NCBI GenBank assembly: GCA_000004985.1
Contig: GG738845.1
DNA: 64,000 bases
Direction: 5' to 3' (one strand)
Origin: Naegleria gruberi
Lineage: Eukaryota
This document shows, piece after piece, positions 1 through 64,000 of this stretch (the first letter of the stretch is position 1; the number at the start of each line of letters is the position of its first letter). The position numbers were made by a program, and so were the translations under genes. The notes under the pieces were generated by a model. That model did no database searches. It was not told where the DNA came from and worked only from the letters and a program-made list of their open reading frames with translations.

Positions 1-321
1 AATGATGCTAGTAGAAAGGATTTACCTTGCATTCCTCCATTCCCATCATTTGTCGTTCCAGAAGGTGAAGATATTTCAACAATGGCTAGAGAACAATTAT
101 ATTTGGAGGCTCCAGGTATCAAGCCTTACATTTGGGAAGCTATGGGTATTACTAAGGAAGAAGTTGCCAGAGCTGAACGAGAAGAATTACCAAAGGTTCT
201 TACTTCATCTGATGTTGCTTCCATTCAAACTGCTGTTGCTTATGAAAAGGAAATGACAGAAAAGAGAGCTAAGAGAAAGGCCAAGAGAGATTTGTACGAA
301 GATGAAGATGATGACGAATAA
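1..321 (+). CDS. 3' terminal coding fragment of a gene that starts upstream of the window (acidic C-terminal tail ...RAKRKAKRDLYEDEDDDE); product not recognised
   Basis: Frame 1 is open from base 1 to TAA at 319-321. The listed 82..321 ORF is the tail of this longer frame, and no start codon is visible because the window begins inside the gene. Confidence 0.35.
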   Translation, partial: NDASRKDLPCIPPFPSFVVPEGEDISTMAREQLYLEAPGIKPYIWEAMGITKEEVARAEREELPKVLTSSDVASIQTAVAYEKEMTEKRAKRKAKRDLYEDEDDDE

Positions 322-427
322 TTCATTAAAAACGATAAAAAAATATTAAATTTTGGAATATTAAATGTTTAATTAACAAAAATTGTTACAATTTAATTTT
401 GTAAAGTTCATTAAAATATTAAAAAAA

Positions 428-1231
428 ATGACCACAACAAGAAGATTCACAGCTGATGACATGCTCAAATTCAACAATGTCAACCTTGATTACTACACTG
501 AAACCTACAACATTCCCTTCTACTTTGAATATTTGGCAACATGGCCAGAATACTTTTACACTGTTGAAACACCACACGACGGAACTGTAATGGGATATGG
601 TATGTTGTTAACAGTGTAATATGTGATCAATTTACATCTCTTATATTCTCTCTACTAATGGAAAACCATCTAAAATTTAATCATCATCACGATTAAATAA
701 TTTTCTTGAACAACAATTATTAATCAATGATTAATTATTATTAATCATTATTAATTATTTACTATAATTATTGACTAATAACAATTATTCATATGAACAC
801 AACAATGATGATATTAATTATTTGGATGATCATTATGGAAATTAATTTTCGGAATTAAAGTTATGGGAAAAGTGGAAGGTGATAAACCAAGAAAGAAATG
901 GCACGGTCACGTAACAGCCTTAACTGTAGCACCAGAATTTCGTCGTTTGGGATTGGCAAGGAAAATGATGGATTTATTGGAGGAAATTACAGAAAAGATT
1001 CACAAAGCCTACTTTGTCGATTTATTTGTTCGTGTTTCCAATAAGATAGCTGTGGGAATGTATGAAAAACTTGGATACACAACCTATAGACGAGTGTTAC
1101 AGTACTATTCAGGAAAACATGCAGAGGATGGATTTGATATGAGAAAGAGTACTGCACTAGATCCAGAGAAGAAGGCCATGATTCCACTAGGAAGGGACAT
1201 TCATCCTGAAGAGTTGGATGCTACTCTATAA
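428..1231 (+). CDS. naa20: N-alpha-acetyltransferase 20 (NatB catalytic subunit), 2 exons: join(428..599,861..1231)
   Basis: Translation MTTTRRFTADDMLKFNNVNLDYYTETYNIPFYFEYLATWPEYF...VMGY|V|MGKVEGDKPRKKWHGHVTALTVAPEFRRLGLARKMM matches NAA20/Nat3 along its whole length. The donor is GTATGT at 600 and the acceptor is AAAG at 859-860. The phase-1 codon g+tt=V restores the conserved GY(I/V)MGK motif. Confidence 0.85.
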
Positions 1232-1685
1232 ATATATTTGTTCTGATATTACATCTAGAGTAATTTGGATTTTTTATGAAATCATTTCTAATGTGTGTAT
1301 GTGTAGGTTGGATTGTTTCATCTCTTTACCATTTATGTAGGTTTGGAGATACTCATTTGAAAAACAAAGATATCTTGTTTATGAATTTCTTCCTAATCTA
1401 GATGATATCTTTATCGAGTTCAAAATGAGTTCGATTATTCTTCAAGTTATGAAATAACAAATTAATGACCTATATCTACAGTAATTATGATTCAGTTGAT
1501 ACAACAAAAGTTCTTCAATGTACTTTGCAACCAAGACCGAATCAAAGCACTAAACAGAACATTTCGAACAGAGTTACCTTGTTCAATAGACAGTTGACAT
1601 TTGACAGCTAATCAACAAGGCATAGCCTACGGTCAAATAATTCAAGGCCATCACATAAAAAAAATTCTCAAAAACAACAATAACA

Positions 1686-2540
1686 ATGGCTGAATACAAG
1701 TTTGTCGTCTTAGGTTCAGGAGGTGTCGGTAAATCTGCCCTTACCATCCAATTCATTCAAGGAAACTTTGTTGAAAAGTACGATCCTACCATTGAAGATT
1801 CATACAGAAAGCAAATTGAAGTCGATGGAAAGGCTTGTATGTTGGATATTTTGGATACTGCCGGACAAGAAGGTTTGTTTTTCAAAATAGTTTAGTTTCT
1901 AATAGTATTATTATTATTTAATTTATTTTGTTATCCATTATCATATTTTTTGGATAATGATGATGATGATGAAACTAACATTATTTGTTAATTTCAACAT
2001 TCAAAATCGGTTATTTTTACACTTTGATTTTTATTACACCAACAACAACAATAACAATAATTCGAATAATGATATGATGATAATAATATAATAACAATAG
2101 AATATTCTGCTATGAGAGATCAATATATGAGAACTGGACAAGCCTTCATTCTTGTCTACTCCATCACCGATCCTTCATCATTCGAAGACTTGTTGACCAT
2201 TCATGAACAATTGTTGCGTTCAAAGGATGCCGATGAAGTTCCAATTGTTTTGGTTGGTAACAAGTGCGATTTGGAGGAGGAACGTGCCGTTTCAAAGGAC
2301 GAAGGAAAGTCAATGGCTGAAAAGTTTGGTGACCACTGTAAATTCTTAGAAGCCTCTGCTAAGGAATCTATCAATGTTGAAGAAATTTTCATGAGTTTGG
2401 TCAGATTGGTCGACAAGTTTGAAAATGGTGGCGGTGATGATGAAGGTGAAGAAGAAGCTGAAACAAAGAAGGACACTAAGAAGGATACCAAGAAGAAGAA
2501 GAAGAAGATTACTCTCCCAAAGAATTGTATGCTCTTGTAA
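1686..2540 (+). CDS. Ras-superfamily small GTPase (Ras/Rap-like) with CAAX box CMLL, 2 exons: join(1686..1872,2101..2540)
   Basis: The G1 motif GSGGVGKS, the effector loop [15 protein letters not shown]|[13 protein letters not shown] (re-created across the intron), NKCD, SAK, a polybasic tail and CMLL are all present. The donor is GTTTGT at 1873 and the acceptor ATAG ends at 2100 (phase 1). Confidence 0.85.
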
Positions 2541-2669
2541 ATTACTCTTCTTTTGAATCCTTTTGTAATTGTAGTACTATTTAAATAAATCATCATAATC
2601 CATTCATTCAAAACATTTCGAATTTATTGAAAAGAATTTCCAAGAAGTTTAAGTGAAAAGGCAATATGG

Positions 2670-3519
2670 TTAGTACTTGTATTGATAGGTAATTTGGCAT
2701 TCAATGGCTTTAATTTCTTGCATGTATTCCTTTCTCATCTCAATATCACGCATTAACCAATCAATGATAAATCTCAATAGTTTTTTACCATCACACCTCA
2801 ATCCATACTTGATTTTTGTTGCGGCTTTAAGGAAGGTGATTAATGTAGTTGGAGAAAAGTTCAGTAATTCTTCTTGATTCGTCGAGAGAATTGCCTCAAA
2901 GTTCTTACTCATTTCCAATACACATGTTTGCAACATTCTATCAATGAATGAATCTTGAACATTTAATGAGAGAATCAATTTGAAAACAGTAAAACAATTT
3001 GATGGCTTGATGTTGGTTTCAATATCGATCTGAATTGATTCAATCAATCCACCCTTAACCATATACTGTAGAATGATGATTATAATTTGATAGAAAATTG
3101 AAATAATTATTCAATACTCGTCTTCTTACCTTTTGAGAAATTAAAAGCAAATTAATTGCTTGTTCTGTAGTAAATGAAATCTCACCCGAGTAGAAGAATT
3201 CAATTAATTGGAGTAGTGCTTCTTCTTCAATCAAATCATTAACAATCCATTCATCATTCTGTACAAAAGATGTAGACTCCTCAATTATTGTATTTTCAGC
3301 AAGATTACTGGTAACCTCAACAAATTCCTCATCTCTTTCCACCTCCTCTTCAATAGGATTGAATAACCGATCAAAGAATTCCGAATGAACAGAGAGTATA
3401 CCCTTCCATACGAAAATCTTCCTTTTCAAATTTACGAACACAATAGTAAAATCCGAATAATTTGGATTATTATACAAGTGCTTAAATCTTGATCTGTGAT
3501 CCTCCTTAAATACAACCAT
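2670..3519 (-). CDS. BTB/POZ domain protein with BACK-like C-terminal region, 2 exons: join(2670..3065,3130..3519)
   Basis: The N-terminus DFTIVFVNLKRKIFVWKGILSVHSEFFDRLF is a typical BTB fold. The two listed minus-strand ORFs are joined by a 64-nt intron with GTAAGA donor and TACAG acceptor, phase 0, giving ...LLISQK|YMVKGG.... Confidence 0.6.
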
Positions 3520-3829
3520 GATGATTCCTATTAACTATATATCGACTACAATTGTTTGATATTTTCTTTAATAATGTGCTGTTATAACACGAGACAAAAC
3601 AACTCCAATCGCTCTCTCCTAATATTATTTAATAAGAATTGAAAGGTTGAGAGATAAAGATGATGATTGTGTCTTTCAATATTTACAGCGAATTATTAAG
3701 GGATGCCGACAAGGGGTTTTTTATTTTTATAATGATGATTTATGATAATTATCGCGCTGATTATCTGAGCATAATTTGGTGTTTCTTAATTGTGTTGAGC
3801 AATATATTCAATATTTATTAATACTATTA

Positions 3830-5293
3830 TTAATTAACGTATGGACAATTGCAAGTGAGAGTATTCGATTCAGAGACGAAAGGTTGACATCCAGAACAAA
3901 CCCAAACAGAAGAAGTTGAATAGTATTCTGATCCAGATGTTGGCAAAGAAACTTGGATACATTGTCCCTTACCACTTGCAGATCTCAAAAAAGTAGTACT
4001 GAGATCTGGGAAGGCACAATTAGTTACAGAAATGGAATTGCAAGTTCCCTTAATGAAATCAAAATAGAAGGAACCATCTTCTTGTCTGTGAATGTAAGGC
4101 TTGAATGCATAGTTCTTCATTTGTGGTTGATTGAACATTTTGATAAATTCTGTGGCAAATCCACTACTTGCACCAGACAATTCAATCTTTTCACCCAATT
4201 GACCAATTTTACCATTTCTAGCGTAATGATAAACATAGAATGGAAGTGTTTGAGCTTGCTCTGATTGAATGTGAGAATATAACGAAGAACGAATGTTCAA
4301 AATCTCTTTAACCTTTGCGTCCAAGTATTCTTGGTAAACTTTCTTCATATTTTCTTGCTTTGGACCATTTGGGAAAGCTCTCCAAATTGGAACTGATAAG
4401 AATTTAACAGGAACTGGGTTGAGACTGAATGTGTTAACTCTCTGCTTGATATCACTCAATTCTGGATTACCTCCAACAATGTCCAATTGTGAAACTTTGT
4501 GATATCTAATGTAGCCACTTGGAAGAGTGTTTGGAGCATCACCGGCTGCCATTTGCAATTCCAAATCCAAATAATTCTTCATATTAGCATCATTGAAACA
4601 AGATCTAACTGAAACAGTCAAATCAACAACTCCACCATACTCAACTTGATAAAGAATTGAATCTCCAAATGATGAAATAACTAAATTATATAAATCTCTA
4701 TCCAATGTTGATGGTAAAATATCTAAAATTCTTTGAAAATCTTCAGTGACTTCAACTTTATCAACTGAAACAGCATGTGTAACATATTGTTGTTGAGCAT
4801 CCATGACCATCATGTTTCCCTTAAAGTAGTTTGTGAAAATTTCGGCAGCTCCAGAATTATGACTATACAATCCATTATAAATAGGAACACCATCACCTGG
4901 ATACACATAATCAAAGAATCTCTCGGCACTATCCATCACATTCAGGAATTTAGTGACTGTTTGTGTGACCTTCTTTGCTTGAGGTGATTTAACAATTTGA
5001 GGTTTAATAGTGTGATCTATTCTGCTGTATCCAACTCCAGCCACAATTGGCAGATCCTCCATTACATTTCTAGAGAGTGGATTGACCCTCACTCCATTAC
5101 ATTTCAATCCCTTCATTCCAATCATACATTTGGCTTCCATCTTTGAGATTTGTGTTTTTAATTGAACCTTTGGATCCACAAGAGCCCTCAATCGAGGAGT
5201 CTGATTGGAGTAAACAATTAAATTCAACACAACAATGATGAATGAAAACATAATTCCACTCTTCATAACCTTGTTGTTGCATGTTGTATACAT
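3830..5293 (-). CDS. Secreted protein with signal peptide and a MACPF-like signature (possible membrane-attack-complex/perforin domain)
   Basis: The first M of the listed ORF is a TTG, and real ATGs lie at 5293 and 5266. There is a hydrophobic signal MKSGIMFSFIIVVLNLIVYS. The motif FGDSILYQVEYGG fits the MACPF signature [YWF]-G-[TSD]-[HS]-[FYI]-x6-G-G, and the C-terminus is cysteine-rich. Confidence 0.5.
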   Translation of the reverse strand: MYTTCNNKVMKSGIMFSFIIVVLNLIVYSNQTPRLRALVDPKVQLKTQISKMEAKCMIGMKGLKCNGVRVNPLSRNVMEDLPIVAGVGYSRIDHTIKPQIVKSPQAKKVTQTVTKFLNVMDSAERFFDYVYPGDGVPIYNGLYSHNSGAAEIFTNYFKGNMMVMDAQQQYVTHAVSVDKVEVTEDFQRILDILPSTLDRDLYNLVISSFGDSILYQVEYGGVVDLTVSVRSCFNDANMKNYLDLELQMAAGDAPNTLPSGYIRYHKVSQLDIVGGNPELSDIKQRVNTFSLNPVPVKFLSVPIWRAFPNGPKQENMKKVYQEYLDAKVKEILNIRSSLYSHIQSEQAQTLPFYVYHYARNGKIGQLGEKIELSGASSGFATEFIKMFNQPQMKNYAFKPYIHRQEDGSFYFDFIKGTCNSISVTNCAFPDLSTTFLRSASGKGQCIQVSLPTSGSEYYSTSSVWVCSGCQPFVSESNTLTCNCPYVN

Positions 5294-5811
5294 GTTTATA
5301 TTTTTATGATAATTATTAGATTCATCATGCTTTTGAAAAATCAGCAATAATTAAAAACTAATTAATGCTGCTGCTGGCTTGATGTTGTTGATGTTGAGGT
5401 ATTTTCTATTTGTGATGATGAGACCACTACTGCAATGTTGTTATTGTTCGTCGAGTATTTGGCGAGAGAGGTTTTGGTTGTGTGGTATTTTCAAATTTCC
5501 AAAAACAAACTAACTGTAATCAAGTGCTAAATTTGTGCTTGCCTTACACAATTAAGACAGTGAGGGAGATTGCGAAGATTCAAATTACAACTAGTTTAAA
5601 GTTTACAAAATATGAAATAGTTGACGAAATTGAAAATGTCTTAACCATTTTCTTTACTCTTATTGGTAACTTAAAATATGGAGGTTAGGAAAATTCTCTT
5701 GATGAATCACTAGCTTGCGTTTAAATTATGTTAATTAATAATACTTTATTTCAACAGAAACCTAACCAAACCATTGACGAAAGGTCAATCCAATGTGTTT
5801 CCACACGTCAA

Positions 5812-6390
5812 TTAAATTTCTGTGTATTCTACAGTCTCAGCATTTTCCTCTTGATTGTTCAATTCATTCTCATCGACTATTTCCTTTTGCAACTCTAAAT
5901 CTCTCTTATGCCATTCTCTCCACTTTATAGTATCAATTACTTGTATCTTTCCACTCTTTGGTTTTGCAATTTTGAAACATTGACACAGGGCCAAAGCTGC
6001 AAACCAATTGAAAATTTCAAATAATTTCAACCAGAGAGGATCTTCCACTCTCACTCCACTGTTTGGATCGTAATCCTCATAACATTTAATAGATGTTAGA
6101 GCACCAACAACAAGAAGTAAACATCCAACAATGGCAGAGTTTACAATAACAACTACTTGAAGAAGTGATAATTGATAACTCAATGCTGCCACTTCATCCT
6201 TGGTAGCATAACTCTACATTCAAATAACAAAATTAAAATACATGTAACATGTTCAACAACTTACAGTTGAATTTGTGATGGTAGAATTGGAAATTGTCGA
6301 GTTTGTTTGTCCATTCACTTGAATCACAGCAACACTCAACAATATCAACAAACAAATGAAACCCTTTAAGGATTGCGACATTTTTTTCAT
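5812..6390 (-). CDS. Small type I membrane protein (signal peptide, N-glycosylated S/T-rich stalk, one TM, acidic tail), 2 exons: join(5812..6213,6265..6390)
   Basis: Exon 1 encodes MKKMSQSLKGFICLLILLSVAVIQVNGQTNSTISNSTITNST. The donor is GTAAGT and the acceptor TGTAG, with a 51-nt intron in phase 0. Exon 2 is the listed 126-aa ORF, whose annotated M is actually GTG/V and which is open upstream as far as the acceptor. Confidence 0.5.
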
Positions 6391-6967
6391 AATATTTCTG
6401 AAACACTGCTTTCCATTGAGTGATGCAGGTGTGATACTCCTTATAATTGTGTTGCGTAGTGGCTAGATTGTGGTCAGTTTGTTAATTGGTTCACTCAAAT
6501 ATTATGAGTAGAAACGAATCAAAACAATGAAAAGAACTTTCGTACAATTCTTAATAATCAAAAATCCCAATTAAATTTAATGATGCTGAGCTGCCCCTGC
6601 GAAAAATTCGCTTCATACAAACCCATGAACATTTAAGGTTGAAAGCTCGGTCAAGATTCTTTACCACCAAAACAGAATCTCAACCAAATCGATTTGCATT
6701 TTTATTTTTAATTTTATTTTTAAATATTCATTCTTCCTTCCGACCTACTAGTTGGAACATGGCTAAAACCAATTAGACCATGTTGCCTAATAACTCTAAA
6801 TTATCGTATTCATCATCGCCTTCAATGAACATCGTCATCAGACGCTGCGTCTTTTTGTTAGTTGTGTGTTCTTGTTGCTTCCACAAGGAAATGTGATAAC
6901 AACGATAAGATTCATTGAAAAAGCCCAAAAAGCAACAGACATAACAGAAACACACAATTAAAAAAAA

Positions 6968-9900
6968 ATGGCAGATGATGCACATATCGAATTGATAGAT
7001 GCGACTGCCCCAGCCGCAAATACTGGAGCCTCCAGCTCAAACAATAATACAACAACGAATAATACATTTGCAGAGGCTGTAAGAAAATCCTTGGATTATA
7101 TTCAACATGCTACTACAAATAGGCCAAGTACTGACAGGAAAGCACCATCTACAGAAGTAGGTGCCATCTTTGAAGAAGTCCGTCAAAGTATTGACTTGGT
7201 CAGAAGTATGCAAGAACAGGAACAAAAAACTGGTAAGAAGGGAAAGAAGAACAAGGTTTTGGAGAAGGCCAAGAAAAAGGCTATTGATATTACCGAACAC
7301 GAGATGCCAGTAGAGAAATTGTTGGACTTATATGGCTCTAATTTTGCTTCTGACCCGGAAGCTTCCCAAGGTTTGAGTGAAAAGGTTGCTCAAGAACGTT
7401 TAGCTGTCAATGGTCCTAACAAATTGAAACCACCTAAGAAGAAGCCATTTATTTTCAAGGTTATTGAACAATTTACAAGTTTATTCTCTTTGTTGATGAT
7501 TTTTGCCGGATTCTTATGTATTTTGGATCCTATTATTGAACAAAGTGTAGACTCAATTCCTAATGTCTTTTTGGGTGTCATTTTGTGGGCTGTCGTCGTT
7601 TTGAATGCCGCCATTTCATTGGTACAAGAAAGAGGAAGTGAAAAAGTATTGGAAGGTTTTATGTCTATGCAAAAGAGTTCAGTTTTAGTTGTAAGAGATG
7701 GTGTTTTAAGAAAAGTTGATGCGGATACACTCGTTTTGGGTGATATTGTTAAAATTGAAGCTGGTGACATTGTTCCAGCCGATTTGAGACTTTTACATAC
7801 AAGTGGTTTGAAGGTAGATAACAGTTCTTTGACTGGTGAAGCTGATCCTCAAAGCAGAACATCCGAATCTAGTTCTTCAAATCCATTGGAAACAGCCAAC
7901 TTGGCTTTCTTTGGTACAACTGTTCTTGACGGAAGTGGATACGGAATTGTAATTAGATGTGGTAACGTTACAGTCATTGGTCAAATTGCTCTCCTTGCTG
8001 GTACTGCTCCTACTTTGAAGACTCCATTGAGAAGAGAAATTGATAACTTTGTTAGAAGTATTGGTATTATTGCCTTGACCAGTTCTGTTATCTTGTTTTG
8101 TATTGCTTTGGGTCTCGGACTCAGTTGGTATCAAGCTTTCCTTTTTGCTATTGGTGTAGTTACTGCAAATATTCCAGAAGGTTTAATTGCCGTCGTTACT
8201 GTTTGCTTGACTGTTTCTGCTAAGAGATTGATGGCTGTTAATGTCCTTGTTAAAAAATTAGAACACGTCGAAACTTTGGGTAGTACATCTGTAATTTGCT
8301 CAGATAAGACAGGTACTTTAACTCAAAACAGAATGACTGTTGTTGAAACTTGGATTGACGGTAATGTTAATGCTATTGCTTATGAAAGAATGATGAAAGC
8401 AAAACCAGAAAAGCCTGCAAGTGAACTCCCAGATATGAGTCAAATTTCTGAAGAAGCTTTGACAGGTTATCAAACTCTTATCAGAGCATGTGCATTGTGC
8501 AGTGCTACTACCTTTGTTCAATCTGAAACCAATCTTGCCAAGCCAATTCTTGACAGAGAATGTATTGGTGATGCTTCTGAAACAGCCCTTATTAAGTTTG
8601 TTGAAACTAGAAATGATACAGCTACTCTTCTAGGTATTAGAGGAGCACACACCAGTCTCTACACTATTCCATTCAATTCCAAGAATAAGTGGATGTTGGA
8701 AGTTCGTGAAAAACCAGGTTTGGATAAGGCTATTCTTTTTATGAAGGGTGCCCCAGAAAGAATTATCAGTAGATGTACATCAATCTTAATTGGTGGTAAG
8801 GTCTTCCCATTGGATGAAATGTGGAAGAATAACTTCCAACAAGCTTATGACTTCTTTGCTATGAAAGGTGAACGTGTCTTGGGTTTTGCTCAATTGATGA
8901 TTGATAAGGAATGTGTAAAGAAACAATTAGAAGCAGAAGAATCAGGTGGTACATCTGACGGTTTGTTGATTCCGACTGAAGGTTTGACATTTGTTGGCAT
9001 GTGTGCTTTGACTGATCCTCCAAAGGTTGGTGTTCCAGAAGCTATTGCTAAATGTAAACATGCTGGTATTCAAGTTGTCATGGTTACAGGTGATCACCCT
9101 GCTACTGCTAAGGCTATTGCTAAACAAGTTGGTATTCTTAATGACGACTGTATGACTAGAGAAGATCTTGCCATGGATGAAGGATGTTCCGCAGAATCCA
9201 TTCCATTTAGTAGACCAGAAGTTGATGCTGTTGTTTTGCATGGTGAAGAAATTGACAAACTCTCTTCTAAGGAATGGAGAGCAATTTTGAAGAAGAAACA
9301 AATTGTATTTTCCAGAACTTCTCCTCAACAAAAATTGTTAATTGTCAGCAAATTCCAAGAAATGGGTCACTGTGTTGCTGTTACTGGTGATGGTACTAAC
9401 GACTCTCCTGCTTTGAGAAAGGCTGATATTGGTGTTGCTATGAATATTTCTGGTTCTGCTGTTTCTAAGGATGCAGCTGCTATTATTTTGATGGATGATA
9501 ACTTTGCTTCAATTGTTAACGGTGTTGAAGAAGGTAGATTGATTTTCGATAACTTGAAGAAGTCTATTGCTTATACTTTGACTCACGCCATTCCAGAAGT
9601 TAGTAGTTTCTTGGTTTATGCTATTTTTGGTATTCCACTCCCATTGACTGGTGTTCAAGTCTTGATGATTGACTTGGGTACTGAATTGATGAATGCTATT
9701 TCTCTTGCTTATGAACCTGCTGAAAGTGATATTATGTCTGTTCCTCCAAGAAGTAAGACAGAGAGACTTGTCGGTTTCCAACTTTTCTCTTATTCATATC
9801 TCCAAGTTGGTGTAATTGAGGCTCTTGGTTGTTATTGTTGTTATTTCCTTGCTCTTGCTTTCTATGGTGTTCCACCATCATATTGTTGGAATGCTTCTAG

Positions 9901-10309
9901 ATCAAACTACTTTACAGCCACTGCTCCAGACTTGCACATTATTGAAACAGGTCTCAAGATTTCTGCTAAACATCAAGTAGATATTTTGTGTACTGCTCAA
10001 ACAGCTTATTTCCTTTGTATTGTCATTTGCCAATGGGCTACCTTAATGTCAACAAGAACAAGAAGAACATCTGTATTCTTTAAGGGATTCTCTGCAAACT
10101 TGTGGATTTATGCAGGTGTTGTTTTTGCTGTACTTTTGACTTGTTTCTTCTTATACGTTCCTTTCATTTCAGATTTCATTTTCCAAATTAGACCTGTCAG
10201 TATTGACTTTTGGTTGTGGCCAGTTCCTTGGGCTTTTGGTGTTTTGTTCTATGACGAACTTAGAAAATTATTATTGAGAAAGTTGAAGATTTCTGCCATT
10301 GCCTGGTAA
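6968..10309 (+). CDS. P-type ATPase, type IIC (Na+/K+- or H+/K+-ATPase alpha-subunit family), single exon, 1113 aa
   Basis: Diagnostic motifs are present: ICSDKTGTLTQN (phosphorylation site), TGDHPATAKAIA, VAVTGDGTNDSPALRKADIGVAMNISGSAVSKDAAAIILMDDNFASIV, and ten predicted TM segments. The domain order is the one typical of Na/K-ATPase alpha subunits. Confidence 0.9.
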   Translation: MADDAHIELIDATAPAANTGASSSNNNTTTNNTFAEAVRKSLDYIQHATTNRPSTDRKAPSTEVGAIFEEVRQSIDLVRSMQEQEQKTGKKGKKNKVLEKAKKKAIDITEHEMPVEKLLDLYGSNFASDPEASQGLSEKVAQERLAVNGPNKLKPPKKKPFIFKVIEQFTSLFSLLMIFAGFLCILDPIIEQSVDSIPNVFLGVILWAVVVLNAAISLVQERGSEKVLEGFMSMQKSSVLVVRDGVLRKVDADTLVLGDIVKIEAGDIVPADLRLLHTSGLKVDNSSLTGEADPQSRTSESSSSNPLETANLAFFGTTVLDGSGYGIVIRCGNVTVIGQIALLAGTAPTLKTPLRREIDNFVRSIGIIALTSSVILFCIALGLGLSWYQAFLFAIGVVTANIPEGLIAVVTVCLTVSAKRLMAVNVLVKKLEHVETLGSTSVICSDKTGTLTQNRMTVVETWIDGNVNAIAYERMMKAKPEKPASELPDMSQISEEALTGYQTLIRACALCSATTFVQSETNLAKPILDRECIGDASETALIKFVETRNDTATLLGIRGAHTSLYTIPFNSKNKWMLEVREKPGLDKAILFMKGAPERIISRCTSILIGGKVFPLDEMWKNNFQQAYDFFAMKGERVLGFAQLMIDKECVKKQLEAEESGGTSDGLLIPTEGLTFVGMCALTDPPKVGVPEAIAKCKHAGIQVVMVTGDHPATAKAIAKQVGILNDDCMTREDLAMDEGCSAESIPFSRPEVDAVVLHGEEIDKLSSKEWRAILKKKQIVFSRTSPQQKLLIVSKFQEMGHCVAVTGDGTNDSPALRKADIGVAMNISGSAVSKDAAAIILMDDNFASIVNGVEEGRLIFDNLKKSIAYTLTHAIPEVSSFLVYAIFGIPLPLTGVQVLMIDLGTELMNAISLAYEPAESDIMSVPPRSKTERLVGFQLFSYSYLQVGVIEALGCYCCYFLALAFYGVPPSYCWNASRSNYFTATAPDLHIIETGLKISAKHQVDILCTAQTAYFLCIVICQWATLMSTRTRRTSVFFKGFSANLWIYAGVVFAVLLTCFFLYVPFISDFIFQIRPVSIDFWLWPVPWAFGVLFYDELRKLLLRKLKISAIAW

Positions 10310-10512
10310 ACTAAAATAAAACCTAAATTATTCTAAAATCAGATTAATCTGAATATCTAGCTTTCCAAGTTTCTGATTTAACAGAATAGACGAACATTGA
10401 GAGATACACAACTACCTATTGTAGACGGGTTTTTCCTTACAACCGTAAATTAATTTCGCCTCTATTGTCTGTTGAGACTCTTTCCATAACCTCAGTCTCA
10501 AAAGAAACCAAA

Positions 10513-11367
10513 ATGCAATTTTCAAAAGTTTCAAAAAAAATACAATTAAACATAATGATGCAACAACAGTCAACAACAACATCACAAGAGACCATAACAA
10601 CACCAACAACTTCCGATGCATTGTCACGAGATGAAATCGAATATAAACAGAAGGAAAAACAGCAACAATTCGATGAAGAAAAATCATTGACATCTCCGAC
10701 ATCTTTTACTACCACTACTTCTCAACAACAACAACAGAAGCAAACTTTGGACAATAAACAACAAGAAATTAATGAAAGTAATAAGACATTGAATAGTAAA
10801 GAATTATCTGGTCCTAATAAATCAAATAAATCGGAGAGTTTGGAGCATCCCATGTCTATCAAGGAATTTCTCAAGATTACAATTCTTCCTCGATGGTATT
10901 CAGTGCCCAACAAGGTGAGTGAAGCAAGAGATATGTTGGCAACAGTAAGTTTCACTCAGATGATGGAATTTTTAACTTTATAATAACAGGAAAGAACCAT
11001 GTTGAGTTGGTATAGAACTGCATTTTCAATTTTGGGTGTTGGAATTGCTGTTTCGAGGAGTAAGTTTCTATATATAAGAGTGTTTATATTGATTTATTGA
11101 TATATGATAGTGAAAAAATCTGATGGTTCTGTAATTCCAAAGGTTGTTGGAGCAATTTCATGTTCACTAGCTATGATTTTAATCATGTATGCTCATTTGA
11201 GATATTATGCAGTTATGAAATCTCTATTCGAATGTAAGTTGAAAGAGTTTTGTGTCTATATTAACTCGACAATAGATCACTTTTCTGCTGATACATTATC
11301 TCCTCCTTTCATTCTCCTTATTGGCTTGCTAATTTGTGTCATTGCTGTTCTTTTATTCTTTGTGTAA
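10513..11367 (+). CDS. DUF202 (YidH)-type three-helix membrane protein, paralog A, 4 exons: join(10513..10944,10990..11059,11111..11233,11276..11367)
   Basis: The motif RWYSVPNKVSEARDMLAT|ERTMLSWYRTAFSILGVGIAVSR is the conserved DUF202 signature. The introns are 45, 51 and 42 nt (GTAAGT/GTAAGT/GTAAGT donors, CAG/TAG/TAG acceptors), and the phases restore three hydrophobic helices. The first ATG is at 10513, since the tool's 10465 start is TTG. Confidence 0.65.
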
Positions 11368-11474
11368 ATAACCCCCTAAACTTAATTTTGATATAATAAA
11401 TTAATTTATTTAAACTCGAATTTCAGTATTATATTTACATTCTAATCAATTGGTTGTTGCTCATTTAAATTCAT

Positions 11475-12537
11475 TCAATTAACAAAGACAAGTGCCAAAG
11501 CAAGAATACACACAACCATTCCAAATAAAAACATGAAAGGAGGTGCAAATAAATCGGCCACATACATGCCACCAATCAATCGTCTTGTTGCGTATTGGAA
11601 TCGAATGAAAGAGTAAATGAAAATCAATAAACCCAAAATTACAAAAATTGTTCCAATAGAAACCATTAGAATTTTAACTTCTGCAGTATCAGACGAAGAT
11701 GTTAACACTAAAAAATCAGTACATGCATTCTCTTGAAAACTTACATTTGGAAACTGCAATACCAATTGCCACAATTGACAATGCAGTTCTAACCCAAGCT
11801 AATTGAGTTCTCTCCACAGCCAACAAATCTCTTGCTTCTGATTGTTTGTTTGGATGAAAGGTCCACCTAGGAATGAAACCCATTAAATAATCAAGAGAAT
11901 ATCTCTTATTGGATGATTGTCCTGTTATTGTAGATTCATCTTTATGATGTTGTTCCTTTTCCTCAGCTGAGGGTGACATTATAACGTCCTTCTTCTTATC
12001 AACATTAATATCTTTTAATTCAATTTCCATTAGCAAATCATCATCGGATTTTACCTCATCCGAAAGGTTATTACCACTTGTATGCATCATGACAGATCCT
12101 CCACATTGTAATTCTTCTTCTTGTGTTTCATCTAGTAATTGCAAGGATGCACCAGCGAGCTTTGATTTTGAAAAATTCATTCCTGATGATGGTGGTGGTA
12201 GTGAGGAGAAAGGTTGTAATTTTTTGTTTTCTTCTTGATTGATAATTGTCGTTATTGTATTGTCCATTTGTGTTTCATCCGATTTGGGAGTGGTTATGGT
12301 AATATCGATTATTGGCAATGATGATAATGAAGTATTGGATGCATGTTCTTCTGTTGATGATGGTAGTGATTGAGCGGCATTTTGCTTTGAATCTTCATCT
12401 TGTTGATGATGATTTATATTTGATAAGGAAGAGCTTAATTGCTCACTCCTCTCCACACTTCCTCCAAAACTCACAGACCTCTGCAAAATGGTATCAAGTC
12501 GGGGTGATGTTGTTATTGTTATTGTCGTTTGCGACAT
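11475..12537 (-). CDS. DUF202 (YidH)-type three-helix membrane protein, paralog B, 2 exons: join(11475..11707,11745..12537)
   Basis: RWTFHPNKQSEARDLLAVERTQLAWVRTALSIVAIGIAVSK|L|LTSSSDTAEVKILMVSIGTIFVILGLL... aligns residue-for-residue with paralog A. A 37-nt intron (GTAAGT...TTTTAG, phase 1) sits at exactly the same position as intron 2 of paralog A, and a long S/T/Q-rich N-terminal extension precedes the domain. Confidence 0.6.
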
Positions 12538-14095
12538 TTTTTCATCAAAAGTTACTGACTTCTGTGATTCTCAATAACAATTTCCCTTATTTTCTTCTGG
12601 CCATTATTATTGCGCCATTTTATTTGTCGGCTAAATTCAGAGCCTAAAATTTCATAATTCATATGAAATTTTGTTATGAAAACTCTAGAATAAATAAACA
12701 AGATGTTTGCTGAATGTTATTGAGGACTTTTTATATGAATTTTGTTGTTTTGGTTGTGTGTGACTAATTCATGCTCCTTAAAACCTTTTCAAAATATTAG
12801 ATTGTTCTCTTGTATCTTCTTTGAAATCTCGATAACTAGATTAGGTTGTATTTTTTTTAAAATTTTACTGAAAAACCATTATTTCAAATTCATTTTTCAA
12901 TACAAGACCTTATTAAAATCTGTCGAAGTTGAATTAGTAATTTCTTGTTGTGCTTGTTTAATTTTTTAAACTTAATATTCAATTTCTTTGTTGTGTTTGT
13001 TTAATTTTTTGTTTATTTATTTAGTTATGTTTGTTTATTTTTTTGTGGATGTTAAATTGTTTGTTGATTTTTTATGTTTTTAATTACAATAGAAAGTTGT
13101 AAAATGTAGTTTCAAATTTAAAAATTCATTTACATTATCTGATTTTAAATTCTTCTCTTCAAATCTATCAAGAGGGCGGTTAGATCAGTCTTATTTTGGC
13201 TAGAAAGATGAAGAGGTGAAAGAATTTGTTGTTTATTGTGAGCGTAAGATGATAACTTTTCAACATACTAATAATTCTTTTGTGAAGATTTTACATCTTC
13301 AATCTTCTCCTCTAATAATTGAAAATATGCCACTAATTGAAGCAGCATACAAAATGGTAAACTTAGAATCAAATTTCGTAAACACGGATAAATGAAAATG
13401 ATTAAGGCAACTACAAAATTATCAATAAAATATTCACTCTAGAAAGCGGATTCAAAGAGAAATTAAAATGCTGTCTCTTTTTATATGTCGTTGTTAGGGG
13501 CGAAATATTTGTAGTGGTTTTAATAATAAATAACAAATCATATTTAAAAGAATTAATTTGATTTTCTTGATGAAATAAAATGTGATAGGTTTGATGTTCC
13601 ATTTTTTTTAGATTCTTTTTATTCAAAAACTAAACCTCTAAAGTAATATATCCCAACCCCTTTTTGGATATTGGTGAATAAATTTATTGTAATTGAGTTG
13701 ATAAGCTAATAAATATTCGTAAAGTGATTTGACTGGGATAGATATTGGATATTAATATACTCTTTGAGAATGCAGATAGTGGTATTTCTTGGATATTGGA
13801 ATTGGTTGTCATTTAGTTTGGTACTGAAAGACATTTTCATCACACTCTTTGAGAATTGGTGAATAAAGTTTCTTCCTTTACAACGAAACTCTTAAGTACA
13901 ATAAACATGGGTTTTCCAATTTAAAATCAATCAACATTATCAAGAGGTAACAAATAATGAAATCTTGTATTTAACGGTTCTAACATTTTCCCTTAAAGTA
14001 TCCAAAATAGACCCCAATGCCTTCTTCTTTCATTGTTAAAATTTCAGTTTCCATTTGTCCATTTCATTTTCCCACTAATTTTGTTACAATAAAAA

Positions 14096-14914
14096 ATGCC
14101 TGCTATTGAAATCCACATAACACTGGCGAAAGGTAAATCTGGTAAGACAAGAATTAAAGCCTTCGCTGATGGTTATTCCGTAACCGGATATATTAAACGT
14201 GTTTCTCACGATGTTTGTGTTGTGAGAATGGAAGCAGGAAGAAAGGAAAGGATTATTGCTTGCCTTGCAGCAATTGCACAAGAATTAATGGATGACTCAA
14301 ATTTTGAATTAATATTTAGTTCTATTAAGCCGTTGTTGGGCAGAAGAGAATACAATAAATTTTCCATAATTACGGACCAACAATGGAAGAAGAATTGCCA
14401 ACTTGCTGTTTCGTCCGATGAAACTTCTATTCCCCAAACCACAGTTAATAAGGAGGTTGTGTTTCAAAAAACAAACGTTAAGAACATGTTGGAGCAAATT
14501 ATGGCAGAGATGTCTGAGAGTGACGTATCCGAGAGTGATCCAAACATAGCAAATCAACCCACTCCATCAAGACTAAAGTATTCCCTATTCGAAAACTCTA
14601 CAAAGTACGTGGTAGAAGTGTCTGCTCCCTTTATACCTATTGAGAGCATTCATGTAGAATACACACTTGGAAAACTCAGCATACAGACACAGACAATAGT
14701 TAACTCCTATCACAATGGTATGAGACCTATTCAAGAAGGCTTCAAATATGGTGGATACACTCACACTGAAATAATTCTCCCTCCTTCCGCTGGTGGATTA
14801 GATTTTGATAACATTTTTCTTGATAAGGGTATTCTAATTGTGACTGTCCTTAAAAAAAAGGTGATAAAAGAGATTCCAATAATAAAGCCACAAGATATGA
14901 AAGTTCATCAATAA
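14096..14914 (+). CDS. Hypothetical protein with C-terminal alpha-crystallin/HSP20-like domain
   Basis: It is a single 272-aa ORF. The C-terminal segment KYVVEVSAPFIPIESIHVEYTLGKLSIQ...GYTHTEIILPPSAGGLDFDNIFLDKGILIVTVLKK resembles the ACD beta-sandwich (ILPxxA...DxIKA.L.NGVLTVT pattern). Confidence 0.5.
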   Translation: MPAIEIHITLAKGKSGKTRIKAFADGYSVTGYIKRVSHDVCVVRMEAGRKERIIACLAAIAQELMDDSNFELIFSSIKPLLGRREYNKFSIITDQQWKKNCQLAVSSDETSIPQTTVNKEVVFQKTNVKNMLEQIMAEMSESDVSESDPNIANQPTPSRLKYSLFENSTKYVVEVSAPFIPIESIHVEYTLGKLSIQTQTIVNSYHNGMRPIQEGFKYGGYTHTEIILPPSAGGLDFDNIFLDKGILIVTVLKKKVIKEIPIIKPQDMKVHQ

Positions 14915-14934
14915 ATGAAAGAATAGTATTATCT

Positions 14935-16422
14935 TTAATTTTGAATGGCATTAATGTGACTCATGTCTACATCAACCGCCATTGCTGTGCCAATTAAAGT
15001 ACTCTTCAAATTGAGAGGATTGGCGTTAATAATATCCATACCAACCTTTCTAGCAAATCCAGCAAGACCCAAACCTTTGAGCAATTCAACATGATTTTCA
15101 GCTTCAAAAACTCCCTTAATTGCATCTAAACCATCCAAATACATTTCATTTCTAGAGTATTGAACCTTTTCATATTCACTCTTCAAAACAGAATAATCAC
15201 CAACAGCAGATCCAGATCTAACACTCTTTTGAATTGCCTTAACAAGTTGAATAACATCAACAAATCCCATGTTAACACCTTGTCCAGCCATAGGATGGCA
15301 ACAATGAGCAGCATCACCAACCAAAGCAATACCAGGTTGAACATATTCACGACAGTGAAGTCTTTGGAGTGGGAAGCTACCAGCTGGGAAATAATTTACA
15401 GTTTCTGATTTTTCAGTGAGTATACTTGGAACAATCTTTAACTTTCCAAATATTGTGTTCATTTCTTCCAAAACTTGTGATTGTTTTCCAGATTTATAGG
15501 TCGACTCCAAGTTTATAGCCTTTGATGGTTCAGTAGACCAAATAATATTTCTAACATTTGATTGTTTGGTTGGAAGCATGGCAATAGGTCCATCACCTTG
15601 GAATTGTTGGTAGCAAAACATGTTCTTACCAGTGCAGGGCACACTATCTGTATCCACAAAAACATTAGTTACAAATGCTCTTTGCTTATACTTCGAAGAA
15701 TAGAATGGGAAGTTACAGAATTGTCTCACAAATGAGGCAGCGCCATCAGCTGCAATCAATAAATCACAAGTAATTTCTTCTGTCTTTTTCTCATTTCCTA
15801 CAATTGTTTGAAGAAGAAGCTTTTTAACATTTTGATCATTTCCTATGGATTTCAATTCTGATCCATCATAAAGTGATACGTTATCTTGTTTTTTAAGTAC
15901 TTCCGATAAATTTAAAACAATATCATTATTATCAACAATAGCTCCGATGGTTCCATCCTTACTGATTTCATCATTTAATCCAACTCCTCTATTGATCAAA
16001 GTTTCATTAACATTTTTAGCAGTATTAATTAATTGACCTCCAATTGTTGATAATGAACGAGCCAACATAGATGAACCTAAACTATCAAATGGGCCTTTAA
16101 ATTCATTCTCATTAGGATCCAAATTTAAAAAGTTTCCATCCTGATCCCAAACTTTCATTCCGTAATATTTAGCCATTGGTATCGGATTTGAATTATCTTG
16201 AATCTTTTCAAGAAGTCTAATTGATGTTCCGGTCAAGGCACTTGTTCTAATTCCAATAGAACCAGCACCCGATCCAAAGAAATTATTATTTGTTTGTATA
16301 GCAGGATTAATCATGGCAATCTTTAAACCGTTGGTATATTTAGCCTTTGCAAGAGCACTGGCCAAAGCATTACCAATCATACCTCCACCAACAATGCAAA
16401 CATTAAAATGTTGTCGAGTCAT
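14935..16422 (-). CDS. coq6: Ubiquinone biosynthesis FAD-dependent monooxygenase COQ6 (UbiH/UbiF family)
   Basis: Motifs include the N-terminal Rossmann VCIVGGGMIGNALA, DLLIAADGAASFVRQ, and GDAAHCCHPMAGQGVNMGFVD (the COQ6/UbiH FAD-binding motif). The ORF's listed start at 16500 is GTG, and the first ATG is at 16422. Confidence 0.85.
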   Translation of the reverse strand: MTRQHFNVCIVGGGMIGNALASALAKAKYTNGLKIAMINPAIQTNNNFFGSGAGSIGIRTSALTGTSIRLLEKIQDNSNPIPMAKYYGMKVWDQDGNFLNLDPNENEFKGPFDSLGSSMLARSLSTIGGQLINTAKNVNETLINRGVGLNDEISKDGTIGAIVDNNDIVLNLSEVLKKQDNVSLYDGSELKSIGNDQNVKKLLLQTIVGNEKKTEEITCDLLIAADGAASFVRQFCNFPFYSSKYKQRAFVTNVFVDTDSVPCTGKNMFCYQQFQGDGPIAMLPTKQSNVRNIIWSTEPSKAINLESTYKSGKQSQVLEEMNTIFGKLKIVPSILTEKSETVNYFPAGSFPLQRLHCREYVQPGIALVGDAAHCCHPMAGQGVNMGFVDVIQLVKAIQKSVRSGSAVGDYSVLKSEYEKVQYSRNEMYLDGLDAIKGVFEAENHVELLKGLGLAGFARKVGMDIINANPLNLKSTLIGTAMAVDVDMSHINAIQN

Positions 16423-17019
16423 TTTTTTTCTTCTTTTTTTGTGGTGATCGGAGTTCGATTTTATTAAATTGATTAAATTGATTAAGAAAAGAAAATACAC
16501 AATTGAAACTATTACAACAGCTTTTGTAAGTGTGAAAAGTCAAAGCTTGTGCTCTTATTTTTCAGTTTATTGAGCTTTCTTAGGACCTCACTCAGATCAA
16601 AAAATCTATTTTGCCGAATTGCATTGATTTTCAAAACAGTGTTCAGGCCACAAGTTCTAACTGATTACACTTTCTTTATTCTTAATGTTATCTCCTTCCA
16701 TCATCCTCAATATTTTCTAGATAAAGGCAATATCCCACTACGGCGTAGTCATATCCTCTTTCATTGTTGTGGAACTCTCTCAGTTGACACCTCCTTAATA
16801 CTCATTCACACACCTTTTTCTCTATCCGCTCGTTCTGATGATGTTTAGAAAGCTGTTATCCATTATTCTCTATAGATGAAAAACAGTGGTGGAAGCAATT
16901 TGCTTTACCGTAATTGAAAAATCAGTTAAGGACGCTGTTAAGGTTTTTTTATAACGAAAAAAACAAAGAAAAAAAAACCGTTTAACAAAGAACTTACTTC
17001 TCTATGCCAACCTCGTAAA

Positions 17020-17433
17020 ATGTCATCATCCCATTCTTCTGTTTATTCGCCAACTTCAGCATCGTCATCATCAGCTGCCTATTATTATAATTCAACACCG
17101 CCAACAACCCCAACAAAATCCTCATCATTGGGAACACTAAGTCGTTCTGCAAGTGCTGGTCGTCTTCCTGGATTGAGAAGTTTCAGGACACAAGTACAAC
17201 CACCCTCAAAATCACATCAAGAATATTGCATGGAAATGGCCAAGTTGAGGAATGTGAGAAAGAAATCGACCATGCAACTCGTTGAACAAATGAATTGTGT
17301 TGTTAAGGTTGTTCAGAATTTATCCAATGAGAGGGATGTATTTAGTGCTCCACCAACTGGAAGAAGAAAGGAGAGGGAAAGACTCTTCTCTGCTCGTTCT
17401 GTCAAGTCTATGAAAACCTACTTTAAGCCTTAA
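17020..17433 (+). CDS. Hypothetical Ser/Thr-rich basic protein (137 aa)
   Basis: It is an ORF with an ATG start in plausible context (aaaATG). The composition is low-complexity and no domain is recognised. Confidence 0.3.
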   Translation: MSSSHSSVYSPTSASSSSAAYYYNSTPPTTPTKSSSLGTLSRSASAGRLPGLRSFRTQVQPPSKSHQEYCMEMAKLRNVRKKSTMQLVEQMNCVVKVVQNLSNERDVFSAPPTGRRKERERLFSARSVKSMKTYFKP

Positions 17434-17803
17434 TGTGTTCTACTCTGAATCTCTTTGGAGGATAACCACAAGAGAGAGAGTTTGAACAATGATCTTTGGA
17501 TTTTTTGGTATGTGTGAAATTTTACTCAACATGCCAATTATAATCCCTCCTATAGGAACAATTTTGATGCAAACCAATGTAAAAACCCCTCTGTAAATTT
17601 GAAAACAATAAAAAGGTGGTGCTGAAATAAGAAACCAAGATTGTGTTGCTACGTCGGCCGTGTTAAATCAAAATAATTTACCAATTTGAAAATTATGAAG
17701 ACGGAAGGATAATTGAGAGAATATTTTCTCTTCCATTAGAATCAGATTGGTGGAATCATGTAAAGCAGTCCAAAACTTATCATGTTGTCTGTATAATTTG
17801 AAA

Positions 17804-18370
17804 TCAAGATGTGCAAAAATCGAAACAATAAATGGTACCCTCTGATTCACAAACTAATCTCTTGAAATTTCCATCATATTTAATAAAGACTGCCCGTACA
17901 TAGTGTTTTGGTAATCCATCAAAACTCTGAAATTTCACATCACAAAATGGAATACTTTCCAATACTTGTCCACTTCCTTTCTTTCTAACATTTCTAATAA
18001 AATAAAATCCCAACTCTCTCATTATACTCATCAATGAAATGGAGGAAAATCGTTTAAATCGTTGGGAATAATAATTTGTTCTATAATATTCGCTACAGAA
18101 ATAAAAAATTGACATGTGTTTTAAAGAACACTTATAAATTGACATGTCCCAATCTCCACTATTTTCTATTTGATAGTTTGGATGTGTTCTTAATTGATTA
18201 AACCTGTATTTGTAAAATAAAATTTGTGTTCGTAGGTCGGTTTTTGGTTTTGATTTGGATGGGTTGACTTGAAGTTGTGATTTTAGCATTCGGAAGAGAA
18301 TTTTCTGATCATTTTCTATAAAATTAATACAAGTTACAATAACAGGTTCCTCCTCTTCATGATTTGACAT
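17804..18370 (-). CDS. Hypothetical protein (188 aa); the C-terminus may continue into the adjacent minus ORF 17668..17850 via an unresolved splice
   Basis: It has an ATG start with an acidic N-terminus, but I could not identify a canonical intron that links the two ORFs. Confidence 0.4.
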   Translation of the reverse strand: MSNHEEEEPVIVTCINFIENDQKILFRMLKSQLQVNPSKSKPKTDLRTQILFYKYRFNQLRTHPNYQIENSGDWDMSIYKCSLKHMSIFYFCSEYYRTNYYSQRFKRFSSISLMSIMRELGFYFIRNVRKKGSGQVLESIPFCDVKFQSFDGLPKHYVRAVFIKYDGNFKRLVCESEGTIYCFDFCTS

Positions 18371-18808
18371 TTTTTTGAATTGTTTTATGACATGATTAAA
18401 AATTGGTGAAAATCTTCTATGCCCTTGCAGACATTATCCCCAAAAGATCTGCTTGGATTAGCGACTTTACAATATCCAAGTACTGAAAAAATGAACCTTA
18501 AAGAAAGTAGATATTATAAGGCCATTTAATTAAGAGGTTGAATTCCACTTTAAAACGAATCATTGTAATTACACTTCCAAATTTAAATTGGACTCTGTAT
18601 ATCAACATCTTAATGCAGAATTTTGAATCTTTCACCATGTGAGGGGCGTTATCTGCATGGCAGATATTTCTCTTGCAAAGATTTCACATCCACTCTGTGT
18701 CCTTCCAACAATGGATGCTTTAGTGGATGGACCACTTTGCATCAACATGGTCTCCAACTGCATTAACCAACCATATTATGATACAAGCATTTAAAAAAAC
18801 AAATCAAA

Positions 18809-19476
18809 ATGATTAAGGCATTCTTAATTGCTGTGTTGTGTTGTATCATGATGAGAGAAACATTGGCTCTCTCATGTAGAGCAGGTACTTATGAAGGTGT
18901 TGCCTTTGGTTCGCCTGCATGTATGCCATGTACTCCAGGATTCTATTGTCCTAATGGTAAGTAAGGATATTTTAATTTCCTAGTACATATGATATTATTT
19001 CATGTGAAGGTGTTGTTGCTGAAAGATGTCCATTCAATACTGTCAGTTTTGGAAGTGCTGATACTTGTACACAATGTGCTGATAATGCCAATAGAGGTAC
19101 TGATCCTGACCACGTAGCCTGTCTTTTAGCTGATGCACCAAAGGATATCGTTCAATTCAATAGCAAATTGGTTTTGACTTCAAGTGATCCAGTTAGTGCC
19201 TATACTACTTTACGTTATGAAAATTACTTGTACATTTTGATCAGAATTAAGCAAGTTAATAATATTGATCCAACTGTTAAGAACATGATTAAGGTCTATG
19301 GTGGTAGAACTTTTGCTAATCCAGGTCCAGCTCAATATGAAAGATATTCCAATTCTAAGGAACCATACATGTTATTACCATACACTTCATCATTTGACAA
19401 TGTTTATCTTACCATTATCGGTGCTCCTGATACTACACTCACTATTGAAATGAGTTTGATGCAAAAGAGAAGCTAA
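18809..19476 (+). CDS. Secreted cysteine-rich protein with GCC2/GCC3-like (TNFR/furin-like) repeats, 2 exons: join(18809..18956,19010..19476)
   Basis: The signal peptide MIKAFLIAVLCCIMM is followed by the repeats SCRAGTYEGVAFGSPACMPCTPGFYCPNG|VVAERCPFNTVSFGSADTCTQC (C..G.Y...C..C..G.YC pattern). A 53-nt intron has GTAAGT donor and GAAG acceptor in phase 1. Exon 2 is open from the acceptor into the listed 19168 ORF. Confidence 0.55.
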
Positions 19477-19584
19477 ATCAATTTGTCTAATAATGAAGTT
19501 AACTATCTGTTAATTTAAATCAAGATATAATAATGAACATACTTATTAAGTGGCTGTTTGTTTCTAATATTAAGTTTTTATAAT

Positions 19585-20713
19585 TTACGCTTCTGAGGTT
19601 AATAATTTCAAGGCAGCTTCTTCATTCTTCGAAGATACAGGCTCTTTAGCAATTTGGAAAGCTGAAATAAGAGCCATAGTTTGTAAAGATTCACTGGTTC
19701 CTAATGAAAGTCTATATTCGATATCACTCATCTTTTCTAATAAATAAATTCTTACTGCTATTGGAATGTTCAATTTCATTACGTATGGATGGATATCTCT
19801 CAGAATATCTTGGAGGGCCAATCCTCTTTCTGTCTTGATGTTCATAACCTTTTTATAGGCATCAGCAAGTGAGTCATTAAATAAAGAATTAATAATCAAT
19901 CTAATATCTTCCTTCAATGGGTTACCTGTACACATGTGAACGTTGTCTTCTGTTATTTGCCCAAATGACATGAATGTTGATTGGAGAATATTGACACACT
20001 TTCTCATATCACCATTAGACAATCTGTAAATAGCATCCAATCCAACTTGGTTATAGATTACATTTTCTTCTTTACAAATTTCCTCAAGTCTAGAAACAAC
20101 TTCATGTTTCTTGAGAGGGGAAAATCTAAATCTAGTACATCTGGATTGCAATGCAGGAATAATCTTATTCACATAATTGCAAATTAAACAAAATCTCACA
20201 TTTTTAGAATACTTCTCAATAGTACGTCTCAATGCAGCTTGGGCATCTTTAGTCATTTGATCAGCCTCATCCAAAATAATTAATTTAATATCAGGTGTTG
20301 TATCTTTTTGAGCTGTAAAGAATTTCAATCCTTTCGTTGATGCAAAGTCCTTGATTTCATTTCTAATAACATCAATACCTCTATCATCACTCGCATTCAA
20401 TTCAAGAACATTTTGTGTCAACCTATTTCCGAATAATTTCTTGGCAATGGCCAACACTGTACTAGTTTTACCTGTACCTGGTGGACCCTAAAATGATTTA
20501 TCAATATGTGATGACGATGATGTAATATTTATCGGATCTGTGATGATGACAAAAACTTACATAAAGTAAAAGGTGAGGTAATTTACCACCATCTATCAAT
20601 CGTTGAATTGTTGAAATAATTTCTGTGTGGGAAAGTAAATCCGTCAACTCATGTGGACGATACTTTTCAATCCACATTTTAGCATCAGATGATGAAGAAT
20701 TATTTTCAGGCAT
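19585..20713 (-). CDS. rfc5: Replication factor C small subunit, RFC5-type (yeast Rfc3), 2 exons: join(19585..20487,20561..20713)
   Basis: Exon 1 reads MPENNSS...WIEKYRP...GKLPHLLLY. Exon 2 carries the P-loop GPPGTGKTSTVLAIAKKLFG..., LELNASDDRGIDVIR, the DEAD-like box ILDEADQMT, and SRCTRFRF (the RFC box). A 73-nt intron has GTAAGT donor and TTTTAG acceptor in phase 0. The sequence is highly similar to human RFC5 throughout. Confidence 0.85.
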
Positions 20714-20721
20714 TTTTTTAG

Positions 20722-20747
20722 GGCGCGAAATTTGTTTGCGCGCCAAA
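20722..20747. promoter_or_regulatory. Inverted pair of E2F-type sites (GGCGCGAAA = TTTCGCGCC on minus; GCGCGCCAAA = TTTGGCGC on minus), 9-35 bp upstream of the RFC5 ATG
   Basis: The sequence is gggcgcgaaatttgtttgcgcgccaaaa. It contains two of the very few GCGC tetramers in the 64 kb window, arranged as a near-palindrome. Confidence 0.45.
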
Positions 20748-21019
20748 ATAATTCTAGTATTCACAAACAGTTGTTTTCAACAAAAGTTTAGTATATCCAA
20801 TACTTTTGGTTTCCTGTTGAATATGTTTAAAATTTAATCGAACCCTGATAAGAAAAGGTGTTTTAAATTGTCACAACCTTGTGTTTCCGTTACATAATCA
20901 AAATCTTCCCGCCATTTCAAACCGTTACTCATTCCAATTGTCAATGTCCCTTCAAAACTCTAATCATTAATATTTTAACAATTAAAAAAAAACACACCAA
21001 CAACAACAAACAATAACAA

Positions 21020-22063
21020 ATGGTGAGCAAGAGCAAACAATCCAACAAGGAAATTGTCGTTGAGGATGAACACTTCATCCCAGTCGAACCATCCGAACCA
21101 ATCCTCCCTCTCAACGAACTCGGTTCAAGATTGGGCAAGGCAGACAATGAAAAGTGGACAGGCTGCAAAGTTGTAGCAGACAAGGAAACTGGTGAGAAGG
21201 TTCTACTCGTCAGAGGTATTAAAAACAAGGAGAAGGATCGTAGTAAGAGAATGGTCAAGAAGGGTGGTGAATTTGATCCTGAAAATATTGTCTCAGGCAC
21301 CAGAAGAAGAAAGAATATTAATTATAAGGAAAATACCGAAAGAAAGGAAAGCAGAAAGACTAGCAGCAAGAATACCCATGAAAATAGATCAAAGGCTGTT
21401 GCAAAGACTTCAAAGAAAAAGTCAACCTCCAAGAAGAGAAAGGCAAAGGAAGAAGAACATTCCGAAGAAGAAGAAGAACACGATAAGGAAAATATTGAAA
21501 ATCAACAAGAAGAAGATGAAGAAATTGTTCAAGCTCCAAAGAGAACTAGAAAGAATAGAAAGAATGTATCTGTCAAGAAGGAAGAACCTAAGGAAGAAGA
21601 GCCAAAGGAACCTGAATGGACACTTCCACTCTCTCCTGTCGTTTGTCAATTGATTCAAAAACTTGGTGGTGAATTGCCAACTGAAGCTAAGAAGCGTTGT
21701 TATAAGGGTATTAGACTCTCAGAACCAGTTAATTATTGGTGTGCTGTCAAGTGGCCTGAAGATACTCTTTATGTTATGGATCCTGCCAAGACTAATGGTG
21801 AAACTGTTGGTCTCTTTAAACATGAATTGTTTGAATTGACTGAAATTGAACAAATACAATATGTTCAAGACAATCCAAATGCTGTCATGCTTGCTGATGG
21901 TGAAGGTCTCCTTACTTGTTTACCAGATGAATCTAATGATCCTGATTTTAATGTTCATATCATTCTTGAAGCTACTGAAGGTGCTGATGAATGTGTTTTC
22001 CGTATGAAACTCTCTGAATACCTTGCTTCGTTGTCTGTTGATCCAAGAAAGGTGGAAAATTAA
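21020..22063 (+). CDS. Hypothetical Lys/Glu-rich (likely nuclear) protein, 347 aa, single exon
   Basis: It is a long ORF with an ATG start. It has a basic KKRK stretch and a conserved-looking C-terminal globular region (WTLPLSPVVCQLIQKLGG...). Confidence 0.55.
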   Translation: MVSKSKQSNKEIVVEDEHFIPVEPSEPILPLNELGSRLGKADNEKWTGCKVVADKETGEKVLLVRGIKNKEKDRSKRMVKKGGEFDPENIVSGTRRRKNINYKENTERKESRKTSSKNTHENRSKAVAKTSKKKSTSKKRKAKEEEHSEEEEEHDKENIENQQEEDEEIVQAPKRTRKNRKNVSVKKEEPKEEEPKEPEWTLPLSPVVCQLIQKLGGELPTEAKKRCYKGIRLSEPVNYWCAVKWPEDTLYVMDPAKTNGETVGLFKHELFELTEIEQIQYVQDNPNAVMLADGEGLLTCLPDESNDPDFNVHIILEATEGADECVFRMKLSEYLASLSVDPRKVEN

Positions 22064-22272
22064 TTCACCAATACTTGTACATTCTCTAAGCTGTTAATAC
22101 TAGATTATAATATATTACTGAAATCAATTTCATATGATTGCCCTTTAAGTTGTGGCCACAATGATTGATTTCATTTCTCTAAGTTATTTAAATAAATTTA
22201 CTAATAATTATTTCACATTTAATGTTTCAAAATTTGCTTGACAAAATATCTTTCACTGAAAGATGCTCTAGT

Positions 22273-23582
22273 TTATTTCTTCTTAGAAGATTCATAACTA
22301 AAAACGAAAACACCAACAAAACTCAAAAAGATTCCACACCATCCAAACAATGAAAAGGTAACACCAAAGAATGCAAAGCTTAAAACTAAAGTCACCAACT
22401 TGTAACAACTGTTTGCAATTGAAATGGAAGTGTTGGTAACTAATTTGAGGAGGAAAAAGTATGAAAGTCCAATAAGGAATCCAAATACTGAAGTAATTGC
22501 AATATAAATCCAATCAGTTGTACTCAATGAAGCCAAAGCAACACCAACTTGAACTCTATCACTAGAGAGAGCAAGAATAACGTAGAAAATTGGGAGTGAA
22601 AGTAAATTTCTAGCAAAATTCATACTAATTGGAGAAACACTTGGCATCCAATTATTTAAAATTCTCTTTTCTACTAATGGAATTAAAACAGTACATAAAG
22701 TATTCAAAACAACCCAATGATAACCATTCCATCTTAATGTATCTATAGATAAGTATCAACATGACATGGTATTCATTATTAGAAACAATCATAAATTAAT
22801 CAATGAATCAATAAAGAAAGATATCATTTTCCATATTAAAAAAATATTGAAATAATATATCGTAATACATCATAATACTACTACTTACAATCACTGAAAC
22901 TATAAAAAATACTTCCAACAAAAACAGCCAACAATGACAATTGAATTGTAAAATTCATCTTGTAATCAAAGAAAACTCTATCAATAATTGCAGTTAAAAG
23001 TGGCACTAAATTTCTAGTAACAGTAACCAAAGGAACACTTGCAATTTTCAATCCTTCAAAAGAAGTCCAAGTTAACAAGACAAAGAATAAACTAGTTGGT
23101 AATAAAAAGGTCAACTCTCTCAAAGTTGGAAAATTGAATGGCAAGACATTAAATTGTTTACAAATCAAAAAGGCCAAAACTCCGATAATTGTTTGGATAA
23201 TAATAATCATCAATGGAGCATCAAAAGATGATGATAAATGTTTGTTAACAAGTGTTAATGTAATACTACTCAAACATTGTAAACCAATCCAAATATGTGG
23301 TTTTGTAAAAATTGATAAAGTGTTAATAATTGTTAAAGTTTTGGAATTTTCTAAAAATTCAAAACAAGTCAAATTATCTTCATGTAATTTATCAATTCCA
23401 TTTAAAAAGGAATAATTGGATGCGAATTGATCAGATGGATGTTCACTATATTCTAATTCTTTTAATACTTGTTTTTTGACATCTGACCATGATGTTTGTG
23501 ATGAACATGAAATGTTTACCTTGTCTCCGAAAAGTGTTCTAACTTCGAGGGTTTTAAATTCTTCTTGACTTTCTGTATCCAT
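22273..23582 (-). CDS. Nucleotide-sugar/triose-phosphate transporter family (SLC35/TPT-DMT) membrane protein with an about 90-aa N-terminal extension, 2 exons: join(22273..22742,22889..23582)
   Basis: It has about 9-10 TM helices and the TPT-like pattern. A 146-nt intron (GTAAGT...CTATAG, phase 1: t+at=Y) joins the two listed minus ORFs into ...FYSFSD|Y|TLRWNGYHWVVLNTL.... The N-terminus KTLEVRTLFGDKVNISCSSQTSWSDVKKQVLKELEY looks like a beta-grasp/ubiquitin-like segment. Confidence 0.7.
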
Positions 23583-23783
23583 TTTTTTTTAATGTGTGAT
23601 GACACCTGACAGTCCATGTAGGGACCAACATCCAAAAGATAATAAATTTTTTATTGAATTGGGCATTTTGAATTTATTATTTTATGTAATTTTAATGAAA
23701 TATTTCAATTCTCCTTAAATATTTGCAAATATTTTCAATAAACTATTTAACTGTTTACAAAAATATTATTAAATATTAAATAT

Positions 23784-24011
23784 TCATCCTCTCAATTTAA
23801 ATAAAAAGTGAAGAGTTGAATCTTTTTGAATATTGTAATCCAGTAGCGTTTTATCATTCTCCATTTCTTTACCAGCAAATATTAAACGTTGTTCACTGAT
23901 GGGAACTCCATCTTTATTGAATATTTGATTCTTTACCGATTCAATTGTATCATTCGATTCGACATCGAGTGATAGAACTCTATTGTTTAGAGTTTTGACG
24001 GTTATTTGCAT
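23784..24011 (-). CDS. Divergent ubiquitin-like protein (75 aa) ending ...LRG (single C-terminal Gly)
   Basis: [75 protein letters not shown] is about 45% identical to ubiquitin along its full length, with equivalents of K48 and I44 present. It ends in RG rather than RGG. Confidence 0.7.
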
Positions 24012-24279
24012 TTTGTTTTTTTTTTATTGTTTATTGATCAGAATTCTAAAATTAATTGAAAATTAAATAATATATGGAAAATTGATGAGCGATGAACTCG
24101 GTTCTAGTTTGGAAAGCTCTCTTTACAATGAGAACTCTTGATTAATAATAAAAATCCAACTGGTTGTTTATTAAATAATAATTAATCTTTAGATCTCTGA
24201 ATTCAAATGCAAAAATTGAAAATTGGAAAAATCTTGATTTGTTGCAAAATTTTAATTTTTTATTAAAATTTATAAAAAA

Positions 24280-27200
24280 ATGTCACAAACACCCGGTGGA
24301 GTGGGCGTGTCGAATAATTCAAATCCTTCTACTACTCTTCTGGGTTCATCTTCTCAACAACAACCCACCGATATTAATAGTAGTTTGAATATTTTACAAG
24401 AAAAGATTATCTATATTGATGATGATCAGCCTACTTCTTCCGACAGCTCGGATACTCAACAACGAAAAAAACAAATTCAACAAGCAATAACGAATATATC
24501 AGAGTTTTTTATTTATTACTATCAACAAGAATGTAAATTTAATTTATTAGATTCATCAAGTGGTTCATCTAGCACTGCTACTGCTACTAATAATACAAAT
24601 AACTCTACATCCAACAATACAAGTAATAATAATTTGGAGATCTTTTATAAAAATGTTACAAATTTCTTAAATATATCTATTCAACAATTATTAAGAGGAT
24701 GTGGAGATGTGAGTGAATCCATTCGAACATTTTCTAATGAACATTTAAGAAAAGTGATCAAATCAGTAATTGATACACATTCCGATAGAGTATTAGTAAT
24801 TTTATTTAGATGTATGAAGCCTAAAGCAAATAACAAGTATAGTATAATAAGTGCAATTTCTAATTTTGCAAATATATCACATTATATTAAGCCACAAAAA
24901 TGTAGAACAATGGTTTCATTTATTTTACCACAATTAATACAATTTATATCTATGGAATTTGACTATTATTCAACTATATTAGAAAATATTATTATGAATG
25001 GTTCTCTAGATAAAATTTTTGATATTTTAGGACCATACATTGAAAGTAATGAAATTTATGATTTTTGTAAAGATTTGTACAAATTATTATCACACTCTGA
25101 AGTTGAAATTAGAAGAGCTTGTGCTAAATGTATTTCATCATGTTGTGCTTTTATTCCTTCCTGTCCTATTCATCAAATTGCTTTGGACATTTTCAATTTA
25201 TCAAATAATTGTTTTGATAGGAACCAAACAACAACAACAACAATACATGATAACATCACAAATAACCTTGATCCGACAACAACAACAACAACACCAAACA
25301 CCACTGCGAGTGAAGGAGTTAAAAAGATGAAAGCAAGTGAAAGTAATTCTAACATAGAATGTACAGATATTAAAACACTGCAAGGAATTTTAAACACCTT
25401 TCTAAATTTACTAGTAGTACTAGATGAATTGAAGACAAATAATATAGAATATCAAACCTATAGTAATATTATTTGTGATTTATTAATTGATTGTCTTACT
25501 ATTCAAGATCAGAGAATTTTATCACCTTCTATTGAATTATTAACTAATTTACTTTCAAAATTTAGTAATTATTGTAAAAATTGGAATAGAGGAAAGGTTA
25601 ATTCTTTACTTTCTAAAATAATATACTTGTTATCTGTTCAGAGTGTTCTTGTAACTGTTAAAAGTTATGTTTTAGAAACTCTACAACAATTTTTATACGT
25701 CTTTCCAGAATGGACATTAGATTCTTTCCAATCTAATGATTTTAATTTGAATTATTTGTTTAATATTTTAGATAATATCGAGGAAGATTATTTAATTCGT
25801 GGTAAATCTGCAATTTTACTTTCCACTATTATTGAAGTTTGTGTTAAATTGTCTCACAAAAATTTATATGAAAAAGTAATTCCAATATTTGACTATGAAA
25901 GTATTTTATCAATGCCACGTTTAATCGGAAAAGGATCAAATCCTATACTAGGTGGAAGTTCTGCTCACCATTTAATATTTTGTAAATTGAGTCAATATAT
26001 TATTGATAAGATCATGTCTATCATGATGAAGGAATCATTTAATCATTTATTAATTAGAATGTTAATTAATTCTTGTTCTAAGAGCTTACCTATTTGCTTA
26101 AGCTCATTGGGAGAATTATCTTTCCATATTCCAAAATATATTTTATCTATTATTCATGTTAATGACAGTTTTTGGGGAGTCAAGTTTGAAATTTTAAATC
26201 TTTTAAATAGATTTGATTATACTCTTATTGAATATTACGAGAGAAAGAATAATGAAACATCAATTTCATTATCAACACAACCACTTTTACAAATTATTGT
26301 TGATTTGATTTGGAAATATATTGGTGATGATAACGAAAAAGTTAGAAAGTTATCATGTATGAATTTAATTCAATTATTACCATATCCAAATGTAATGAAT
26401 AATATTCATGCTCAATTGAACACAAGTAATACTTTAACAAAAACATCATCACAAATGGTTTCTATATTCGAAAGATATTCATCTAATTATGATAATAGAT
26501 TATTGAAACAAATCATTTCATCAGATATTTTGAAATATAGAAATGTTATTAGGGATCATGAATTGACCAATGTGGTTCTTGTTATTACACGTTGTATTTC
26601 TCAATTGAGTCTTGTAAAGGATGACAAACATACTTTTATTGGTATTTTAAAGTTATTATCTTTAGTAGCAAAGAAATATTCCTATACTAATACTCATAAT
26701 TCTAATGTTAGTAACAGTAATAATAGTGTTTCCATGATTAAACCAGTTATTGCATACTACAGTATTGAAGTGTTAGAATTACTGTTAGACAAATTAAAAT
26801 ATTCATCTGAAATTAGTACAGATTTAAGCGTACACTCAATGATTATCAAGACAATGGGATTATATATTACTCAATTAAAACATTTAAATGAAGCCAAGGT
26901 CTTGTACATTACTGAGCATTTATTAGAATATGAACAATTTATGATTGATTTGATAACAAATGTTTTTGATGAACAGTACATTAAACAATTATCAACCATT
27001 CAATCAGAATACCAAAAACATATGCACAAATATGTTTATGACAAGCTGTATAATAACATTTATCAGTCAGCCAAGTCATCTATTAGTAATGCAATTATTG
27101 ATTCTACATATAGTAGAGATGCTATTTCTATTATGAGATATCAATTGTTAAAGACATTATACTATATTTTACTGAATGGATCACCATCATGCATTGAAAA

Positions 27201-30200
27201 ATACACAATTTCAATGATTCAATATTTGAATTTTAATGCTAGATATGAAAAGAAGTACTCCATTCTATGTATCCAAGAATTATTCGTCTCATTGTTTGGT
27301 AAAAAGGATAAATACTACAATCTTAATATACCAAGTTACGAAAACATGAAACCAGTGTTTATCAATGATGAATATGATGTTATTTCAAATAATGATGTGA
27401 AAAAGTCTAATGGCCTGTTCGACAAGATTTTTGTTGAAGGTAAAAAGTATTCTATCTATGCTAGAAGAGCAATGAATAGCGATTTGAATTCTAATAGAGT
27501 TAGAACTAGAAGTCTGCTAGTTCCTTATGGTGAATCTACTTCTCCTTCTAAAAATACAACTGGAACGACTGGTGGCGGTTCAAATACACCTTCTACCAAG
27601 AAGGCATTCAGTTATGATTCTCAATTTTTAAATACTGGTAAAACATATAGACAAATATTGGGAATGTTCAATCCTGTAGTGATTGGTTTAACAAAATATT
27701 TCAAACACACTCATGACCGATCATTACAAAATGTGGTTTTATTCATGTTAATTAGAATGATTTGCATTGGAATAGATTTTAGTCAATTGGATAAGGATTC
27801 AACATTCATCAAGTTTATTTTTAATCAATTAGAAAAGTTTGACGAACCTGACTTTGTTTTATATCAAATTATGGACTTTTTGTCTGTTTTATTGTTTATT
27901 GTCAAATACCAACATTTCCCTGAGAATCCATTTGATTCTATTGTAAAATTAGTTCAATCAACATTCAATAGCTCACAGTTTGAAAAGAACGGAAATTCAA
28001 TTTTAAAGTCAATTTCACCTGTAATGATAAGAGGTTTCTTATGTGAAATCAGAACTGAAAAAGTTGAAAAGAGTTATGGTAACTTGATGCTGAATGAATT
28101 TTTGAAAAATGTAACCTTACCAGAATGTCAATCTGTATTGACATTGCTATTAAGAAATGTTCATCATTCAACTTTAACATGTTCAAACACCAATAATACT
28201 ACTGGTAATGCCTCATCAAGTAGCAATAGCAACAATACATCATCAAAGGATGCAACATCACTTCCGTGGATTGAATTATCAAATTCTATTCTTAAAGAAT
28301 GGGTTGTTAAACATAATTTACAGGTGGATGTAGATTGGAATTTAATATCAAACATTTCTAACCATTTCCAAACAAATAACATTGCTACCACTTATTATAA
28401 TCACACTGTAAATTCAAATAGTGGAGGTTTAACATCAAACTCATCTGCTTCAAATGGAAATCAATCTATGAATTTGAAATCCAATCTTGTTTTCCAAAAT
28501 AGATGTAAAAAAGAAAATGTTCAATATGAGTTTAATAATTGTGAATTTATAATTGAACTTTCTAAAATATTTTATTTCATTGATGCATTGTACATTAATA
28601 TTAATGACCAAGCAAAGATTGTAACTCACTTGATAGATTCTTTTGATGAACATTTAGATCAAAATTCTCTTGAAAAACAAGTTCAAACACCTTCCTCAGT
28701 TCAACATAAGGAAAATATGAACGAAAAGTTGAGTGTTATTAATAGCTTGCTAAAGTCCTTGATATTTATGAAACTCTTGAATAGAATTGATAAGAAACAA
28801 GCTAACGTGCAAGAAAATTTAAAGAATCTTGAAAGGTTTTTGCAATCAATTTCAAATGCATTGAATTTATATTTGAATCATAGAGACACTTCCTCGATTA
28901 TCGTAATCAAGTATTTAACTTGTGAAATGTTGACTGTCACAATAGAATTACAAGAGAGATTGTATATCAAGTTGTTGACACACGAACATGTACGACAATC
29001 TGATCATTTGAATTCCATTTTCCATAATCAAATTTTGCACATTTTGAAATTATTTAATATTAACTACCTCAAACATTATGATTTTACAATTTATACTTTG
29101 TTGTTCTCACTTTTGCTTGCTCATTCAAAGGTAGAAAAACAATTTGGAGTTTCATTCTTGAATTATTTATATGGTTTTTATCACTCTAATATTTATAACT
29201 TTAATATTTTGAATAATACCCAATTATTATTAGGCATTAATGAAAGTATTGCATCCGATGAGAATAATTTAACATATCATGAATTTGTAATTCAACAAAA
29301 ATCAGTTTTCCTCAGTATGATCAACATAATTGTAAATTATCAAGATAATATCATTGAATTATTCAAACAATGCGAAATTAATAATCTATCCAATCGTATT
29401 TGGAAAGAAATATTCAATCACTTTGATGAGCCATTAATAGAAAAGTTTTTGGAAAAGTTCTGTAGAGATATTTGTTGTGAAAATGATCTAGTCGGATTAT
29501 TTGACGAATTGAATGATAAATTCAAATCCCAACTACATTTAAACGATTTGAGAATTCTATTTAAGTTTATTAAGAATAATATTAAAAAAGAACATTTAAT
29601 TTGGTTGCATCCTAAGATTGTCAACCAATTGGAAGAAAGATTAAAGATTGAAACTACATTTATGAAAAGAAAAGTTATATCTGATATGATTAAGTATATT
29701 AATTCAAATATTGAAAAGCCAAATGAAAATTCAAAATTAAACCAAGAATTCAAAAACTTGGATTTAATTTTAGAAAAGGTTAAAAATGAAATGTTTAAGA
29801 ATCAAAATGAAATTCCTCCATCAAAATTAGTTAATAACTTTTTCACCTATAACAATTTAGTTTCTAATCCATTAGTAATTTCAAACTTCTTAATTGAATA
29901 TATGGATAAAAATGAACTTAAATATGTTCCTAGTATAGTTAGCAATTTAAATATTCAATCAATTAACAACATTCTAGTACATTTCAAAGATAACGTTGAA
30001 TTTATAACATCATTATTAATTCATTTGAAATCTAAAGAACAAATTTTACCTTTTATTGAATTTACGTTCAATGAATTGAATAATATTCCATATAACTTTA
30101 CAAGTTATTTGAAATTATCTAATTTATTATCAAAGTTACTATCAAAATGTAGATCATCAAATGATTTAATTCAATTATATGATAAGAATATGGTTATTAA

Positions 30201-33200
30201 TTTTACAATTAATTTTATTGAATTATTTTATTTGGAGAGAATTCAAAAACATAATGTTGATATTACAGATGTTGATTATATTTTATCGTTAATTTTACAA
30301 ATTTTGTATTCGTTTGGTAATTCTATTGAATATTATTCTGAAAATTTATTATTAATTTTAAATAATCCAGAAATAGATTTAAATTTGAATACTAATAATA
30401 CTTCATCTAATACTACCAAAACTACTACAAGTACTGTGGAAGAAACTAAGAATACTACTCTATTATTAATGGAAGATGATTATGTTGATAGCTTTGCAAC
30501 AACAACAGAGGAACCAACTGAACAAGAACCACAACAAGAAGATCAATCACCTAACAAGGAGACTAACAATTCTATTTTAGAAATGAATGAAGATGAAAGA
30601 AGGGTACTAAAATTCATCAAATTATCATGTCAATTAATAATTGATGCCACAAGCGTTTCATCACAATCCATCAATTACAATAAGGATATTAATATTTTGA
30701 AATATTTAAAGTTGATTCTATTCAAAACTTTCCAATTATATCCAAATATGCAAGCTTCTAATGAGGATAGTGATATTTATGGAAGTGTTGGAAATACTAC
30801 ATCCTTGTACGGATTTTCTATTGGTAATAGAATACCATTTATTTCATATCATCATTTGAAGTTGATTAGATCTATTGGTTTGGAGCTTTCTAAATGTTTT
30901 ATTAATTTAGTATATGATCCATATTTACCAAACATGGAAACACAATATTTCCCTAGAATTGATATAGAACAAGTTCAAACGTTAATTTTCATGATACAAG
31001 AAATAGGTTGCAATGAAGAAATATTTAAGCAATTGTTCGAAATGAGTTTTGATTTGCTCAAGATGGAAATTACTCAACCATTTGATGAAATTCATGTTTT
31101 ATTTATCAAATTGTTGACATGTATGATATGTAGAATGAATCAACCTCCGTCCCTATCCAATAACTTTTCATCCAATATATTATCATCATTTGATAACTTT
31201 GGAAATTCACTTCTTGGAATCCAACATGGTGGTAATAATTTGAACTCCATTTTGAACTCTGTCGAAAAGTACTTGTTAAAATCTACTGGTTCAACAAATA
31301 GTAGTGGTACTAGTGGTTCATTCACTGGTGGTATTGGAACATCAAATAATAGAAACAGTTTCAATGGAAGCTTTGGTAACATGAGTAATTTAATTGATAA
31401 GAATAGTAATACTACTAGACAGAGTATTAGTGTTGAGGAAATTTATTCCAAAGCACTTTTTAACAGCTTCATGTTATTTATTCATGATAGCATCCAAAAA
31501 TTCAGTAAGAATAACTTGATGATTACAAAAGAATTGGTTAAATCACTCATTCTTATTATGGAAAACAACATTGTATTATTTGCTGTTAATAATGGTACTT
31601 ATTCAGTTCAATGGTTGCACGAATTATTTAAAAACATTTATAAGGAATGTAATTTATACGAAGATTGGATATTAGGACAATATGCTCTATATGGTTTGAG
31701 CAAAACTTATGCCATTCTACATTCAAATAATGCCAAAGATGTCAATGAAGATTTTATCATCAAAACAATGGAATCATCACTTGTTAACAATCATTTGAAA
31801 CAATCTGCATTACAATCAGTTTTATCATTTATTGAATGTGGAAATAGAAATATTGTATTGAAATTACTTCCTTATTTAGCAAGCAATATTCAAACATGGT
31901 TATTAGATAAGGAACAAACTGTTTATAATCAATTATTATTGATGAAAATGGTAACTCAAATGGTACAACAATATCCTGAAGCATCTGTTCACCAATTGAC
32001 CAAAAAGACTATGGAATCTTTATTCAATTTATCAGATGATATTGACGCTCCTTTAACTATTGTCGTCACCATCTTTAAATCTTTACAAAAATTATTAATT
32101 AATTATTCACTTTCTCAATTTGAAAGATCTTTAATTGAAGCCATGACAAGTATTAAACAATCTACAATGATCACCAGAAATGATAATACCAATGCAGTAA
32201 CTAATAGGAATGATGCTGGAATGATGAACAAAATTGTTACTCCGTTCAAGAAGATGACCATTGATACTTCAACATTTAGTAATTTCACACAAATGTTAGC
32301 TCAAAATAAGACCATGTTAATTAATAGAAAGTCTACTGCTGGTTCTATGCAATCGAGCAGTAATACTGCGACTGTTAATACATCCAGTTCAACTTTACCT
32401 TCTAATAAGACAAATAATAGTTCTAGAATTAGTACTGAGAAACCTTCAATTACAGCCACAAGTAATAATATCAGTATTACTGTTGGAAGTGGTATTCCTA
32501 ATTCTACTACCAACACTGCATCATCTTCTGTAGCACCAACAAGTAATAACAATACAGCAACCACCAAGATGAAACAATTCATGAGTTTCTTCACAACTAA
32601 GAAGCAAACGACTCCTCCAACGAGTTCTACGACAACTACCACTCCTGCCGTTAACCAACCATCATTAACTCCACCAACTAATCCTACTTCTGGCTCATTA
32701 ACATCATCTCCAAGTCTTTCATCACTTCCAATGAGTAGAAGTATGAGCATGACATCGATTGTATCAAGTATGGCAAGATCAAGTGAAAAATTACAAACTC
32801 TCTCACAGACAAGAAGAGTTTTATTACTTGGATTAATGTCAACTTCAATGTATACATCATCATGCTCAACACAACAACAATTAGATTCACAAAGAGAACG
32901 TGCTAAAGTTAATATTTTACATTTAATTGAACAATTCCACGATGGTGAAATTGATAGAGAAGGTGAAATTATTTTAAGATTTATTCCACAATTAATGGTA
33001 GATTTCTTTGACAATGAGCAAATATTACCATTATTATATAACGAATTTTTGAGCTCTAAAACCCATCCACTGCTGTTATCATTACTTTTATCACTTCACA
33101 TGCCACATTCTTTGAATGATAGAAAAGTGTTTGAAAATTGGATCACAATGAGTATGCAAACGCTTTGTTTGAAACAACCAACATGTGGAGCATTGTGGGC

Positions 33201-33534
33201 ATTAATGTGCTTGTTTATTAGTGTTTGTATTGGTGAATTTGACCATCACTATGCAACACTAGTTTACTTTGGATCAAATTATGGACTTGTACATGAATGG
33301 AATGATATCTCTTCACATGCTTTCCTTTTATATGGATTAATATTTTATAATTATTTATCAAAACATGAAATGGATGGTGCCATTAATGTTTTTAAGAATG
33401 TTGTTCTTCCTCAATTGATTCAAGATTCAAAAGATCAATTAATTTATGTTAAATTATTGAAATCTTTACTATTTTTGATTAATTCAAACAATGGAGCAAC
33501 TTTACAAACCAAGTCACTTGAGGATTTCTTTTAA
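24280..33534 (+). CDS. htt: Huntingtin orthologue (3084 aa, single uninterrupted exon)
   Basis: The size matches metazoan and Dictyostelium huntingtin. The C-terminal blocks FIPQLMVDFF / ENWITMSMQTL / ALWALMCLFISVC align with the human HTT C-terminus (ILPQFLDDFF / RDWVMLSLSNF / ATWSLSCFFVSAS). The repeat architecture is HEAT-like throughout, and there is no long polyQ. Confidence 0.85.
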   Translation: MSQTPGGVGVSNNSNPSTTLLGSSSQQQPTDINSSLNILQEKIIYIDDDQPTSSDSSDTQQRKKQIQQAITNISEFFIYYYQQECKFNLLDSSSGSSSTATATNNTNNSTSNNTSNNNLEIFYKNVTNFLNISIQQLLRGCGDVSESIRTFSNEHLRKVIKSVIDTHSDRVLVILFRCMKPKANNKYSIISAISNFANISHYIKPQKCRTMVSFILPQLIQFISMEFDYYSTILENIIMNGSLDKIFDILGPYIESNEIYDFCKDLYKLLSHSEVEIRRACAKCISSCCAFIPSCPIHQIALDIFNLSNNCFDRNQTTTTTIHDNITNNLDPTTTTTTPNTTASEGVKKMKASESNSNIECTDIKTLQGILNTFLNLLVVLDELKTNNIEYQTYSNIICDLLIDCLTIQDQRILSPSIELLTNLLSKFSNYCKNWNRGKVNSLLSKIIYLLSVQSVLVTVKSYVLETLQQFLYVFPEWTLDSFQSNDFNLNYLFNILDNIEEDYLIRGKSAILLSTIIEVCVKLSHKNLYEKVIPIFDYESILSMPRLIGKGSNPILGGSSAHHLIFCKLSQYIIDKIMSIMMKESFNHLLIRMLINSCSKSLPICLSSLGELSFHIPKYILSIIHVNDSFWGVKFEILNLLNRFDYTLIEYYERKNNETSISLSTQPLLQIIVDLIWKYIGDDNEKVRKLSCMNLIQLLPYPNVMNNIHAQLNTSNTLTKTSSQMVSIFERYSSNYDNRLLKQIISSDILKYRNVIRDHELTNVVLVITRCISQLSLVKDDKHTFIGILKLLSLVAKKYSYTNTHNSNVSNSNNSVSMIKPVIAYYSIEVLELLLDKLKYSSEISTDLSVHSMIIKTMGLYITQLKHLNEAKVLYITEHLLEYEQFMIDLITNVFDEQYIKQLSTIQSEYQKHMHKYVYDKLYNNIYQSAKSSISNAIIDSTYSRDAISIMRYQLLKTLYYILLNGSPSCIEKYTISMIQYLNFNARYEKKYSILCIQELFVSLFGKKDKYYNLNIPSYENMKPVFINDEYDVISNNDVKKSNGLFDKIFVEGKKYSIYARRAMNSDLNSNRVRTRSLLVPYGESTSPSKNTTGTTGGGSNTPSTKKAFSYDSQFLNTGKTYRQILGMFNPVVIGLTKYFKHTHDRSLQNVVLFMLIRMICIGIDFSQLDKDSTFIKFIFNQLEKFDEPDFVLYQIMDFLSVLLFIVKYQHFPENPFDSIVKLVQSTFNSSQFEKNGNSILKSISPVMIRGFLCEIRTEKVEKSYGNLMLNEFLKNVTLPECQSVLTLLLRNVHHSTLTCSNTNNTTGNASSSSNSNNTSSKDATSLPWIELSNSILKEWVVKHNLQVDVDWNLISNISNHFQTNNIATTYYNHTVNSNSGGLTSNSSASNGNQSMNLKSNLVFQNRCKKENVQYEFNNCEFIIELSKIFYFIDALYININDQAKIVTHLIDSFDEHLDQNSLEKQVQTPSSVQHKENMNEKLSVINSLLKSLIFMKLLNRIDKKQANVQENLKNLERFLQSISNALNLYLNHRDTSSIIVIKYLTCEMLTVTIELQERLYIKLLTHEHVRQSDHLNSIFHNQILHILKLFNINYLKHYDFTIYTLLFSLLLAHSKVEKQFGVSFLNYLYGFYHSNIYNFNILNNTQLLLGINESIASDENNLTYHEFVIQQKSVFLSMINIIVNYQDNIIELFKQCEINNLSNRIWKEIFNHFDEPLIEKFLEKFCRDICCENDLVGLFDELNDKFKSQLHLNDLRILFKFIKNNIKKEHLIWLHPKIVNQLEERLKIETTFMKRKVISDMIKYINSNIEKPNENSKLNQEFKNLDLILEKVKNEMFKNQNEIPPSKLVNNFFTYNNLVSNPLVISNFLIEYMDKNELKYVPSIVSNLNIQSINNILVHFKDNVEFITSLLIHLKSKEQILPFIEFTFNELNNIPYNFTSYLKLSNLLSKLLSKCRSSNDLIQLYDKNMVINFTINFIELFYLERIQKHNVDITDVDYILSLILQILYSFGNSIEYYSENLLLILNNPEIDLNLNTNNTSSNTTKTTTSTVEETKNTTLLLMEDDYVDSFATTTEEPTEQEPQQEDQSPNKETNNSILEMNEDERRVLKFIKLSCQLIIDATSVSSQSINYNKDINILKYLKLILFKTFQLYPNMQASNEDSDIYGSVGNTTSLYGFSIGNRIPFISYHHLKLIRSIGLELSKCFINLVYDPYLPNMETQYFPRIDIEQVQTLIFMIQEIGCNEEIFKQLFEMSFDLLKMEITQPFDEIHVLFIKLLTCMICRMNQPPSLSNNFSSNILSSFDNFGNSLLGIQHGGNNLNSILNSVEKYLLKSTGSTNSSGTSGSFTGGIGTSNNRNSFNGSFGNMSNLIDKNSNTTRQSISVEEIYSKALFNSFMLFIHDSIQKFSKNNLMITKELVKSLILIMENNIVLFAVNNGTYSVQWLHELFKNIYKECNLYEDWILGQYALYGLSKTYAILHSNNAKDVNEDFIIKTMESSLVNNHLKQSALQSVLSFIECGNRNIVLKLLPYLASNIQTWLLDKEQTVYNQLLLMKMVTQMVQQYPEASVHQLTKKTMESLFNLSDDIDAPLTIVVTIFKSLQKLLINYSLSQFERSLIEAMTSIKQSTMITRNDNTNAVTNRNDAGMMNKIVTPFKKMTIDTSTFSNFTQMLAQNKTMLINRKSTAGSMQSSSNTATVNTSSSTLPSNKTNNSSRISTEKPSITATSNNISITVGSGIPNSTTNTASSSVAPTSNNNTATTKMKQFMSFFTTKKQTTPPTSSTTTTTPAVNQPSLTPPTNPTSGSLTSSPSLSSLPMSRSMSMTSIVSSMARSSEKLQTLSQTRRVLLLGLMSTSMYTSSCSTQQQLDSQRERAKVNILHLIEQFHDGEIDREGEIILRFIPQLMVDFFDNEQILPLLYNEFLSSKTHPLLLSLLLSLHMPHSLNDRKVFENWITMSMQTLCLKQPTCGALWALMCLFISVCIGEFDHHYATLVYFGSNYGLVHEWNDISSHAFLLYGLIFYNYLSKHEMDGAINVFKNVVLPQLIQDSKDQLIYVKLLKSLLFLINSNNGATLQTKSLEDFF

Positions 33535-33577
33535 ATAAAGAATTTGTGTTTGCTTTTTTTCTTGGGCATAGATTAAT

Positions 33578-33625
33578 TTTCCAAATAACAAACACAAACA
33601 ACACTCAATTCATAGAAGAAAATTA
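33578..33625. repeat. Short dispersed repeat (ttttccaaataacaaacac...actcaattcatagaagaaaat); second copy at 34492..34533
   Basis: A visible match of about 45 bp between the two loci inside the htt-downstream gene desert. Confidence 0.4.
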
Positions 33626-34305
33626 CAAAATATTTATGCACCAAATAGAAAGAACAAGCTTTAGAATTTGAAATTTCAAAAGAAAATGATTTTGGTGCTT
33701 CGTTTATGTCTTTTTCAAAATCAATTAGAGATTTATTTTAATCCTTTGTTAACTTTCTTTGTATTTATAAAATCTCCTTTAAAATTTCTTCTTAATAATC
33801 AACCTACCCTTCTTATAAATTTAATCTCTTTTAACAAACCAGCGTCCATTATTAAGAATCATTTTTTCAAAACAGACCCATATGAAAAACACAAATGGTT
33901 TGCTTATTCTTTGTTTTCCCCTGTTATTTTCGAGAAAATATATATTTTAGTTGGAATGTAGTTTAAGAAACCGTTAGAATAGAATTATGGTTCTATTGTG
34001 TTATTGGTAAAATAAAACGGTAATACTAAGGTTTGAAAAATAAGATCAAACTTGATCAATGAACAAACTTTCAAAGACGAATAAATTTAGTCTCTTCATA
34101 ATAAGTTTGATCGTAAAGATTGATAAATATTTCTTCATTTCCAAGACCAAACATTCTGTGGCCTAATATATTTGGTGGTTCAGTTAATAATTAGTTACAA
34201 AAACAATAATTTGCACTGAAATATATTGTAAATCCATTTTAATAACATAAAACCAATAATGGTGCATTTTGGATTTAGATTTTTTCCCAATTTGTTATTT
34301 CATTC

Positions 34306-34473
34306 AAAAAGAAAATGCAAAAACATTCATTGGTCAACACTTTTGATAAATTATTATTCAAGTTTAATGGTTGTTTTATATTGGATTGTCAGGAAATTCT
34401 TTTAATTCATAATAACAGTACAAAATTATTGTCCTACCAAAATACTACAACAAGTAACAATTATCAAATCCGA
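34306..34473 (+). repeat. Direct repeat copy 1 (about 170 bp, about 80% identical to 35456..35628); carries the start of an ORF MQKHSLVNTFDKL...
   Basis: It reads aaaaagaaaatgcaaaaacattcattggtcaacacttttgataaatt...ttggattgtcaggaaattc...aattatcaaatccga. Confidence 0.6.
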
Positions 34474-35455
34474 AAGAAAGTAGTTATTGATTTTCCAAAT
34501 AACAAACACTCAATTAATAGAAGACAAAATGAAAGAAATAATTTTCCAACAAATAACTGTAACACTTTATCATCAAGTAACCTGTTGCTTCTGAGTATTC
34601 AAAGATATCAGAGAATAGGAAATGATGAACGATTGAAAATAATTATTCAACATACATATACTAAGATGAATGATTGTGGTGTATGTTATTATCGAAAAAG
34701 AAACCAAGTTCATCAATTAATGATTCATGTAATTGAATTATTGTATTTGGTTTTAAAATTACAACCCAATACCAACCTCTACAAACATTATTGTTCATTG
34801 ATAATGCTAAATCCATTCTCGCTTCAAAAGTCAAATTTGAATAGTCATTAATATAATAGCTTCGATGTTTCATTCTGATTTTTTCAAATTCTATTTTATT
34901 ACTGATAATACAGGATCACAATACACAAGTTTACCTAATTTTTGTAAATGGAAAGGTAAAAAATTAAGAAAATAGTTTTTTGTGTTCATGTTTTTCATAA
35001 ATTAATAATTACTTTTCAACGTTTCAGTTTTCTTTTTATTTTTACTTTAGTTTTTTCGAATGTCTTTTCCAGTTTAGATGAAGATTTATTTTGTACAAAT
35101 TGGGAACTCTTATTGTAAAAAGAAACTCAATTCTATGTTTCGTGTTTAGATTAAGACTGAGTTATTATGTTCAAATGTGGAACTAAAAAACACAACAATC
35201 CTGCATAGGTATGAAATTACTTTCTTCTGGAGAAGAAATAAAAGTTCCAGGATTGTAAAGAGGATAAAAGATTATTCGTATATTCTTATTGAATTATATT
35301 GTTGCTCAGTAATATACAATAATCTTAGATAATCCACTTCTTTCATCAAAATCCATATGGATTCAAAATATTCAAAACATGCAACCACAACCAGTTTCCA
35401 TCGATTTATATATTCCCAATATCATTGACTTTCATTTAAAAAAAAGCAAGTTTGG

Positions 35456-35628
35456 GATTGAAAAAGAAAATGCAAAAACATTCATTGGTTAACACTTTTG
35501 ATAAATTATTCAAGTTTAACTTGAATATTTTTATATTGGATTGTCAGGAAATTCCATTAATTCATAATAATAATACAACATTATTTTCTTACAATAATAT
35601 TACAAAAACAAACAATTATCAAATCCGA
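35456..35628 (+). repeat. Direct repeat copy 2, immediately followed by the GC-rich palindrome
   Basis: It has the same 5' sequence, including the ATG-initiated ORF start MQKHSLVNTFDKL..., and diverges from copy 1 at ...caaatccga. Confidence 0.6.
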
Positions 35629-35775
35629 GGGGATGGAAAATCCTCGATCCAAATCCCACGCTTTGCAGATGGATTGTTGGATCCATCCGCAAAGCCAAAA
35701 TATCGTGTGATGTTGTGGATCCTGTTTGGCGGAGGAGCCGCGTGGGATTTGGATGGCGGATTTTCCATCCCCTCG
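35626..35775. repeat. GC-rich nested inverted repeat (36-nt arms 34/36 complementary, 78-nt spacer containing a second 14-nt hairpin)
   Basis: The left arm cgaggggatggaaaatcctcgatccaaatcccacgc (35626-35661) is the reverse complement of the right arm gcgtgggatttggatggcggattttccatcccctcg (35740-35775). The inner pair is ctttgcagatggat and atccatccgcaaag. GC is about 55% against about 25% in the flanks. Confidence 0.7.
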
Positions 35776-36044
35776 TGTAAAGGAAATTCCTTACAAACTC
35801 TCCAATACTATTTACTATTGGTGGGATCTAATAAAATTCTTTTTTTTAAATAATTTGGATTCTTTAAAAGAAAATTCAATTTTGCAAAGTTAATTATTAT
35901 TAATTAATTTATTATATTATACTATACACTTGTAAATAAGGTGAATAAAAACTCAATAATTCAAAACATTGACAAATAAACATGTGAAACCTTTCTACAA
36001 ACTATATTCATTGAAATTTTCAATTTATTTCTAATATTTACAAC

Positions 36045-36656
36045 TTAATCTTCATGAACTTCAACAGTAGACAGTGGTCTATCAACTCTCTCCTCAGTTC
36101 TTTCATTAATATTCTCCTCTTGAACCAATCTCAATTCATAATAATAATTTCTCACTCCCCAAATAAAATTAAACAATAAAAACACAGTAACCAATGCAGT
36201 ATACTCATATCTAATACTCTTATAATAGAAAGTTTCAACAATGTAATGAGTAATTGAAATACAATCAGCAAATAGAGTGTAACCAGTGAGCATTCTATTC
36301 TTCTCAATACTTGCAGTATAAAGATTCATAAAACCAACAATAAAACCCAAGATTGCAGCTGATCTTTGTAAATGATCATTTCTTCCTTGACGTGAAAATC
36401 CAAAGAAAATGTCAGCATGTAAAACACTTGTCAATGTGTCAACATAGAGAAGTGTTGCATTGGCAATGAATGCTAATCCAATAATAAATAAAGAAGTGTT
36501 GAAAATTCTCCTTCCTGGAAAGTACATTTGCCTCAAACCCTTTTTCAATTTGTTTCTTTCATCTGATTGTTCAACATTAATTTGTTTATCAGAAATTGAC
36601 TTGTTTAGACTGCTACTACCACTTGTTCTTTGATCAATAAACTTGGATTCTACCAT
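36045..36656 (-). CDS. Hypothetical four-pass membrane protein (203 aa)
   Basis: It has an ATG start, four hydrophobic helices (SLFIIGLAFIANATLLYV, AAILGFIVGFMNLY, LTGYTLFADCISITHYIV, ALVTVFLLFNFIWGV) and an acidic C-terminus. Confidence 0.5.
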   Translation of the reverse strand: MVESKFIDQRTSGSSSLNKSISDKQINVEQSDERNKLKKGLRQMYFPGRRIFNTSLFIIGLAFIANATLLYVDTLTSVLHADIFFGFSRQGRNDHLQRSAAILGFIVGFMNLYTASIEKNRMLTGYTLFADCISITHYIVETFYYKSIRYEYTALVTVFLLFNFIWGVRNYYYELRLVQEENINERTEERVDRPLSTVEVHED

Positions 36657-36785
36657 TTTCTTTTCTGTTTGTTATCAATGGAAGTTTATTGAAAATGGTC
36701 AATTTATCAATTATAATTATTTAAACAATTTCCTTTTAGAGTTTTTGAACAAATTGGAAATTGTCTATTAAAGGAATTGATGATT

Positions 36786-37022
36786 TTATTTAATGCTCCT
36801 CTTTTTCAAGTATTTGTGAGCGTGATTAACAATTTGAGTTCTCGATCTTGTCTTGACATATAACTTGCTAATGAGTTTGTAATTTTCACCCACTTGAGAT
36901 AATCCCAATAGAAATTGTTTATGCTCTTCTGCATTCCATGGACCTAAATTTGAATCTTCTTCTTTAGTTGTGTATGTTGTTTTCTTAATTCTATAATCTT
37001 GCTTGGCAATAAGGTTTGACAT
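36786..37022 (-). CDS. Myb/SANT-domain protein of the SHAQKYF class (single Myb repeat); possible additional 5' exon 37150..37557
   Basis: KEEDSNLGPWNAEEHKQFLLGLSQVGENYKLISKLYVKTRSRTQIVNHAHKYLKK fits W..EEH..FL.GL...G...W..IS...V.TRT..Q..SHAQKY. The frame is open upstream to 37145. A candidate 106-nt intron (GTAAAT...AAAAAG, phase 0) would join it to the His/Gln-rich ORF 37126..37557. Confidence 0.5.
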   Translation of the reverse strand: MSNLIAKQDYRIKKTTYTTKEEDSNLGPWNAEEHKQFLLGLSQVGENYKLISKLYVKTRSRTQIVNHAHKYLKKRSIK

Positions 37023-38139
37023 TGTCGCTTTTTCTTTCTGTTGCTTTTTACTACTATTTGATTGTTTGTTGGATTTTACAAAGAGTGATGGAGCTGTTTG
37101 GGATGTGGAATTGTGCGATTTGTTTTTAGAAATCGATTGATTGATTTACCACATTGACTTGTTGTTGGTATTTGAAATTATTTACATTAAGATGGAAAGG
37201 TGCTGAGGTGTGGTGTACATGATGATGTGTTTGTTGAGAAGATGCTCTATTGAGATATTGAAGAAGAAGTGGACAATTTTTGATGATAGGTTGTGGAAGT
37301 ACGAGTATATGTGTATCATTGTTCATGTTATTCAACACTGATTGGATGGAGGGTAGTTTTTCAATAGTACATGAATTGGACATGCTGCTAATATTGGTTT
37401 GATTGAGGCGATTCGATGGATGTACCACATGCAAGCAACATGAATCATGTAAACAAGGATCTTGTTGAGGATGAAAAGGATTCTGAACTGAGGATGTATA
37501 TTGAACAGTATGTAGAAATGGAACCCTAGCAGAATCAGCTCCCTCACTATTTTTCATTGCTATTAATCAGGTCAAATATTGTTGTTTTTTCTCTAATCAT
37601 TCAAGATCATTCAAAACACCAACCCAAGTCTCTGTAAATCCTCATTGGTTGGCCGCTTAATTGTTAACAAATAATAAGCTAATGATTGGATTGTGAACCC
37701 GGTACCAACACTAAATTGTCCAGATAAGGTGTTTGGTGGACAAATGTAAAAGTTTGATCCTACAAACATTTAATTTCAAGTAAATACATTTTTCCTAATA
37801 AGCAATTACTGAAAATTAAGGAGGCAGAGAATCGTTTTTATGGCGTTTTTAAAATTGTAGTCGTAAATGATAACAAGCGCTGATCTTTAAAGTTTGAGTC
37901 TTACTAAAATCCAAAGCACATTTTGAGGTCAACCAAGGTCATCATTCCAATTTCCTAATTTGTCCTCTTGAACAATACAAAATGAAAACGATTATTTATT
38001 TAATGCTGTCGTCTTCACTTATTCAACGTTGTAACATTACCAATCGATTATCATCGATTTATTATGATGATTTTTCATATCTCTCGGAGTAAGTTTGTAA
38101 CTAATCACACATTCATGCTTTTTTGATTTTTTAAATTTG

Positions 38140-41100
38140 ATGAGACATTTTAAAAGAAAAATGCGACCTCACCAGCCTCCCACACATCTTCAAATTCCTT
38201 CCCAGCACACCCATCATCATCAACCCCAACAACAACAATATACCACCTCCTCGCTCAATGTTCAACATCCATCATCAACCAGTAGTAGTAGTAGTGGGCA
38301 TCATATGGATCGCATTGTTTCTCCGTCAAGTCCTCGAGTTAATACAAACAAACCAACCTTTTCTACTTCCTCCTCTGCCTCCAATCTTCAACAAGCCTTT
38401 TCATCATCCAATAATAACAATAATAATAACAATATAAATATTTCCTTTGAAAATGTTCAAGAGGAAATTATTACAGTACCACTCTCACAAGAATTAATTC
38501 AAGTCTATCAGAAACAACTCTTTGAATGTATACAAAAATTAAAACAAACACACACCGATGGTAAAGATAAAGCCAAATCACTTGAACAAATTATTTATTT
38601 AGCATGTACATTAAAATCTGATTTTACTATGGCTCTCTTTGGAGAGTATAACAAGTCAACAAACAATCAGCAACAACAAAATGATAAAACAACCTCATCC
38701 TCTTCTGCTAGTTCTACTATGAATGGTGCCAATAATAATTCATCAACAACAACAGGACAATGGACCTACTCCCCACAATTAGATTTATTTATTAAATGTA
38801 TGAGATATTTGTTATTACATAGAAGTTCATATATTAGATCTCTAACAGTAAGATGTATGAGATATATAATACAAAATGATCCTTGCAATTTTCCATTTGA
38901 ATTATTATGGACAAAATATAATTGTCACTTGTTAATATTTAAAATGATGTTAAATGATACAGATAGAGAAAAGATTCAAGTATTGGAATTAATTAGAACT
39001 CTATGTAACAATTTTGTAAAAAGAAAGCAATCAAAACAATCCTATTTTGCACCTCCTCAACATGAAATTCAAATACCCTTCTTATTTATGAAGGGAATTG
39101 TTCACTTTTTAAGTTATATTGATGGAACTCTATTACAAATGGAGCAACAACAACCTCAACTGCAACAACAACAATTAAACTCTCGATCAACAACTGCAAC
39201 AACAACTGCAACTGCAGGACAAGGTGCCAACAATGGAAACACATCAACTGCAGGTAATAATAGTAATACTAATACAGCCACAACTAATAATTTAAGTAGT
39301 AGTGCAAATGATCAAAAGAAACAATACTTTTTAGAATCATATAAATCAGTTTGTATTGAAATATTGAGAGATAGTTTAATTCATGATGAAAGTTTATGTA
39401 GTACAATTATCAAATGTGGTGGATTTAAATATCTTGTTGAATTATTGTTAAATAACAAATTTTCAACTTATCATAACAGTATTCTATCAAGTATTTTATT
39501 TATTTGTGATAGATATAAAACTAGAAAGTTTATGAAAAAAGGTTTATTACAATTATTATATTTAATTTCACCTTTTACAAATTACAGTCAATTATATCAA
39601 CCACTTTTAGATGCTATTAATAATGCCAAAGTAACAAATCCAAACTTGGTACAACAATTAACAAATGATCTAAATCAATTAGTATTAGAATTAGAAAGAA
39701 GTAAAAATATTATACTCTTTTTAATGAGATCATGGACTGGTTTATTTATAGTCAACCAAGACAATATTAATATTTTAGGTACCTTATCAAACTTGTTAAA
39801 ATCACCAAATAGAACACAGTTGAAACATTTAATATTGGATTTATATATTGAAATTTTAAAACAAAGTGCACCTAGCAAGTATCATTATTTAATTCCTCCA
39901 GTTTTTAGTGAATGCGAAAGAAAATCCAAGTCATCTACTTCTACCAATGCATCTGGTACAACAGGTAGTGGTACCACTACTAGTGTACCTAATGGTGCTG
40001 GAGGTACAACAACAAGTGGTGCTGGAGGTGGTACCGCTATTGGTTCATCAAGTTCTGCTTTAAATACTAGTACAAGTGCTATACTCTCAACTTCAGCAGC
40101 TTCATCAATTGTACATGGTGGATTTAGTAATGATGTAACATTTTATGCAGATCACTCAGGAGATGAAGATCGTGTTGTGAATATTTGTTTTGTTTTCTTG
40201 TCAATGACAATTTTAACATTAATTGACAGTGGATTGATAGATTCTTTATTATATTTATCAAAACAATCAATGATTAATAACAAGAAAAAACAAACTAAAA
40301 ATCTAGATCCAAAAGATAAATTGAATATCAACGATGATGACGACGAAGATAAAAGTGAAAGAGCGTTTATTAGTTTCAGAGCAAGTCAATTATTACAATC
40401 AGTTTTATTATTTAGTGACATGTTATTGAATAAGAGAACATGTTTAAATATGCAAGATAGATTTGATACAGAAATTGCTAACTTTTTACTTTCTATTACT
40501 AAGAGTAATTTGTACAGTTACAAAACATTGAGCATGTTATCTGCATTTTATCAACAATCTTTCCAATCTTCAAATGTGACTGGAGGTTCAATTCATGTTG
40601 ATCAAGCAATGATTCAAGCTCCAGCTAATTTAAGTGTTTTATCTGATAGCACTCCAGCATCATCAGACTCTATTGGAGATAGATTCTCTAAATTTAGTAC
40701 AACAAATATTCCAACATTTTATATCAGAACTCAAATTGATAGTGATATGGATGATCAATCATTTAATCAATTGATTAAAGAGTCTAATGTACTTGTGACC
40801 AAAGACCCAAAGAGATGGAATTGGGAAAAGATTTATTGTTTAATATTTGGTCCATTGAGAGTTGCTCATAGATTGAAAGAAGTTACAACAAAATCACAAA
40901 AATTGCTAAAAAGAATACTCTCCTACTTTAAACCTTACAAGAGAGCTTTTAGTGACTTGAAATATCAAGAAAGTAATTTTGGTTATACAAAATTATGTAA
41001 TGAATTGTTGTACAATTTACTTCACATGGATGAAAGTGGTATTGAAATTATTAGAGAATGTAAAATTATTAAGCAATTCTATGAAGTATTGGAAATTGAA

Positions 41101-43203
41101 GTTAGAGTTGGTAAAACAACAAGTGTTGGAGGTAGAAATGATCCAAAACCAATTGACTCTGAAAAGAGATTATTGAGTGAAGAGCGAGTACAAAAATACA
41201 TGGTTAGAGATTACTTTACAATCATTGGATTGATGAGTAGTACAATCAAAGGAAAAGAATTATTGGAAGAAGAGAAAATATTTGATGTTCTCAAGGATTT
41301 AACAACTAGAAGAGATGATATTTCACAATTGATTATCAAACATTTAGATTATACAAGACCATTCTCTGATAGAGCAAGAGAAATATTAAAAGAAGCAATG
41401 ATGAATGGTTCAAATATTATCAGATATATTAGTACATTATTTATTAGACATTTAATTAGACAATCTCAAACCTATCCAAATAATTTCCATGCATGGGGTG
41501 TCCCTCTATTGACAAGCAAATTATATGATGATTGGGAAAAGGTTAAATTTTCTGCCATTTCAATTTTGAGTGAAGTTTGTTGTATGAACATGTCTTCAAA
41601 TTCGAGTAGTGCTGGTGATTCATCCTCAACATCAGATTTTGAATACGATGATTCAGCAACATCCATGCTCTCATCACCAAGAGTTTCAAGTGGAAGTAAT
41701 GAAAATTTACTTGCATTCGTATCACAGAACATTTCACGTGACGTGATGGAGAGCGTCATGAGAGAGGGACGTGATGGAATGAATTTACTCTTGAAAATGA
41801 CAAGTTGTAGAGAAGGTATTGATTATCTTTCACATGATAGTATTAGATTATTACAAGAATTAGTTGAAGATTGGTTTGAACGTGAGTCTTATCAATACTT
41901 ACAACAAGTTGAATATGGTTTAAATAGATTTTATAATATGAATCAATCTGCTCCATCCAATACTAGCTATTCTCCAAGTTCAACAACTGGTCACACCACA
42001 ATTGGAGGATCGCAATTAGTTGTCGGATCTTTATCACCATCTGGATTTAGAGAAACTGGAATGGCATCACCAACATTTAGGTCATCCAATCAAGCACAAT
42101 TCCAAAGCTTGAGTGGGTCATATGACTATGCTAAACATGGTGTAATTTTACAAAGTAATTTATATGGTGAATTATGTCATACACTAGAAGGATGTACAAT
42201 TTTAACAAATGACAAACATAGAACATTACATTGTTTGTGTATGAATTTATTGAATGTTTATCAATCTGTTTTAACATATCACAATAATATTGCTAATAGA
42301 TTATCAAATAGTAACGACAGCAATATTGAACCACAAATTGAACAAATTGTTGAATTGTGGTCATTAGCATTCTGCTGTAGTACAAATACAGGATATGAAT
42401 ATTGTAACAGATATATTCAACAAGTTATTATTGGATATGAAAAGAATCAAAATGAATCATTCCAAACTGCAGGTGATGAACAATTTACTGTTGTTCAATA
42501 TTTTGTTTACATTGCTTTACATAGTAAGGACATTTCATTAAGAGGTACAACATTATACTTGTTGGGTATTTTATCTAAATGTAGTTTAGCTAGAAAAGAT
42601 TTATTCGAAATTGGATTTGAATGTTCATATCGTTATGCTATTTCAATTCCAAGAGATAGAAAGAGTTTCTTTACCATTATTACTGATAATTCATCTTCTA
42701 ATGAATCAACAGGTAAAAATAACACTTCTTCAACAAGTAATCATCACCATCATCGTAAGGATGATTTTGATGAAGATGATTACTTATTAACATCAATTTT
42801 GAAAGAGTCACCAAAGAATGCAGATTTGATCAAGGATCTTGTATCAAATGTAACAAAAATTGCAAATCCAGTTCATGAGCAACAATCATCAACAAATTTG
42901 CAAAATCTCAAGACAAATATTGCACGAGTTTTGACAAATAATGAGAAATCTAAATTAATTTATTACTTTTTAGGAAATCATTTCACCCACTGCAAATACA
43001 AATGGAAGATTATCAAGTTTGTAATTAATGACCTTTTGGGTGGTAATAGTAGCATGCTTTGTTCATCTATTGCAACATCAAACGATTCTGCATTCCCTTC
43101 ATTTGATCCAAATGTTGAAGATGAACTCTATGTTATGAATACTCATTTATTGTGGTTAGATACTGAAACAGATTTGAAAATTAACAAATTACAACAACAA
43201 TAA
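38140..43203 (+). CDS. Rictor orthologue (TORC2 subunit; Pianissimo-like), about 1687 aa, single exon
   Basis: The C-terminal conserved block NLYGELCHTLEGCTIL...ISLRGTTLYLLGILSKCSLARKDLFEIGFE aligns with human RICTOR HLYGQLVHHKTGCHLL...LSIRGTCVYVLGLIAKTKQGCDILKCHNW. The N-terminal Rictor-like ARM/HEAT region (LWTKYNCHLLIFKMMLND...) is also present. The first ATG is at 38140, since the tool's start at 38137 is TTG. Confidence 0.75.
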   Translation: MRHFKRKMRPHQPPTHLQIPSQHTHHHQPQQQQYTTSSLNVQHPSSTSSSSSGHHMDRIVSPSSPRVNTNKPTFSTSSSASNLQQAFSSSNNNNNNNNINISFENVQEEIITVPLSQELIQVYQKQLFECIQKLKQTHTDGKDKAKSLEQIIYLACTLKSDFTMALFGEYNKSTNNQQQQNDKTTSSSSASSTMNGANNNSSTTTGQWTYSPQLDLFIKCMRYLLLHRSSYIRSLTVRCMRYIIQNDPCNFPFELLWTKYNCHLLIFKMMLNDTDREKIQVLELIRTLCNNFVKRKQSKQSYFAPPQHEIQIPFLFMKGIVHFLSYIDGTLLQMEQQQPQLQQQQLNSRSTTATTTATAGQGANNGNTSTAGNNSNTNTATTNNLSSSANDQKKQYFLESYKSVCIEILRDSLIHDESLCSTIIKCGGFKYLVELLLNNKFSTYHNSILSSILFICDRYKTRKFMKKGLLQLLYLISPFTNYSQLYQPLLDAINNAKVTNPNLVQQLTNDLNQLVLELERSKNIILFLMRSWTGLFIVNQDNINILGTLSNLLKSPNRTQLKHLILDLYIEILKQSAPSKYHYLIPPVFSECERKSKSSTSTNASGTTGSGTTTSVPNGAGGTTTSGAGGGTAIGSSSSALNTSTSAILSTSAASSIVHGGFSNDVTFYADHSGDEDRVVNICFVFLSMTILTLIDSGLIDSLLYLSKQSMINNKKKQTKNLDPKDKLNINDDDDEDKSERAFISFRASQLLQSVLLFSDMLLNKRTCLNMQDRFDTEIANFLLSITKSNLYSYKTLSMLSAFYQQSFQSSNVTGGSIHVDQAMIQAPANLSVLSDSTPASSDSIGDRFSKFSTTNIPTFYIRTQIDSDMDDQSFNQLIKESNVLVTKDPKRWNWEKIYCLIFGPLRVAHRLKEVTTKSQKLLKRILSYFKPYKRAFSDLKYQESNFGYTKLCNELLYNLLHMDESGIEIIRECKIIKQFYEVLEIEVRVGKTTSVGGRNDPKPIDSEKRLLSEERVQKYMVRDYFTIIGLMSSTIKGKELLEEEKIFDVLKDLTTRRDDISQLIIKHLDYTRPFSDRAREILKEAMMNGSNIIRYISTLFIRHLIRQSQTYPNNFHAWGVPLLTSKLYDDWEKVKFSAISILSEVCCMNMSSNSSSAGDSSSTSDFEYDDSATSMLSSPRVSSGSNENLLAFVSQNISRDVMESVMREGRDGMNLLLKMTSCREGIDYLSHDSIRLLQELVEDWFERESYQYLQQVEYGLNRFYNMNQSAPSNTSYSPSSTTGHTTIGGSQLVVGSLSPSGFRETGMASPTFRSSNQAQFQSLSGSYDYAKHGVILQSNLYGELCHTLEGCTILTNDKHRTLHCLCMNLLNVYQSVLTYHNNIANRLSNSNDSNIEPQIEQIVELWSLAFCCSTNTGYEYCNRYIQQVIIGYEKNQNESFQTAGDEQFTVVQYFVYIALHSKDISLRGTTLYLLGILSKCSLARKDLFEIGFECSYRYAISIPRDRKSFFTIITDNSSSNESTGKNNTSSTSNHHHHRKDDFDEDDYLLTSILKESPKNADLIKDLVSNVTKIANPVHEQQSSTNLQNLKTNIARVLTNNEKSKLIYYFLGNHFTHCKYKWKIIKFVINDLLGGNSSMLCSSIATSNDSAFPSFDPNVEDELYVMNTHLLWLDTETDLKINKLQQQ

Positions 43204-43247
43204 ATGTTAATGAATGAATTTATTTACATGTTGTTGTTATTTAACTA

Positions 43248-43874
43248 CTACTCGCTATTGAGATATTCTAACGTATTGCTCATTTCTTGTAAAATAGACA
43301 TCATATGAAAATCAATTTCCGAAAGATTCACATTAAATACATGAATATCAGATGGTAAACGTGTATAGAATGCAACATCCTATATTTGAGTAGTTACTCA
43401 TCGATTTAAATTTCAAAAAACAAACTACTTACATATCCAATTTCTAAACTATAGAGTGAAAATATTGTTAAGGACCCTTTTATATGCGTCGAGTAATAAG
43501 CACTTGTTTTGTCATTATTAAGATTCCTTGAAAATTGCAAAACTGATGATTTTAAATGTTGGGTATAGTGTATAAGAGTTTCATTATCTACAGATCCTGT
43601 CGTTAGTGGTGATGTTTCGGAATGATATCTTTAATATAATTAATATTGTTGTTCATTAACCTCCTCCAACTCAACTATTAAACACATACATTATTTGTTC
43701 TTTTGAATTTACAATAAATAATTCAATTTTTGCGTTATTTAAAAACAATTCAATAATTTCCTTTTCCAATCGATGTATTTCCTTCTTGGCAGCACTATTT
43801 AATTTTACTACTTGAGGTCCACGTCCTCCGAATAATCCACAAGGAAAACAACCCATCCAATTACTTTTCCTCAA
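43248..43874 (-). CDS. Small hypothetical protein with N-terminal MGC(F)PCG lipidation-type motif, 3 exons: join(43248..43379,43433..43628,43690..43874)
   Basis: The donors are GTATGT and GTAAGT, the acceptors are TTAAAG and ATATAG, the phases are 2 and 0, and the introns are 61 and 53 nt. The three exons give one continuous about 165-170 aa frame ending ...NTLEYLNSE*. The gene is convergent with Rictor, with 3' ends 45 bp apart. Confidence 0.55.
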
Positions 43875-44106
43875 TAAATTACGAAGTAATAGAAATATTA
43901 AACCAGTGAGTGGGACTGTTTGGTCAATTTTTTTTGTAGTTGTGTGTTGTTGGGATAGTCGTTAGAAGTTTTTTTCCTGATGTGTTATGAACTTTGAGAT
44001 TTAAGGCTAGTTTCCTTAATTTTAATTTCAATTAAAAAATTACATAATAATTAGTAGAAGCAGAGTGTTGTTTTATCCATTGAATTCGAGTTTTGGAAGG
44101 AAAACG

Positions 44107-44114
44107 TTTCGCGC
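44107..44114 (+). promoter_or_regulatory. E2F-type site TTTCGCGC, about 110 bp upstream of the RFC3 ATG
   Basis: An exact match to TTTSSCGC in the sequence acgtttcgcgccaatttt, within an otherwise about 80% AT promoter. Confidence 0.45.
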
Positions 44115-44221
44115 CAATTTTAAATTTTAACTTCAAAAAAAAATAACGAATTTGCTTCTGGTTAGGAACTTGAAGCGTAATCTCGAATTATCATCATCAA
44201 TAAGAAGAAGAAGAAAGAAAA

Positions 44222-45292
44222 ATGGTTCTCTGGTTAGATAAACATCGTCCAATGTCATTGGAAAAGATGCAAATCCACAAAGAAGTCTCTGAACAATTAA
44301 TGAATATAACCAAGAGTGGAGATTTTCCTCATCTTTTAATTCATGGACCATCAGGAGCAGGTAAAAAGACTAGAATACAAGCACTCCTTCGTGAAATATA
44401 TAACAACAAGATTGACAAAGTTAAATTAGAAAATAAGGATGTTTCTGTAGGATCGGATGGATCAAAGACTATCACAGTGACTGCACTTTCTAGTGGATAT
44501 CATTTAGAAATTACACCAAGTGATAGTGGATATTATGATAAATATGTTGTTGCTAATATGATCAAGGAAGTAGCAGAGACTGATTCTGTTGATTTTCTCT
44601 CTACTGGTAGTAGTGCTTCATCACATTTAAAAGTTATTGTTTTACATGAAGTTGATAGTTTAACAAGAGAAGCTCAACAAGCCTTGAGAAGAATTATGGA
44701 AAAGTATTCGAAATCATGTCGTTTAATTTTATGTGCCAATTCAACTTCAAAGATTATTCCACCAATTAGAAGTAGATGTATGGCTGTTAGAATACCAGCT
44801 CCTTCTGATGAAGAAATTTCAACAGTTTTACAATTTGTTGCCAAGAAGGAAAATATCAAACTCGTTCCAGAAATTACACAACAAATTTGTGAAAAATGTG
44901 ATGGTAATATGAGAAGAGCTCTATTAATGCTAGAAAGTGCCAAAGTAGAACAATATCCATTCACAAAAGATCAACAAGTTAAATTACCTGGTTGGGAGAA
45001 ATTTGTTGAGGAAATTGCTAAATCTATTATTGCTGATCAAACACCACAAACTCTTTTGAAAATTAGAGATGATTTCTTCCTTTTATTAACAAATTGTATA
45101 GCTCCAGATATTATTTTCAAGACTTTATTATTGAAATTATTGGATTTATTAGATGGTGAACAAGCACATCAAGTTATTGAATTGGCTGCTAAATTTGAAC
45201 ATAGAATGAAATGTGGTTCAAAACCTATTTTCCATCTTGAAGCATTTGTTGCCTCTGTAATGAGTCTTTGTCAATCCATGTTTAGTTTTTAA
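44222..45292 (+). CDS. rfc3: Replication factor C subunit 3 (RFC3/38 kDa; yeast Rfc5), single exon, 356 aa
   Basis: It can be aligned with human RFC3 across nearly its full length (MSLWVDKYRP..GDFPHLLVYGPSGAGKKTRI.., SRCLAVRVPAPS, YHLEAFVA). Confidence 0.9.
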   Translation: MVLWLDKHRPMSLEKMQIHKEVSEQLMNITKSGDFPHLLIHGPSGAGKKTRIQALLREIYNNKIDKVKLENKDVSVGSDGSKTITVTALSSGYHLEITPSDSGYYDKYVVANMIKEVAETDSVDFLSTGSSASSHLKVIVLHEVDSLTREAQQALRRIMEKYSKSCRLILCANSTSKIIPPIRSRCMAVRIPAPSDEEISTVLQFVAKKENIKLVPEITQQICEKCDGNMRRALLMLESAKVEQYPFTKDQQVKLPGWEKFVEEIAKSIIADQTPQTLLKIRDDFFLLLTNCIAPDIIFKTLLLKLLDLLDGEQAHQVIELAAKFEHRMKCGSKPIFHLEAFVASVMSLCQSMFSF

Positions 45293-45345
45293 TTTATTTC
45301 AATAAATCATTAATATTTATTCAAATTTCATAACGAGCAAGAAAC

Positions 45346-45353
45346 GCGCCAAA
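45346..45353 (-). promoter_or_regulatory. E2F-type site (plus GCGCCAAA = minus TTTGGCGC), 42-49 bp upstream of the RecQ ATG and 54 bp after the RFC3 stop
   Basis: It reads aaacgcgccaaaatcc and is an exact TTTSSCGC match on the minus strand. Confidence 0.45.
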
Positions 45354-45394
45354 ATCCTTCCACCAAAAAGTCGAAATGAAAATATTAAAAAAAT

Positions 45395-48046
45395 ATGAAG
45401 AAAACAAGTCCAGCATCAAGTAATTCAAAAGTGCAAAGCAAACTCTCCTTCAAAAAGCCGACCCCAACTTCCTCTACGGAAGAAAAGAAAATTCCAACAC
45501 CCAATGATAAGAATAATGTAATAGTTTTAGAGGATGATGAATTTGATGATATTGATTTTAGTGACGTTATTAGTGATAAATCTCCACCACCACCACCAAT
45601 GAGTTCATCACAACAAGGAGGTTCATCCCAAACATTTATCATACCAAAGAATCACTCGGTGAAACCTGCTCTTAAATTATCACAACCTTCGGGATCCCGA
45701 AGTAATAATAATACTTTAAAATCATCAGAAGCCTCTTCTTTAACAATAGAATCCTTCAATATTGACAGTGATGAAGATATTGAAAAATCAATGCACTTGA
45801 CTTTGAAAAAGTATTTTAAATTGGAAGAATTTCGTCCAAATCAATTTGAAATTATTTTCAATCTTGTTAAAAACAAACAAGATACACTTGTCATATTACC
45901 TACTGGTGGTGGTAAAAGTTTATGTTATCAATTACCTTCATTAATTTTACCTGGTGTTACTCTTGTTGTTTCTCCATTGATTTCTTTAATGCACAATCAA
46001 GTACAAGCACTTGATCATTTATCAATTCCTTCAAATTATTGGAATTCAAGTCAGAAAAAGTCAGAAATTCAAAAAATTCAATCAGATTTAGAATCTGGAA
46101 ATCCAAATTACAAACTTTTATATGTAACACCTGAATTATTAACAAGTAATCAAACATTTCAATCTATAATGAGATTATTAGCGAGTAGAGATCAATTATC
46201 TTTAATAGCTATCGATGAATCACATTGTATTTCATCATGGTAAGTAGTAATAGTTGTGTTTAAATAATTTCAAACTCTTTTAGGGGACATGATTTTAGAA
46301 AATCATTCAGACAATTGAATTTCCTCAAAGATACATTTCCTCAAGTTCCAATTATTGCCTTAACTGCAACTGCAACTGAAAAAGTAAGATCAGATATTGT
46401 TGAAAGTCTGAAAATGAGAAATCCTAAATGCTTTATTACCTCATTCAACAGACCTAATATTTCATATGAAATTAGATATAAGGATATATTACATAATCCA
46501 TATGAAGATTTACGTAATTTTTTAAATGAACATGCCCAAGAATGTGGTATTATTTATTGTAGAACTAGAAATCAAGTCGATGAACTTGTATTACAATTAT
46601 CAATGGAAAAGGATAAAGGTGGTAAAGACTTGTTCTCATGTAAATCATATCATGCTGGATTGAAATTGAGCGAAAGAAAAACAGTTCAAACTGATTGGTT
46701 AGAAGGAAAAACTAAAATAATTGTTGGTACAATTGCTTATGGTATGGGTATTGATAAGAAGGATGTTAGATTTGTTGTAGTAAGTTTTTGTGAATTTTTC
46801 ATTATCTTGAGTTTAGAACCTCTCACATTTTATTACCCAACTGCTTCTTTTTTTACATTTTAGCACTATGGTATGCCAAAATCATTAGAAGGATTTTATC
46901 AAGAGTCAGGAAGAGCTGGTAGAGATGGTAAAAAAGCTAAAAGTTTGCTCTATTATTGTAGTAGAGAAAAGAATTCAATTCAATTCTTAATTTCTAGAGA
47001 AGAAAAATTAACTCAGGATCGTATTCTTGCTGTTGAACAGGTAAGTAACTTCATATGATTGGGAGTTCATTCTACTTCTTTAGGGGTTTAATAAGGTTTG
47101 TGAAATGTGTGAAACTGCTTGTTGTAGAAGAAAATTTGTATTGGAATTCTTTGGTGAAAGTTATGATCCGGCAAAACCTCATGGAATCACAACTGTCACA
47201 TCACCTATTAAATCTAAACAACAACAACAACCAAAACAATCCAATGTTAAGGCAACACTTAAATTATCAAAACCAAATACAACATTAGCACCATCAACAC
47301 CACCTAAAAAGACATCTAATCAACCATCTAAAAGTGGTGTTATTGAAATAATTCCACAAATTAAGGGTGTTGAATATGTAGAAACTTGTTGTGATTATTG
47401 TGCAAACCCAAAGAAGAAGGCTGAGGAAATTAATAATGCATCATTTACTTATAATCCAAGAAGTGGAGGTGGTAGTGGTGGTGGTGGATTAGGCACCAAA
47501 ATGGCAGATGAATTTATTGCTTCTGCAAGTGAATTCGACGATGCTATTGAAGAATTTCACGATGATGATTATGATGAATTTGATGGATTAGATATGGAAG
47601 AAGCAAGAAGATCAGAAGAACGTGATCAAAACTCATTCATTAATAGATATAGGAAACAAATGGGAATAACTGATAATTCAATGATAACTCGATCAAGTCA
47701 TACACTCACAAAAACAAAACCAACTCCACAACAAGTGGAATTGAAACGAAAAAGAATGGAAGATAGTATTGATAATGTTTTAGATGCATTAGAAAAAGAA
47801 GAAAAGAAACAAAAGAGATCTTACAGTAAGAGTAAGAGTTCACTATTACCTTCCAAATCAAGTAGTTCCAACAATTTTGATTTGTCAAATAGTGGCGCTA
47901 GTGGTAGTGGTGGTGGTGGATTTGTTAAAGCAAGTACACTCCTTCCCACAACATCATCATATCGATCATCAGAGATGAGTAATCGATCCAAGACAACAAC
48001 AAATAGACCAAAGAGCAATTTGGAACGATTCATGTCAAAGAAGTAA
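45395..48046 (+). CDS. RecQ-family ATP-dependent DNA helicase, 4 exons: join(45395..46239,46284..46779,46864..47040,47084..48046), about 826 aa
   Basis: Helicase motifs are present: [17 protein letters not shown] (I), DESHCISSW|GHDFR (II, split by intron 1 in phase 2), [41 protein letters not shown]|[22 protein letters not shown] (VI), and the RQC zinc motif [20 protein letters not shown]. All donors are GTAAGT and the acceptors are YAG. Confidence 0.85.
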
Positions 48047-48531
48047 TATAACATTGAGTTTCTATTAATTTGCAAGTTGTTGTTTTGAACAATTTCACAA
48101 ATGAACCATCAATACACATCCACTTTCACAGTGTGACACTTTCTTATTAACATTTAAATGGAAAGTAAACAGGAAAGTATATCCATACTTTAAGGCAACT
48201 CTCTCTAAAATAGTCACATACAATTACTTGATTCAAACATCTATCAATTTTTTAATTACAATGTCTATGTCAATAATTTGCATCCGCCAATATTGGATGG
48301 ATGTCAACGAATGGTGTCCACAATAGTATGAATTTAAAAAAGTCCATTTTTAATCAAATTCGATTCGTTCTCCATTTTCATTGCATTTTACATTATTCTG
48401 TAATGATCACTCAATTTTCAACTCTCAAAACGATGACATCTCTAAGCCTTCATTTCATATAAAATTACATAACAAGCATGCTGTGTCCTACTAATGAGAA
48501 GCAATGATGAAACATTTATACAAGAAGAAAA

Positions 48532-48810
48532 ATGTCGTCATCTCTCCTCCATGTAATCAATACTAATCATTTTCAGCAGCTGCACAACAATGAAAACAAT
48601 CAACAAGAAGCGAGTTGTACTAATAGTAATAGTAGTAGTAGTACTAATAATGGTAGTAGTAGTAGTTATTCAACTATTACATCAATGAGTGGTGGCGGTG
48701 CCAGTATGGAGTCTATTAAATTGTATCCTCATTTGATATCATGTAATGATGATTCCTCGTTCAATAATGAACATTTAGTGACTACATTCTTCCAAAATCT
48801 CTTCAAATAA
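48532..48810 (+). CDS. Possible small low-complexity protein (92 aa)
   Basis: It is an ATG-initiated ORF in an intergenic gap. There is no homology signal, so it is speculative. Confidence 0.2.
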   Translation: MSSSLLHVINTNHFQQLHNNENNQQEASCTNSNSSSSTNNGSSSSYSTITSMSGGGASMESIKLYPHLISCNDDSSFNNEHLVTTFFQNLFK

Positions 48811-49072
48811 GAAAGATGATACCTCATGATTCTGAATTCTTCAATTATCAATAAAATTAATTTAAATTAAAATCAAACAACTTTTATGTCATCTTTAAGT
48901 GCTGTTCGAGGTAATGGATTTTCATTGCATAATGAAAAAGCTTTTGAAAATATTGAGAAAATAGATGGTAAAATTGTTAGTGTGAAACTTTGTAACAGTT
49001 CATGTGGTTTCTGATTCAGTGAATAAAATGTAATTGGAAAGGGATGAGTTATGAGAAACTGAAATTGATTAC

Positions 49073-50203
49073 ATGATTTTACAAAAACAAGCTGATTGTA
49101 TTCACTTCTCTGGTGCAATTACAAGAGTTGCCTATTTTCAAAAGAAACTCAGAGAATATGTTAGCCAAGAACGGTTACAACATATTAAGAAAGAGCTCAC
49201 TCCCTACTTGAAAGATGAATTTTTAAACAAGCCAATTCCACATTGTCAATTTTTATGTGAAACCACTGGTGAGAGTGCTCTATTATCAGGAGCTGAAGAA
49301 ATGTTAAATTCATCCCTTGAAAATGAATCAACAACAATAACATCACCTGTAGTAGTACCAATTATTTTCAGAGAGGCCAATGAATTGAACACTTTACCTG
49401 TTAGTTATTTAGAACAATTTGTTCCTGCCATGTTATATGAAGATGAATCAAAAGGTAAAAAGATTGAGAAAAAGATTGTACTGAGAGAATCATTACTTGA
49501 TATGTATATCAAACAGGATACTGAAATATTTCTAATCAAATTCAGTCCTTTAATTGATACTAAAAAGATTACATCCATTAATTTTAATAATTTCACACAA
49601 GTTGGAATTATTGAATTTCTACGATTTACTAATTTAATTATTTGTTTTGATCATACTAAAATTCAAACATCAGTATTAGAATTTTTCATTAAATTAGAAT
49701 TGGAAGAAGAACATTTAATTGTTAAAATTTACTATACAAAGAACAATTCCTTCTATAAGAGTGAAATTAGAATTGAAAAGAAGGGAAGAACTGAAAGAAT
49801 TTCAATTAATGACTCTGCAGAACTCATATTTAAAACAAGAGAAGATGAATCAAGAACTTGGTACGGTGTATATTATGATACATTGAGTATTATCTCAGCA
49901 TCTTCAAGTGTTTCAATTTCCAAGGAGATTATTGCACAACATGTTGGAAAACAAGTTGCCAAAGCATTGAAACCGGACAAGAAATTATTAACCATTCCAA
50001 GTACTCATCCAAAAGATGAGGAATTTGTGAAAAAACAATTGGCTAAATGTGCAGTTTGTAGAGAGACAACATATTACAAGACTAGATTTCCTATTTCATA
50101 CAAGACACTTCCAAATTATAGGTCCTTATTTGATGATAGTTCAATTAATATTGGTCTTTGTTGTCCAAAATGTTACAATCGTTACAGAGAACTAAAGAAA
50201 TGA
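49073..50203 (+). CDS. Hypothetical protein (376 aa) with C-terminal Cys-rich zinc-finger-like motif (CAVC...CCPKC)
   Basis: It is a long ORF with an ATG start. A possible short upstream exon lies at 48887 (MSSLSAVRG...), but that is not resolved. Confidence 0.5.
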   Translation: MILQKQADCIHFSGAITRVAYFQKKLREYVSQERLQHIKKELTPYLKDEFLNKPIPHCQFLCETTGESALLSGAEEMLNSSLENESTTITSPVVVPIIFREANELNTLPVSYLEQFVPAMLYEDESKGKKIEKKIVLRESLLDMYIKQDTEIFLIKFSPLIDTKKITSINFNNFTQVGIIEFLRFTNLIICFDHTKIQTSVLEFFIKLELEEEHLIVKIYYTKNNSFYKSEIRIEKKGRTERISINDSAELIFKTREDESRTWYGVYYDTLSIISASSSVSISKEIIAQHVGKQVAKALKPDKKLLTIPSTHPKDEEFVKKQLAKCAVCRETTYYKTRFPISYKTLPNYRSLFDDSSINIGLCCPKCYNRYRELKK

Positions 50204-50617
50204 ACAAAGCTTTTAAAAACTTTTGGCTTGAAAAATAGGTTCATTATAAATACCATTTTAAAGATAGCTACTTAATAAGAACCTAATATTATACTATTTA
50301 TTAAATTAAATTGATGATGATTGTGCAGTGTTGAATTTTCATGTTTTAGGATTTATCATTGGATGAAATAATTAATAACGATCATTCCCACATGAAAAAT
50401 CAAGCTAAAAAACACTAAATATGGCTACCGATATCGAGATATGTGATATCGAGATGAAAGCACCTCATTACATCCTTCAAGTTGAATCAATGTGATGCAA
50501 AATGTCAAACCTTTCAAGTTTGTTCAATTAATGATGTTTCATTCTAAACAATTCTTAAACCATTCAATCCAAATTCATCAACAGATGGTTCTAATAGTGA
50601 TGCACTTGAAAACAATT

Positions 50618-50746
50618 AACAACAATAGAATCCTTCAATATTGATAGTGATGAAAATATTGAAAAATCAATGCACTTGAAAAAGTATTTTAATTTGGACG
50701 AATTTCGTCCAAATCACTTTGAAATTAATTTTCATTAAAATTAAAA
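50618..50746 (+). pseudogene. Duplicated fragment of RecQ exon 1 (about 90% identical to 45738..45870, with a 6-bp deletion)
   Basis: aacaatagaatccttcaatattgatagtgatgaaaatattgaaaaatcaatgcacttgaaaaagtattttaatttggacgaatttcgtccaaatcactttgaaatt matches aacaatagaatccttcaatattgacagtgatgaagatattgaaaaatcaatgcacttgactttgaaaaagtattttaaattggaagaatttcgtccaaatcaatttgaaatt in RecQ. Confidence 0.6.
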
Positions 50747-50780
50747 TTTATCATCATTGTGCTAATAACGTTTTTTAAAA

Positions 50781-53423
50781 ATGCGTTCATTTCATCATCA
50801 GCCTACTCGACTACTCAACAATAGTAGTGATGATCAACAACTCGAAAAACATCAGCAACAGCAACAACATAGTTGGGGACCACTGCTTCAACCTCCAATA
50901 ACAAATAGTAACAATCGGAGATTATCAGGTAATATTCATTATCAACAACTGCAACAACAACAGCATCCACCACAATATAATCATCCTCACCAACATCAAC
51001 AACAACAAATAACTTCATCACCTTTATATTCTAGTCATGATAATATACTTTCTAATTTTTCATCACAAAATTCAGCCTTTAAACTTGTACCTAAAGTTGA
51101 TCATCATCAACAACAACAAGAAGATTTCCCAAATAATTCATCTTTTAGTAAAATAATATTAATACCACCCGATAAACAAAGACCTTTTAATTTATTACAC
51201 ATGACAACATTGGGATTAAAAAGTACATTTTCATCTATTAAATATAAAACTAATTTATCACAAGTTATTGATTTGAATAAATCATCTTCATCTTTAAAAG
51301 TATCATCATCAACAACATCAGTATCAGCATCATTATCAACTAGTAGTAGTATGAGTAGTAGTATGAGTAATAGTAGAAATAATGAAATAATATTGAATGG
51401 TATAAATAGTGATGAATTTCCATTAAATTATTTTACAGATAATGATAATGAAGGATCAATAATACTTCCACAACATAAACATGTTAGAAAGTGGCCACTT
51501 TTATTTAGAAGATTTAAATTTATTTCCTTATTAGGACAAGGTCGATTTTCCAAAGTTGTACTATGTGAAGATTTATTTCAATCCAATAGAAGGGTTGCAA
51601 TTAAAATTATGAATCAAAAATCAAATGAAATTGGAATACAAGAGTCATTACATTATTTTTCTATAAAATTCTAAAATTCTAATAATATAAATGGAAATAA
51701 TTCTAATAATAATTCTAATATATTACAATTATATTTAACTTTTTATTTTTGTGGACATTTTTGTCTAGTATTTGAAGAATTAGGAGAAACATTATTAAAT
51801 TACATACAAAGATATCAACCATATACAATTAAAATGGAAATATTAAAGAAAATAACATTACAATTAATAATAGGATTATTAATATTAAAACAAAATAATA
51901 TAATTCATACAGATTTAAAACCTGAAAATATTTTAATGAAAAAATTAAATTCATCAAAATTAAAAATTGCTGATTTTGGAAATGCAATTAATTATTTAGA
52001 TAAATATCATTTAAATTTAAATATAGGAAGACAATTACAAACTTTATTTTATAGATCACCTGAAGTTATATTTGGAAATTCAATAATTGATTTTCAAATG
52101 GATATGTGGTCAATTGGATGTATAATTGTTGAATGTTTTATTGGTAATCCTTTATTTAATGCAAATAATTTAAATCAATTAATTAATCAAATGTTAAATT
52201 TACTTGGTCCTTTACCTTTAAATTTATTTAAAAATAATAATTTAAATAATAATTTAAATACAACTAATTTAAATAATAGTAGTAATAATATAAATAATAT
52301 AAATAATATAAATAATAATATTTATGAAAATAGTAACAAATCAAGTTATTCATTTAGTAAGAAACATTTAAAATTAAGTAAATTAATGAGATTAAGATCA
52401 AATGATTATCAATTTGTATCATTTATTACTTCTATATTAGAATATGATCCTAAAAAAAGATTAACACCTGAAAAGGCATTATTTCATCCTTTTTTAAATT
52501 CTGTATTTCCATTTTCATTAAATATGATTTACAATATTAATAATAATTTACATAATAATAATAATTTAAATAATTCTATTGATTCTCAAGCTATTATTAT
52601 TAACAATAATAGACAAGAAGAAGAAGAGCAACAACAATTAATTTATGATAATAGTTTAATAGCATCTCATAATAATAATAGTAATATTGGCAATGTTGGC
52701 AATGTTGGTAATAATCATGTGAATATTACAATGGCATCATTAGCTCCAAAACATTCATTATCATATCAACAACAACAACAACAACAATCAATAACGACGA
52801 CGAATCAAACACAACTGCAGCAGCAGCAACAACAACAACCCTATCATACAATGTTCTCTTCTTCAACAAGTTCAAGTGATTTGAGTTCTCCAACTCATAA
52901 CAAACAACAACAACAACAATATATTTCACCTCATCAACAAGGACACTATGTAAATATGCCATCACCATCATCCTATCAACCATCCTCTAAGAAAATTAAA
53001 TTATCACATCGAGAATATTCTAAACCTCAAATATCTCAATCATCATCTCATCTAAATCACCAACATAATCAAATTATCAATCAAGTAACAACAACACCAC
53101 CACCACAACCACAATTACCACAAATATATAACTCCTCCTCCTCATCTAATCAACAACAACCTAGTTCATCATCTAGTACACAATTATTTATTCCTCCTCC
53201 ATCTCCATCTACTACTGTAATAACAACAGGTACAACACATGTTGTTTCTCAATCAACACCAATTATCATTCCACAACCACCTAAGAAAGTACTTCCTCTA
53301 GCTCCACCTAAAAGACATGCATGTGAAAAATGTGGAAGTCAATTTATTGAACTTTCTCATTCACCTAATAATTATACCATCAGATGTAAACATTGTAGAC
53401 ATATATTTATTAAGAATAAATAG
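50781..53423 (+). CDS. DYRK-like (CMGC) protein kinase with long N/Q/S-rich N- and C-terminal regions, whose reading frame is interrupted by one in-frame TAA at 51672..51674
   Basis: Kinase motifs are present: LGQGRFSKVVLCED...RVAIKIM (subdomains I-II), HFCLVFEELGETLLNYI, IIHTDLKPENILM, KIADFGNA, and RQLQTLFYRSPEVIFG (the DYRK-type activation loop). The two listed ORFs are in the same frame and are separated only by the TAA. The intervening sequence has no GT or GC donor, so I could not construct a canonical intron. Confidence 0.6.
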
Positions 53424-53976
53424 TCTGTAATTTTTCTTAAAAAGTTTTAAATCTGGAACCAGGAAAAGCTTGATTCGTTTAATACGGCACACTTCTAACA
53501 GTATTTCAATACAATGACAATACCCTACAGACAGGCACTCCGGATTGACCCATGCATTTAATTAGCCAAACTTCAAGGCAGTGTTGTGGTAGTTGACTCA
53601 ATTACGCCTGAAAACCTTTTCTCAAGAATTTCCACCAGTGTCGTTGTATTGTCTTTCATGGGTAAAATTTTCCATAATATAGTCTCAATATTTAACCTTA
53701 ATTATTATTTTAAATAACAATTCTCCTTTAAATATAACTAATACCCACATTGTCAAAGAAATTTAATTCACATCAACGTCAAAATCAATGACAAGTAGAG
53801 TTTTGTTGTGATGCAAGTTTTAATTCTCTCAAACTAGAAATAGATGTATTATGAATCTCAAGACTTTTAATATTAGAATGATAAATCTCTTTCAAAGTAG
53901 AGGCACAAAATTTGTACTAATGTTATTTCGTATTCGAAACATGGATTTGAAACGTTCTCGAATAAGTAAACTCAAT

Positions 53977-54327
53977 TTAAATCCTAACTAGAGGATCTGT
54001 ATTCGGTAGTTGTTCGAATTTATCAATTTTTCTGGTATACAGTTGACCTGAACGAACAAAACAATACACTCTTACAAAAACTTCTGTATTGATAAGACCA
54101 GTGTCTTCTATATCCCACAACTTTCTAATTGCTGTTGCTTGCTTTTTTCTTATTCCTAATGATTGTAATGCTAGTTTGAATTCATTACTATTCAACAGAC
54201 CATCAGTATCTTTATCAAACTTTACAAGTAAATCTTGTGCTTGTTCTTTCAGTTGGTTAATGTTATTAAATGCATCTCTTGAGGCAATGATTCCATCTGG
54301 AACCCACAATGGGAGCTTTTCATACAT
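53977..54327 (-). CDS. Small EF-hand calcium-binding protein (116 aa)
   Basis: It has the canonical loop DKDTDGLLNSNEF (DxDxDG...E) flanked by helices, and a second degenerate EF-hand downstream. Confidence 0.55.
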   Translation of the reverse strand: MYEKLPLWVPDGIIASRDAFNNINQLKEQAQDLLVKFDKDTDGLLNSNEFKLALQSLGIRKKQATAIRKLWDIEDTGLINTEVFVRVYCFVRSGQLYTRKIDKFEQLPNTDPLVRI

Positions 54328-54574
54328 TTTTTTTAATGTGTAAAGTATTCATTAGTCAGTTGTTAAATATATTTTAGGAGAAAGGTCAAAATTACACATT
54401 TCCTTTTTGGTAAAGATTTAAGTATTTGAGATTGTTATCTATTTTTTTTTAGAAGGAAGGGTCAGTTCAACGAGTTATTTTGATAAATTGAATTTGAAGT
54501 ATAAAAATATTGAGGAAGAAAAGGATTGAATGTAATTCTGTATTATTATTTCAAATTAAGTTAGATGATTGAAA

Positions 54575-56187
54575 TTATTCATCATCATCATCCTCTTCCT
54601 CTTGTTCTTCAATTTCATCCTCTTCTACTTCCTCTGCTTCATCATCCATAAAATCTTCCTCATTAGGTAATGATTTAGTAATATCATAATTTGAAATATC
54701 ATCTTCTTGATTGGATTTTCTTATAACAATAAAATCTTCAAGTGATTCATGTTGATTGAAAATATCATCATCTTCATCTAACATGGTTTCTTTTGGACTT
54801 TCAGCTGCCAAACTTTCCTCAAATACTTGTTCAATTGGATCATTATCATCCTCCATTAAGACAATTGGTTTTTTCTTCTTTTTGGATGATTCAGTTTTAT
54901 CTTTCTTTTTCTTCTTTTTCTTTTCAGTTTCTTCCTCTTCTTCATTTTCATCTGATTTCTTTTTCTTCTTCTTTTTCTTTTTCTTTTCTTCACCATCATC
55001 ATCATCTTGGTCATCTTGATCTGATTTTTTCTTTTTCTTCTTTTTCTTCTTCTTTGGTTCTTCCTCTTCTTCATTATCTTCATTTTCCTCTGATTTCTTC
55101 TTCTTTTTCTTTTTCTTTTCAGATTTTTTCTTTTTCTTTTTAGGTTCATCCTCTTCCTCATTATCATCATGTTGTACTTCCTCTTCATTTTCATCATTCT
55201 CATCATTCTCATCATCTCCAGGTGTTCTCTTTCTCTTTTTCTTATCTGATGATGATGAATCAATTAATTGTGAATAAAAATGTTGAGATGAAGCCTCCTT
55301 TCCAGTAACATCTCTATCAGTAATAACAGAAATGGTAATTGCATTTTCAACACCATTTTGTTTTAAAATGACTTTGGTTTTTAAATTACAAGATTCCAAA
55401 TCCTTTTTAATTTTTGGAATAATTTTAGCTAAACTCTTATTTAAAGATAATTTTCTATCAATACAAATAGTTTGAACTTGTCTATTAGCTCTATTTAAAT
55501 TTGTAAATATTTTTATAACAATTTCCTTATTAATTTTTAAATATTTTCCTAAAAATCTAATTAATTTTAAAAAATTATTTAATAATAATTTAGAACCCAT
55601 TAAAGTTGCTTGTAATAATTGTGGTGTTGATTTTACACTTTTAGTAAGTGATGTTAAAAGTTTATAAAAATTTATAACTTGAAGAATTCGTTTTAAATTT
55701 TTTGTTACTTGATTTTCTTTCCATTCCAATAATTCTTGATTTGATATTTTATTTGATAATTCAATAAATATCTTTTTTATACATATTGGTATGGTTATTT
55801 TAGTTATATTTGGAAAATTAAAATCTAAATGTTGTTTAGGTTCATTGCTTTCATTATTTTCATCATTTAATTTCTCTTTTAAACATTCAATTAATTCACT
55901 TGTTCCTGTAATCCAACTTCCAAATGAAATTAAACCAGAAATTAAATTACCAAGTGATTCACTTTTAATAATACTTGGAAATGGTGTTTGTAATAAATGT
56001 TTAGATATTCCTTGTAAATCAATTTTTAATTTTGTTATATCACTTTTAATTACAATAGATTTTAATAATTCAAATAATTTATAACAAATATCAAATGTAT
56101 TTAATTCTAATATTAATTCTTTAATAGAATTATAAAATATTTCAATTAATTCTTCTGAATCTTTATCTGCTAAATCATTATCATCCA

Positions 56188-56218
<31 letters not shown>

Positions 56219-59200
56219 ATTTGATAATAATAATAAATTAATAATTCTATTAAATTCATCTTTAAAATGATCAAATATTTTCAATATAATATCAATTAAT
56301 AATTGAAAACAAGGTGTAATATATTCATTATTTAATTCATTATCATCAGATTCATCCTCAATTGATTGTTTAATTGAATCTTTTGATATAATTTTAATAT
56401 ATTTATATAAATATGGTAATATATTAAATAACATTTCATAAAAATCATTGGTATTAATTCTATTTAAATTATAATGATTTTCCTTTTCTTTACTTGTAAA
56501 GAATGTTGTTTTACTTCTAGCAATAACTGATTTTAATTTACTTTGTAAATCTTCAATAATATAAAATAATTGTACAGGTTGTAATGAAGAATTATTATTA
56601 TCAGTATTATTATCATCGTTATTATCATCGTTATTACTTGTTGTTGCATTATTATTATATTTAATAATATTAATAACAGATAAATCTAATTCTCTGTAAT
56701 GAATTTTTAAATTTGATAAATATTTTCTCTTAGATGGTAAACTAATATATTCACTTGATGATTTTGAACTAGTAGTAGTAGTTTCATTTTCTTGTTCATC
56801 TTCATCTTGTTCTTCATCATTATCATCTTGATCATCTTCATCTGATTTCTTCTTCTTTTTCTTTTTACTATCTGTATTAGTTGTTGTTGCCATTGTTGTT
56901 GTTGTTGTAGTGGTAGTATTTGCAATTATAGTAGTATTAGTACCTATAGTAGGTAAATGAAATGTTAAATTCATTGATAAACATTTATCAAGTGTTTTTT
57001 CTAATAAATTTATATTTTCAATTCTTTCCAATATATATTTAATATTATTATTATTATTCATAACATTATTTTGTTCATTATTTTCATTTTCATATTTTCA
57101 TCATTTTCATCTTGTGCTCCAACATTAAAAGTAAAACCATTTAAAATTTCTCTAAACCAATTAATAGTAAAAAATAAACCTGTACAAATTAAATCCTTTT
57201 CCTTTCTATTGTAATGTTTAAAATTTAATAAAATATCATCCAAATCAAATAATACAACTCCTGATTGTAATAAAAAATTAGAATAATCACTTTTTAATTT
57301 ATCCATTACAATTTTCATTAATCTAAATTGTGAAAATAAATTCCAAATACTTTCATCTTCCTTCTCTAATAGAGGTAATATATTTACCAGTTGTTGTGAA
57401 TTTTCAATTGAAAATTGAATTTTATAATCAAAATAATTTGATTTTAGTTTTTTTAAATCAGATTTTTCAATAATAAATCTTTGAAAAAAATCATGAATTA
57501 ATCTTGTTTGAATTTCTTGTAATAATCTTTCATCTAAATTTCTTTCTTTTATAATAAAACATAATTCATCATATAATAATGTTTTAAATATTGGAATTTT
57601 ATAACAACATTTTAATGAAAAATCTAATAATTCAATACATTGTTCATATTCTTCATTATTTAAATTTTGTTGATTATAATTATTTAATAAATTATTTGTC
57701 TTGTTATTATTACTATTATTACTAATATTACTTGTATTTAAATTATTTAAATTATTAAATTGATTAAAATTACTACCAATAATAGATAAAATAGTACATG
57801 AACCAATAATACCCATTTTTTTAAAATTAAAATTAGTATTACTTAATTGTTTTCTAATAATGATCATTAATTCATCTCTTGTTCTTGTATTATTATTATT
57901 TGAATGATTCAATGTTTTTGTAAATGATAGAATTGAAAATAATTTATAAACTTTTCTCAATTGTTGATCTGTTAAATTTGTTAAAGAATCAATTAAAACT
58001 TGAAAAAAACTTGAATAATTTCTTAAAATTGATAATTTTGTATATGAAATTGATAATAAAACATCGAGTGATGAATCTTTTTCAATTTTAGAATTACTTC
58101 CAACATGTGTTATTAGTGATTGAATTATTTTTTGTCTATTATAATCATTTTTAACATTTTCAATTATTTTACGATGTCTAATACCAGTTGATATGGCACT
58201 CACTAGAAGTGATTCACATTGTAGTGATGATGATGATGAGGATGATGAATTATTACTATCTATAAATTGTTTACCTTTCCTTTTTTGTTGTTGTGTTGAA
58301 TAGAATTCTTCATCTTGTTCATCAATCATTGTTGTTGTTTTACCTTTACCTTTAAAAGTACTATTATTACCACTTAATATTAATGAAGTATTGTTATCAT
58401 TCTCATTATCATCATCATTGTCATGTAAATCATTTTCATCATTTTCATTATTTCCACCAAGTGATGAAATATCCAAATCCTTTCTAATACCCTGTACAAC
58501 AGATTTAATATTATCATCATTTGTTGATTGTAATAAAAATCTGATAATGACAGGTAAATCAGATAGAGAAGCAGAATTTAAATTTCTTAAAACTCTATCA
58601 ATAGTTTCATTTAAAATTTCCTTTTTTAAATTTAAATTTGATAAGGCATCAATGACACATGTTGTCATTTCAGATTTATCTTGCATTACTTGATCTAATT
58701 TTTCAACAATATTATCATGTTCTGAATCATCAATAATTTCAGGTATTGCTGATATTAATTCTTTTGTAAATTCAATAGATGATATTTGTAATAGTGTATT
58801 TAAATGTTCTGTTAACTTTTTAGAATCTACAATCAAATCTAACCAACGCATTTGTGATATTATTAATTTTGGTATATTTTTATCCCATTGTTCATATAAT
58901 TCCTCTTCATAATCTTGACATTTATTTAATAATTCTTCAAATAATATTTCAATTATATTCATTTGTATTGTTGATATATTTAATAGTAATTTAAAAAATG
59001 ATTCATTAGATGAAAAATATGTTCCACTTCCTTCATTTGTACTATATTTTTAAATAATTAATTAATTATTATTATTATTAATAATGTTAATTTAAATTTA
59101 AATAGTAGTATTAAATGACAATTGACAAGATGATCAAATTATTATTATTATTTTTACAATAAAACAATAACATGATAATAACAAACCTTTCTAATGGAAC

Positions 59201-59557
59201 AAGACAAAGACAGAAAAAGTATTCATCTTCGATCATTGATTTTAAAGCAAAACAAAAGTTTTCAATATCTGTTTTTGTTCTTCTTGCAACTTCCTTTTCA
59301 ATATGTCTTCTTAATAACATGGCATCTTTAACTTGAAATGAAGAAATTGAACTAAAACTTGATTTCTTTTTTGATCCGATAGTAATTTTACCAAATTGTA
59401 TTTCATTAAATGGTGGAAGATTTAATCCACCATCACATAACAATCCATAAAACTTTTTAATATGTTGAGAAATTGATGCATTATTACCACTTCCTGATGC
59501 AGAAGAAGATGAACCACTACTACCACTGCTTGTGGATGAGGCTTTTTGTGGAGGCAT
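54575..59557 (-). CDS. fancd2: FANCD2 orthologue: exon 1 59187..59557, a 145-nt intron, exon 2 from 59041 downward. The frame shifts in an (AAT)n tract at about 57058-57075 and the ORF then continues to 54575
   Basis: NIPKLIISQMRWLDLIVDSKKLTEHL...DLPVIIRFLLQS aligns with human FANCD2 [26 protein letters not shown]...DLPVIIKFILHS. Other matched blocks are MIIIRKQLSNTNFNFKKMGIIGS with [34 protein letters not shown] with NWFREIVNAF, and exon 1 ENFCFALKSMIEDEYFFCLCLVP with [23 protein letters not shown]. The intron has GTTTGT donor and ATATAG acceptor in phase 2. The conserved IKYILERIENINLLEKTL (human LKHIVELQIILEKYL) lies in a different frame from the upstream MKMKIMNKI. Confidence 0.8.
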
Positions 59558-59818
59558 TTTTTTAGGCTTTGGATTTCCAGTTTTCACTGGAGCAGAAAAA
59601 AAAGGCTTGATGATTGGATGGAGGTATTTTCTTGAGTTTACTCGAAAACGACATTTATAGAAGAATAGAAGGAAAAGGTAAAATCCAATAAACAAGTTTG
59701 TCACATAGTTATAAAATTATCAAAGTTGTTAGGTCTACTTCATCACCAATTCTCTCCTTTCTGCAATATTGAAAAACTATTTTGAAAATAAATTTATAAA
59801 AATAAATTCTTCAAAAAA

Positions 59819-61009
59819 ATGTCTGACGATCCAAATCAACCACCAAAGAAGGCTGTTGTGTATGACGCCTCTCGTCTACTCTCACATAAACCACCATCCT
59901 CCACATCCTCCTCATCATCAACAACACCAAATACATCATCAACATCATCAACAACAACAATATCGGGAAATATTGGATCATCTTCTACAACAACAACAAC
60001 AACAGGAGGTGGAAGGCTTCCATCAATTTTGGCCCCTAGGAATATTGAAAAACCAACACAACATTTTAAATCGAGTAGTGGTATGACATTTACACCAAAT
60101 TTGAAACCAAAGCAAATTAAAACAGAAGATTCAACCAAAACAGATGGTATTGATTTGGATGTTTTTATGGGACAAGCATCTAATCAAACAGGTAAACGAA
60201 AACCACCTTATAATAATACAAAGCCTAATACTAAAGCCATCATGAATAAGAATACATTTAATTTAGTAACTGGTATTGTACCAATGCCATCATCATCTTT
60301 TATGGAATTAGGAGGATTAGATTCTACACAATCATCATCATCCAGTGGTGCTAATTTGAAAGCTAGTGGTTTTGGTGGTGATGAAGATGATGACGACGAT
60401 GATGAAATGATGAAAGATTTATTGAAGGAAAGAAAGAATTTATTTTCAGGTGTTAAACAAGCACCAATTGTTTTACCTTTTAATGAAGAAGCATATTTAA
60501 GAGCAGAAGCACAAAGACAAGCAACAACTGATAGACAAGCAACAGAAGATTCAATTGATGAAGTACAACAAAATTTATTCAAGAATAATATTGATTCTCT
60601 CATGTCGGAAGATAAATTATTCTTTATTCAATTACCTTCAAAGATTCCATATATGGATGCAGCTGAAAGAAAGAGACAACAAGCTCAAGAAAAGAAAGTT
60701 GTTTCAACAAGTGTAGATGATGCAGAAAATATTTGGACTCAACCTTTCGAAAATACATTGGATAAAGTTCCAAATGGTCTCATTGGAGAAATGGTTGTTT
60801 ATAAGAGTGGTAAAGTTAAATTGAAATTAGGAGATGTTTTATTAGATGTTTTTCCAGGTAGTGAATTTAGTTTTCCTGAACATGTTGCCTGTGTTGATGC
60901 CACTGATAAAGAGAAGGGACAATGTCACATTTTAGGTAATATTGCAAAGAGATTTTCATGTGTGCCCGATGTAGATTATTTATTAAGAAAGGAAGGATCT
61001 AACAATTAA
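59819..61009 (+). CDS. rpc4: DNA-directed RNA polymerase III subunit RPC4 (POLR3D/Rpc53), single exon, 396 aa
   Basis: The C-terminal signature FFIQLPSKIPYM...GLIGEMVVYKSGKVKLKLGDVLLDVFPGSEFSFPEHVACVD...GQCHILGNIAKRFSCVPDVDYLL matches RPC4 (GKLLIRKSGRVQLLLGKVTLDVTMG...VLGHVKHKLVCSPDFESLL). It is divergently arranged with FANCD2, with about 260 bp between the two ATGs. Confidence 0.8.
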   Translation: MSDDPNQPPKKAVVYDASRLLSHKPPSSTSSSSSTTPNTSSTSSTTTISGNIGSSSTTTTTTGGGRLPSILAPRNIEKPTQHFKSSSGMTFTPNLKPKQIKTEDSTKTDGIDLDVFMGQASNQTGKRKPPYNNTKPNTKAIMNKNTFNLVTGIVPMPSSSFMELGGLDSTQSSSSSGANLKASGFGGDEDDDDDDEMMKDLLKERKNLFSGVKQAPIVLPFNEEAYLRAEAQRQATTDRQATEDSIDEVQQNLFKNNIDSLMSEDKLFFIQLPSKIPYMDAAERKRQQAQEKKVVSTSVDDAENIWTQPFENTLDKVPNGLIGEMVVYKSGKVKLKLGDVLLDVFPGSEFSFPEHVACVDATDKEKGQCHILGNIAKRFSCVPDVDYLLRKEGSNN

Positions 61010-61138
61010 TAAATTTATTAATCTTTTTAAAAATTTCATATATATTTATGATTGTGTCATTTATCTAGTTATTCATAATATTCATGCCTGATTCAGATTA
61101 TATAAATTTACAAAAATTAAGTTTAATACATATATATA

Positions 61139-61868
61139 TTAAGGTAATAATTTCTTAATCATTTCTTTCTGATAATTGTCTAAAAATCTTGGAAAGACAA
61201 TATTTGGTTTAATAATTAAATCACCTCTTTGTTCTGGATTTTTTGAAAGTGGCATTCCTTCACCTGTAACACTAATTGAATAATTTGGATGTACAATATC
61301 ATTGAGTGGTATCCTCAATATTCTATCATCTAATGTTTTCACTTCAATCACACTTCCTGATAGTGCTTCCTTGAGTGAAATATTTGGAGTGTAGATTAAA
61401 TTATTTGAATCTCTTTGGAATATATGATGTGGTTGTTCTTCAATTTCAAAGACAACATCTGCTGGAATGACACCTTGAGCTTGATCTCCTTCATTTTCAA
61501 ATCTAATCTTGGTTCCCTTTTTAAATCCTCTCTTAATAGGAAATGTTAAAATCTTTGATTCTTTCCTTGTTGAAAAACCATCTGAATTTAATACTTGTTT
61601 TGTAATTTTAATTCTCTTTGTTTTTCCCTTGTATAAATCCTCTAATGAACAATGAACTATTTGAAGAATATCTGGTGCTTTTCTAGGTCCTCTCTGTTGT
61701 GTACTTTGAAAGAATGATCCATTGCTCAGCCATTTGTTTATTATCAGGATTTCTATCGGGATGCCATTTGAGAGCAAGTTTACGATAGGCTGATTTTAAT
61801 TCCTTTTCATTGGCACTTCTTGTTACTCCTAGGATTGAATAATAATCTTTTCCCATTTCTTTACTCAA
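61139..61868 (-). CDS. DnaJ subfamily B (Hsp40) gene that is apparently defective. The N-terminal 45 aa of the J domain (frame 1) are joined, with a frame change, directly to the complete DnaJB C-terminal substrate-binding domains. Helices III-IV and the G/F region are absent
   Basis: [45 protein letters not shown] is a textbook J-domain start. The second frame, [70 protein letters not shown]...[13 protein letters not shown], matches the DNAJB1 C-terminus. Only about 40 nt separate the two frames and no canonical intron is possible. Confidence 0.55.
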
Positions 61869-62036
61869 GTACGTAGATTAGAATTCTAATGTTATCGTTA
61901 ATATTGATATTGTTGATGATGATATTCCAATCTTAATTCGCCAATCTCCTAAAGTTTTCTCTCAAGGGCAGTTTTGTGAAATGATCGTATTGATTCACAC
62001 AGCTATTTTTTTAAAGTCTTTTGTTTTTTGGCGCAA

Positions 62037-62044
62037 TATAAAAT
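62037..62044 (+). promoter_or_regulatory. Isolated E2F-type octamer TTTGGCGC, about 170 bp upstream of the DnaJB-like gene start
   Basis: An exact TTTSSCGC match in the sequence ttgttttttggcgcaatat. Its functional assignment is weak. Confidence 0.25.
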
Positions 62045-62145
62045 TTACAGTTGTGGTTATTTAAGTAATTATTGAAGATAATTGTAATATTCTATTACTC
62101 AAGTTATGATAATGAATAATATATTTATTATTTATTATTAATTTA

Positions 62146-64000
62146 TTAATTACATTCAATTTTCATATCAATAATTTTAAATGATTTTTGACCTTCAAAT
62201 GGACAAAAAGTACAAATTAATTCTTTACATTTAACACCTTCATCTTTTGTAAATAAATTTAAATATTGTATTGATTCTGAATCTTCTAAAATACCTTCAC
62301 CTATTTTCATTCTATTAGATTTATTATTAAAATTATTAGAAGATTGATTATTTAATAATATAATAGATGTATTATTAGGTATAATTGGTATAAAACATGA
62401 ATAATATTGTGGTCCTCTTCTATTACCAGGTGTTTTAATTCTAATTCTTTTAATATTTACTTTTTTATCAAATGTAAATATAACATTACTACCTTCAGCT
62501 TTACATTGAACTTTAAAATCTGAAACACTTGAAGTTTTTAGAAATTTTTCAGTATGTGAATTATTAGTATTATGTGAATTATTGGAATTAGTATTATGTG
62601 AATTATGAGTAGTATTATTTGATTGAGTATTAGATTGTTGATTCATCATGATTGGTTGAATATTTTCAATTTCTTTATCTGTTATTGTTGGTACATTTCT
62701 TAGTGGTGATGAATTTGTTACTACTACTTGTTGTGATTTTATATTATTATTATTATTTGATTGAATAGGTAAATTATTATTTTGATTATTATTGTTTAAT
62801 GAAATAATTTCAATATTATTATTATTATTAACTTGTTGTTGTTGTCTATTAGGTGATATATGTTTTAAATAATGATTATTTTGATTATTATTTAAAATAT
62901 TATTTTTTTTAATTCTTTTTATAGCAGTATTTGTCATTTTAATTTGTGATAGAGGTGAATGTTCTTGATTAATTAAAGGTTTTGTTTTAATTTCATAACA
63001 ATTTGATGGAAATTGTAATTTTGGAAATGCAATTAATTTAATACATTTAATATTTTTAGGTAATAAAACACTTCTACTATAAGTAAATGTTGAATTATTA
63101 TTATTATCCAAAGTAGGAATACTTCCATCTATAGTATATCTATAAATAATATCTGATTGTAAATGTTCAATTTTAAATGTATTATCATTTGAATCATATT
63201 TTATAAATTGTTGAATATTTATAAATGAAGGAATTGTAAATGAACTTGTTTTACTTTTTAATTTTCCATTTTCAACTGAAAATATATTTAGTAATTGATA
63301 ATTTTCTTTAATTGGAATTTGATTATTTTTATAAATTATAAAATCATCATTATCAAAATTAATATAATATAATGTATCTTTTTTAAAATTTGAAATTATA
63401 AATAATTTACTAAATATATCAAAATAACCTTCAACAATTTCACTTTCATTTGGATAATTAAATGTTAAATAATTTATAAATTTACATCTTTCAATTCCAA
63501 TAAAATGAATTATATTTAAATTTAAATTAATATATTTTTCATATTTATAAATTTTATATTTTTTTATATTTTCTATAAATGGAATATTTAAATCAAATGA
63601 ATAAAAATAATCAATTCCTTCAATTTCATCATTAATAAATACATTTTTATCTAATTGATGAAATGATACATCTGGTTGTGGTATTGTTAATATATTTTTA
63701 AAATAATCATCCATTTGAATTTCCATTTTAGGTAATTTATTTAAATGATTTAAAACATCATTAAAATGATCATTAAATCTATTACTATTAATAGAATCAA
63801 TTTCAATATATTTAGTACATTGATAATATTGTGCTATTGATATAATTTCATCAAAATCAATTGAATTTGAATTTCTATTTTCACTATTATATCCAATTAA
63901 TAATATATTTGGTAAATATCTATTTTTAGATGTATATTTTGTAATTTCAGGTAAAATTTCATTTAAAATATAATTAAATGATTCTCTATTTGTAATATTA
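62146..64000 (-). CDS. Partial CDS. The frame is open from the window edge (64000) down to the stop at 62146, and the N-terminus lies outside the window. It may contain a chitobiase/hexosaminidase-C-like (CHB_HEX_C) Ig-like domain
   Basis: The minus-strand frame has no stop between 64000 and 63726 (NITNRESFNYILNEILPEITKYTSKNRYLPNILLIGYNSEN...KLPKMEIQMDD...), and the tool's M at 63726 is internal. The motif IIYRYTIDGSIPTLDNNNNSTFTYSRSVLLP resembles the RYT.DGS.PT motif of CHB_HEX_C domains. Confidence 0.45.
   Translation of the reverse strand, partial: NITNRESFNYILNEILPEITKYTSKNRYLPNILLIGYNSENRNSNSIDFDEIISIAQYYQCTKYIEIDSINSNRFNDHFNDVLNHLNKLPKMEIQMDDYFKNILTIPQPDVSFHQLDKNVFINDEIEGIDYFYSFDLNIPFIENIKKYKIYKYEKYINLNLNIIHFIGIERCKFINYLTFNYPNESEIVEGYFDIFSKLFIISNFKKDTLYYINFDNDDFIIYKNNQIPIKENYQLLNIFSVENGKLKSKTSSFTIPSFINIQQFIKYDSNDNTFKIEHLQSDIIYRYTIDGSIPTLDNNNNSTFTYSRSVLLPKNIKCIKLIAFPKLQFPSNCYEIKTKPLINQEHSPLSQIKMTNTAIKRIKKNNILNNNQNNHYLKHISPNRQQQQVNNNNNIEIISLNNNNQNNNLPIQSNNNNNIKSQQVVVTNSSPLRNVPTITDKEIENIQPIMMNQQSNTQSNNTTHNSHNTNSNNSHNTNNSHTEKFLKTSSVSDFKVQCKAEGSNVIFTFDKKVNIKRIRIKTPGNRRGPQYYSCFIPIIPNNTSIILLNNQSSNNFNNKSNRMKIGEGILEDSESIQYLNLFTKDEGVKCKELICTFCPFEGQKSFKIIDMKIECN

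Follow-up and report, generated by a model that had tools for sequence, protein, structure and literature searches.

In a 64,000-nt stretch of Naegleria gruberi DNA (assembly GCA_000004985.1, contig GG738845.1; hereafter the window), we found exact copies of TTTSSCGC, the E2F consensus in the literature, closely upstream of two clamp-loader genes, RFC5 and RFC3, and of a gene for a RecQ5-like helicase (Table 1). Judged from sequence, these octamers are quite probably binding sites of the N. gruberi E2F family, most likely of an E2F-DP heterodimer restrained by the RB homologue, an arrangement that would tie the three genes to proliferation or replication entry. Four of the octamers had been picked out in a first-pass annotation of the same DNA, and their positions, their placement 10-115 bp upstream of start codons, and the identification of the three genes (by Pfam, homologues and splice models) were all borne out. 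The amoebozoan-like context that it proposed was mistaken: N. gruberi is no amoebozoan and belongs to the Heterolobosea within Discoba.

The RFC5 gene model is 100% identical to an N. gruberi protein (P0126), contains the Pfam domain Rep_fac_C and finds its closest named homologues in animal RFC5. Its two octamers had been described as an inverted pair; both lie on the minus strand, 17 bp apart, and so form a direct pair, and only the distal box is roughly palindromic. At -10 to -34, these boxes could lie in the 5' UTR, a point against the E2F reading. RFC5 and a CHZ-domain gene have a common divergent promoter of 306 bp with three E2F-like boxes; the third, which the first-pass annotation lacked, is a relaxed site whose CTTCCCGCCA core is shared with RFC3 promoters from other species of Naegleria. 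The CHZ-domain gene is possibly co-regulated with RFC5 through this promoter. RFC3 and the helicase gene are as closely spaced as had been reported, with 102 bp between the stop codon of the former and the ATG of the latter, and the RecQ box lies inside this spacer. The best solved relative of the helicase is human RECQL5 (E 7e-99), and its closest named homologues are plant RecQ-like 3 proteins.

Table 1. Genes and E2F-type sites in the window (distances run to the start codon, not to the transcription start)
Feature	Position	Strand	Details
RFC5 gene	19585..20713	-	exon 1 20713-20561, intron 20560-20488, exon 2 20487-19585; 351 aa
Proximal E2F-type box TTTCGCGC, RFC5 promoter	20723..20730	-	exact match; 10-17 bp upstream of ATG 20713
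Distal E2F-type box TTTGCGCGCCAAA, RFC5 promoter	20735..20747	.	roughly palindromic; strict match TTTGGCGC at 20740-20747 (-), 27-34 bp upstream of ATG
Relaxed E2F-like site TTCCCGCC	20906..20913	+	CTTCCCGC, one mismatch; 107-114 bp upstream of CHZ-domain gene ATG 21020
CHZ histone-chaperone-motif protein gene, divergent from RFC5	21020..22063	+	Pfam CHZ, E 5.4e-06
E2F-type box TTTCGCGCCAA, RFC3 promoter	44107..44117	+	octamer 44107-44114 (+), 108-115 bp upstream of ATG 44222
RFC3 gene (NAEGRDRAFT_29162)	44222..45292	+	356 aa, intronless; Pfam RFC_C; homologues; exact match to N. gruberi XP_002683342
E2F-type box, RecQ promoter	45344..45353	-	ACGCGCCAAA on + strand, TTTGGCGCGT on - strand; octamer 45346-45353 (-), 42-49 bp upstream of ATG 45395
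RecQ5-like helicase gene	45395..48046	+	exons 45395-46239, 46284-46779, 46864-47040, 47084-48046; 826 aa; splice model
FancD2 gene	54575..59557	-	Pfam FancD2; DNA-repair gene, negative case
DnaJ/Hsp40 gene	61139..61856	-	Pfam DnaJ_C, E 2.8e-38; ATG and J-domain start read from sequence
Fifth exact octamer TTTGGCGC	62027..62034	+	~171-178 bp upstream of DnaJ (Hsp40) gene

Exact matches to the octamer number five in the window, compared with 0.66 expected, and none of 100 shuffles gave as many. All five fall outside ORFs, in the 17.6 kb that make up 27.5% of the window, where the expectation is 0.27 (0/2000 shuffles reach five; Poisson p ~1e-5). Decoy words matched in composition (CGCSSTTT, SSCGCTTT, TTTSSCCG and others) occurred zero times or once each and AAASSCGC twice, while the three occurrences of TTTCGCSS arose only through overlap with real sites. 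One-mismatch variants of the octamer were at background level (40 compared with 33.5). Three of the exact sites have the 8-mer CGCGCCAA in common and extend to CGCGCCAA(A/T). Each of the five is promoter-proximal, lying within ~200 bp of a start codon.

A site precedes 3/4 replication or repair genes in the window and 1/22 of the others (Fisher p = 0.006, a post hoc value for a small sample in which the pattern had been noticed before testing). The proposal that these sites mark replication and repair genes held for RFC5, RFC3 and RecQ, but a fifth exact site, not previously noted, lies before a DnaJ gene; this octamer either has a target outside replication or arose by chance. FancD2 is an E2F target in animals; in N. 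gruberi its promoter region (58963-59818) contains neither a strict nor a relaxed E2F-type site.

The segment had been called almost devoid of GCGC, with about six occurrences in 64 kb. We counted 11, which is scarce only against base composition (31 expected) and reflects ordinary CpG depletion, with 8.6 expected from dinucleotides and 26/100 shuffles reaching 11. The shortfall against base composition arises because CpG stands at 0.41 of its expected frequency in this genome, which has a GC content of 30% and an excess of TG/CA. CpG depletion together with TG/CA excess is what methylation-driven decay usually leaves behind. Of the GCGC words, 6/11 belong to the E2F boxes, and further GCGC sites outside ORFs have other flanks, for example GCGCTGAT at 3753 and 37877. 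A Tet-like dioxygenase is present in Naegleria, and in animals the binding of E2F is sensitive to methylation. It is conceivable, if improbable, that the boxes are selectively retained CpGs at which cytosine methylation and oxidation gate E2F occupancy, and that replication genes would be shut off in this way when the amoeba differentiates.

Factors suited to these boxes are present in the organism. NgruE2F, NgruDP, NgruDEL and NgruRB are listed for N. gruberi in the supplement of Medina et al. 2016 (PMC4862756), so that the search for E2F and DP homologues suggested by the first-pass annotation yields an E2F, a DP, a DEL-type E2F and an RB protein. A Pfam scan found E2F_TDP and CC-MB in NgruE2F and E2F_TDP and DP in NgruDP (E2F_TDP E 1.3e-28 and 1.8e-18), and the DNA-binding domain of the N. 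gruberi E2F set is a canonical winged-helix. NgruE2F contains RRIYD, the recognition motif, along with EGVSDLF, a C-terminal tail that we take to resemble the RB-binding tail of animal E2Fs; NgruDEL has two E2F-like domains with RRIYD and RRLND motifs. An E2F-DP heterodimer would bind the boxes within ~120 bp of the RFC5, RFC3 and RecQ5-like start codons and would be kept in check by the RB homologue. Transcription of clamp-loader subunits and helicase may in this way be tied to DNA-replication entry or to the proliferative state, with a predicted expression that is periodic or proliferation-dependent.

We compared the promoters of RFC5, RFC3 and RecQ orthologues in other Naegleria species, Willaertia magna and Acrasis kona, using neighbouring genes as controls. 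In the Naegleria species and Willaertia, strict sites were found in 5/9 target promoters and 4/45 neighbouring genes (p = 0.004), and relaxed sites in 7/9 and 9/44 (p = 0.002). The RFC5 promoter contains TTTCGCGCCAAAA at -40 in N. lovaniensis and TTTTTCCCGC in Willaertia; two other Naegleria RFC5 promoters contain a homologous box, CGCGCCC(T/A)AAAAAATG, directly before the ATG, and in a second Naegleria-like genome (L012) this promoter shows one-mismatch boxes only. For RFC3, CTTCCCGCCAAA is present in two other Naegleria-like genomes (at -207 in L001 and at -43 in L011) and TTTCCCGCC in Willaertia at -98. For RecQ, TTGGCGCCAAAA lies at -42 in L013 and TTTTGGCGC at -43 in Willaertia (L009); the N. 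lovaniensis RecQ promoter has no E2F-type box, only TTCCCTCCAAAA. The Acrasis kona orthologues had strict sites in 0/4 cases. Among unselected motif matches in flanking Willaertia DNA was the gene for a RECQ4-like helicase, with TTTCCCGCCAAA 39 bp upstream. Gene order around the RFC5, RFC3 and RecQ orthologues is not conserved; since synteny is lost and the boxes nevertheless recur, they have been kept gene by gene.

Taken together, the exact consensus, its specific enrichment, the promoter-proximal placement, the recurrence in orthologues and the presence of E2F, DP, DEL and RB proteins favour the E2F reading, while the DnaJ site, the site-free FancD2 promoter, the box-free RecQ promoter of N. 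lovaniensis, the one-mismatch RFC5 boxes of L012 and Acrasis kona count against it. Within the E2F family, the boxes might be read mainly by an atypical E2F of the DEL or E2F7-8 type, with two DNA-binding domains and no DP partner, acting as a repressor that shuts the genes off. NgruDEL fits such a role through its two E2F-like domains, and several orthologous sites have the extended (T)TTCCCGCCAAA form, which is the form favoured by E2F7/8; the N. gruberi sites themselves are of the TTTCGCGC and TTTGGCGC types, which classical E2F-DP binds equally well, and we regard this alternative as unlikely. The two E2F classes share sites in animals and plants, and the DEL and E2F-DP readings are therefore not exclusive.

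The resemblance to E2F sites could also be coincidental, the boxes belonging to an unrelated GC- or CpG-box factor or to a general Naegleria core-promoter element. The exact site before the DnaJ gene, the GCGC words with different flanks and the strict site in ~9% of unrelated neighbouring promoters of relatives, which we counted against the E2F reading, all point in this direction. However, among ~22 non-replication genes of the window only one is preceded by a site, so the box is no general promoter element, and the CCCGCC versions, which lack CGCG and are used by orthologues in Willaertia and other Naegleria, are united with the N. gruberi sites only by the E2F consensus, so that such a factor seems quite unlikely. 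Two named elements were tried and rejected: the fungal MCB box, its core ACGCGT being absent from the 64-kb window, and the CAMTA-type CGCG box, its core VCGCGB fitting 2/5 exact sites and the orthologous Willaertia sites lacking CGCG. Chance placement of CpG-bearing GC clusters near replication genes might be suspected, the gene sample being small and the pattern having been spotted by eye before testing; it is disfavoured to the point of being highly improbable by the shuffles, by the empty decoys and by the fact that orthologous promoters in at least four other genomes contain the box too.

The E2F-type sites of Naegleria agree with those of animal G1/S promoters in octamer consensus, promoter-proximal position and replication or repair targets. 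The E2F site of the animal DHFR promoter is an overlapping inverted site, TTTCGCGCCAAA; N. lovaniensis RFC5 has an exact copy of it and N. gruberi RFC3 has TTTCGCGCCAA. Unlike animal E2F promoters, those of N. gruberi are not CpG islands; their boxes stand as isolated CpG-bearing clusters within AT-rich spacers. Plant E2F sites of the TTTCCCGCC type occur in PCNA, RNR, MCM and CDC6 promoters. The Willaertia orthologues use exactly TTTCCCGCC or TTTCCCGCCAAA, and the target gene classes are alike, whereas the sites of N. gruberi, a different lineage, are CGCGC and GGCGC variants. In Dictyostelium, where E2F and DP are present, rfc1-5 and other replication and DNA-repair genes are S-phase genes repressed by RblA (PMC3386910). 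This regulon also belongs to an amoeboid protist, but to one from Amoebozoa, a different supergroup, and is supported by gene expression in an rblA mutant, whereas the evidence for Naegleria is cis-sequence and conservation. The MBF and SBF boxes of fungi (MCB ACGCGT, and SCB) serve the same task, G1/S transcription of replication genes, through a factor unrelated to E2F, which is KilA-N derived and confined to fungi (PMC4862756).

E2F, DP and RB have been catalogued across eukaryotes, and their origin in the last common ancestor has been assigned from protein phylogeny alone. For Discoba, a search of the literature turned up no DNA-target evidence and no paper linking Naegleria promoters to E2F. 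The arrangement that we describe is expected, confirmatory rather than surprising, and apparently new for this distant branch of eukaryotes. We lean towards the view that the octamer, its target genes and its promoter-proximal placement, as kept in Discoba, are cis-level evidence for an RB-E2F G1/S regulon in the last eukaryotic common ancestor. That Naegleria and Willaertia have this octamer before the same clamp-loader genes, despite scrambled synteny, suggests that the wiring of this regulon, beyond its proteins, is ancient. For N. gruberi, which has few genetic tools and whose sister species N. fowleri is a pathogen, one short motif with three promoters and a set of named factors together offer a cheap and testable handle on cell-cycle transcription.

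The standard E2F consensus, TTTSSCGC, was matched five times in the window against 0.66 matches expected, and none of 100 dinucleotide-preserving shuffles reached five. The first-pass annotation had reported four of these octamers, upstream of RFC5, RFC3 and RecQ, and the sequence bore out all four, together with their distances to the start codons and the spacer of 102 bp between RFC3 and RecQ; it had overlooked the fifth exact site, near a DnaJ gene. The two RFC5 sites, which it had taken for an inverted pair, lie on the same strand at a spacing of 17 bp and form a direct pair, and only the distal box, TTTGCGCGCCAAA, is by itself roughly palindromic. Three of the exact sites have the 8-mer CGCGCCAA in common. 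The RFC5 promoter is a divergent gap of 306 bp with a gene carrying a CHZ histone-chaperone motif on its other side, and a relaxed site (TTSSCGS), TTCCCGCC, lies within it at 20906.

Exact E2F-type sites in the window and boxes in the orthologous promoters of relatives
Gene	Source	Site	Strand	Box	Location
RFC5	window	20723-20730	-		10-17 bp before ATG
RFC5	window	20740-20747	-		27-34 bp before ATG
RFC3	window	44107-44114	+		108-115 bp before ATG
RecQ	window	45346-45353	-		42-49 bp before ATG
DnaJ	window	62027-62034	+		~171 bp upstream of gene
RFC5	N. lovaniensis (L004)			TTTCGCGCCAAAA	-40 from ATG
RFC5	Naegleria-like (L012)			just two one-mismatch boxes, TCTCGCGCC and GCGCGCCCAAAA	last 50 bp
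RFC5	Willaertia (L005)			TTTTTCCCGC	-231 from annotated ATG; ~45 bp from likelier upstream ATG
RFC3	Naegleria-like (L001)			CTTCCCGCCAAA	-207 from ATG
RFC3	Naegleria-like (L011)			CTTCCCGCCAAA	-43 from ATG
RFC3	Willaertia (L003)			TTTCCCGCC	-98 from ATG
RecQ	Naegleria-like (L013)			TTGGCGCCAAAA	-42 from ATG
RecQ	Willaertia (L009)			TTTTGGCGC	-43 from ATG
RecQ	N. lovaniensis (L008)			no box; only TTCCCTCCAAAA	

Gene models and homologues confirmed the three gene calls. RFC5 has two exons on the minus strand (20713-20561 and 20487-19585) and encodes 351 aa that show 100% identity to a protein of N. gruberi, with animal RFC5 as the nearest named relatives. RFC3 is the ORF at 44222-45292, whose product is an exact match to NAEGRDRAFT_29162 of N. 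gruberi, located on a scaffold of 1.56 Mb. The RecQ helicase gene starts at 45395 and encodes 826 aa in four exons; among solved structures it comes closest to human RECQL5, and among named proteins to plant RecQ-like 3. A short upstream ORF of 15 codons (45376-45423, with its ATG at 45376) runs across the RecQ start codon in another frame. The closest named relatives of the window's proteins come from N. lovaniensis, N. fowleri, Willaertia magna and Acrasis kona. The identity of RFC3 to the N. gruberi protein, with Willaertia and Acrasis as nearest named relatives, rules out the amoebozoan-like context that had been proposed: the window is from Naegleria gruberi (Heterolobosea, Discoba).

A Pfam scan of the larger ORFs identified a MACPF protein, a P-type ATPase, a DUF202 protein, an FAD monooxygenase, an EamA transporter, Erg28, RICTOR, a protein kinase, FancD2, the RNA polymerase III subunit RPC4 and DnaJ, and left several ORFs without a family. 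An uninterrupted 3084-aa ORF (24280-33534, plus strand) matched Htt_N-HEAT_1 (E 1.4e-35), a huntingtin-like protein in Naegleria. A tRNA scan of the window returned none.

All five exact sites fall in the 17.6 kb (27.5%) of the window that no ORF of 120 aa or more covers, where 0.27 would be expected and 0 of 2000 dinucleotide shuffles reached five. Decoys of the same composition (CGCSSTTT, SSCGCTTT, TTTSSCCG, TTTSSGCC and others) occurred 0-1 times each and AAASSCGC twice; TTTCGCSS occurred three times, owing only to its overlap with real sites. One-mismatch variants of TTTSSCGC, scanned for weaker sites at FancD2 or elsewhere, were uninformative and stood at background (40 vs 33.5), a behaviour that fits a site with an invariant core. 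A site was present at 3 of 4 replication or repair genes vs 1 of 22 other genes in the window (Fisher p = 0.006, a post hoc test on a small sample). The promoter gap of the fourth of these DNA-metabolism genes, FancD2, is free of strict and relaxed sites alike; this gene (54575-59557, minus strand) shares its promoter with RPC4 and is extremely AT-rich, especially at 56000-58000 (GC content 0.18 over 2 kb).

GCGC, said to occur only about six times, was counted 11 times, as dinucleotide content predicts (8.6 in shuffles, of which 26 of 100 reached 11; 8.4 under a Markov model). It is rare only against base composition, which alone would give 31, and this rarity arises because CpG is depleted (observed/expected 0.41, with TG and CA in excess at 1.3), so that GCGC scarcity was rejected as a special feature. 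CpG depletion with an excess of TG and CA is the usual trace of cytosine methylation. E2F-like boxes contain six of the 11 GCGC words, and 9 of 11 GCGC and 5 of 6 CGCG words lie outside ORFs. Two further non-ORF GCGC sites have GCGCTGAT in common, atCGCGCTGATtatc at 3753-3761 and aaGCGCTGATcttt at 37877-37884; both sit in promoter-like gaps, the first upstream of a minus-strand gene whose end is at 3519, the second in the divergent gap that precedes RICTOR, and GCGCTGAT may be a second promoter word. At 12612-12621, 75 bp before the ATG of the DUF202 gene (12537, minus strand), GCGCCATTTT resembles the TTCCCGCCATTTC site at 20906 and does not match the E2F consensus.

We compared orthologous loci from N. 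lovaniensis, two Naegleria-like assemblies, Willaertia magna and Acrasis kona. Gene neighbourhoods were unlike in every relative, and in none of these loci did RecQ adjoin RFC3. In multiple alignments of the orthologous promoters, recurrence was limited to the boxes and an A-run before the ATG; since the alignments were too diverged, we scored position-free presence or absence, with every other annotated gene in the same loci as controls. Strict sites were found in 5 of 9 target promoters vs 4 of 45 controls (p = 0.004), and relaxed sites in 7 of 9 vs 9 of 44 (p = 0.002). The Acrasis kona promoters of RFC5, RFC3, RecQ and POLD1 (the last included by chance in a flank) held no strict site, only the weak forms GCGGCAA and ATTCCCGC. 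Willaertia RFC5 (L005 5820-6001) is annotated from an internal MWIEKYRP, and an A-rich stretch follows an upstream ATG at 5820, which suggests that the annotation misses the first exon; the distance from the E2F-like box to the true start would then be about 45 bp. In N. lovaniensis (L004 3815-5788, minus strand; 6001, plus strand), RFC5 is divergent with a zuotin-type DnaJ-Myb gene, unlike the CHZ-domain partner in N. gruberi, and the two genes share a TTTCGCGCCAAA box. Immediately before RFC3, at ~700-760 of the Naegleria-like metagenome contig L011, there is a sequence that resembles a tRNA (gtagcctcgctagctcagtcggtagagcg...).

Unselected strict sites also appeared upstream of three genes in the Willaertia flanks. 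TTTCCCGCCAAA (L009 10713-10726) lies 39 bp upstream of the ATG of a RECQ4-like helicase gene (10752 onward), whose best solved match is human RECQL4 (E 2e-54); a perfect palindrome, TTTTGGCGCCAAAA (L005 8711-8725), precedes a gene for a coiled-coil protein without a family; and GCGCGGGAAA (L005 10705-10712) precedes a kinase-like ORF, whose haspin match is only borderline (E 0.008) and was not relied on.

E2F/DP homologues were sought in N. gruberi and found, so the family is not absent: Medina et al. 2016 (PMC4862756), a published survey of E2F/DP/RB across eukaryotes, Excavata included, list in their supplement N. gruberi E2F, DP, DEL (E2F7/8-like) and RB sequences. Our Pfam scan of E2F and DP detected an E2F_TDP winged-helix domain in each, as well as CC-MB and DP dimerisation domains. 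The E2F protein contains the RRIYD recognition motif, and we take its C-terminal end, ...SGEGVSDLFL, to resemble the RB-binding tail of animal E2Fs.

As an account of the boxes, chance is disfavoured, since shuffles, decoys and orthologues all speak against it. Reading by an unrelated GC-box factor, or service as a general promoter element, is likewise disfavoured: a general element should not be confined to 1 of ~22 other genes, and among unrelated factors the fungal MCB is absent from the window and no more than 2 of 5 sites match the CAMTA box, so that both were rejected as alternative identities. That a DEL-type repressor is the main reader of the boxes is unlikely, although compatible with E2F-DP control. 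The earlier E2F reading stands as to the element and its likely function, but not as to taxon, GCGC rarity, the inverted pair or the completeness of its site list.

The sequence of the boxes, their enrichment and conservation, and the presence of the factors are shown directly; that E2F-DP binds the boxes, that the genes are expressed periodically and in which direction they are regulated are inferences. E2F-DP, held back by RB, would bind the octamers, possibly opposed by a DEL-type repressor, and would tie transcription of two clamp-loader subunits and a RecQ5-like helicase to S-phase entry or the proliferative state; the CHZ-domain gene across the RFC5 promoter may come under the same control. 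TTTSSCGC-type sites in replication-gene promoters are textbook knowledge for animals and plants. The S-phase genes that RblA represses in Dictyostelium include rfc1-5 (PMC3386910). Literature searches for E2F with Naegleria or Heterolobosea found no description of such sites in their promoters. The kind of element is already known; the cis-sequence evidence presented here would carry it into a further supergroup, Discoba.

Follow-up and report, generated by a model that had tools for sequence, protein, structure and literature searches.

The 64-kb stretch of Naegleria gruberi DNA analysed here (64,000 nucleotides, referred to as the window) carries a huntingtin-like open reading frame on the plus strand with its stop at position 33534 and a convergent Erg28-like open reading frame on the minus strand with its stop at position 36045. 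The 2.5-kb gap between these two stops contains a 150-bp GC-rich hairpin-forming segment at positions 35626–35775, referred to here as the palindrome. An earlier sequence-only reading had placed it in a gene desert, which is overstated; the surroundings are a gap between convergent genes that also holds a family of small, coding-like open reading frames. The genes nearest to the palindrome are the following.

24280–33534, plus strand: huntingtin open reading frame, labelled by Pfam
36045–36656, minus strand: open reading frame of the Erg28-like protein, labelled by Pfam
37126–37557, minus strand: second minus-strand open reading frame before RICTOR
38137–43203, plus strand: RICTOR open reading frame, labelled by Pfam

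Pfam also labels FancD2, a P-type ATPase and others among the neighbouring open reading frames, and every Pfam-labelled open reading frame in the 64 kb is an ordinary cellular gene. Three open reading frames of the window are identical to N. gruberi RefSeq proteins situated on one 1.56-Mb scaffold, i.e. RPC4 (XP_002683346.1), an RFC subunit (XP_002683342.1) and XP_002683344.1. With huntingtin, RICTOR, FancD2 and RPC4 as neighbours, the palindrome thus lies in nuclear DNA of this AT-rich amoeboflagellate. The Erg28-like open reading frame appears to be unannotated, since a search with it returned no N. gruberi protein. At the loci of its orthologues in N. fowleri (three assemblies) and Willaertia magna, neither the palindrome nor a comparable one is present; the gene neighbourhood differs in both species and synteny is not conserved. 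Elsewhere in the window, an inverted repeat at 10921–11067 and 11737–11838, with arms of 79 nt (73% complementarity) and 20 nt (95%), links the ends of a plus-strand open reading frame (10465–10983) and a minus-strand open reading frame (11716–12537). This may be an inverted partial gene duplication.

The palindrome is divided into four segments, none of which is assigned to a strand.

35626–35661: left arm (terminal inverted repeat), CGAGGGGATGGAAAATCCTCGATCCAAATCCCACGC, with ATCC at 35640, 35647 and 35653 and GGAT at 35631
35660–35695: inner hairpin, with arms at 35660–35674 and 35681–35695 and a 6-nt loop
35696–35739: rest of the core, weakly structured
35740–35775: right arm, 34/36 complementary to the left arm, with GGAT at 35745, 35751 and 35758 plus a terminal ATCC

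Recomputed pairing bears out the anatomy that had been read from the sequence by eye: the outer arms (35626–35661 and 35740–35775) are 36 nt each, 34 of the 36 positions (94%) are complementary, and a 78-nt core lies between them. The outer stem has 34 Watson-Crick pairs and no G.U pair; its two mismatches, T.C and G.G, lie close together and are not of the G.U type. An inner hairpin with 13 of 14 positions paired had also been claimed. The hairpin is present but the count differs, as its arms are 15 nt long and complementary at 14 of 15 positions. Folded alone, the inner hairpin gives z = −5.7. Its single mismatch, A.C on the plus strand, becomes a G.T pair on the minus strand and is the sole hint of strand asymmetry. 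The remaining 46 nt of the core show no clear structure (z = −2.1).

Folding, one of the checks proposed by the sequence-only reading, was done on a 170-nt stretch that includes the whole palindrome. The energy is −97.2 kcal/mol for RNA (z = −10.6) and −53.6 kcal/mol for DNA (z = −10.2); none of 200 shuffles folds as stably. When the whole window is shuffled 20 times, the longest inverted repeats (at most 2 mismatches, within 400 nt) are 17–23 nt, compared with the 36 nt observed. The palindrome is real and statistically exceptional. It folds equally well on both strands, and this symmetry, together with the lack of G.U pairs, points to an inverted repeat at the DNA level rather than to an RNA stem under selection. 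As DNA it can extrude as a cruciform, and if transcribed it can form a long dsRNA-like hairpin.

The palindrome also stands out in composition. Its GC fraction of 0.527 compares with 0.249 and 0.271 for the adjoining 1 kb on either side and about 0.30 for the window, in agreement with the earlier estimate of roughly 55% against 25%. GC content changes at the very ends of the palindrome, giving a sharp boundary, and the GC-richest 100 nt of the 64-kb window are situated inside it. The tetramers GGAT and ATCC are found 14 times within its 150 nt, whereas 150 nt of the window hold 1.06 on average and the next-best place has 6. They are present in both orientations and cluster in the arms; the right arm carries three GGAT spaced 6–7 nt apart and the left arm mirrors these as ATCC. 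Reiterated motifs of this kind resemble the subterminal binding repeats of DNA transposons, a likeness drawn from general background.

There is a single TA dinucleotide in the palindrome and, with both strands counted, a single stop-type trinucleotide (TGA), which is located at 35696–35739. Five of the six reading frames are stop-free, a state matched by only 6 of 3000 dinucleotide-preserving shuffles in a test that was devised after the fact. The open frames appear to be mainly a by-product of the reiterated motif, as the base after GA is nearly always T, and the base after TG nearly always G.

The left end of the palindrome adjoins a direct repeat. Positions 34302–34473 and 35457–35628 show 87–96% identity, and the first of these copies does not have the palindrome; a direct repeat of about 170 bp, of which the other copy is palindrome-free, had been noticed earlier and is real. 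A third relative is found on an ENA metagenome contig (L006). The relevant segments are as follows.

34302–34535, plus strand: copy 1, the reference "empty" copy, within the 178-aa open reading frame 34315–34851; it reads ...ATCAAATCCGAAAGAAAG... with no palindrome
35457–35628, plus strand: copy 2, truncated to 172 bp, with the first 53 codons, MQKHSLVNTFDKL...NNYQIR
203–742 of the 893-bp contig L006: third family member, P0001, a 179-aa open reading frame

The family thus has three visible members, i.e. the open reading frame 34315–34851 (178 aa), the first 53 codons of the open reading frame 35470–35853, and P0001. Their first 159–162 nt are 87–90% identical, the three indels among them are each 3 nt long, and the differences are skewed to codon position 3 (0/4/12, 3/6/11 and 3/8/8). 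An open frame of 178 codons is not reached in any of 1000 shuffles of the intergenic DNA. What is conserved is a 53-aa N-terminus (MQKHSLVNTFDKL...YQIR); the C-terminal parts of the members are unrelated. Pfam gives no domain match and the family is unannotated. The 3-nt indels, the position-3 bias and the improbably long frames indicate that these are probably real or recently dead genes, as judged from the aligned sequences. The earlier statement that the open reading frame 35452–35853 is unlikely to be a real gene broadly holds across the palindrome but not for the first 53 codons, which seemingly belong to a genuine family of small open reading frames.

A 23-nt motif, ATTxATTTTCCAAATAACAAACA, is found at window positions 33572–33595 and 34486–34509 and at positions 44–66 and 377–399 of L006. 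In L006 it flanks the repeat unit as a direct repeat, and the unit directly follows the huntingtin 3′ flank (window 33553–33596 and L006 25–68 are 95% identical over 44 nt). The same huntingtin-flank site is "empty" in the window, where the repeat unit is situated 0.9 kb further on. This arrangement suggests gain or loss of the repeat unit by recombination between copies of the 23-nt motif. The sequence upstream of the unit is present twice in L006, at 72–163 and, as a partial copy some 730 bp further downstream, at 803–877, so that units seem to be reiterated locally in that organism.

The palindrome starts at the point where copy 2 loses homology to the two palindrome-free copies (window position 34473 and L006). 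Copy 2 meets the palindrome at ...ATCCGA followed by GGGG, and the homology ends at ...ATCCGA. It ends, then, within the first three bases of the palindrome, so CGA is common to both sequences and the junction has a 3-nt overlap. Beyond ...ATCAAATCCG, the similarity between copy 1 and L006 runs on downstream for about 55 nt, and it also extends further upstream. On the right side, the 125 nt that follow the palindrome have no significant similarity to the sequence downstream of the empty site in copy 1 (a score reached by 160 of 500 shuffles), and a blastn comparison of this right flank with all loci fetched, among them L006, produced no match in L006.

A target-site duplication, which the sequence-only reading had named as a feature to look for, does not appear at this locus: with boundary shifts of −4 to +6 and lengths of 2–10, no duplication of 3–10 bp is found at any choice of boundary. 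The sole duplication that fits is CG/CG, which is ambiguous because CG is self-complementary and cannot be distinguished from the palindrome itself. Elements of the hAT type are expected to leave an 8-bp duplication; here the best 8-nt comparison agrees at 4 of 8 positions. The terminus of the hAT element Ac, CAGGGATGAAA, resembles AGGGGATGGAAA of the palindrome. From these comparisons, the left junction reads as an element set against an empty site, and the right junction fails to restore the target. With no duplication, and with a right flank that is not homologous to the empty site, simple insertion is not demonstrated.

These features taken together are best fitted by a solitary insertion of the MITE or foldback type, or a relic of one, and the palindrome is tentatively read as such, at somewhat less than even confidence. 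The evidence that this reading fits best is the GC boundary, the 36-bp inverted repeats, the 150-bp size, the GGAT motifs and the left breakpoint at two "empty" paralogous sites. Earlier, a MITE or foldback element, a structured non-coding RNA and a recombination hotspot had been offered side by side. The first of these is the best fit, and the signatures that would prove it are missing where they were tested. The segment would be a discrete, compositionally foreign piece of DNA built like a small non-autonomous foldback or MITE-type element, with a non-coding 78-bp core that holds a hairpin of its own. It may have been brought in by transposition through a transposase acting in trans, which would recognise the arms and the GGAT repeats, and a later deletion or rearrangement would account for the missing duplication and the non-homologous right flank. 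Such an element would have no cellular function today, and the palindrome is probably inert.

Compared with known MITEs, the palindrome is similar in its terminal inverted repeats (36 nt, 34/36), its small non-coding length (150 bp, with no Pfam match in any frame), its short motifs in both directions and its strong hairpin potential. It is also gene-proximal, intergenic and next to an "empty" paralogous site. It differs in that it shows no target-site duplication, no partner transposase and no second copy in the collections searched, and it is about twice as GC-rich as the host DNA, while MITEs mostly have a GC content equal to or lower than that of their host. MITEs are normally multicopy. 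Membership in this class is thus short of demonstration, owing to the missing duplication, the unrelated right flank and the failure to find other copies. The GC clusters and GC-rich palindromes of AT-rich organelle genomes, such as yeast and Neurospora mitochondria, are likewise GC-rich, hairpin-forming and sharply bounded in AT-rich DNA, but they are organellar, shorter and highly repeated, while the palindrome is nuclear and has been seen once.

Relatives of the palindrome were sought at both the nt and the aa level. Within the 64-kb window the arms are unique, even when up to 3 mismatches per 17 nt are allowed, and there is no transposase. About 15 billion proteins, including the annotated N. 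gruberi proteome, were covered in six frames and contain no second copy; the queries were the open reading frame through the palindrome and the other frames concatenated, along with a HMMER scan of 1.84 billion representatives. Recovered by these searches were the family member P0001, P0011 (which is XP_002683341.1, from the same locus) and three weak bacterial matches. The latter are repeat proteins, one of them a Calx-beta protein, and are regarded as noise, their total scores being inflated by internal repeats. A 26-base arm pattern and a gapped pattern of the two termini found nothing in JGI metagenomes or in IMG/VR, and in GTDB genomes they gave one Acidobacteriota contig only. This contig is not a copy, as it has just the two 12-nt termini in common with the palindrome and unrelated coding sequence between them. 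A 17-mer from the arm hit five loci in IMG/VR, all of them chance matches of 17–27 nt and none with the second arm. Sensitive blastn against plasmids, phages and E. coli showed no match to the palindrome, and full-text literature searches gave nothing relevant on the arm sequences or on Naegleria MITEs, transposons or small RNAs. A gene finder has made the palindrome into an exon, yet the resulting peptide is present, in whichever frame, in no other predicted Naegleria protein; this is a weak and indirect indication of low copy number in N. gruberi.

The main rival to the MITE or foldback reading is a break-repair junction. The palindrome would be older than copy 2 and would have acted as a fragile site, cleaved as a cruciform or hairpin, into which a 172-bp fragment was copied as templated filler from a source 1.15 kb upstream, with CGA as the 3-nt microhomology at the join. 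Breakage is known to be frequent at long palindromes. Copy 2 holds just 172 bp of a longer unit, as copy 1 and L006 continue in both directions, and the sharing of CGA between the family sequence and the palindrome, the right flank unrelated to the family and the lack of a target-site duplication are all consistent with such a repair. However, a 3-nt overlap is expected by chance at about 1 in 64 junctions, the left boundary of the fragment displays no clear microhomology, and the origin of a 53%-GC, GGAT-rich palindrome is left unexplained. Break repair is rated as unlikely.

Somewhat more doubtful is that the palindrome is a hairpin-RNA gene, whose transcript would either be processed into miRNA-like or hpRNA small RNAs or serve as a structural non-coding RNA, visible as a GC island against AT-rich DNA. 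In AT-rich genomes RNA genes are classically recognised by such islands, the RNA fold is strong (z = −10.6), and the inner mismatch becomes a G.U pair on the minus strand, on which the Erg28-like gene is encoded. A check against Rfam, also proposed at the outset, was made with Rfam 15 over the whole window and gave no match at the gathering thresholds. The best sub-threshold match, and the sole weak one, is to MIR847, a plant miRNA precursor hairpin (27.7 bits, E = 0.004), but this is far under the threshold of 184 and nothing else matches. In addition, a 36-bp stem that is free of G.U pairs and symmetric between strands is atypical of selected structural RNAs. Hairpin small-RNA loci and MITE-derived miRNA precursors have a long near-perfect stem of the kind that can be processed by Dicer-type enzymes, and the palindrome has this as well; it differs in its branched apical region, in Rfam scores far below thresholds and in showing no conservation.

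The Rickettsia palindromic elements (RPEs), palindromic repeats found in frame inside genes, offer another comparison. Like them, the palindrome falls in the range of about 100–150 bp, is stop-free, has a length divisible by three and is incorporated in a predicted protein; its 150 nt correspond to 50 codons and the open reading frame 35452–35853 reads through it. RPEs, however, are multicopy and occur in many bona fide genes, whereas here the host is a eukaryote, the open reading frame is a truncated duplicate, and the six-frame searches find the peptide only in XP_002683341.1, at this same locus. By analogy, RPE-like elements could insert within coding sequence or beside it and then be read through or become exons. 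It is improbable that the palindrome is the first seen member of a eukaryotic family of stop-free, GC-rich palindromic mobile elements analogous to RPEs, or else a hairpin-RNA gene that yields small RNAs. If either were true, the GGAT motif and the depletion of stops on both strands would be functional features and not by-products.

XP_002683341.1 (EFC50597.1, NAEGRDRAFT_45319) is annotated as a 3664-aa protein and begins as a huntingtin-like protein. It exits the huntingtin open reading frame at ...HDGEIDRE, continues with DGLLDPSAKPKYRVMLWILFGGGAAWDLDGGFSIPSCKGNSLQTLQYYLLL and then with RICTOR. The exon concerned is given below; its coordinates were derived by locating the peptide and AG/GT splice sites on the DNA.

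About 35669–35819, plus strand: RefSeq coding exon of XP_002683341.1, peptide DGLLDPSAKPKYRVMLWILFGGGAAWDLDGGFSIPSCKGNSLQTLQYYLLL

This exon consists of the right two-thirds of the palindrome and 45 additional nt. The model omits the end of the huntingtin open reading frame and treats the minus-strand open reading frames 36045–36656 and 37126–37557 as intronic. XP_002683341.1 is thus a prediction artefact, a chimera of huntingtin, palindrome and RICTOR. The palindrome looks "coding" to gene finders because it is GC-rich and stop-free, which gave rise to the false exon. It was also considered as an intron or "introner", and this was rejected since the left end and its vicinity have no GT.

The peptide read through the palindrome (GDGKSSIQIPRFADGLLDPSAKPKYRVML) aligns with conserved positions of bacterial Calx-beta repeats at 37–48% identity. 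The best single stretch is 31 bits, a score for which thousands of chance matches are expected in a library of 2.4e11 residues (calculated from score and library size), and there is no Pfam Calx-beta match; no other Pfam family matches any frame of the palindrome at E ≤ 10 either. The likeness is therefore regarded as chance amplified by repeats. The RefSeq use of 35669–35819, the five open frames and the Calx-beta alignment could be taken to mean that the palindrome is a genuine exon, in one variant a horizontally acquired Calx-beta coding fragment, or an assembly or cloning artefact might be suspected. With a chimeric RefSeq model, no similarity to E. coli or plasmid DNA, and flanks of ordinary Naegleria sequence, an artefact or a true exon is very improbable.

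Least probable is a relic, left after integration, of a viral or plasmid hairpin terminus or replication origin (a parvovirus-type T-shaped repeat, or a rolling-circle origin with iterons): from background knowledge, an outer stem around a smaller palindrome, GGAT in the stem at 6–7-nt spacing, a size of about 150 nt and GC richness all fit, but a T-shaped terminus would have two inner palindromes and adjacent viral genes, whereas here a single inner hairpin reaches significance, the second half of the core lacks structure (z = −2.1), the neighbours are ordinary cellular genes, and neither IMG/VR nor the phages gave a match.

Whatever its origin, the palindrome has a consequence for annotation. 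XP_002683341.1 can mislead comparative work on both huntingtin and RICTOR, and, more generally, gene finders can be misled by a GC-rich, stop-free palindrome in an AT-rich genome. If the palindrome is a mobile element, as tentatively preferred here, it would document a MITE or foldback family in a heterolobosean amoeba and would be a marker of recent genome dynamics near huntingtin and RICTOR.

Follow-up and report, generated by a model that had tools for sequence, protein, structure and literature searches.

What should we make of a protein kinase gene that reads as intact apart from one stop codon inside its catalytic domain? The question is raised by a 64,000-nucleotide stretch of DNA (the window, by which we mean the whole stretch that was analysed), which is part of a 1.56-Mb Naegleria gruberi NEG-M scaffold and in which the kinase locus is surrounded by eukaryotic housekeeping genes, namely RFC, a RecQ-like helicase, Rictor, FancD2 and RPC4. 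Our answer is that the stop is truly there in the sequence and yet is nothing out of the ordinary: a kinase gene that is unannotated and otherwise functional-looking carries a one-base defect, and there is no evidence for an unusual expression mechanism at this locus.

The frame from 50781 to 53423 translates as 881 codons with one internal stop, a TAA at 51672-51674 (codon 298). An initial annotation of this DNA had described two ORFs, 50781..51674 and 51834..53423, lying in the same frame with this TAA as the only interruption, and that is indeed the case: all three coordinates (50781, 51672 and 51834) are 0 mod 3, and the peptide quoted there for the region around the stop matches the translation exactly. 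At a GC content of 24-28%, the 297 + 582 codons of the kinase frame contain 0 further stops, whereas the remaining five frames hold 18-51 across the upstream part and 41-89 across the downstream part, so the openness of the kinase frame is far beyond chance. It is also the sole site in the window, on either strand, where a lone stop stands between two open stretches of 120 codons or more. The features of the locus are these:

50781..51671, plus strand: upstream 297 codons, comprising a Gln/Ser-rich N-terminus, the pre-kinase motif FPLNYFTDNDNEGSIILPQHKHVRKWPLLFRRF and the N-lobe as far as αC
51513..52496, plus strand: whole protein-kinase domain, residues ~245-572
51603-51605 and 51642-51644, plus strand: the VAIK lysine K275 and the αC glutamate E288, which with GQGRFSKV make up the N-lobe motifs
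51664..51682, plus strand: perfect tandem repeat TAAAATTC, 2.4 copies with period 8 and 100% match, the TAA opening the second copy
51672..51674, plus strand: in-frame TAA, codon 298, at the C-terminal end of helix αC
51675..51719, plus strand: N. gruberi-specific Asn/Ser-rich insert NSNNINGNNSNNNSN in the αC-β4 loop
51696-51720, plus strand: perfect repeat AATAATTCTAAT (12-nt), 2.1 copies, within the Asn/Ser-rich insert
51675..53423, plus strand: downstream 582 open codons, with subdomains IV-XI, a Gln/Asn/Ser/Pro-rich tail and a terminal TAG at 53421-53423
51912-51914, plus strand: D378 of HTDLKPEN, the first of the C-lobe motifs, the others being DFG (D398), SPE, DMWSIG and YDPKKR
52226-52321, plus strand: Asn-rich CMGC-insert repeat, made of 9-30-nt AAT-rich arrays, near-perfect or perfect
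53322..53420, plus strand: C-terminal CxxC...CxxC zinc ribbon CEKCGSQFIELSHSPNNYTIRCKHCRHIFIKNK (Zn_ribbon_5 E = 0.0018, weak, below Pfam's cut-off)

Where in the fold does the stop fall? Alignments to the solved structures of PRP4K, CLK and DYRK run unbroken across the TAA, in keeping with the earlier description of a continuous kinase, and they place it ~10 residues past the αC Glu, at the end of helix αC and before β4. It follows E288 (subdomain III) and precedes HFCLVFE (subdomains IV/V), and the boundary had therefore been put correctly between subdomains II-III and IV-XI. The insert region at 51675..51719 is 30 nt longer in N. gruberi than in its orthologues, and the repeats at 51696-51720 and 52226-52321, which encode Asn-rich inserts inside the kinase domain, are absent from every orthologue.

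As to what kind of protein this is, the motifs that we required for a eukaryotic protein kinase (GxGxxG, the VAIK Lys, the αC Glu, HxDLKPEN, DFG, (A/S)PE, DxWSxG and the subdomain XI Arg) are all present and invariant in a 7-sequence alignment read across the stop, and the downstream part alone matches Pkinase (PF00069) at E = 1.4e-36 over profile positions 55-263. Judged by sequence likeness, the locus encodes, in one exon, a CLK/DYRK/PRP4-like kinase of the CMGC group that is specific to vahlkampfiids and ends in a zinc ribbon. The label DYRK-like, which it was initially given, holds as far as CMGC is concerned, with scores about equal against CLK, DYRK and PRP4K, but the kinase has neither the DYRK YxY nor the CLK LAMMER signature. 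The family profile finds CLK2 at E = 2.5e-60, the kinase domain aligning end to end, and DYRK1B at 3.7e-58 (~1e-58 for DYRK1A/1B); for PRP4K the single-sequence E is 6.5e-38, with profile scores near those for CLK2 and DYRK. The pre-kinase motif is CLK-like, its D-x-EG-x-(I/L) pairing with DDAEGHLI in CLK2. As a possible counterpart of the DH box that precedes the kinase domain in DYRKs there is the conserved acidic motif NYFTDNDNEGS, but the DYRK1A/1B alignments begin only at profile position 130-131, with the kinase domain, and the motif is matched by CLK2 instead. Where CLKs have EHLAMMERILG, in contrast, N. gruberi has NQLINQMLNLLGP and the family profile reads eLidqmvslLGp. The activation-loop YxY of the DYRKs, whose second Tyr is autophosphorylated, is likewise missing, N. 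gruberi having GRQLQTLFYRSPE there and reading NIGRQLQTLFYRSPE in the YxY comparison; at the position equivalent to DYRK1A Y321 all family members have Gln, preceded by R/Y/H. Unlike CLK, DYRK and PRP4K, this kinase bears a CxxC...CxxC zinc ribbon and long Asn/Gln-rich inserts. A collection of 5.8 billion sequences, including the NCBI and EukProt N. gruberi sets, holds no N. gruberi protein for the gene and no kinase domain more than 54% identical to it. Exact look-ups of both ORFs gave no match, a sequence search gave no Logan or ENA contig of the N. gruberi locus, and a metagenome scan for a closer relative or a second N. gruberi sequence returned only kinases at 25-27% identity.

Do its relatives carry the stop? 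Apart from a few environmental contigs, close relatives came only from Naegleria and Willaertia, and they provide four orthologues:

N. lovaniensis: C9374_008574 (P0075)
Related Naegleria, Logan-assembled: P0076
Willaertia magna: ABK040_009545 (P0077)
JGI metagenome: P0001, 54% identical

Every one of the four is an uninterrupted single-exon ORF. The codon aligned with the TAA, which the initial annotation had proposed to inspect in related species, is sense in all of them (TAT for Tyr, CTC for Leu, CTA for Leu and AAG for Lys, in loci L001-L004), and the stop is therefore specific to the N. gruberi assembly. All four share the pre-kinase motif and the kinase domain, and the zinc ribbon is kept in the N. 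lovaniensis, Logan and metagenome orthologues and in part in Willaertia. The metagenome (L001), N. lovaniensis (L002) and Logan (L003) loci have upstream neighbours in common, a cellulase and a malate/lactate dehydrogenase, which the N. gruberi locus lacks, so that the gene sits in a different neighbourhood there. Since tblastn with the genes that lie beside the orthologues (MDH, cellulase, EMP70, NUDIX and others) finds no match in the N. gruberi window, orthology is drawn from sequence and domain architecture alone.

Is the stop then a real mutation? We lean tentatively, at just short of an even chance, towards a real and very young nonsense allele, a null, in the NEG-M reference. Its most likely origin would be a one-base change of a Leu, Tyr, Lys or Gln codon (TTA, TAT, AAA or CAA) to TAA, made within a slippage-prone quasi-repeat that would thereby have become the perfect 8-bp tandem repeat TAAAATTC-TAAAATTC-TAA. 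A product ending at codon 298 would consist only of β1-αC of the N-lobe and would have no catalytic loop, which is why the allele would be null; the laboratory strain may be heterozygous for it or have it fixed, and in either state it would be a nascent pseudogene. We infer that the base is real rather than miscalled, and the repeat context speaks more for a repeat-templated mutation, by which a quasi-repeat became perfect, than for a miscall at random: the TAA is contained in a perfect tandem repeat of 19 nt, and 0 of 500 other stop-creating point changes would do likewise, or 0.8-3.6% would fall in a comparable repeat under looser definitions, this being a statistic defined post hoc, after the data were seen. 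Naegleria is described as a mainly heterozygous diploid (PMC9928731), and null alleles would be sheltered as a result. We also considered an 8-bp duplication as the sole lesion and rejected it, as deleting one copy leaves the TAA in frame and shifts the downstream frame.

The strongest rival, in our estimate almost as likely and likewise somewhat short of an even chance, is that an error of base calling or of the consensus entered the Sanger whole-genome assembly, such that NEG-M would have a sense codon here and an ordinary functional kinase gene that annotation missed. All but one base of the locus looks like a gene under selection, there is no published N. gruberi model for the kinase domain, and next door the insertion of just one G after 57094 (minus strand) would make FancD2 a single ORF. 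As the sequence stands, that gene (54575-58962, minus strand) consists of two overlapping ORFs in different frames, with the break in the region 57058-57100. The added G completes a third copy of the 9-nt repeat GATGAAAAT and gives one continuous ORF (...GAQDENDENDENENNEQNNVMNNNNNIKYILERIENIN...), a FancD2 fragment from N. fowleri can be aligned to either side of the break, and we find neither a consensus intron at the break nor an N. gruberi protein model over the junction. There are accordingly two single-base defects in ~25 kb of very AT-rich coding DNA, of a kind that we infer to be typically under-covered in clone libraries, and the two lesions, 5.4 kb apart, fit locally error-prone AT-rich DNA (13-25% GC) at least as well as two independent real mutations. 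Set against an error are the rarity with which a random stop-making miscall would complete a perfect 19-nt repeat too (0-3.6% of alternatives), the ~15-fold lower frequency of stop-creating substitution errors compared with indel errors, and the fact that the window contains no Ns or other gap signs.

How much can be read into the missing gene model? Four ORFs of the window match N. gruberi proteins exactly:

21020-22060 (21 kb): EFC50596
44222-45289 (44 kb): EFC50598
49073-50200 (49 kb): EFC50600
59819-61006 (59.8 kb): EFC50602

This numbering leaves one model per interval, and the intervals 22000-44000 and 50200-59800 contain a 3084-aa ORF, Rictor (1688 aa), the kinase and FancD2. The AT-rich genes of the window appear to be under-annotated in the N. 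gruberi reference proteome generally, which makes the absence of a kinase model uninformative on pseudogene status. Base composition changes along the window, with GC3 at ~0.24-0.32 for genes at 3.8-22 kb, at 0.17-0.21 for those at 24-50 kb and at 0.02-0.11 for the kinase, FancD2 and ORF 62146-63726, the last with GC3 0.02 and 16% Asn; the long ORFs are nevertheless intact. This AT pressure is isochore-like and regional, and it pushes residues towards F/Y/M/I/N/K.

Could a real TAA simply be read through? On this proposal, programmed or leaky near-cognate decoding would yield enough full-length kinase to keep the downstream frame intact, and we judge it very improbable. Equally improbable, in our estimate, is the more specific version in which the TAA is real and fixed and is decoded within the tolerant αC-β4 loop, by near-cognate readthrough of UAA-A, often enough that the kinase stays under selection; this would be a lineage-specific readthrough site of recent origin inside a catalytic domain. 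It is true that the 582 downstream codons are open and conserved, that every catalytic motif and the zinc ribbon are kept, and that the stop lies in a tolerant loop beside a lineage-specific insert. However, programmed readthrough would be expected to show itself in a stop conserved among orthologues, and this one is missing from 4/4, or in a leaky context or stimulatory RNA structure, and here UAA followed by A is the commonest genuine terminator context in the window (7 of its 12 TAA stops) and the least leaky stop context in eukaryotes. The sequence around the stop, UAA-AAU-UCU, has no known readthrough motif (CARYYA, CUAG) after the stop, the 141 nt beyond it have no better a fold than shuffled sequence (z = 0.31), and there is no other in-frame stop in the 64 kb. 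No suppressor tRNA was found, a tRNA scan of the window having given no tRNA at all, and searches of the literature on Naegleria yielded no report of readthrough except at selenoprotein UGA, and nothing relevant on in-frame stops, on the kinome or DYRK, or on re-sequencing. Readthrough or recoding at this TAA thus appears to have no support.

An old, decaying pseudogene, in which the open downstream frame would be a coincidence, is hardly credible. The idea draws on an excess of change downstream: N. gruberi-specific changes are ~4-fold enriched there relative to upstream when scaled to Willaertia (6 in N. gruberi vs 15 in Willaertia upstream, 34 vs 19 downstream), affecting 34/242 columns in the C-lobe vs 6/140 in the N-lobe and upstream. 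It draws also on the Asn-rich inserts and on the extremely low GC3, GC1/GC2/GC3 in the kinase being 0.32/0.31/0.08. One might see older relaxation in the greater C-lobe change, but its replacements are conservative. Indeed, at columns where the four orthologues do not vary, N. gruberi has 33 replacements of its own with a mean BLOSUM62 of +0.85, where random single-base replacements are expected to average -0.45 to -0.55, and 18 of the 33 are to F/Y/M/I/N/K (AT-driven). The codon-position asymmetry is strong, and the low GC3 is regional, being common to FancD2 and ORF 62146-63726, with the annotated RPC4 at 0.17. There are 0 further stops or frameshifts, though 8-11% of random non-synonymous changes would be stops, and none of the 334 single-base paths to a stop downstream has been taken, which limits neutral divergence since inactivation to < ~2.7% (95%). 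From the lack of any new stop, the conservative, AT-driven replacements, the codon-position GC and the regional AT bias it follows that the downstream part was under purifying selection until very recently. The lesion itself is evolutionarily instantaneous, since 582 codons have gone without a further stop, the motifs and the zinc ribbon are kept and the replacements are conservative. With one lesion only and the coding signatures kept, the kinase pseudogene that the initial annotation had entertained survives in a nascent sense only, and long-term decay is ruled out.

Least credible of all is that the TAA is removed at the RNA level, whether with a non-canonical intron, by editing or through translational bypass; nothing speaks for this except the stop itself and the existence of one in-phase GT(51644)...AG(51811) pair. 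The local intron consensus, GTAAGT...YTTTAG over about 44-84 nt, comes from three introns of the RecQ-like gene in the window:

46240-46283: intron of ~44 nt, GTAAGT donor and YTTTAG acceptor
46780-46863: intron of 84 nt, GTAAGT donor and YTTTAG acceptor
47041-47085: intron of 45 nt, GTAAGT donor and YTTTAG acceptor

In the kinase gene GTAAG occurs only once, at 52357. Each of the 32 in-phase GT/GC-AG pairs over the stop would delete VAIK, αC or HFCLVFE, and the orthologues have no intron, their coding sequence running on through the region. There is no GT or GC between 51645 and 51750, as had been noted at the outset, and no GT, GC or AG between the conserved anchors on either side of the stop. 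The accompanying statement that the GT at 51644 is in the wrong phase at every AG was mistaken, because with the AG at 51810-51811 it bounds a 168-nt in-phase interval; that interval has no intron consensus and would take out the conserved β4-β5/hinge. A spliceosomal intron therefore finds no consensus donor near the stop and no dispensable in-phase interval, and the non-canonical intron that had been put forward falls as well. As for editing, no U-to-C or A-to-I editing of nuclear mRNA is known from Heterolobosea, and as for bypass, a hop between the repeated TTC codons would move the frame onto a TAA at 51680. Frameshifting by +1 or hopping at TTC-TAA-A is irrelevant, given that the productive downstream frame is the zero frame. 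We also considered a compensating double frameshift and rejected it. Read in the +2 frame, 51662-51679 gives YKILKF, resembling the YKMQQL of the orthologues, and MAFFT sets 5-nt and 25-nt gaps around 51662-51679, but the identity, 13/18, hardly exceeds the 10-12/18 of the next-best offsets, Willaertia lends no support and the +2 frame meets TAA TAA at 51680; we take the resemblance for low-complexity noise. Among the four candidates in the initial annotation, then, a sequencing error and a recent nonsense mutation survive, the intron is rejected and readthrough is left without anything in its favour.

Why should any of this matter? Beyond curation it is of little importance: the N. gruberi reference proteome is without this kinase, which should be entered there with its premature stop or, should the base prove to be an error, as an intact gene. 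The kinase and the FancD2 frameshift jointly mark out a part of the scaffold that is very AT-rich and under-annotated, where gene-presence calls made from the published annotation, such as kinome size or the completeness of the Fanconi pathway, may be unreliable. If the stop is real, the locus would be a small example of repeat-templated mutation making a null allele in strongly AT-biased DNA.

How does this compare with what is known? Stop-codon reassignment or ambiguity occurs in ciliates, Blastocrithidia and Condylostoma, and the likeness is a TAA within a coding frame, but here there is one instance in 64 kb, and TAA terminates 12 of the 17 long ORFs of the window, which indicates the standard genetic code. 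The classical readthrough genes, such as TMV replicase (UAG-CAR-YYA), Drosophila kelch and headcase, and the mammalian UGA-CUAG genes, share with our locus an in-frame stop followed by a long conserved extension; in contrast, the stop here is UAA-A, is unconserved and is accompanied by no motif or structure, and it splits a catalytic domain where theirs adds a C-terminal extension. The closest counterparts of our finding are nonsense alleles or nascent unitary pseudogenes and, equally, single-base consensus errors, which resemble it in having one stop in an intact conserved ORF, orthologue sense codons one to three base changes away and no special sequence context. From that class it differs in nothing substantive, the one oddity being the perfect 8-bp tandem repeat that the TAA completes.

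Follow-up and report, generated by a model that had tools for sequence, protein, structure and literature searches.

FANCD2 Locus and Public Gene Model

We analyzed a 64,000-nt window of contig GG738845.1 from the Naegleria gruberi assembly GCA_000004985.1, which covers the N. gruberi FANCD2 locus on the minus strand at 59557–54575 and holds one FANCD2 homolog. Exhaustive searching with HMMER recovered a public model of 99% identity, XP_002683637.1 / EFC50893.1 (NAEGRDRAFT_61701; 1028 aa), which could be rebuilt exactly from the window with exons at 59557–59187, 59041–59028, 58913–57639, 56943–56433, and 55490–54575.

Exon 1 (59557–59187, minus strand) starts with the ATG at 59557 and comprises 123 codons and a further 2 nt; its product matches residues 1–123 of XP_002683637.1 with 100% identity and is homologous to the N-terminus of the N. 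fowleri FANCD2. The original prediction presented this 5′ exon as newly recognized; the exon is real, but it was already part of the public model. It is followed by a 145-nt intron (59186–59042, GTTTGT...ATATAG), the removal of which yields ...CLVPLESTNEGSGTYFSSNESFFKLLLNISTIQ, matching ...CLIPFESGEGNVSFSSNESFFKMLLNISTIQ in N. fowleri. Intron 1 is the only intron of XP_002683637.1 that is backed by N. fowleri homology.

The remainder of the gene would constitute a single large exon 2, which is read in two frames. Its upstream part (59041–57094, minus strand) ends with ...GAQDENDEN and holds 663 open codons; its downstream part (57093–54575) holds 840 open codons and terminates with the stop codon at 54577–54575. 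As open reading frames, these appear as an upstream ORF at 58962–57058 (634 aa from its first ATG), which ends with ...NMKMKIMNKIML or, in a longer view, ...GAQDENDENMKMKIMNKIML before its stop, and a downstream ORF at 57061–54575 (828 aa), which lies in a different frame and starts with MNNNNNIKYILERIEN. The two ORFs share an ATGA overlap. The 663 and 840 open codons persist despite a G+C content of only ~18–26%, and stop-free stretches of this length in AT-rich DNA indicate that both halves are still coding sequence.

The upstream ORF includes MIIIRKQLSNT, the predicted counterpart of the conserved monoubiquitination-site motif, which is identical in N. fowleri, Willaertia magna, and Mytilus, and the lysine of IRKQLS is presumably the equivalent of human K561.

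The public model handles the change of frame by means of a 695-nt (3n+2) intron at 57638–56944, which spans the break and removes ~232 conserved codons that are 50–57% identical to the FANCD2 proteins of N. fowleri and W. magna. The sequence thus read, the public model conceals the frame break within a false intron, and the 695-nt intron resembles the false introns by which frameshift artifacts in other draft assemblies have been bridged. XP_002683637.1 has two further predicted introns, both in frame, at 59027–58914 (114 nt) and 56432–55491 (942 nt) on the minus strand, which remove 38 and 314 codons with counterparts in the FANCD2 proteins of N. fowleri and W. magna. These two introns are almost certainly false, judging from this conservation. 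The public model would therefore be short by ~585 conserved residues, since the predictor bridged a one-base break and added two in-frame false introns, and the corrected N. gruberi FANCD2 is almost certainly a protein of ~1612 aa, encoded by a gene with one real intron, rather than 1028 aa.

Homology Across the Junction

The Pfam FancD2 profile (PF14631) matches the upstream ORF at profile positions 469–817 (E 6e-76, 256.3 bits) and the downstream ORF at positions 812–1409 (E 2.5e-23, 82.0 bits), exceeding the gathering cut-off of 27 bits on both sides of the break. Because these profile coordinates are contiguous, no exon is missing and the frame truly changes at the junction, which bears out the original prediction that two halves in different frames carry uninterrupted FANCD2 homology and that the gene is otherwise intact on both sides. 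Once one base is restored, whichever base it is, a separate profile built from 61 FANCD2 homologs matches in a single domain across the junction (profile 412–1382, ~617 bits). The gene does not resemble a decayed pseudogene, as it has one break, long open stretches on either side, and a full-length profile match.

The sequence MKMKIMNKI, at the end of the upstream frame, had been equated with human EMKGKVLTR. Pairwise phmmer searches against chicken and human FANCD2 do reproduce this pairing, with DENMKMKIMNKI aligned to DAEMKGKVLTRL, but in the family profile of 61 FANCD2 homologs these residues form a lineage-specific insertion, and it is NNNIKYILERIENI that aligns with the conserved helix (kgkvlkRlknl), including its strongly conserved Arg. 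No MKxK motif is found at the junction in the nearest relatives, N. fowleri and W. magna. We regard the likeness of MKMKIMNKI to the vertebrate helix as a probable low-complexity coincidence.

The comparison with sister species, which had been proposed as a check on the junction, was made with N. fowleri (XP_044560405.1 and the Logan ORF P0154) and W. magna (KAL9656234.1). Their FANCD2 proteins belong to the same family and have the same architecture as that of N. gruberi, with 57–62% identity over the upstream half and 50–57% around the junction. Both read the junction in one frame. In N. fowleri P0154, which comes from an independent Logan contig, exon 2 is a single uninterrupted ORF of 1495 codons that includes ...NWFRELLNGFVDDERCNSALLERIETLNFLEKHLDLCLSKHPTFHLP..., and there is no intron at the junction in this ORF. 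In W. magna P0005 (1665 aa), ...NWFRELINGFATSSDFQSIGSVIKRIEHLVDIEKKLDKCL... and the stretch from NWFRE to KRIEHL are likewise in a single frame. N. gruberi differs from these relatives by a low-complexity, lineage-specific insertion of ~22 D/E/N-rich residues, flanked by NGFTF and IKYILER, within which the break is situated.

Position of the Frame Break

The two frames can be joined by the gain of one base or the loss of two, by an intron of 3n+2 length, or by a shift of −1. The last stop of the downstream frame is the TGA at 57100–57098, and the upstream frame is closed by the TGA at 57060–57058; a single-base change can join the frames only between these stops, at 57100–57058 on the minus strand. 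The original prediction placed the break inside an (AAT)5 microsatellite. This microsatellite (57058–57044) encodes NNNNN in the downstream frame and lies 3′ of the break; the upstream-frame TGA sits 5′ of the repeat and shares only its first base with it. Because the TGA precedes the repeat, a 1-nt error in the AAT repeat, which had been offered as a cause, cannot repair the gene.

The likeliest break site is found ~35–50 nt upstream of (AAT)5, in another repeat with a 9-nt, three-codon unit, GATGAAAAT. Two perfect copies, encoding DEN DEN, can be read directly at 57111–57094, and they are followed at 57093–57086 by a third copy of 8 nt, ATGAAAAT, of which the first base is missing, so that the order is GATGAAAAT GATGAAAAT -ATGAAAAT. 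Tandem Repeats Finder reports the same tract at 57084–57111 with a period of 9, 3.2 copies, and 10% indels. Codon usage points to the same place. Scored as log-odds with the FANCD2 gene's own codon usage, the upstream-frame codons at 57093–57061 (ATG AAA ATG AAA ATA ATG AAC AAA ATA ATG TTA) sum to approximately −7.9 bits, and the downstream-frame codons at 57091–57059 (GAA AAT GAA AAT AAT GAA CAA AAT AAT GTT ATG) to approximately +7.8 bits, an advantage of ~16 bits for an early frame switch. Early and late switch points receive the same score from the family profile (875.4–875.6 bits), global alignments to the relatives tie between the repaired product and that of a 41-nt splice, and homology alone is uninformative on the position of the break. 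The most probable site, from repeat parsimony and 11–12 codons that are not independent of one another, is at about 57094/57093, and the exact base is to be read with this in mind.

The junction as assembled reads GATGAAAATGATGAAAATATGAAAATG, and adding one base gives DENDENDENENNEQNNVMNNNNNIKYILER, which contains no stop. When a G is restored between 57094 and 57093, the product is a protein of 1612 aa that includes ...GAQDENDENDENENNEQNNVMNNNNNIKYILERIENINLLEKTL..., and the k-mer that marks the junction changes from AATGATGAAAATATGAAAATGAAAAT (as assembled) to AATGATGAAAATGATGAAAATGAAAAT. Deleting AT at 57093–92 is equally effective in joining the frames. The tail of the upstream ORF, MKMKIMNKIML and its stop (57093–57058), would then be what results when (G)AT GAA AAT GAA AAT AAT GAA CAA AAT AAT GTT ATG A is read out of frame.

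A Possible Intron at the Junction

The statement that no GT/AG pair can make an intron at this spot does not hold. A GT at 57064 and an AG at 57024 delimit a candidate micro-intron (57064–57024, minus strand; GTTATG...GGAAAG) of 41 nt, a length of the form 3n+2, and this pair, the only phase-compatible one that keeps the conserved flanks, leaves no stop when removed. If the sequence is correct and this is a spliceosomal intron, splicing would join AACAAAATAAT to AATTGAAAATATAAAT (AACAAAATAAT/AATTGAAAAT) and restore the frame as ...DENMKMKIMNKIIIENINLLEKTL.... On the family profile, splicing yields a product that gains 4 bits over that of base restoration (879.5 vs. 875.4 bits), and this product retains the MKMKIMNKI stretch that pairwise phmmer pairs with vertebrate MKGKVLTRL. 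The length is no bar either, as introns of 44 and 73 nt occur elsewhere in the window. The 44-nt intron (46240–46283, plus strand; GTAAGT...TTTTAG) restores a RecQ motif, and the 73-nt intron (20560–20488, minus strand; GTAAGT...TTTTAG) restores the RFC Walker A motif LLLYGPPGTGKTS; these introns show that introns of ~44 nt are spliced in N. gruberi.

Despite these points, we consider the micro-intron unlikely. Its donor, GTTATG, lacks both the purine at +3 and the G at +5, and its acceptor is AAG preceded by a purine-rich run, whereas the validated introns of the window have GTAAGT or GTTTGT donors and TAG acceptors, in a small sample of three. A search of the literature for a Naegleria splice-site consensus yielded nothing usable. 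The acceptor AG also falls within an AGA codon whose Arg is shared without exception by the three heteroloboseans N. gruberi, N. fowleri, and W. magna. The intron would delete ILER, of which LER is identical to N. fowleri and the Arg is a strongly conserved column of the family, with no gap between it and the TFHLP anchor downstream. The stretch that the intron would preserve, MKMK..., shows poor codon usage. No intron occupies this place in N. fowleri. Global alignment scores to the relatives tie (124 vs. 123 and 99 vs. 95), so most of the 4-bit gain comes from the insertion being shorter. Moreover, with two GT on the upstream side of the break and two AG on the downstream side, there are four possible GT/AG combinations, and chance alone is expected to make one of them phase-compatible. 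Longer GT..AG candidates of 137, 179, 194, 236, and 242 nt were rejected, as they delete conserved residues from NWFRE to LEKTL; with the 137-nt candidate, the profile score falls to 830.0 bits and the match is split.

Elsewhere in the window, in the RecQ-like gene, the sole GTAAGT...TAG candidate for a second intron is a 304-nt stretch at 46780–47083 (plus strand), which bypasses the place where the other conserved helicase motifs would be expected. At 11744–11708 (minus strand), between the overlapping open stretches 12570–11719 and 11798–11478, lies a putative intron of 37 nt whose signals are very good (GTAAGTTT...TTTTTTAG). At 37566–36789 (minus strand), two open stretches (37566–37129 and 37145–36789) lie in different frames and overlap by 17 nt in low-complexity sequence; this pair might conceal a short intron, or else the frame may break a second time here.

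Recoding and Split-Gene Explanations

Two further explanations also take the sequence as correct. Full-length FANCD2 might be produced from gene copies that are all as assembled, by a programmed −1 ribosomal frameshift or by transcriptional slippage at a non-canonical site in the A-rich DEN repeat. The locus shares with programmed −1 sites the arrangement of two long overlapping frames that need a −1 shift; both frames are open across a 40-nt overlap, and the tract has several A4 runs. Unlike such sites, it lacks a slippery heptamer and a stimulatory structure, and the arrangement is not conserved. By direct reading, no X XXY YYZ heptamer is in frame within 57100–57058, where the upstream-frame codons are GAA AAT ATG AAA ATG AAA ATA ATG AAC AAA ATA ATG TTA, and the A runs are just 4 nt long. 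The downstream 141 nt fold at −11.1 kcal/mol, no better than 200 shuffled sequences (−10.7 kcal/mol; z = −0.17), and the two-frame arrangement is present in neither N. fowleri nor W. magna. Programmed frameshifting, one of the options raised in the original prediction, is thus very improbable here; if true, it would mean that a free-living heterolobosean expresses a DNA-repair gene through recoding. Equally improbable is a gene that is truly split, with the C-terminal half translated from the ATG of ATGA (57061), either after termination-reinitiation or from a transcript of an internal promoter. The stop/start overlap is what such a gene would present, but DNA so rich in A and T should contain ATGA by chance, and codon usage has the downstream frame coding ~35 nt before the ATG at 57061. 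In addition, the relatives encode one polypeptide, and we know of no cellular eukaryotic mRNA in which reinitiation is efficient after an ORF of 790 codons. Even when taken together, recoding and a split gene deserve very little weight.

Sequence Error or Genuine Lesion

Overall, the frame break in the coding repeat most likely reflects either a one-base artifact or a lesion of a trivial kind. Both halves of the gene are intact, and the break is therefore either not real or very recent. We consider a consensus error of the 2010 Sanger draft at the low-complexity repeat more likely than a true lesion (probability of about 0.5). Under this explanation, FANCD2 would consist of a short exon 1, the 145-nt intron, and a single large exon 2, which is also the structure of the gene in N. 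fowleri, and the assembled exon 2 would be short by one base (equivalently, would carry two extra) within 57100–57058. The likeliest lost base is the G that opens the third GATGAAAAT copy, between 57094 and 57093. Its loss would set the downstream part one frame off and turn ...DENENNEQNNVM into the out-of-frame MKMKIMNKIML followed by a stop, while the cell would make a normal FANCD2 of ~1612 aa. The data show the frame break, the interval to which it is confined, the unbroken homology around it, and the single frame of the relatives; which base is affected, and that the break is an error and not an allele, we infer. The assembly of N. gruberi NEG-M is a draft from Sanger reads, and a 2023 comparison of 14 Naegleria genomes included no other genome of N. 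gruberi (PMC9928731).

A point that counts against an error is that Sanger errors do not most typically take the form of a G dropped outside a homopolymer. The N. fowleri assembly GCA_008403515.1, which is Nanopore-based, offers a comparison: on VFQX01000047 at 10560–14722, FANCD2 changes frame at least 5 times relative to the uninterrupted, Illumina-derived P0154, and the annotation divides it into two proteins (655 and 409 aa); these changes look like homopolymer indel errors of a long-read assembly. The N. gruberi gene has instead a single break, in a Sanger assembly and outside a homopolymer, and for these reasons the attribution to error is less certain than in the Nanopore assembly of N. 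fowleri.

Alternatively, the sequence may be correct and NEG-M may carry a genuine one-base deletion, possibly in one haplotype of a polyploid, heterozygous genome, an explanation that we regard as possible but do not favor. It rests on the same sequence evidence as the error explanation; the open state of both halves fits a very recent event, and one base lost in a clean non-homopolymer repeat is no classic base-calling error. Against it, N. fowleri and W. magna have kept the gene conserved and intact, and the lesion would be the single disabling one in ~4.8 kb. Such an allele would truncate FANCD2 at approximately residue 790, keeping the RKQLS ubiquitination motif while losing the C-terminal half, and would probably be null.

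Searches for contigs encoding both ORFs and P0003, together with protein and metagenome searches, found no independent N. gruberi read, transcript, or allele. Scans of metagenome contigs with degenerate patterns and exact 20-mers gave 11 chance matches, none of them related by tblastn or blastn, and exact protein look-ups gave no match either for the products of the two broken ORFs or for four hypothetical repaired versions. The word-indexed protein search missed a near-identical N. gruberi protein and the full-length models of N. fowleri, so its negatives weigh little.

Implications

The practical value of these results is curatorial and lies in a corrected gene model; neither an error nor a real lesion would surprise a specialist. 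Surveys of the Fanconi pathway across eukaryotes that include Naegleria should use the corrected FANCD2 sequence. Should the lesion prove real, NEG-M, a common laboratory strain, would have a FANCD2 allele that is null or heterozygous-null, which would be relevant to DNA-damage experiments with this strain.
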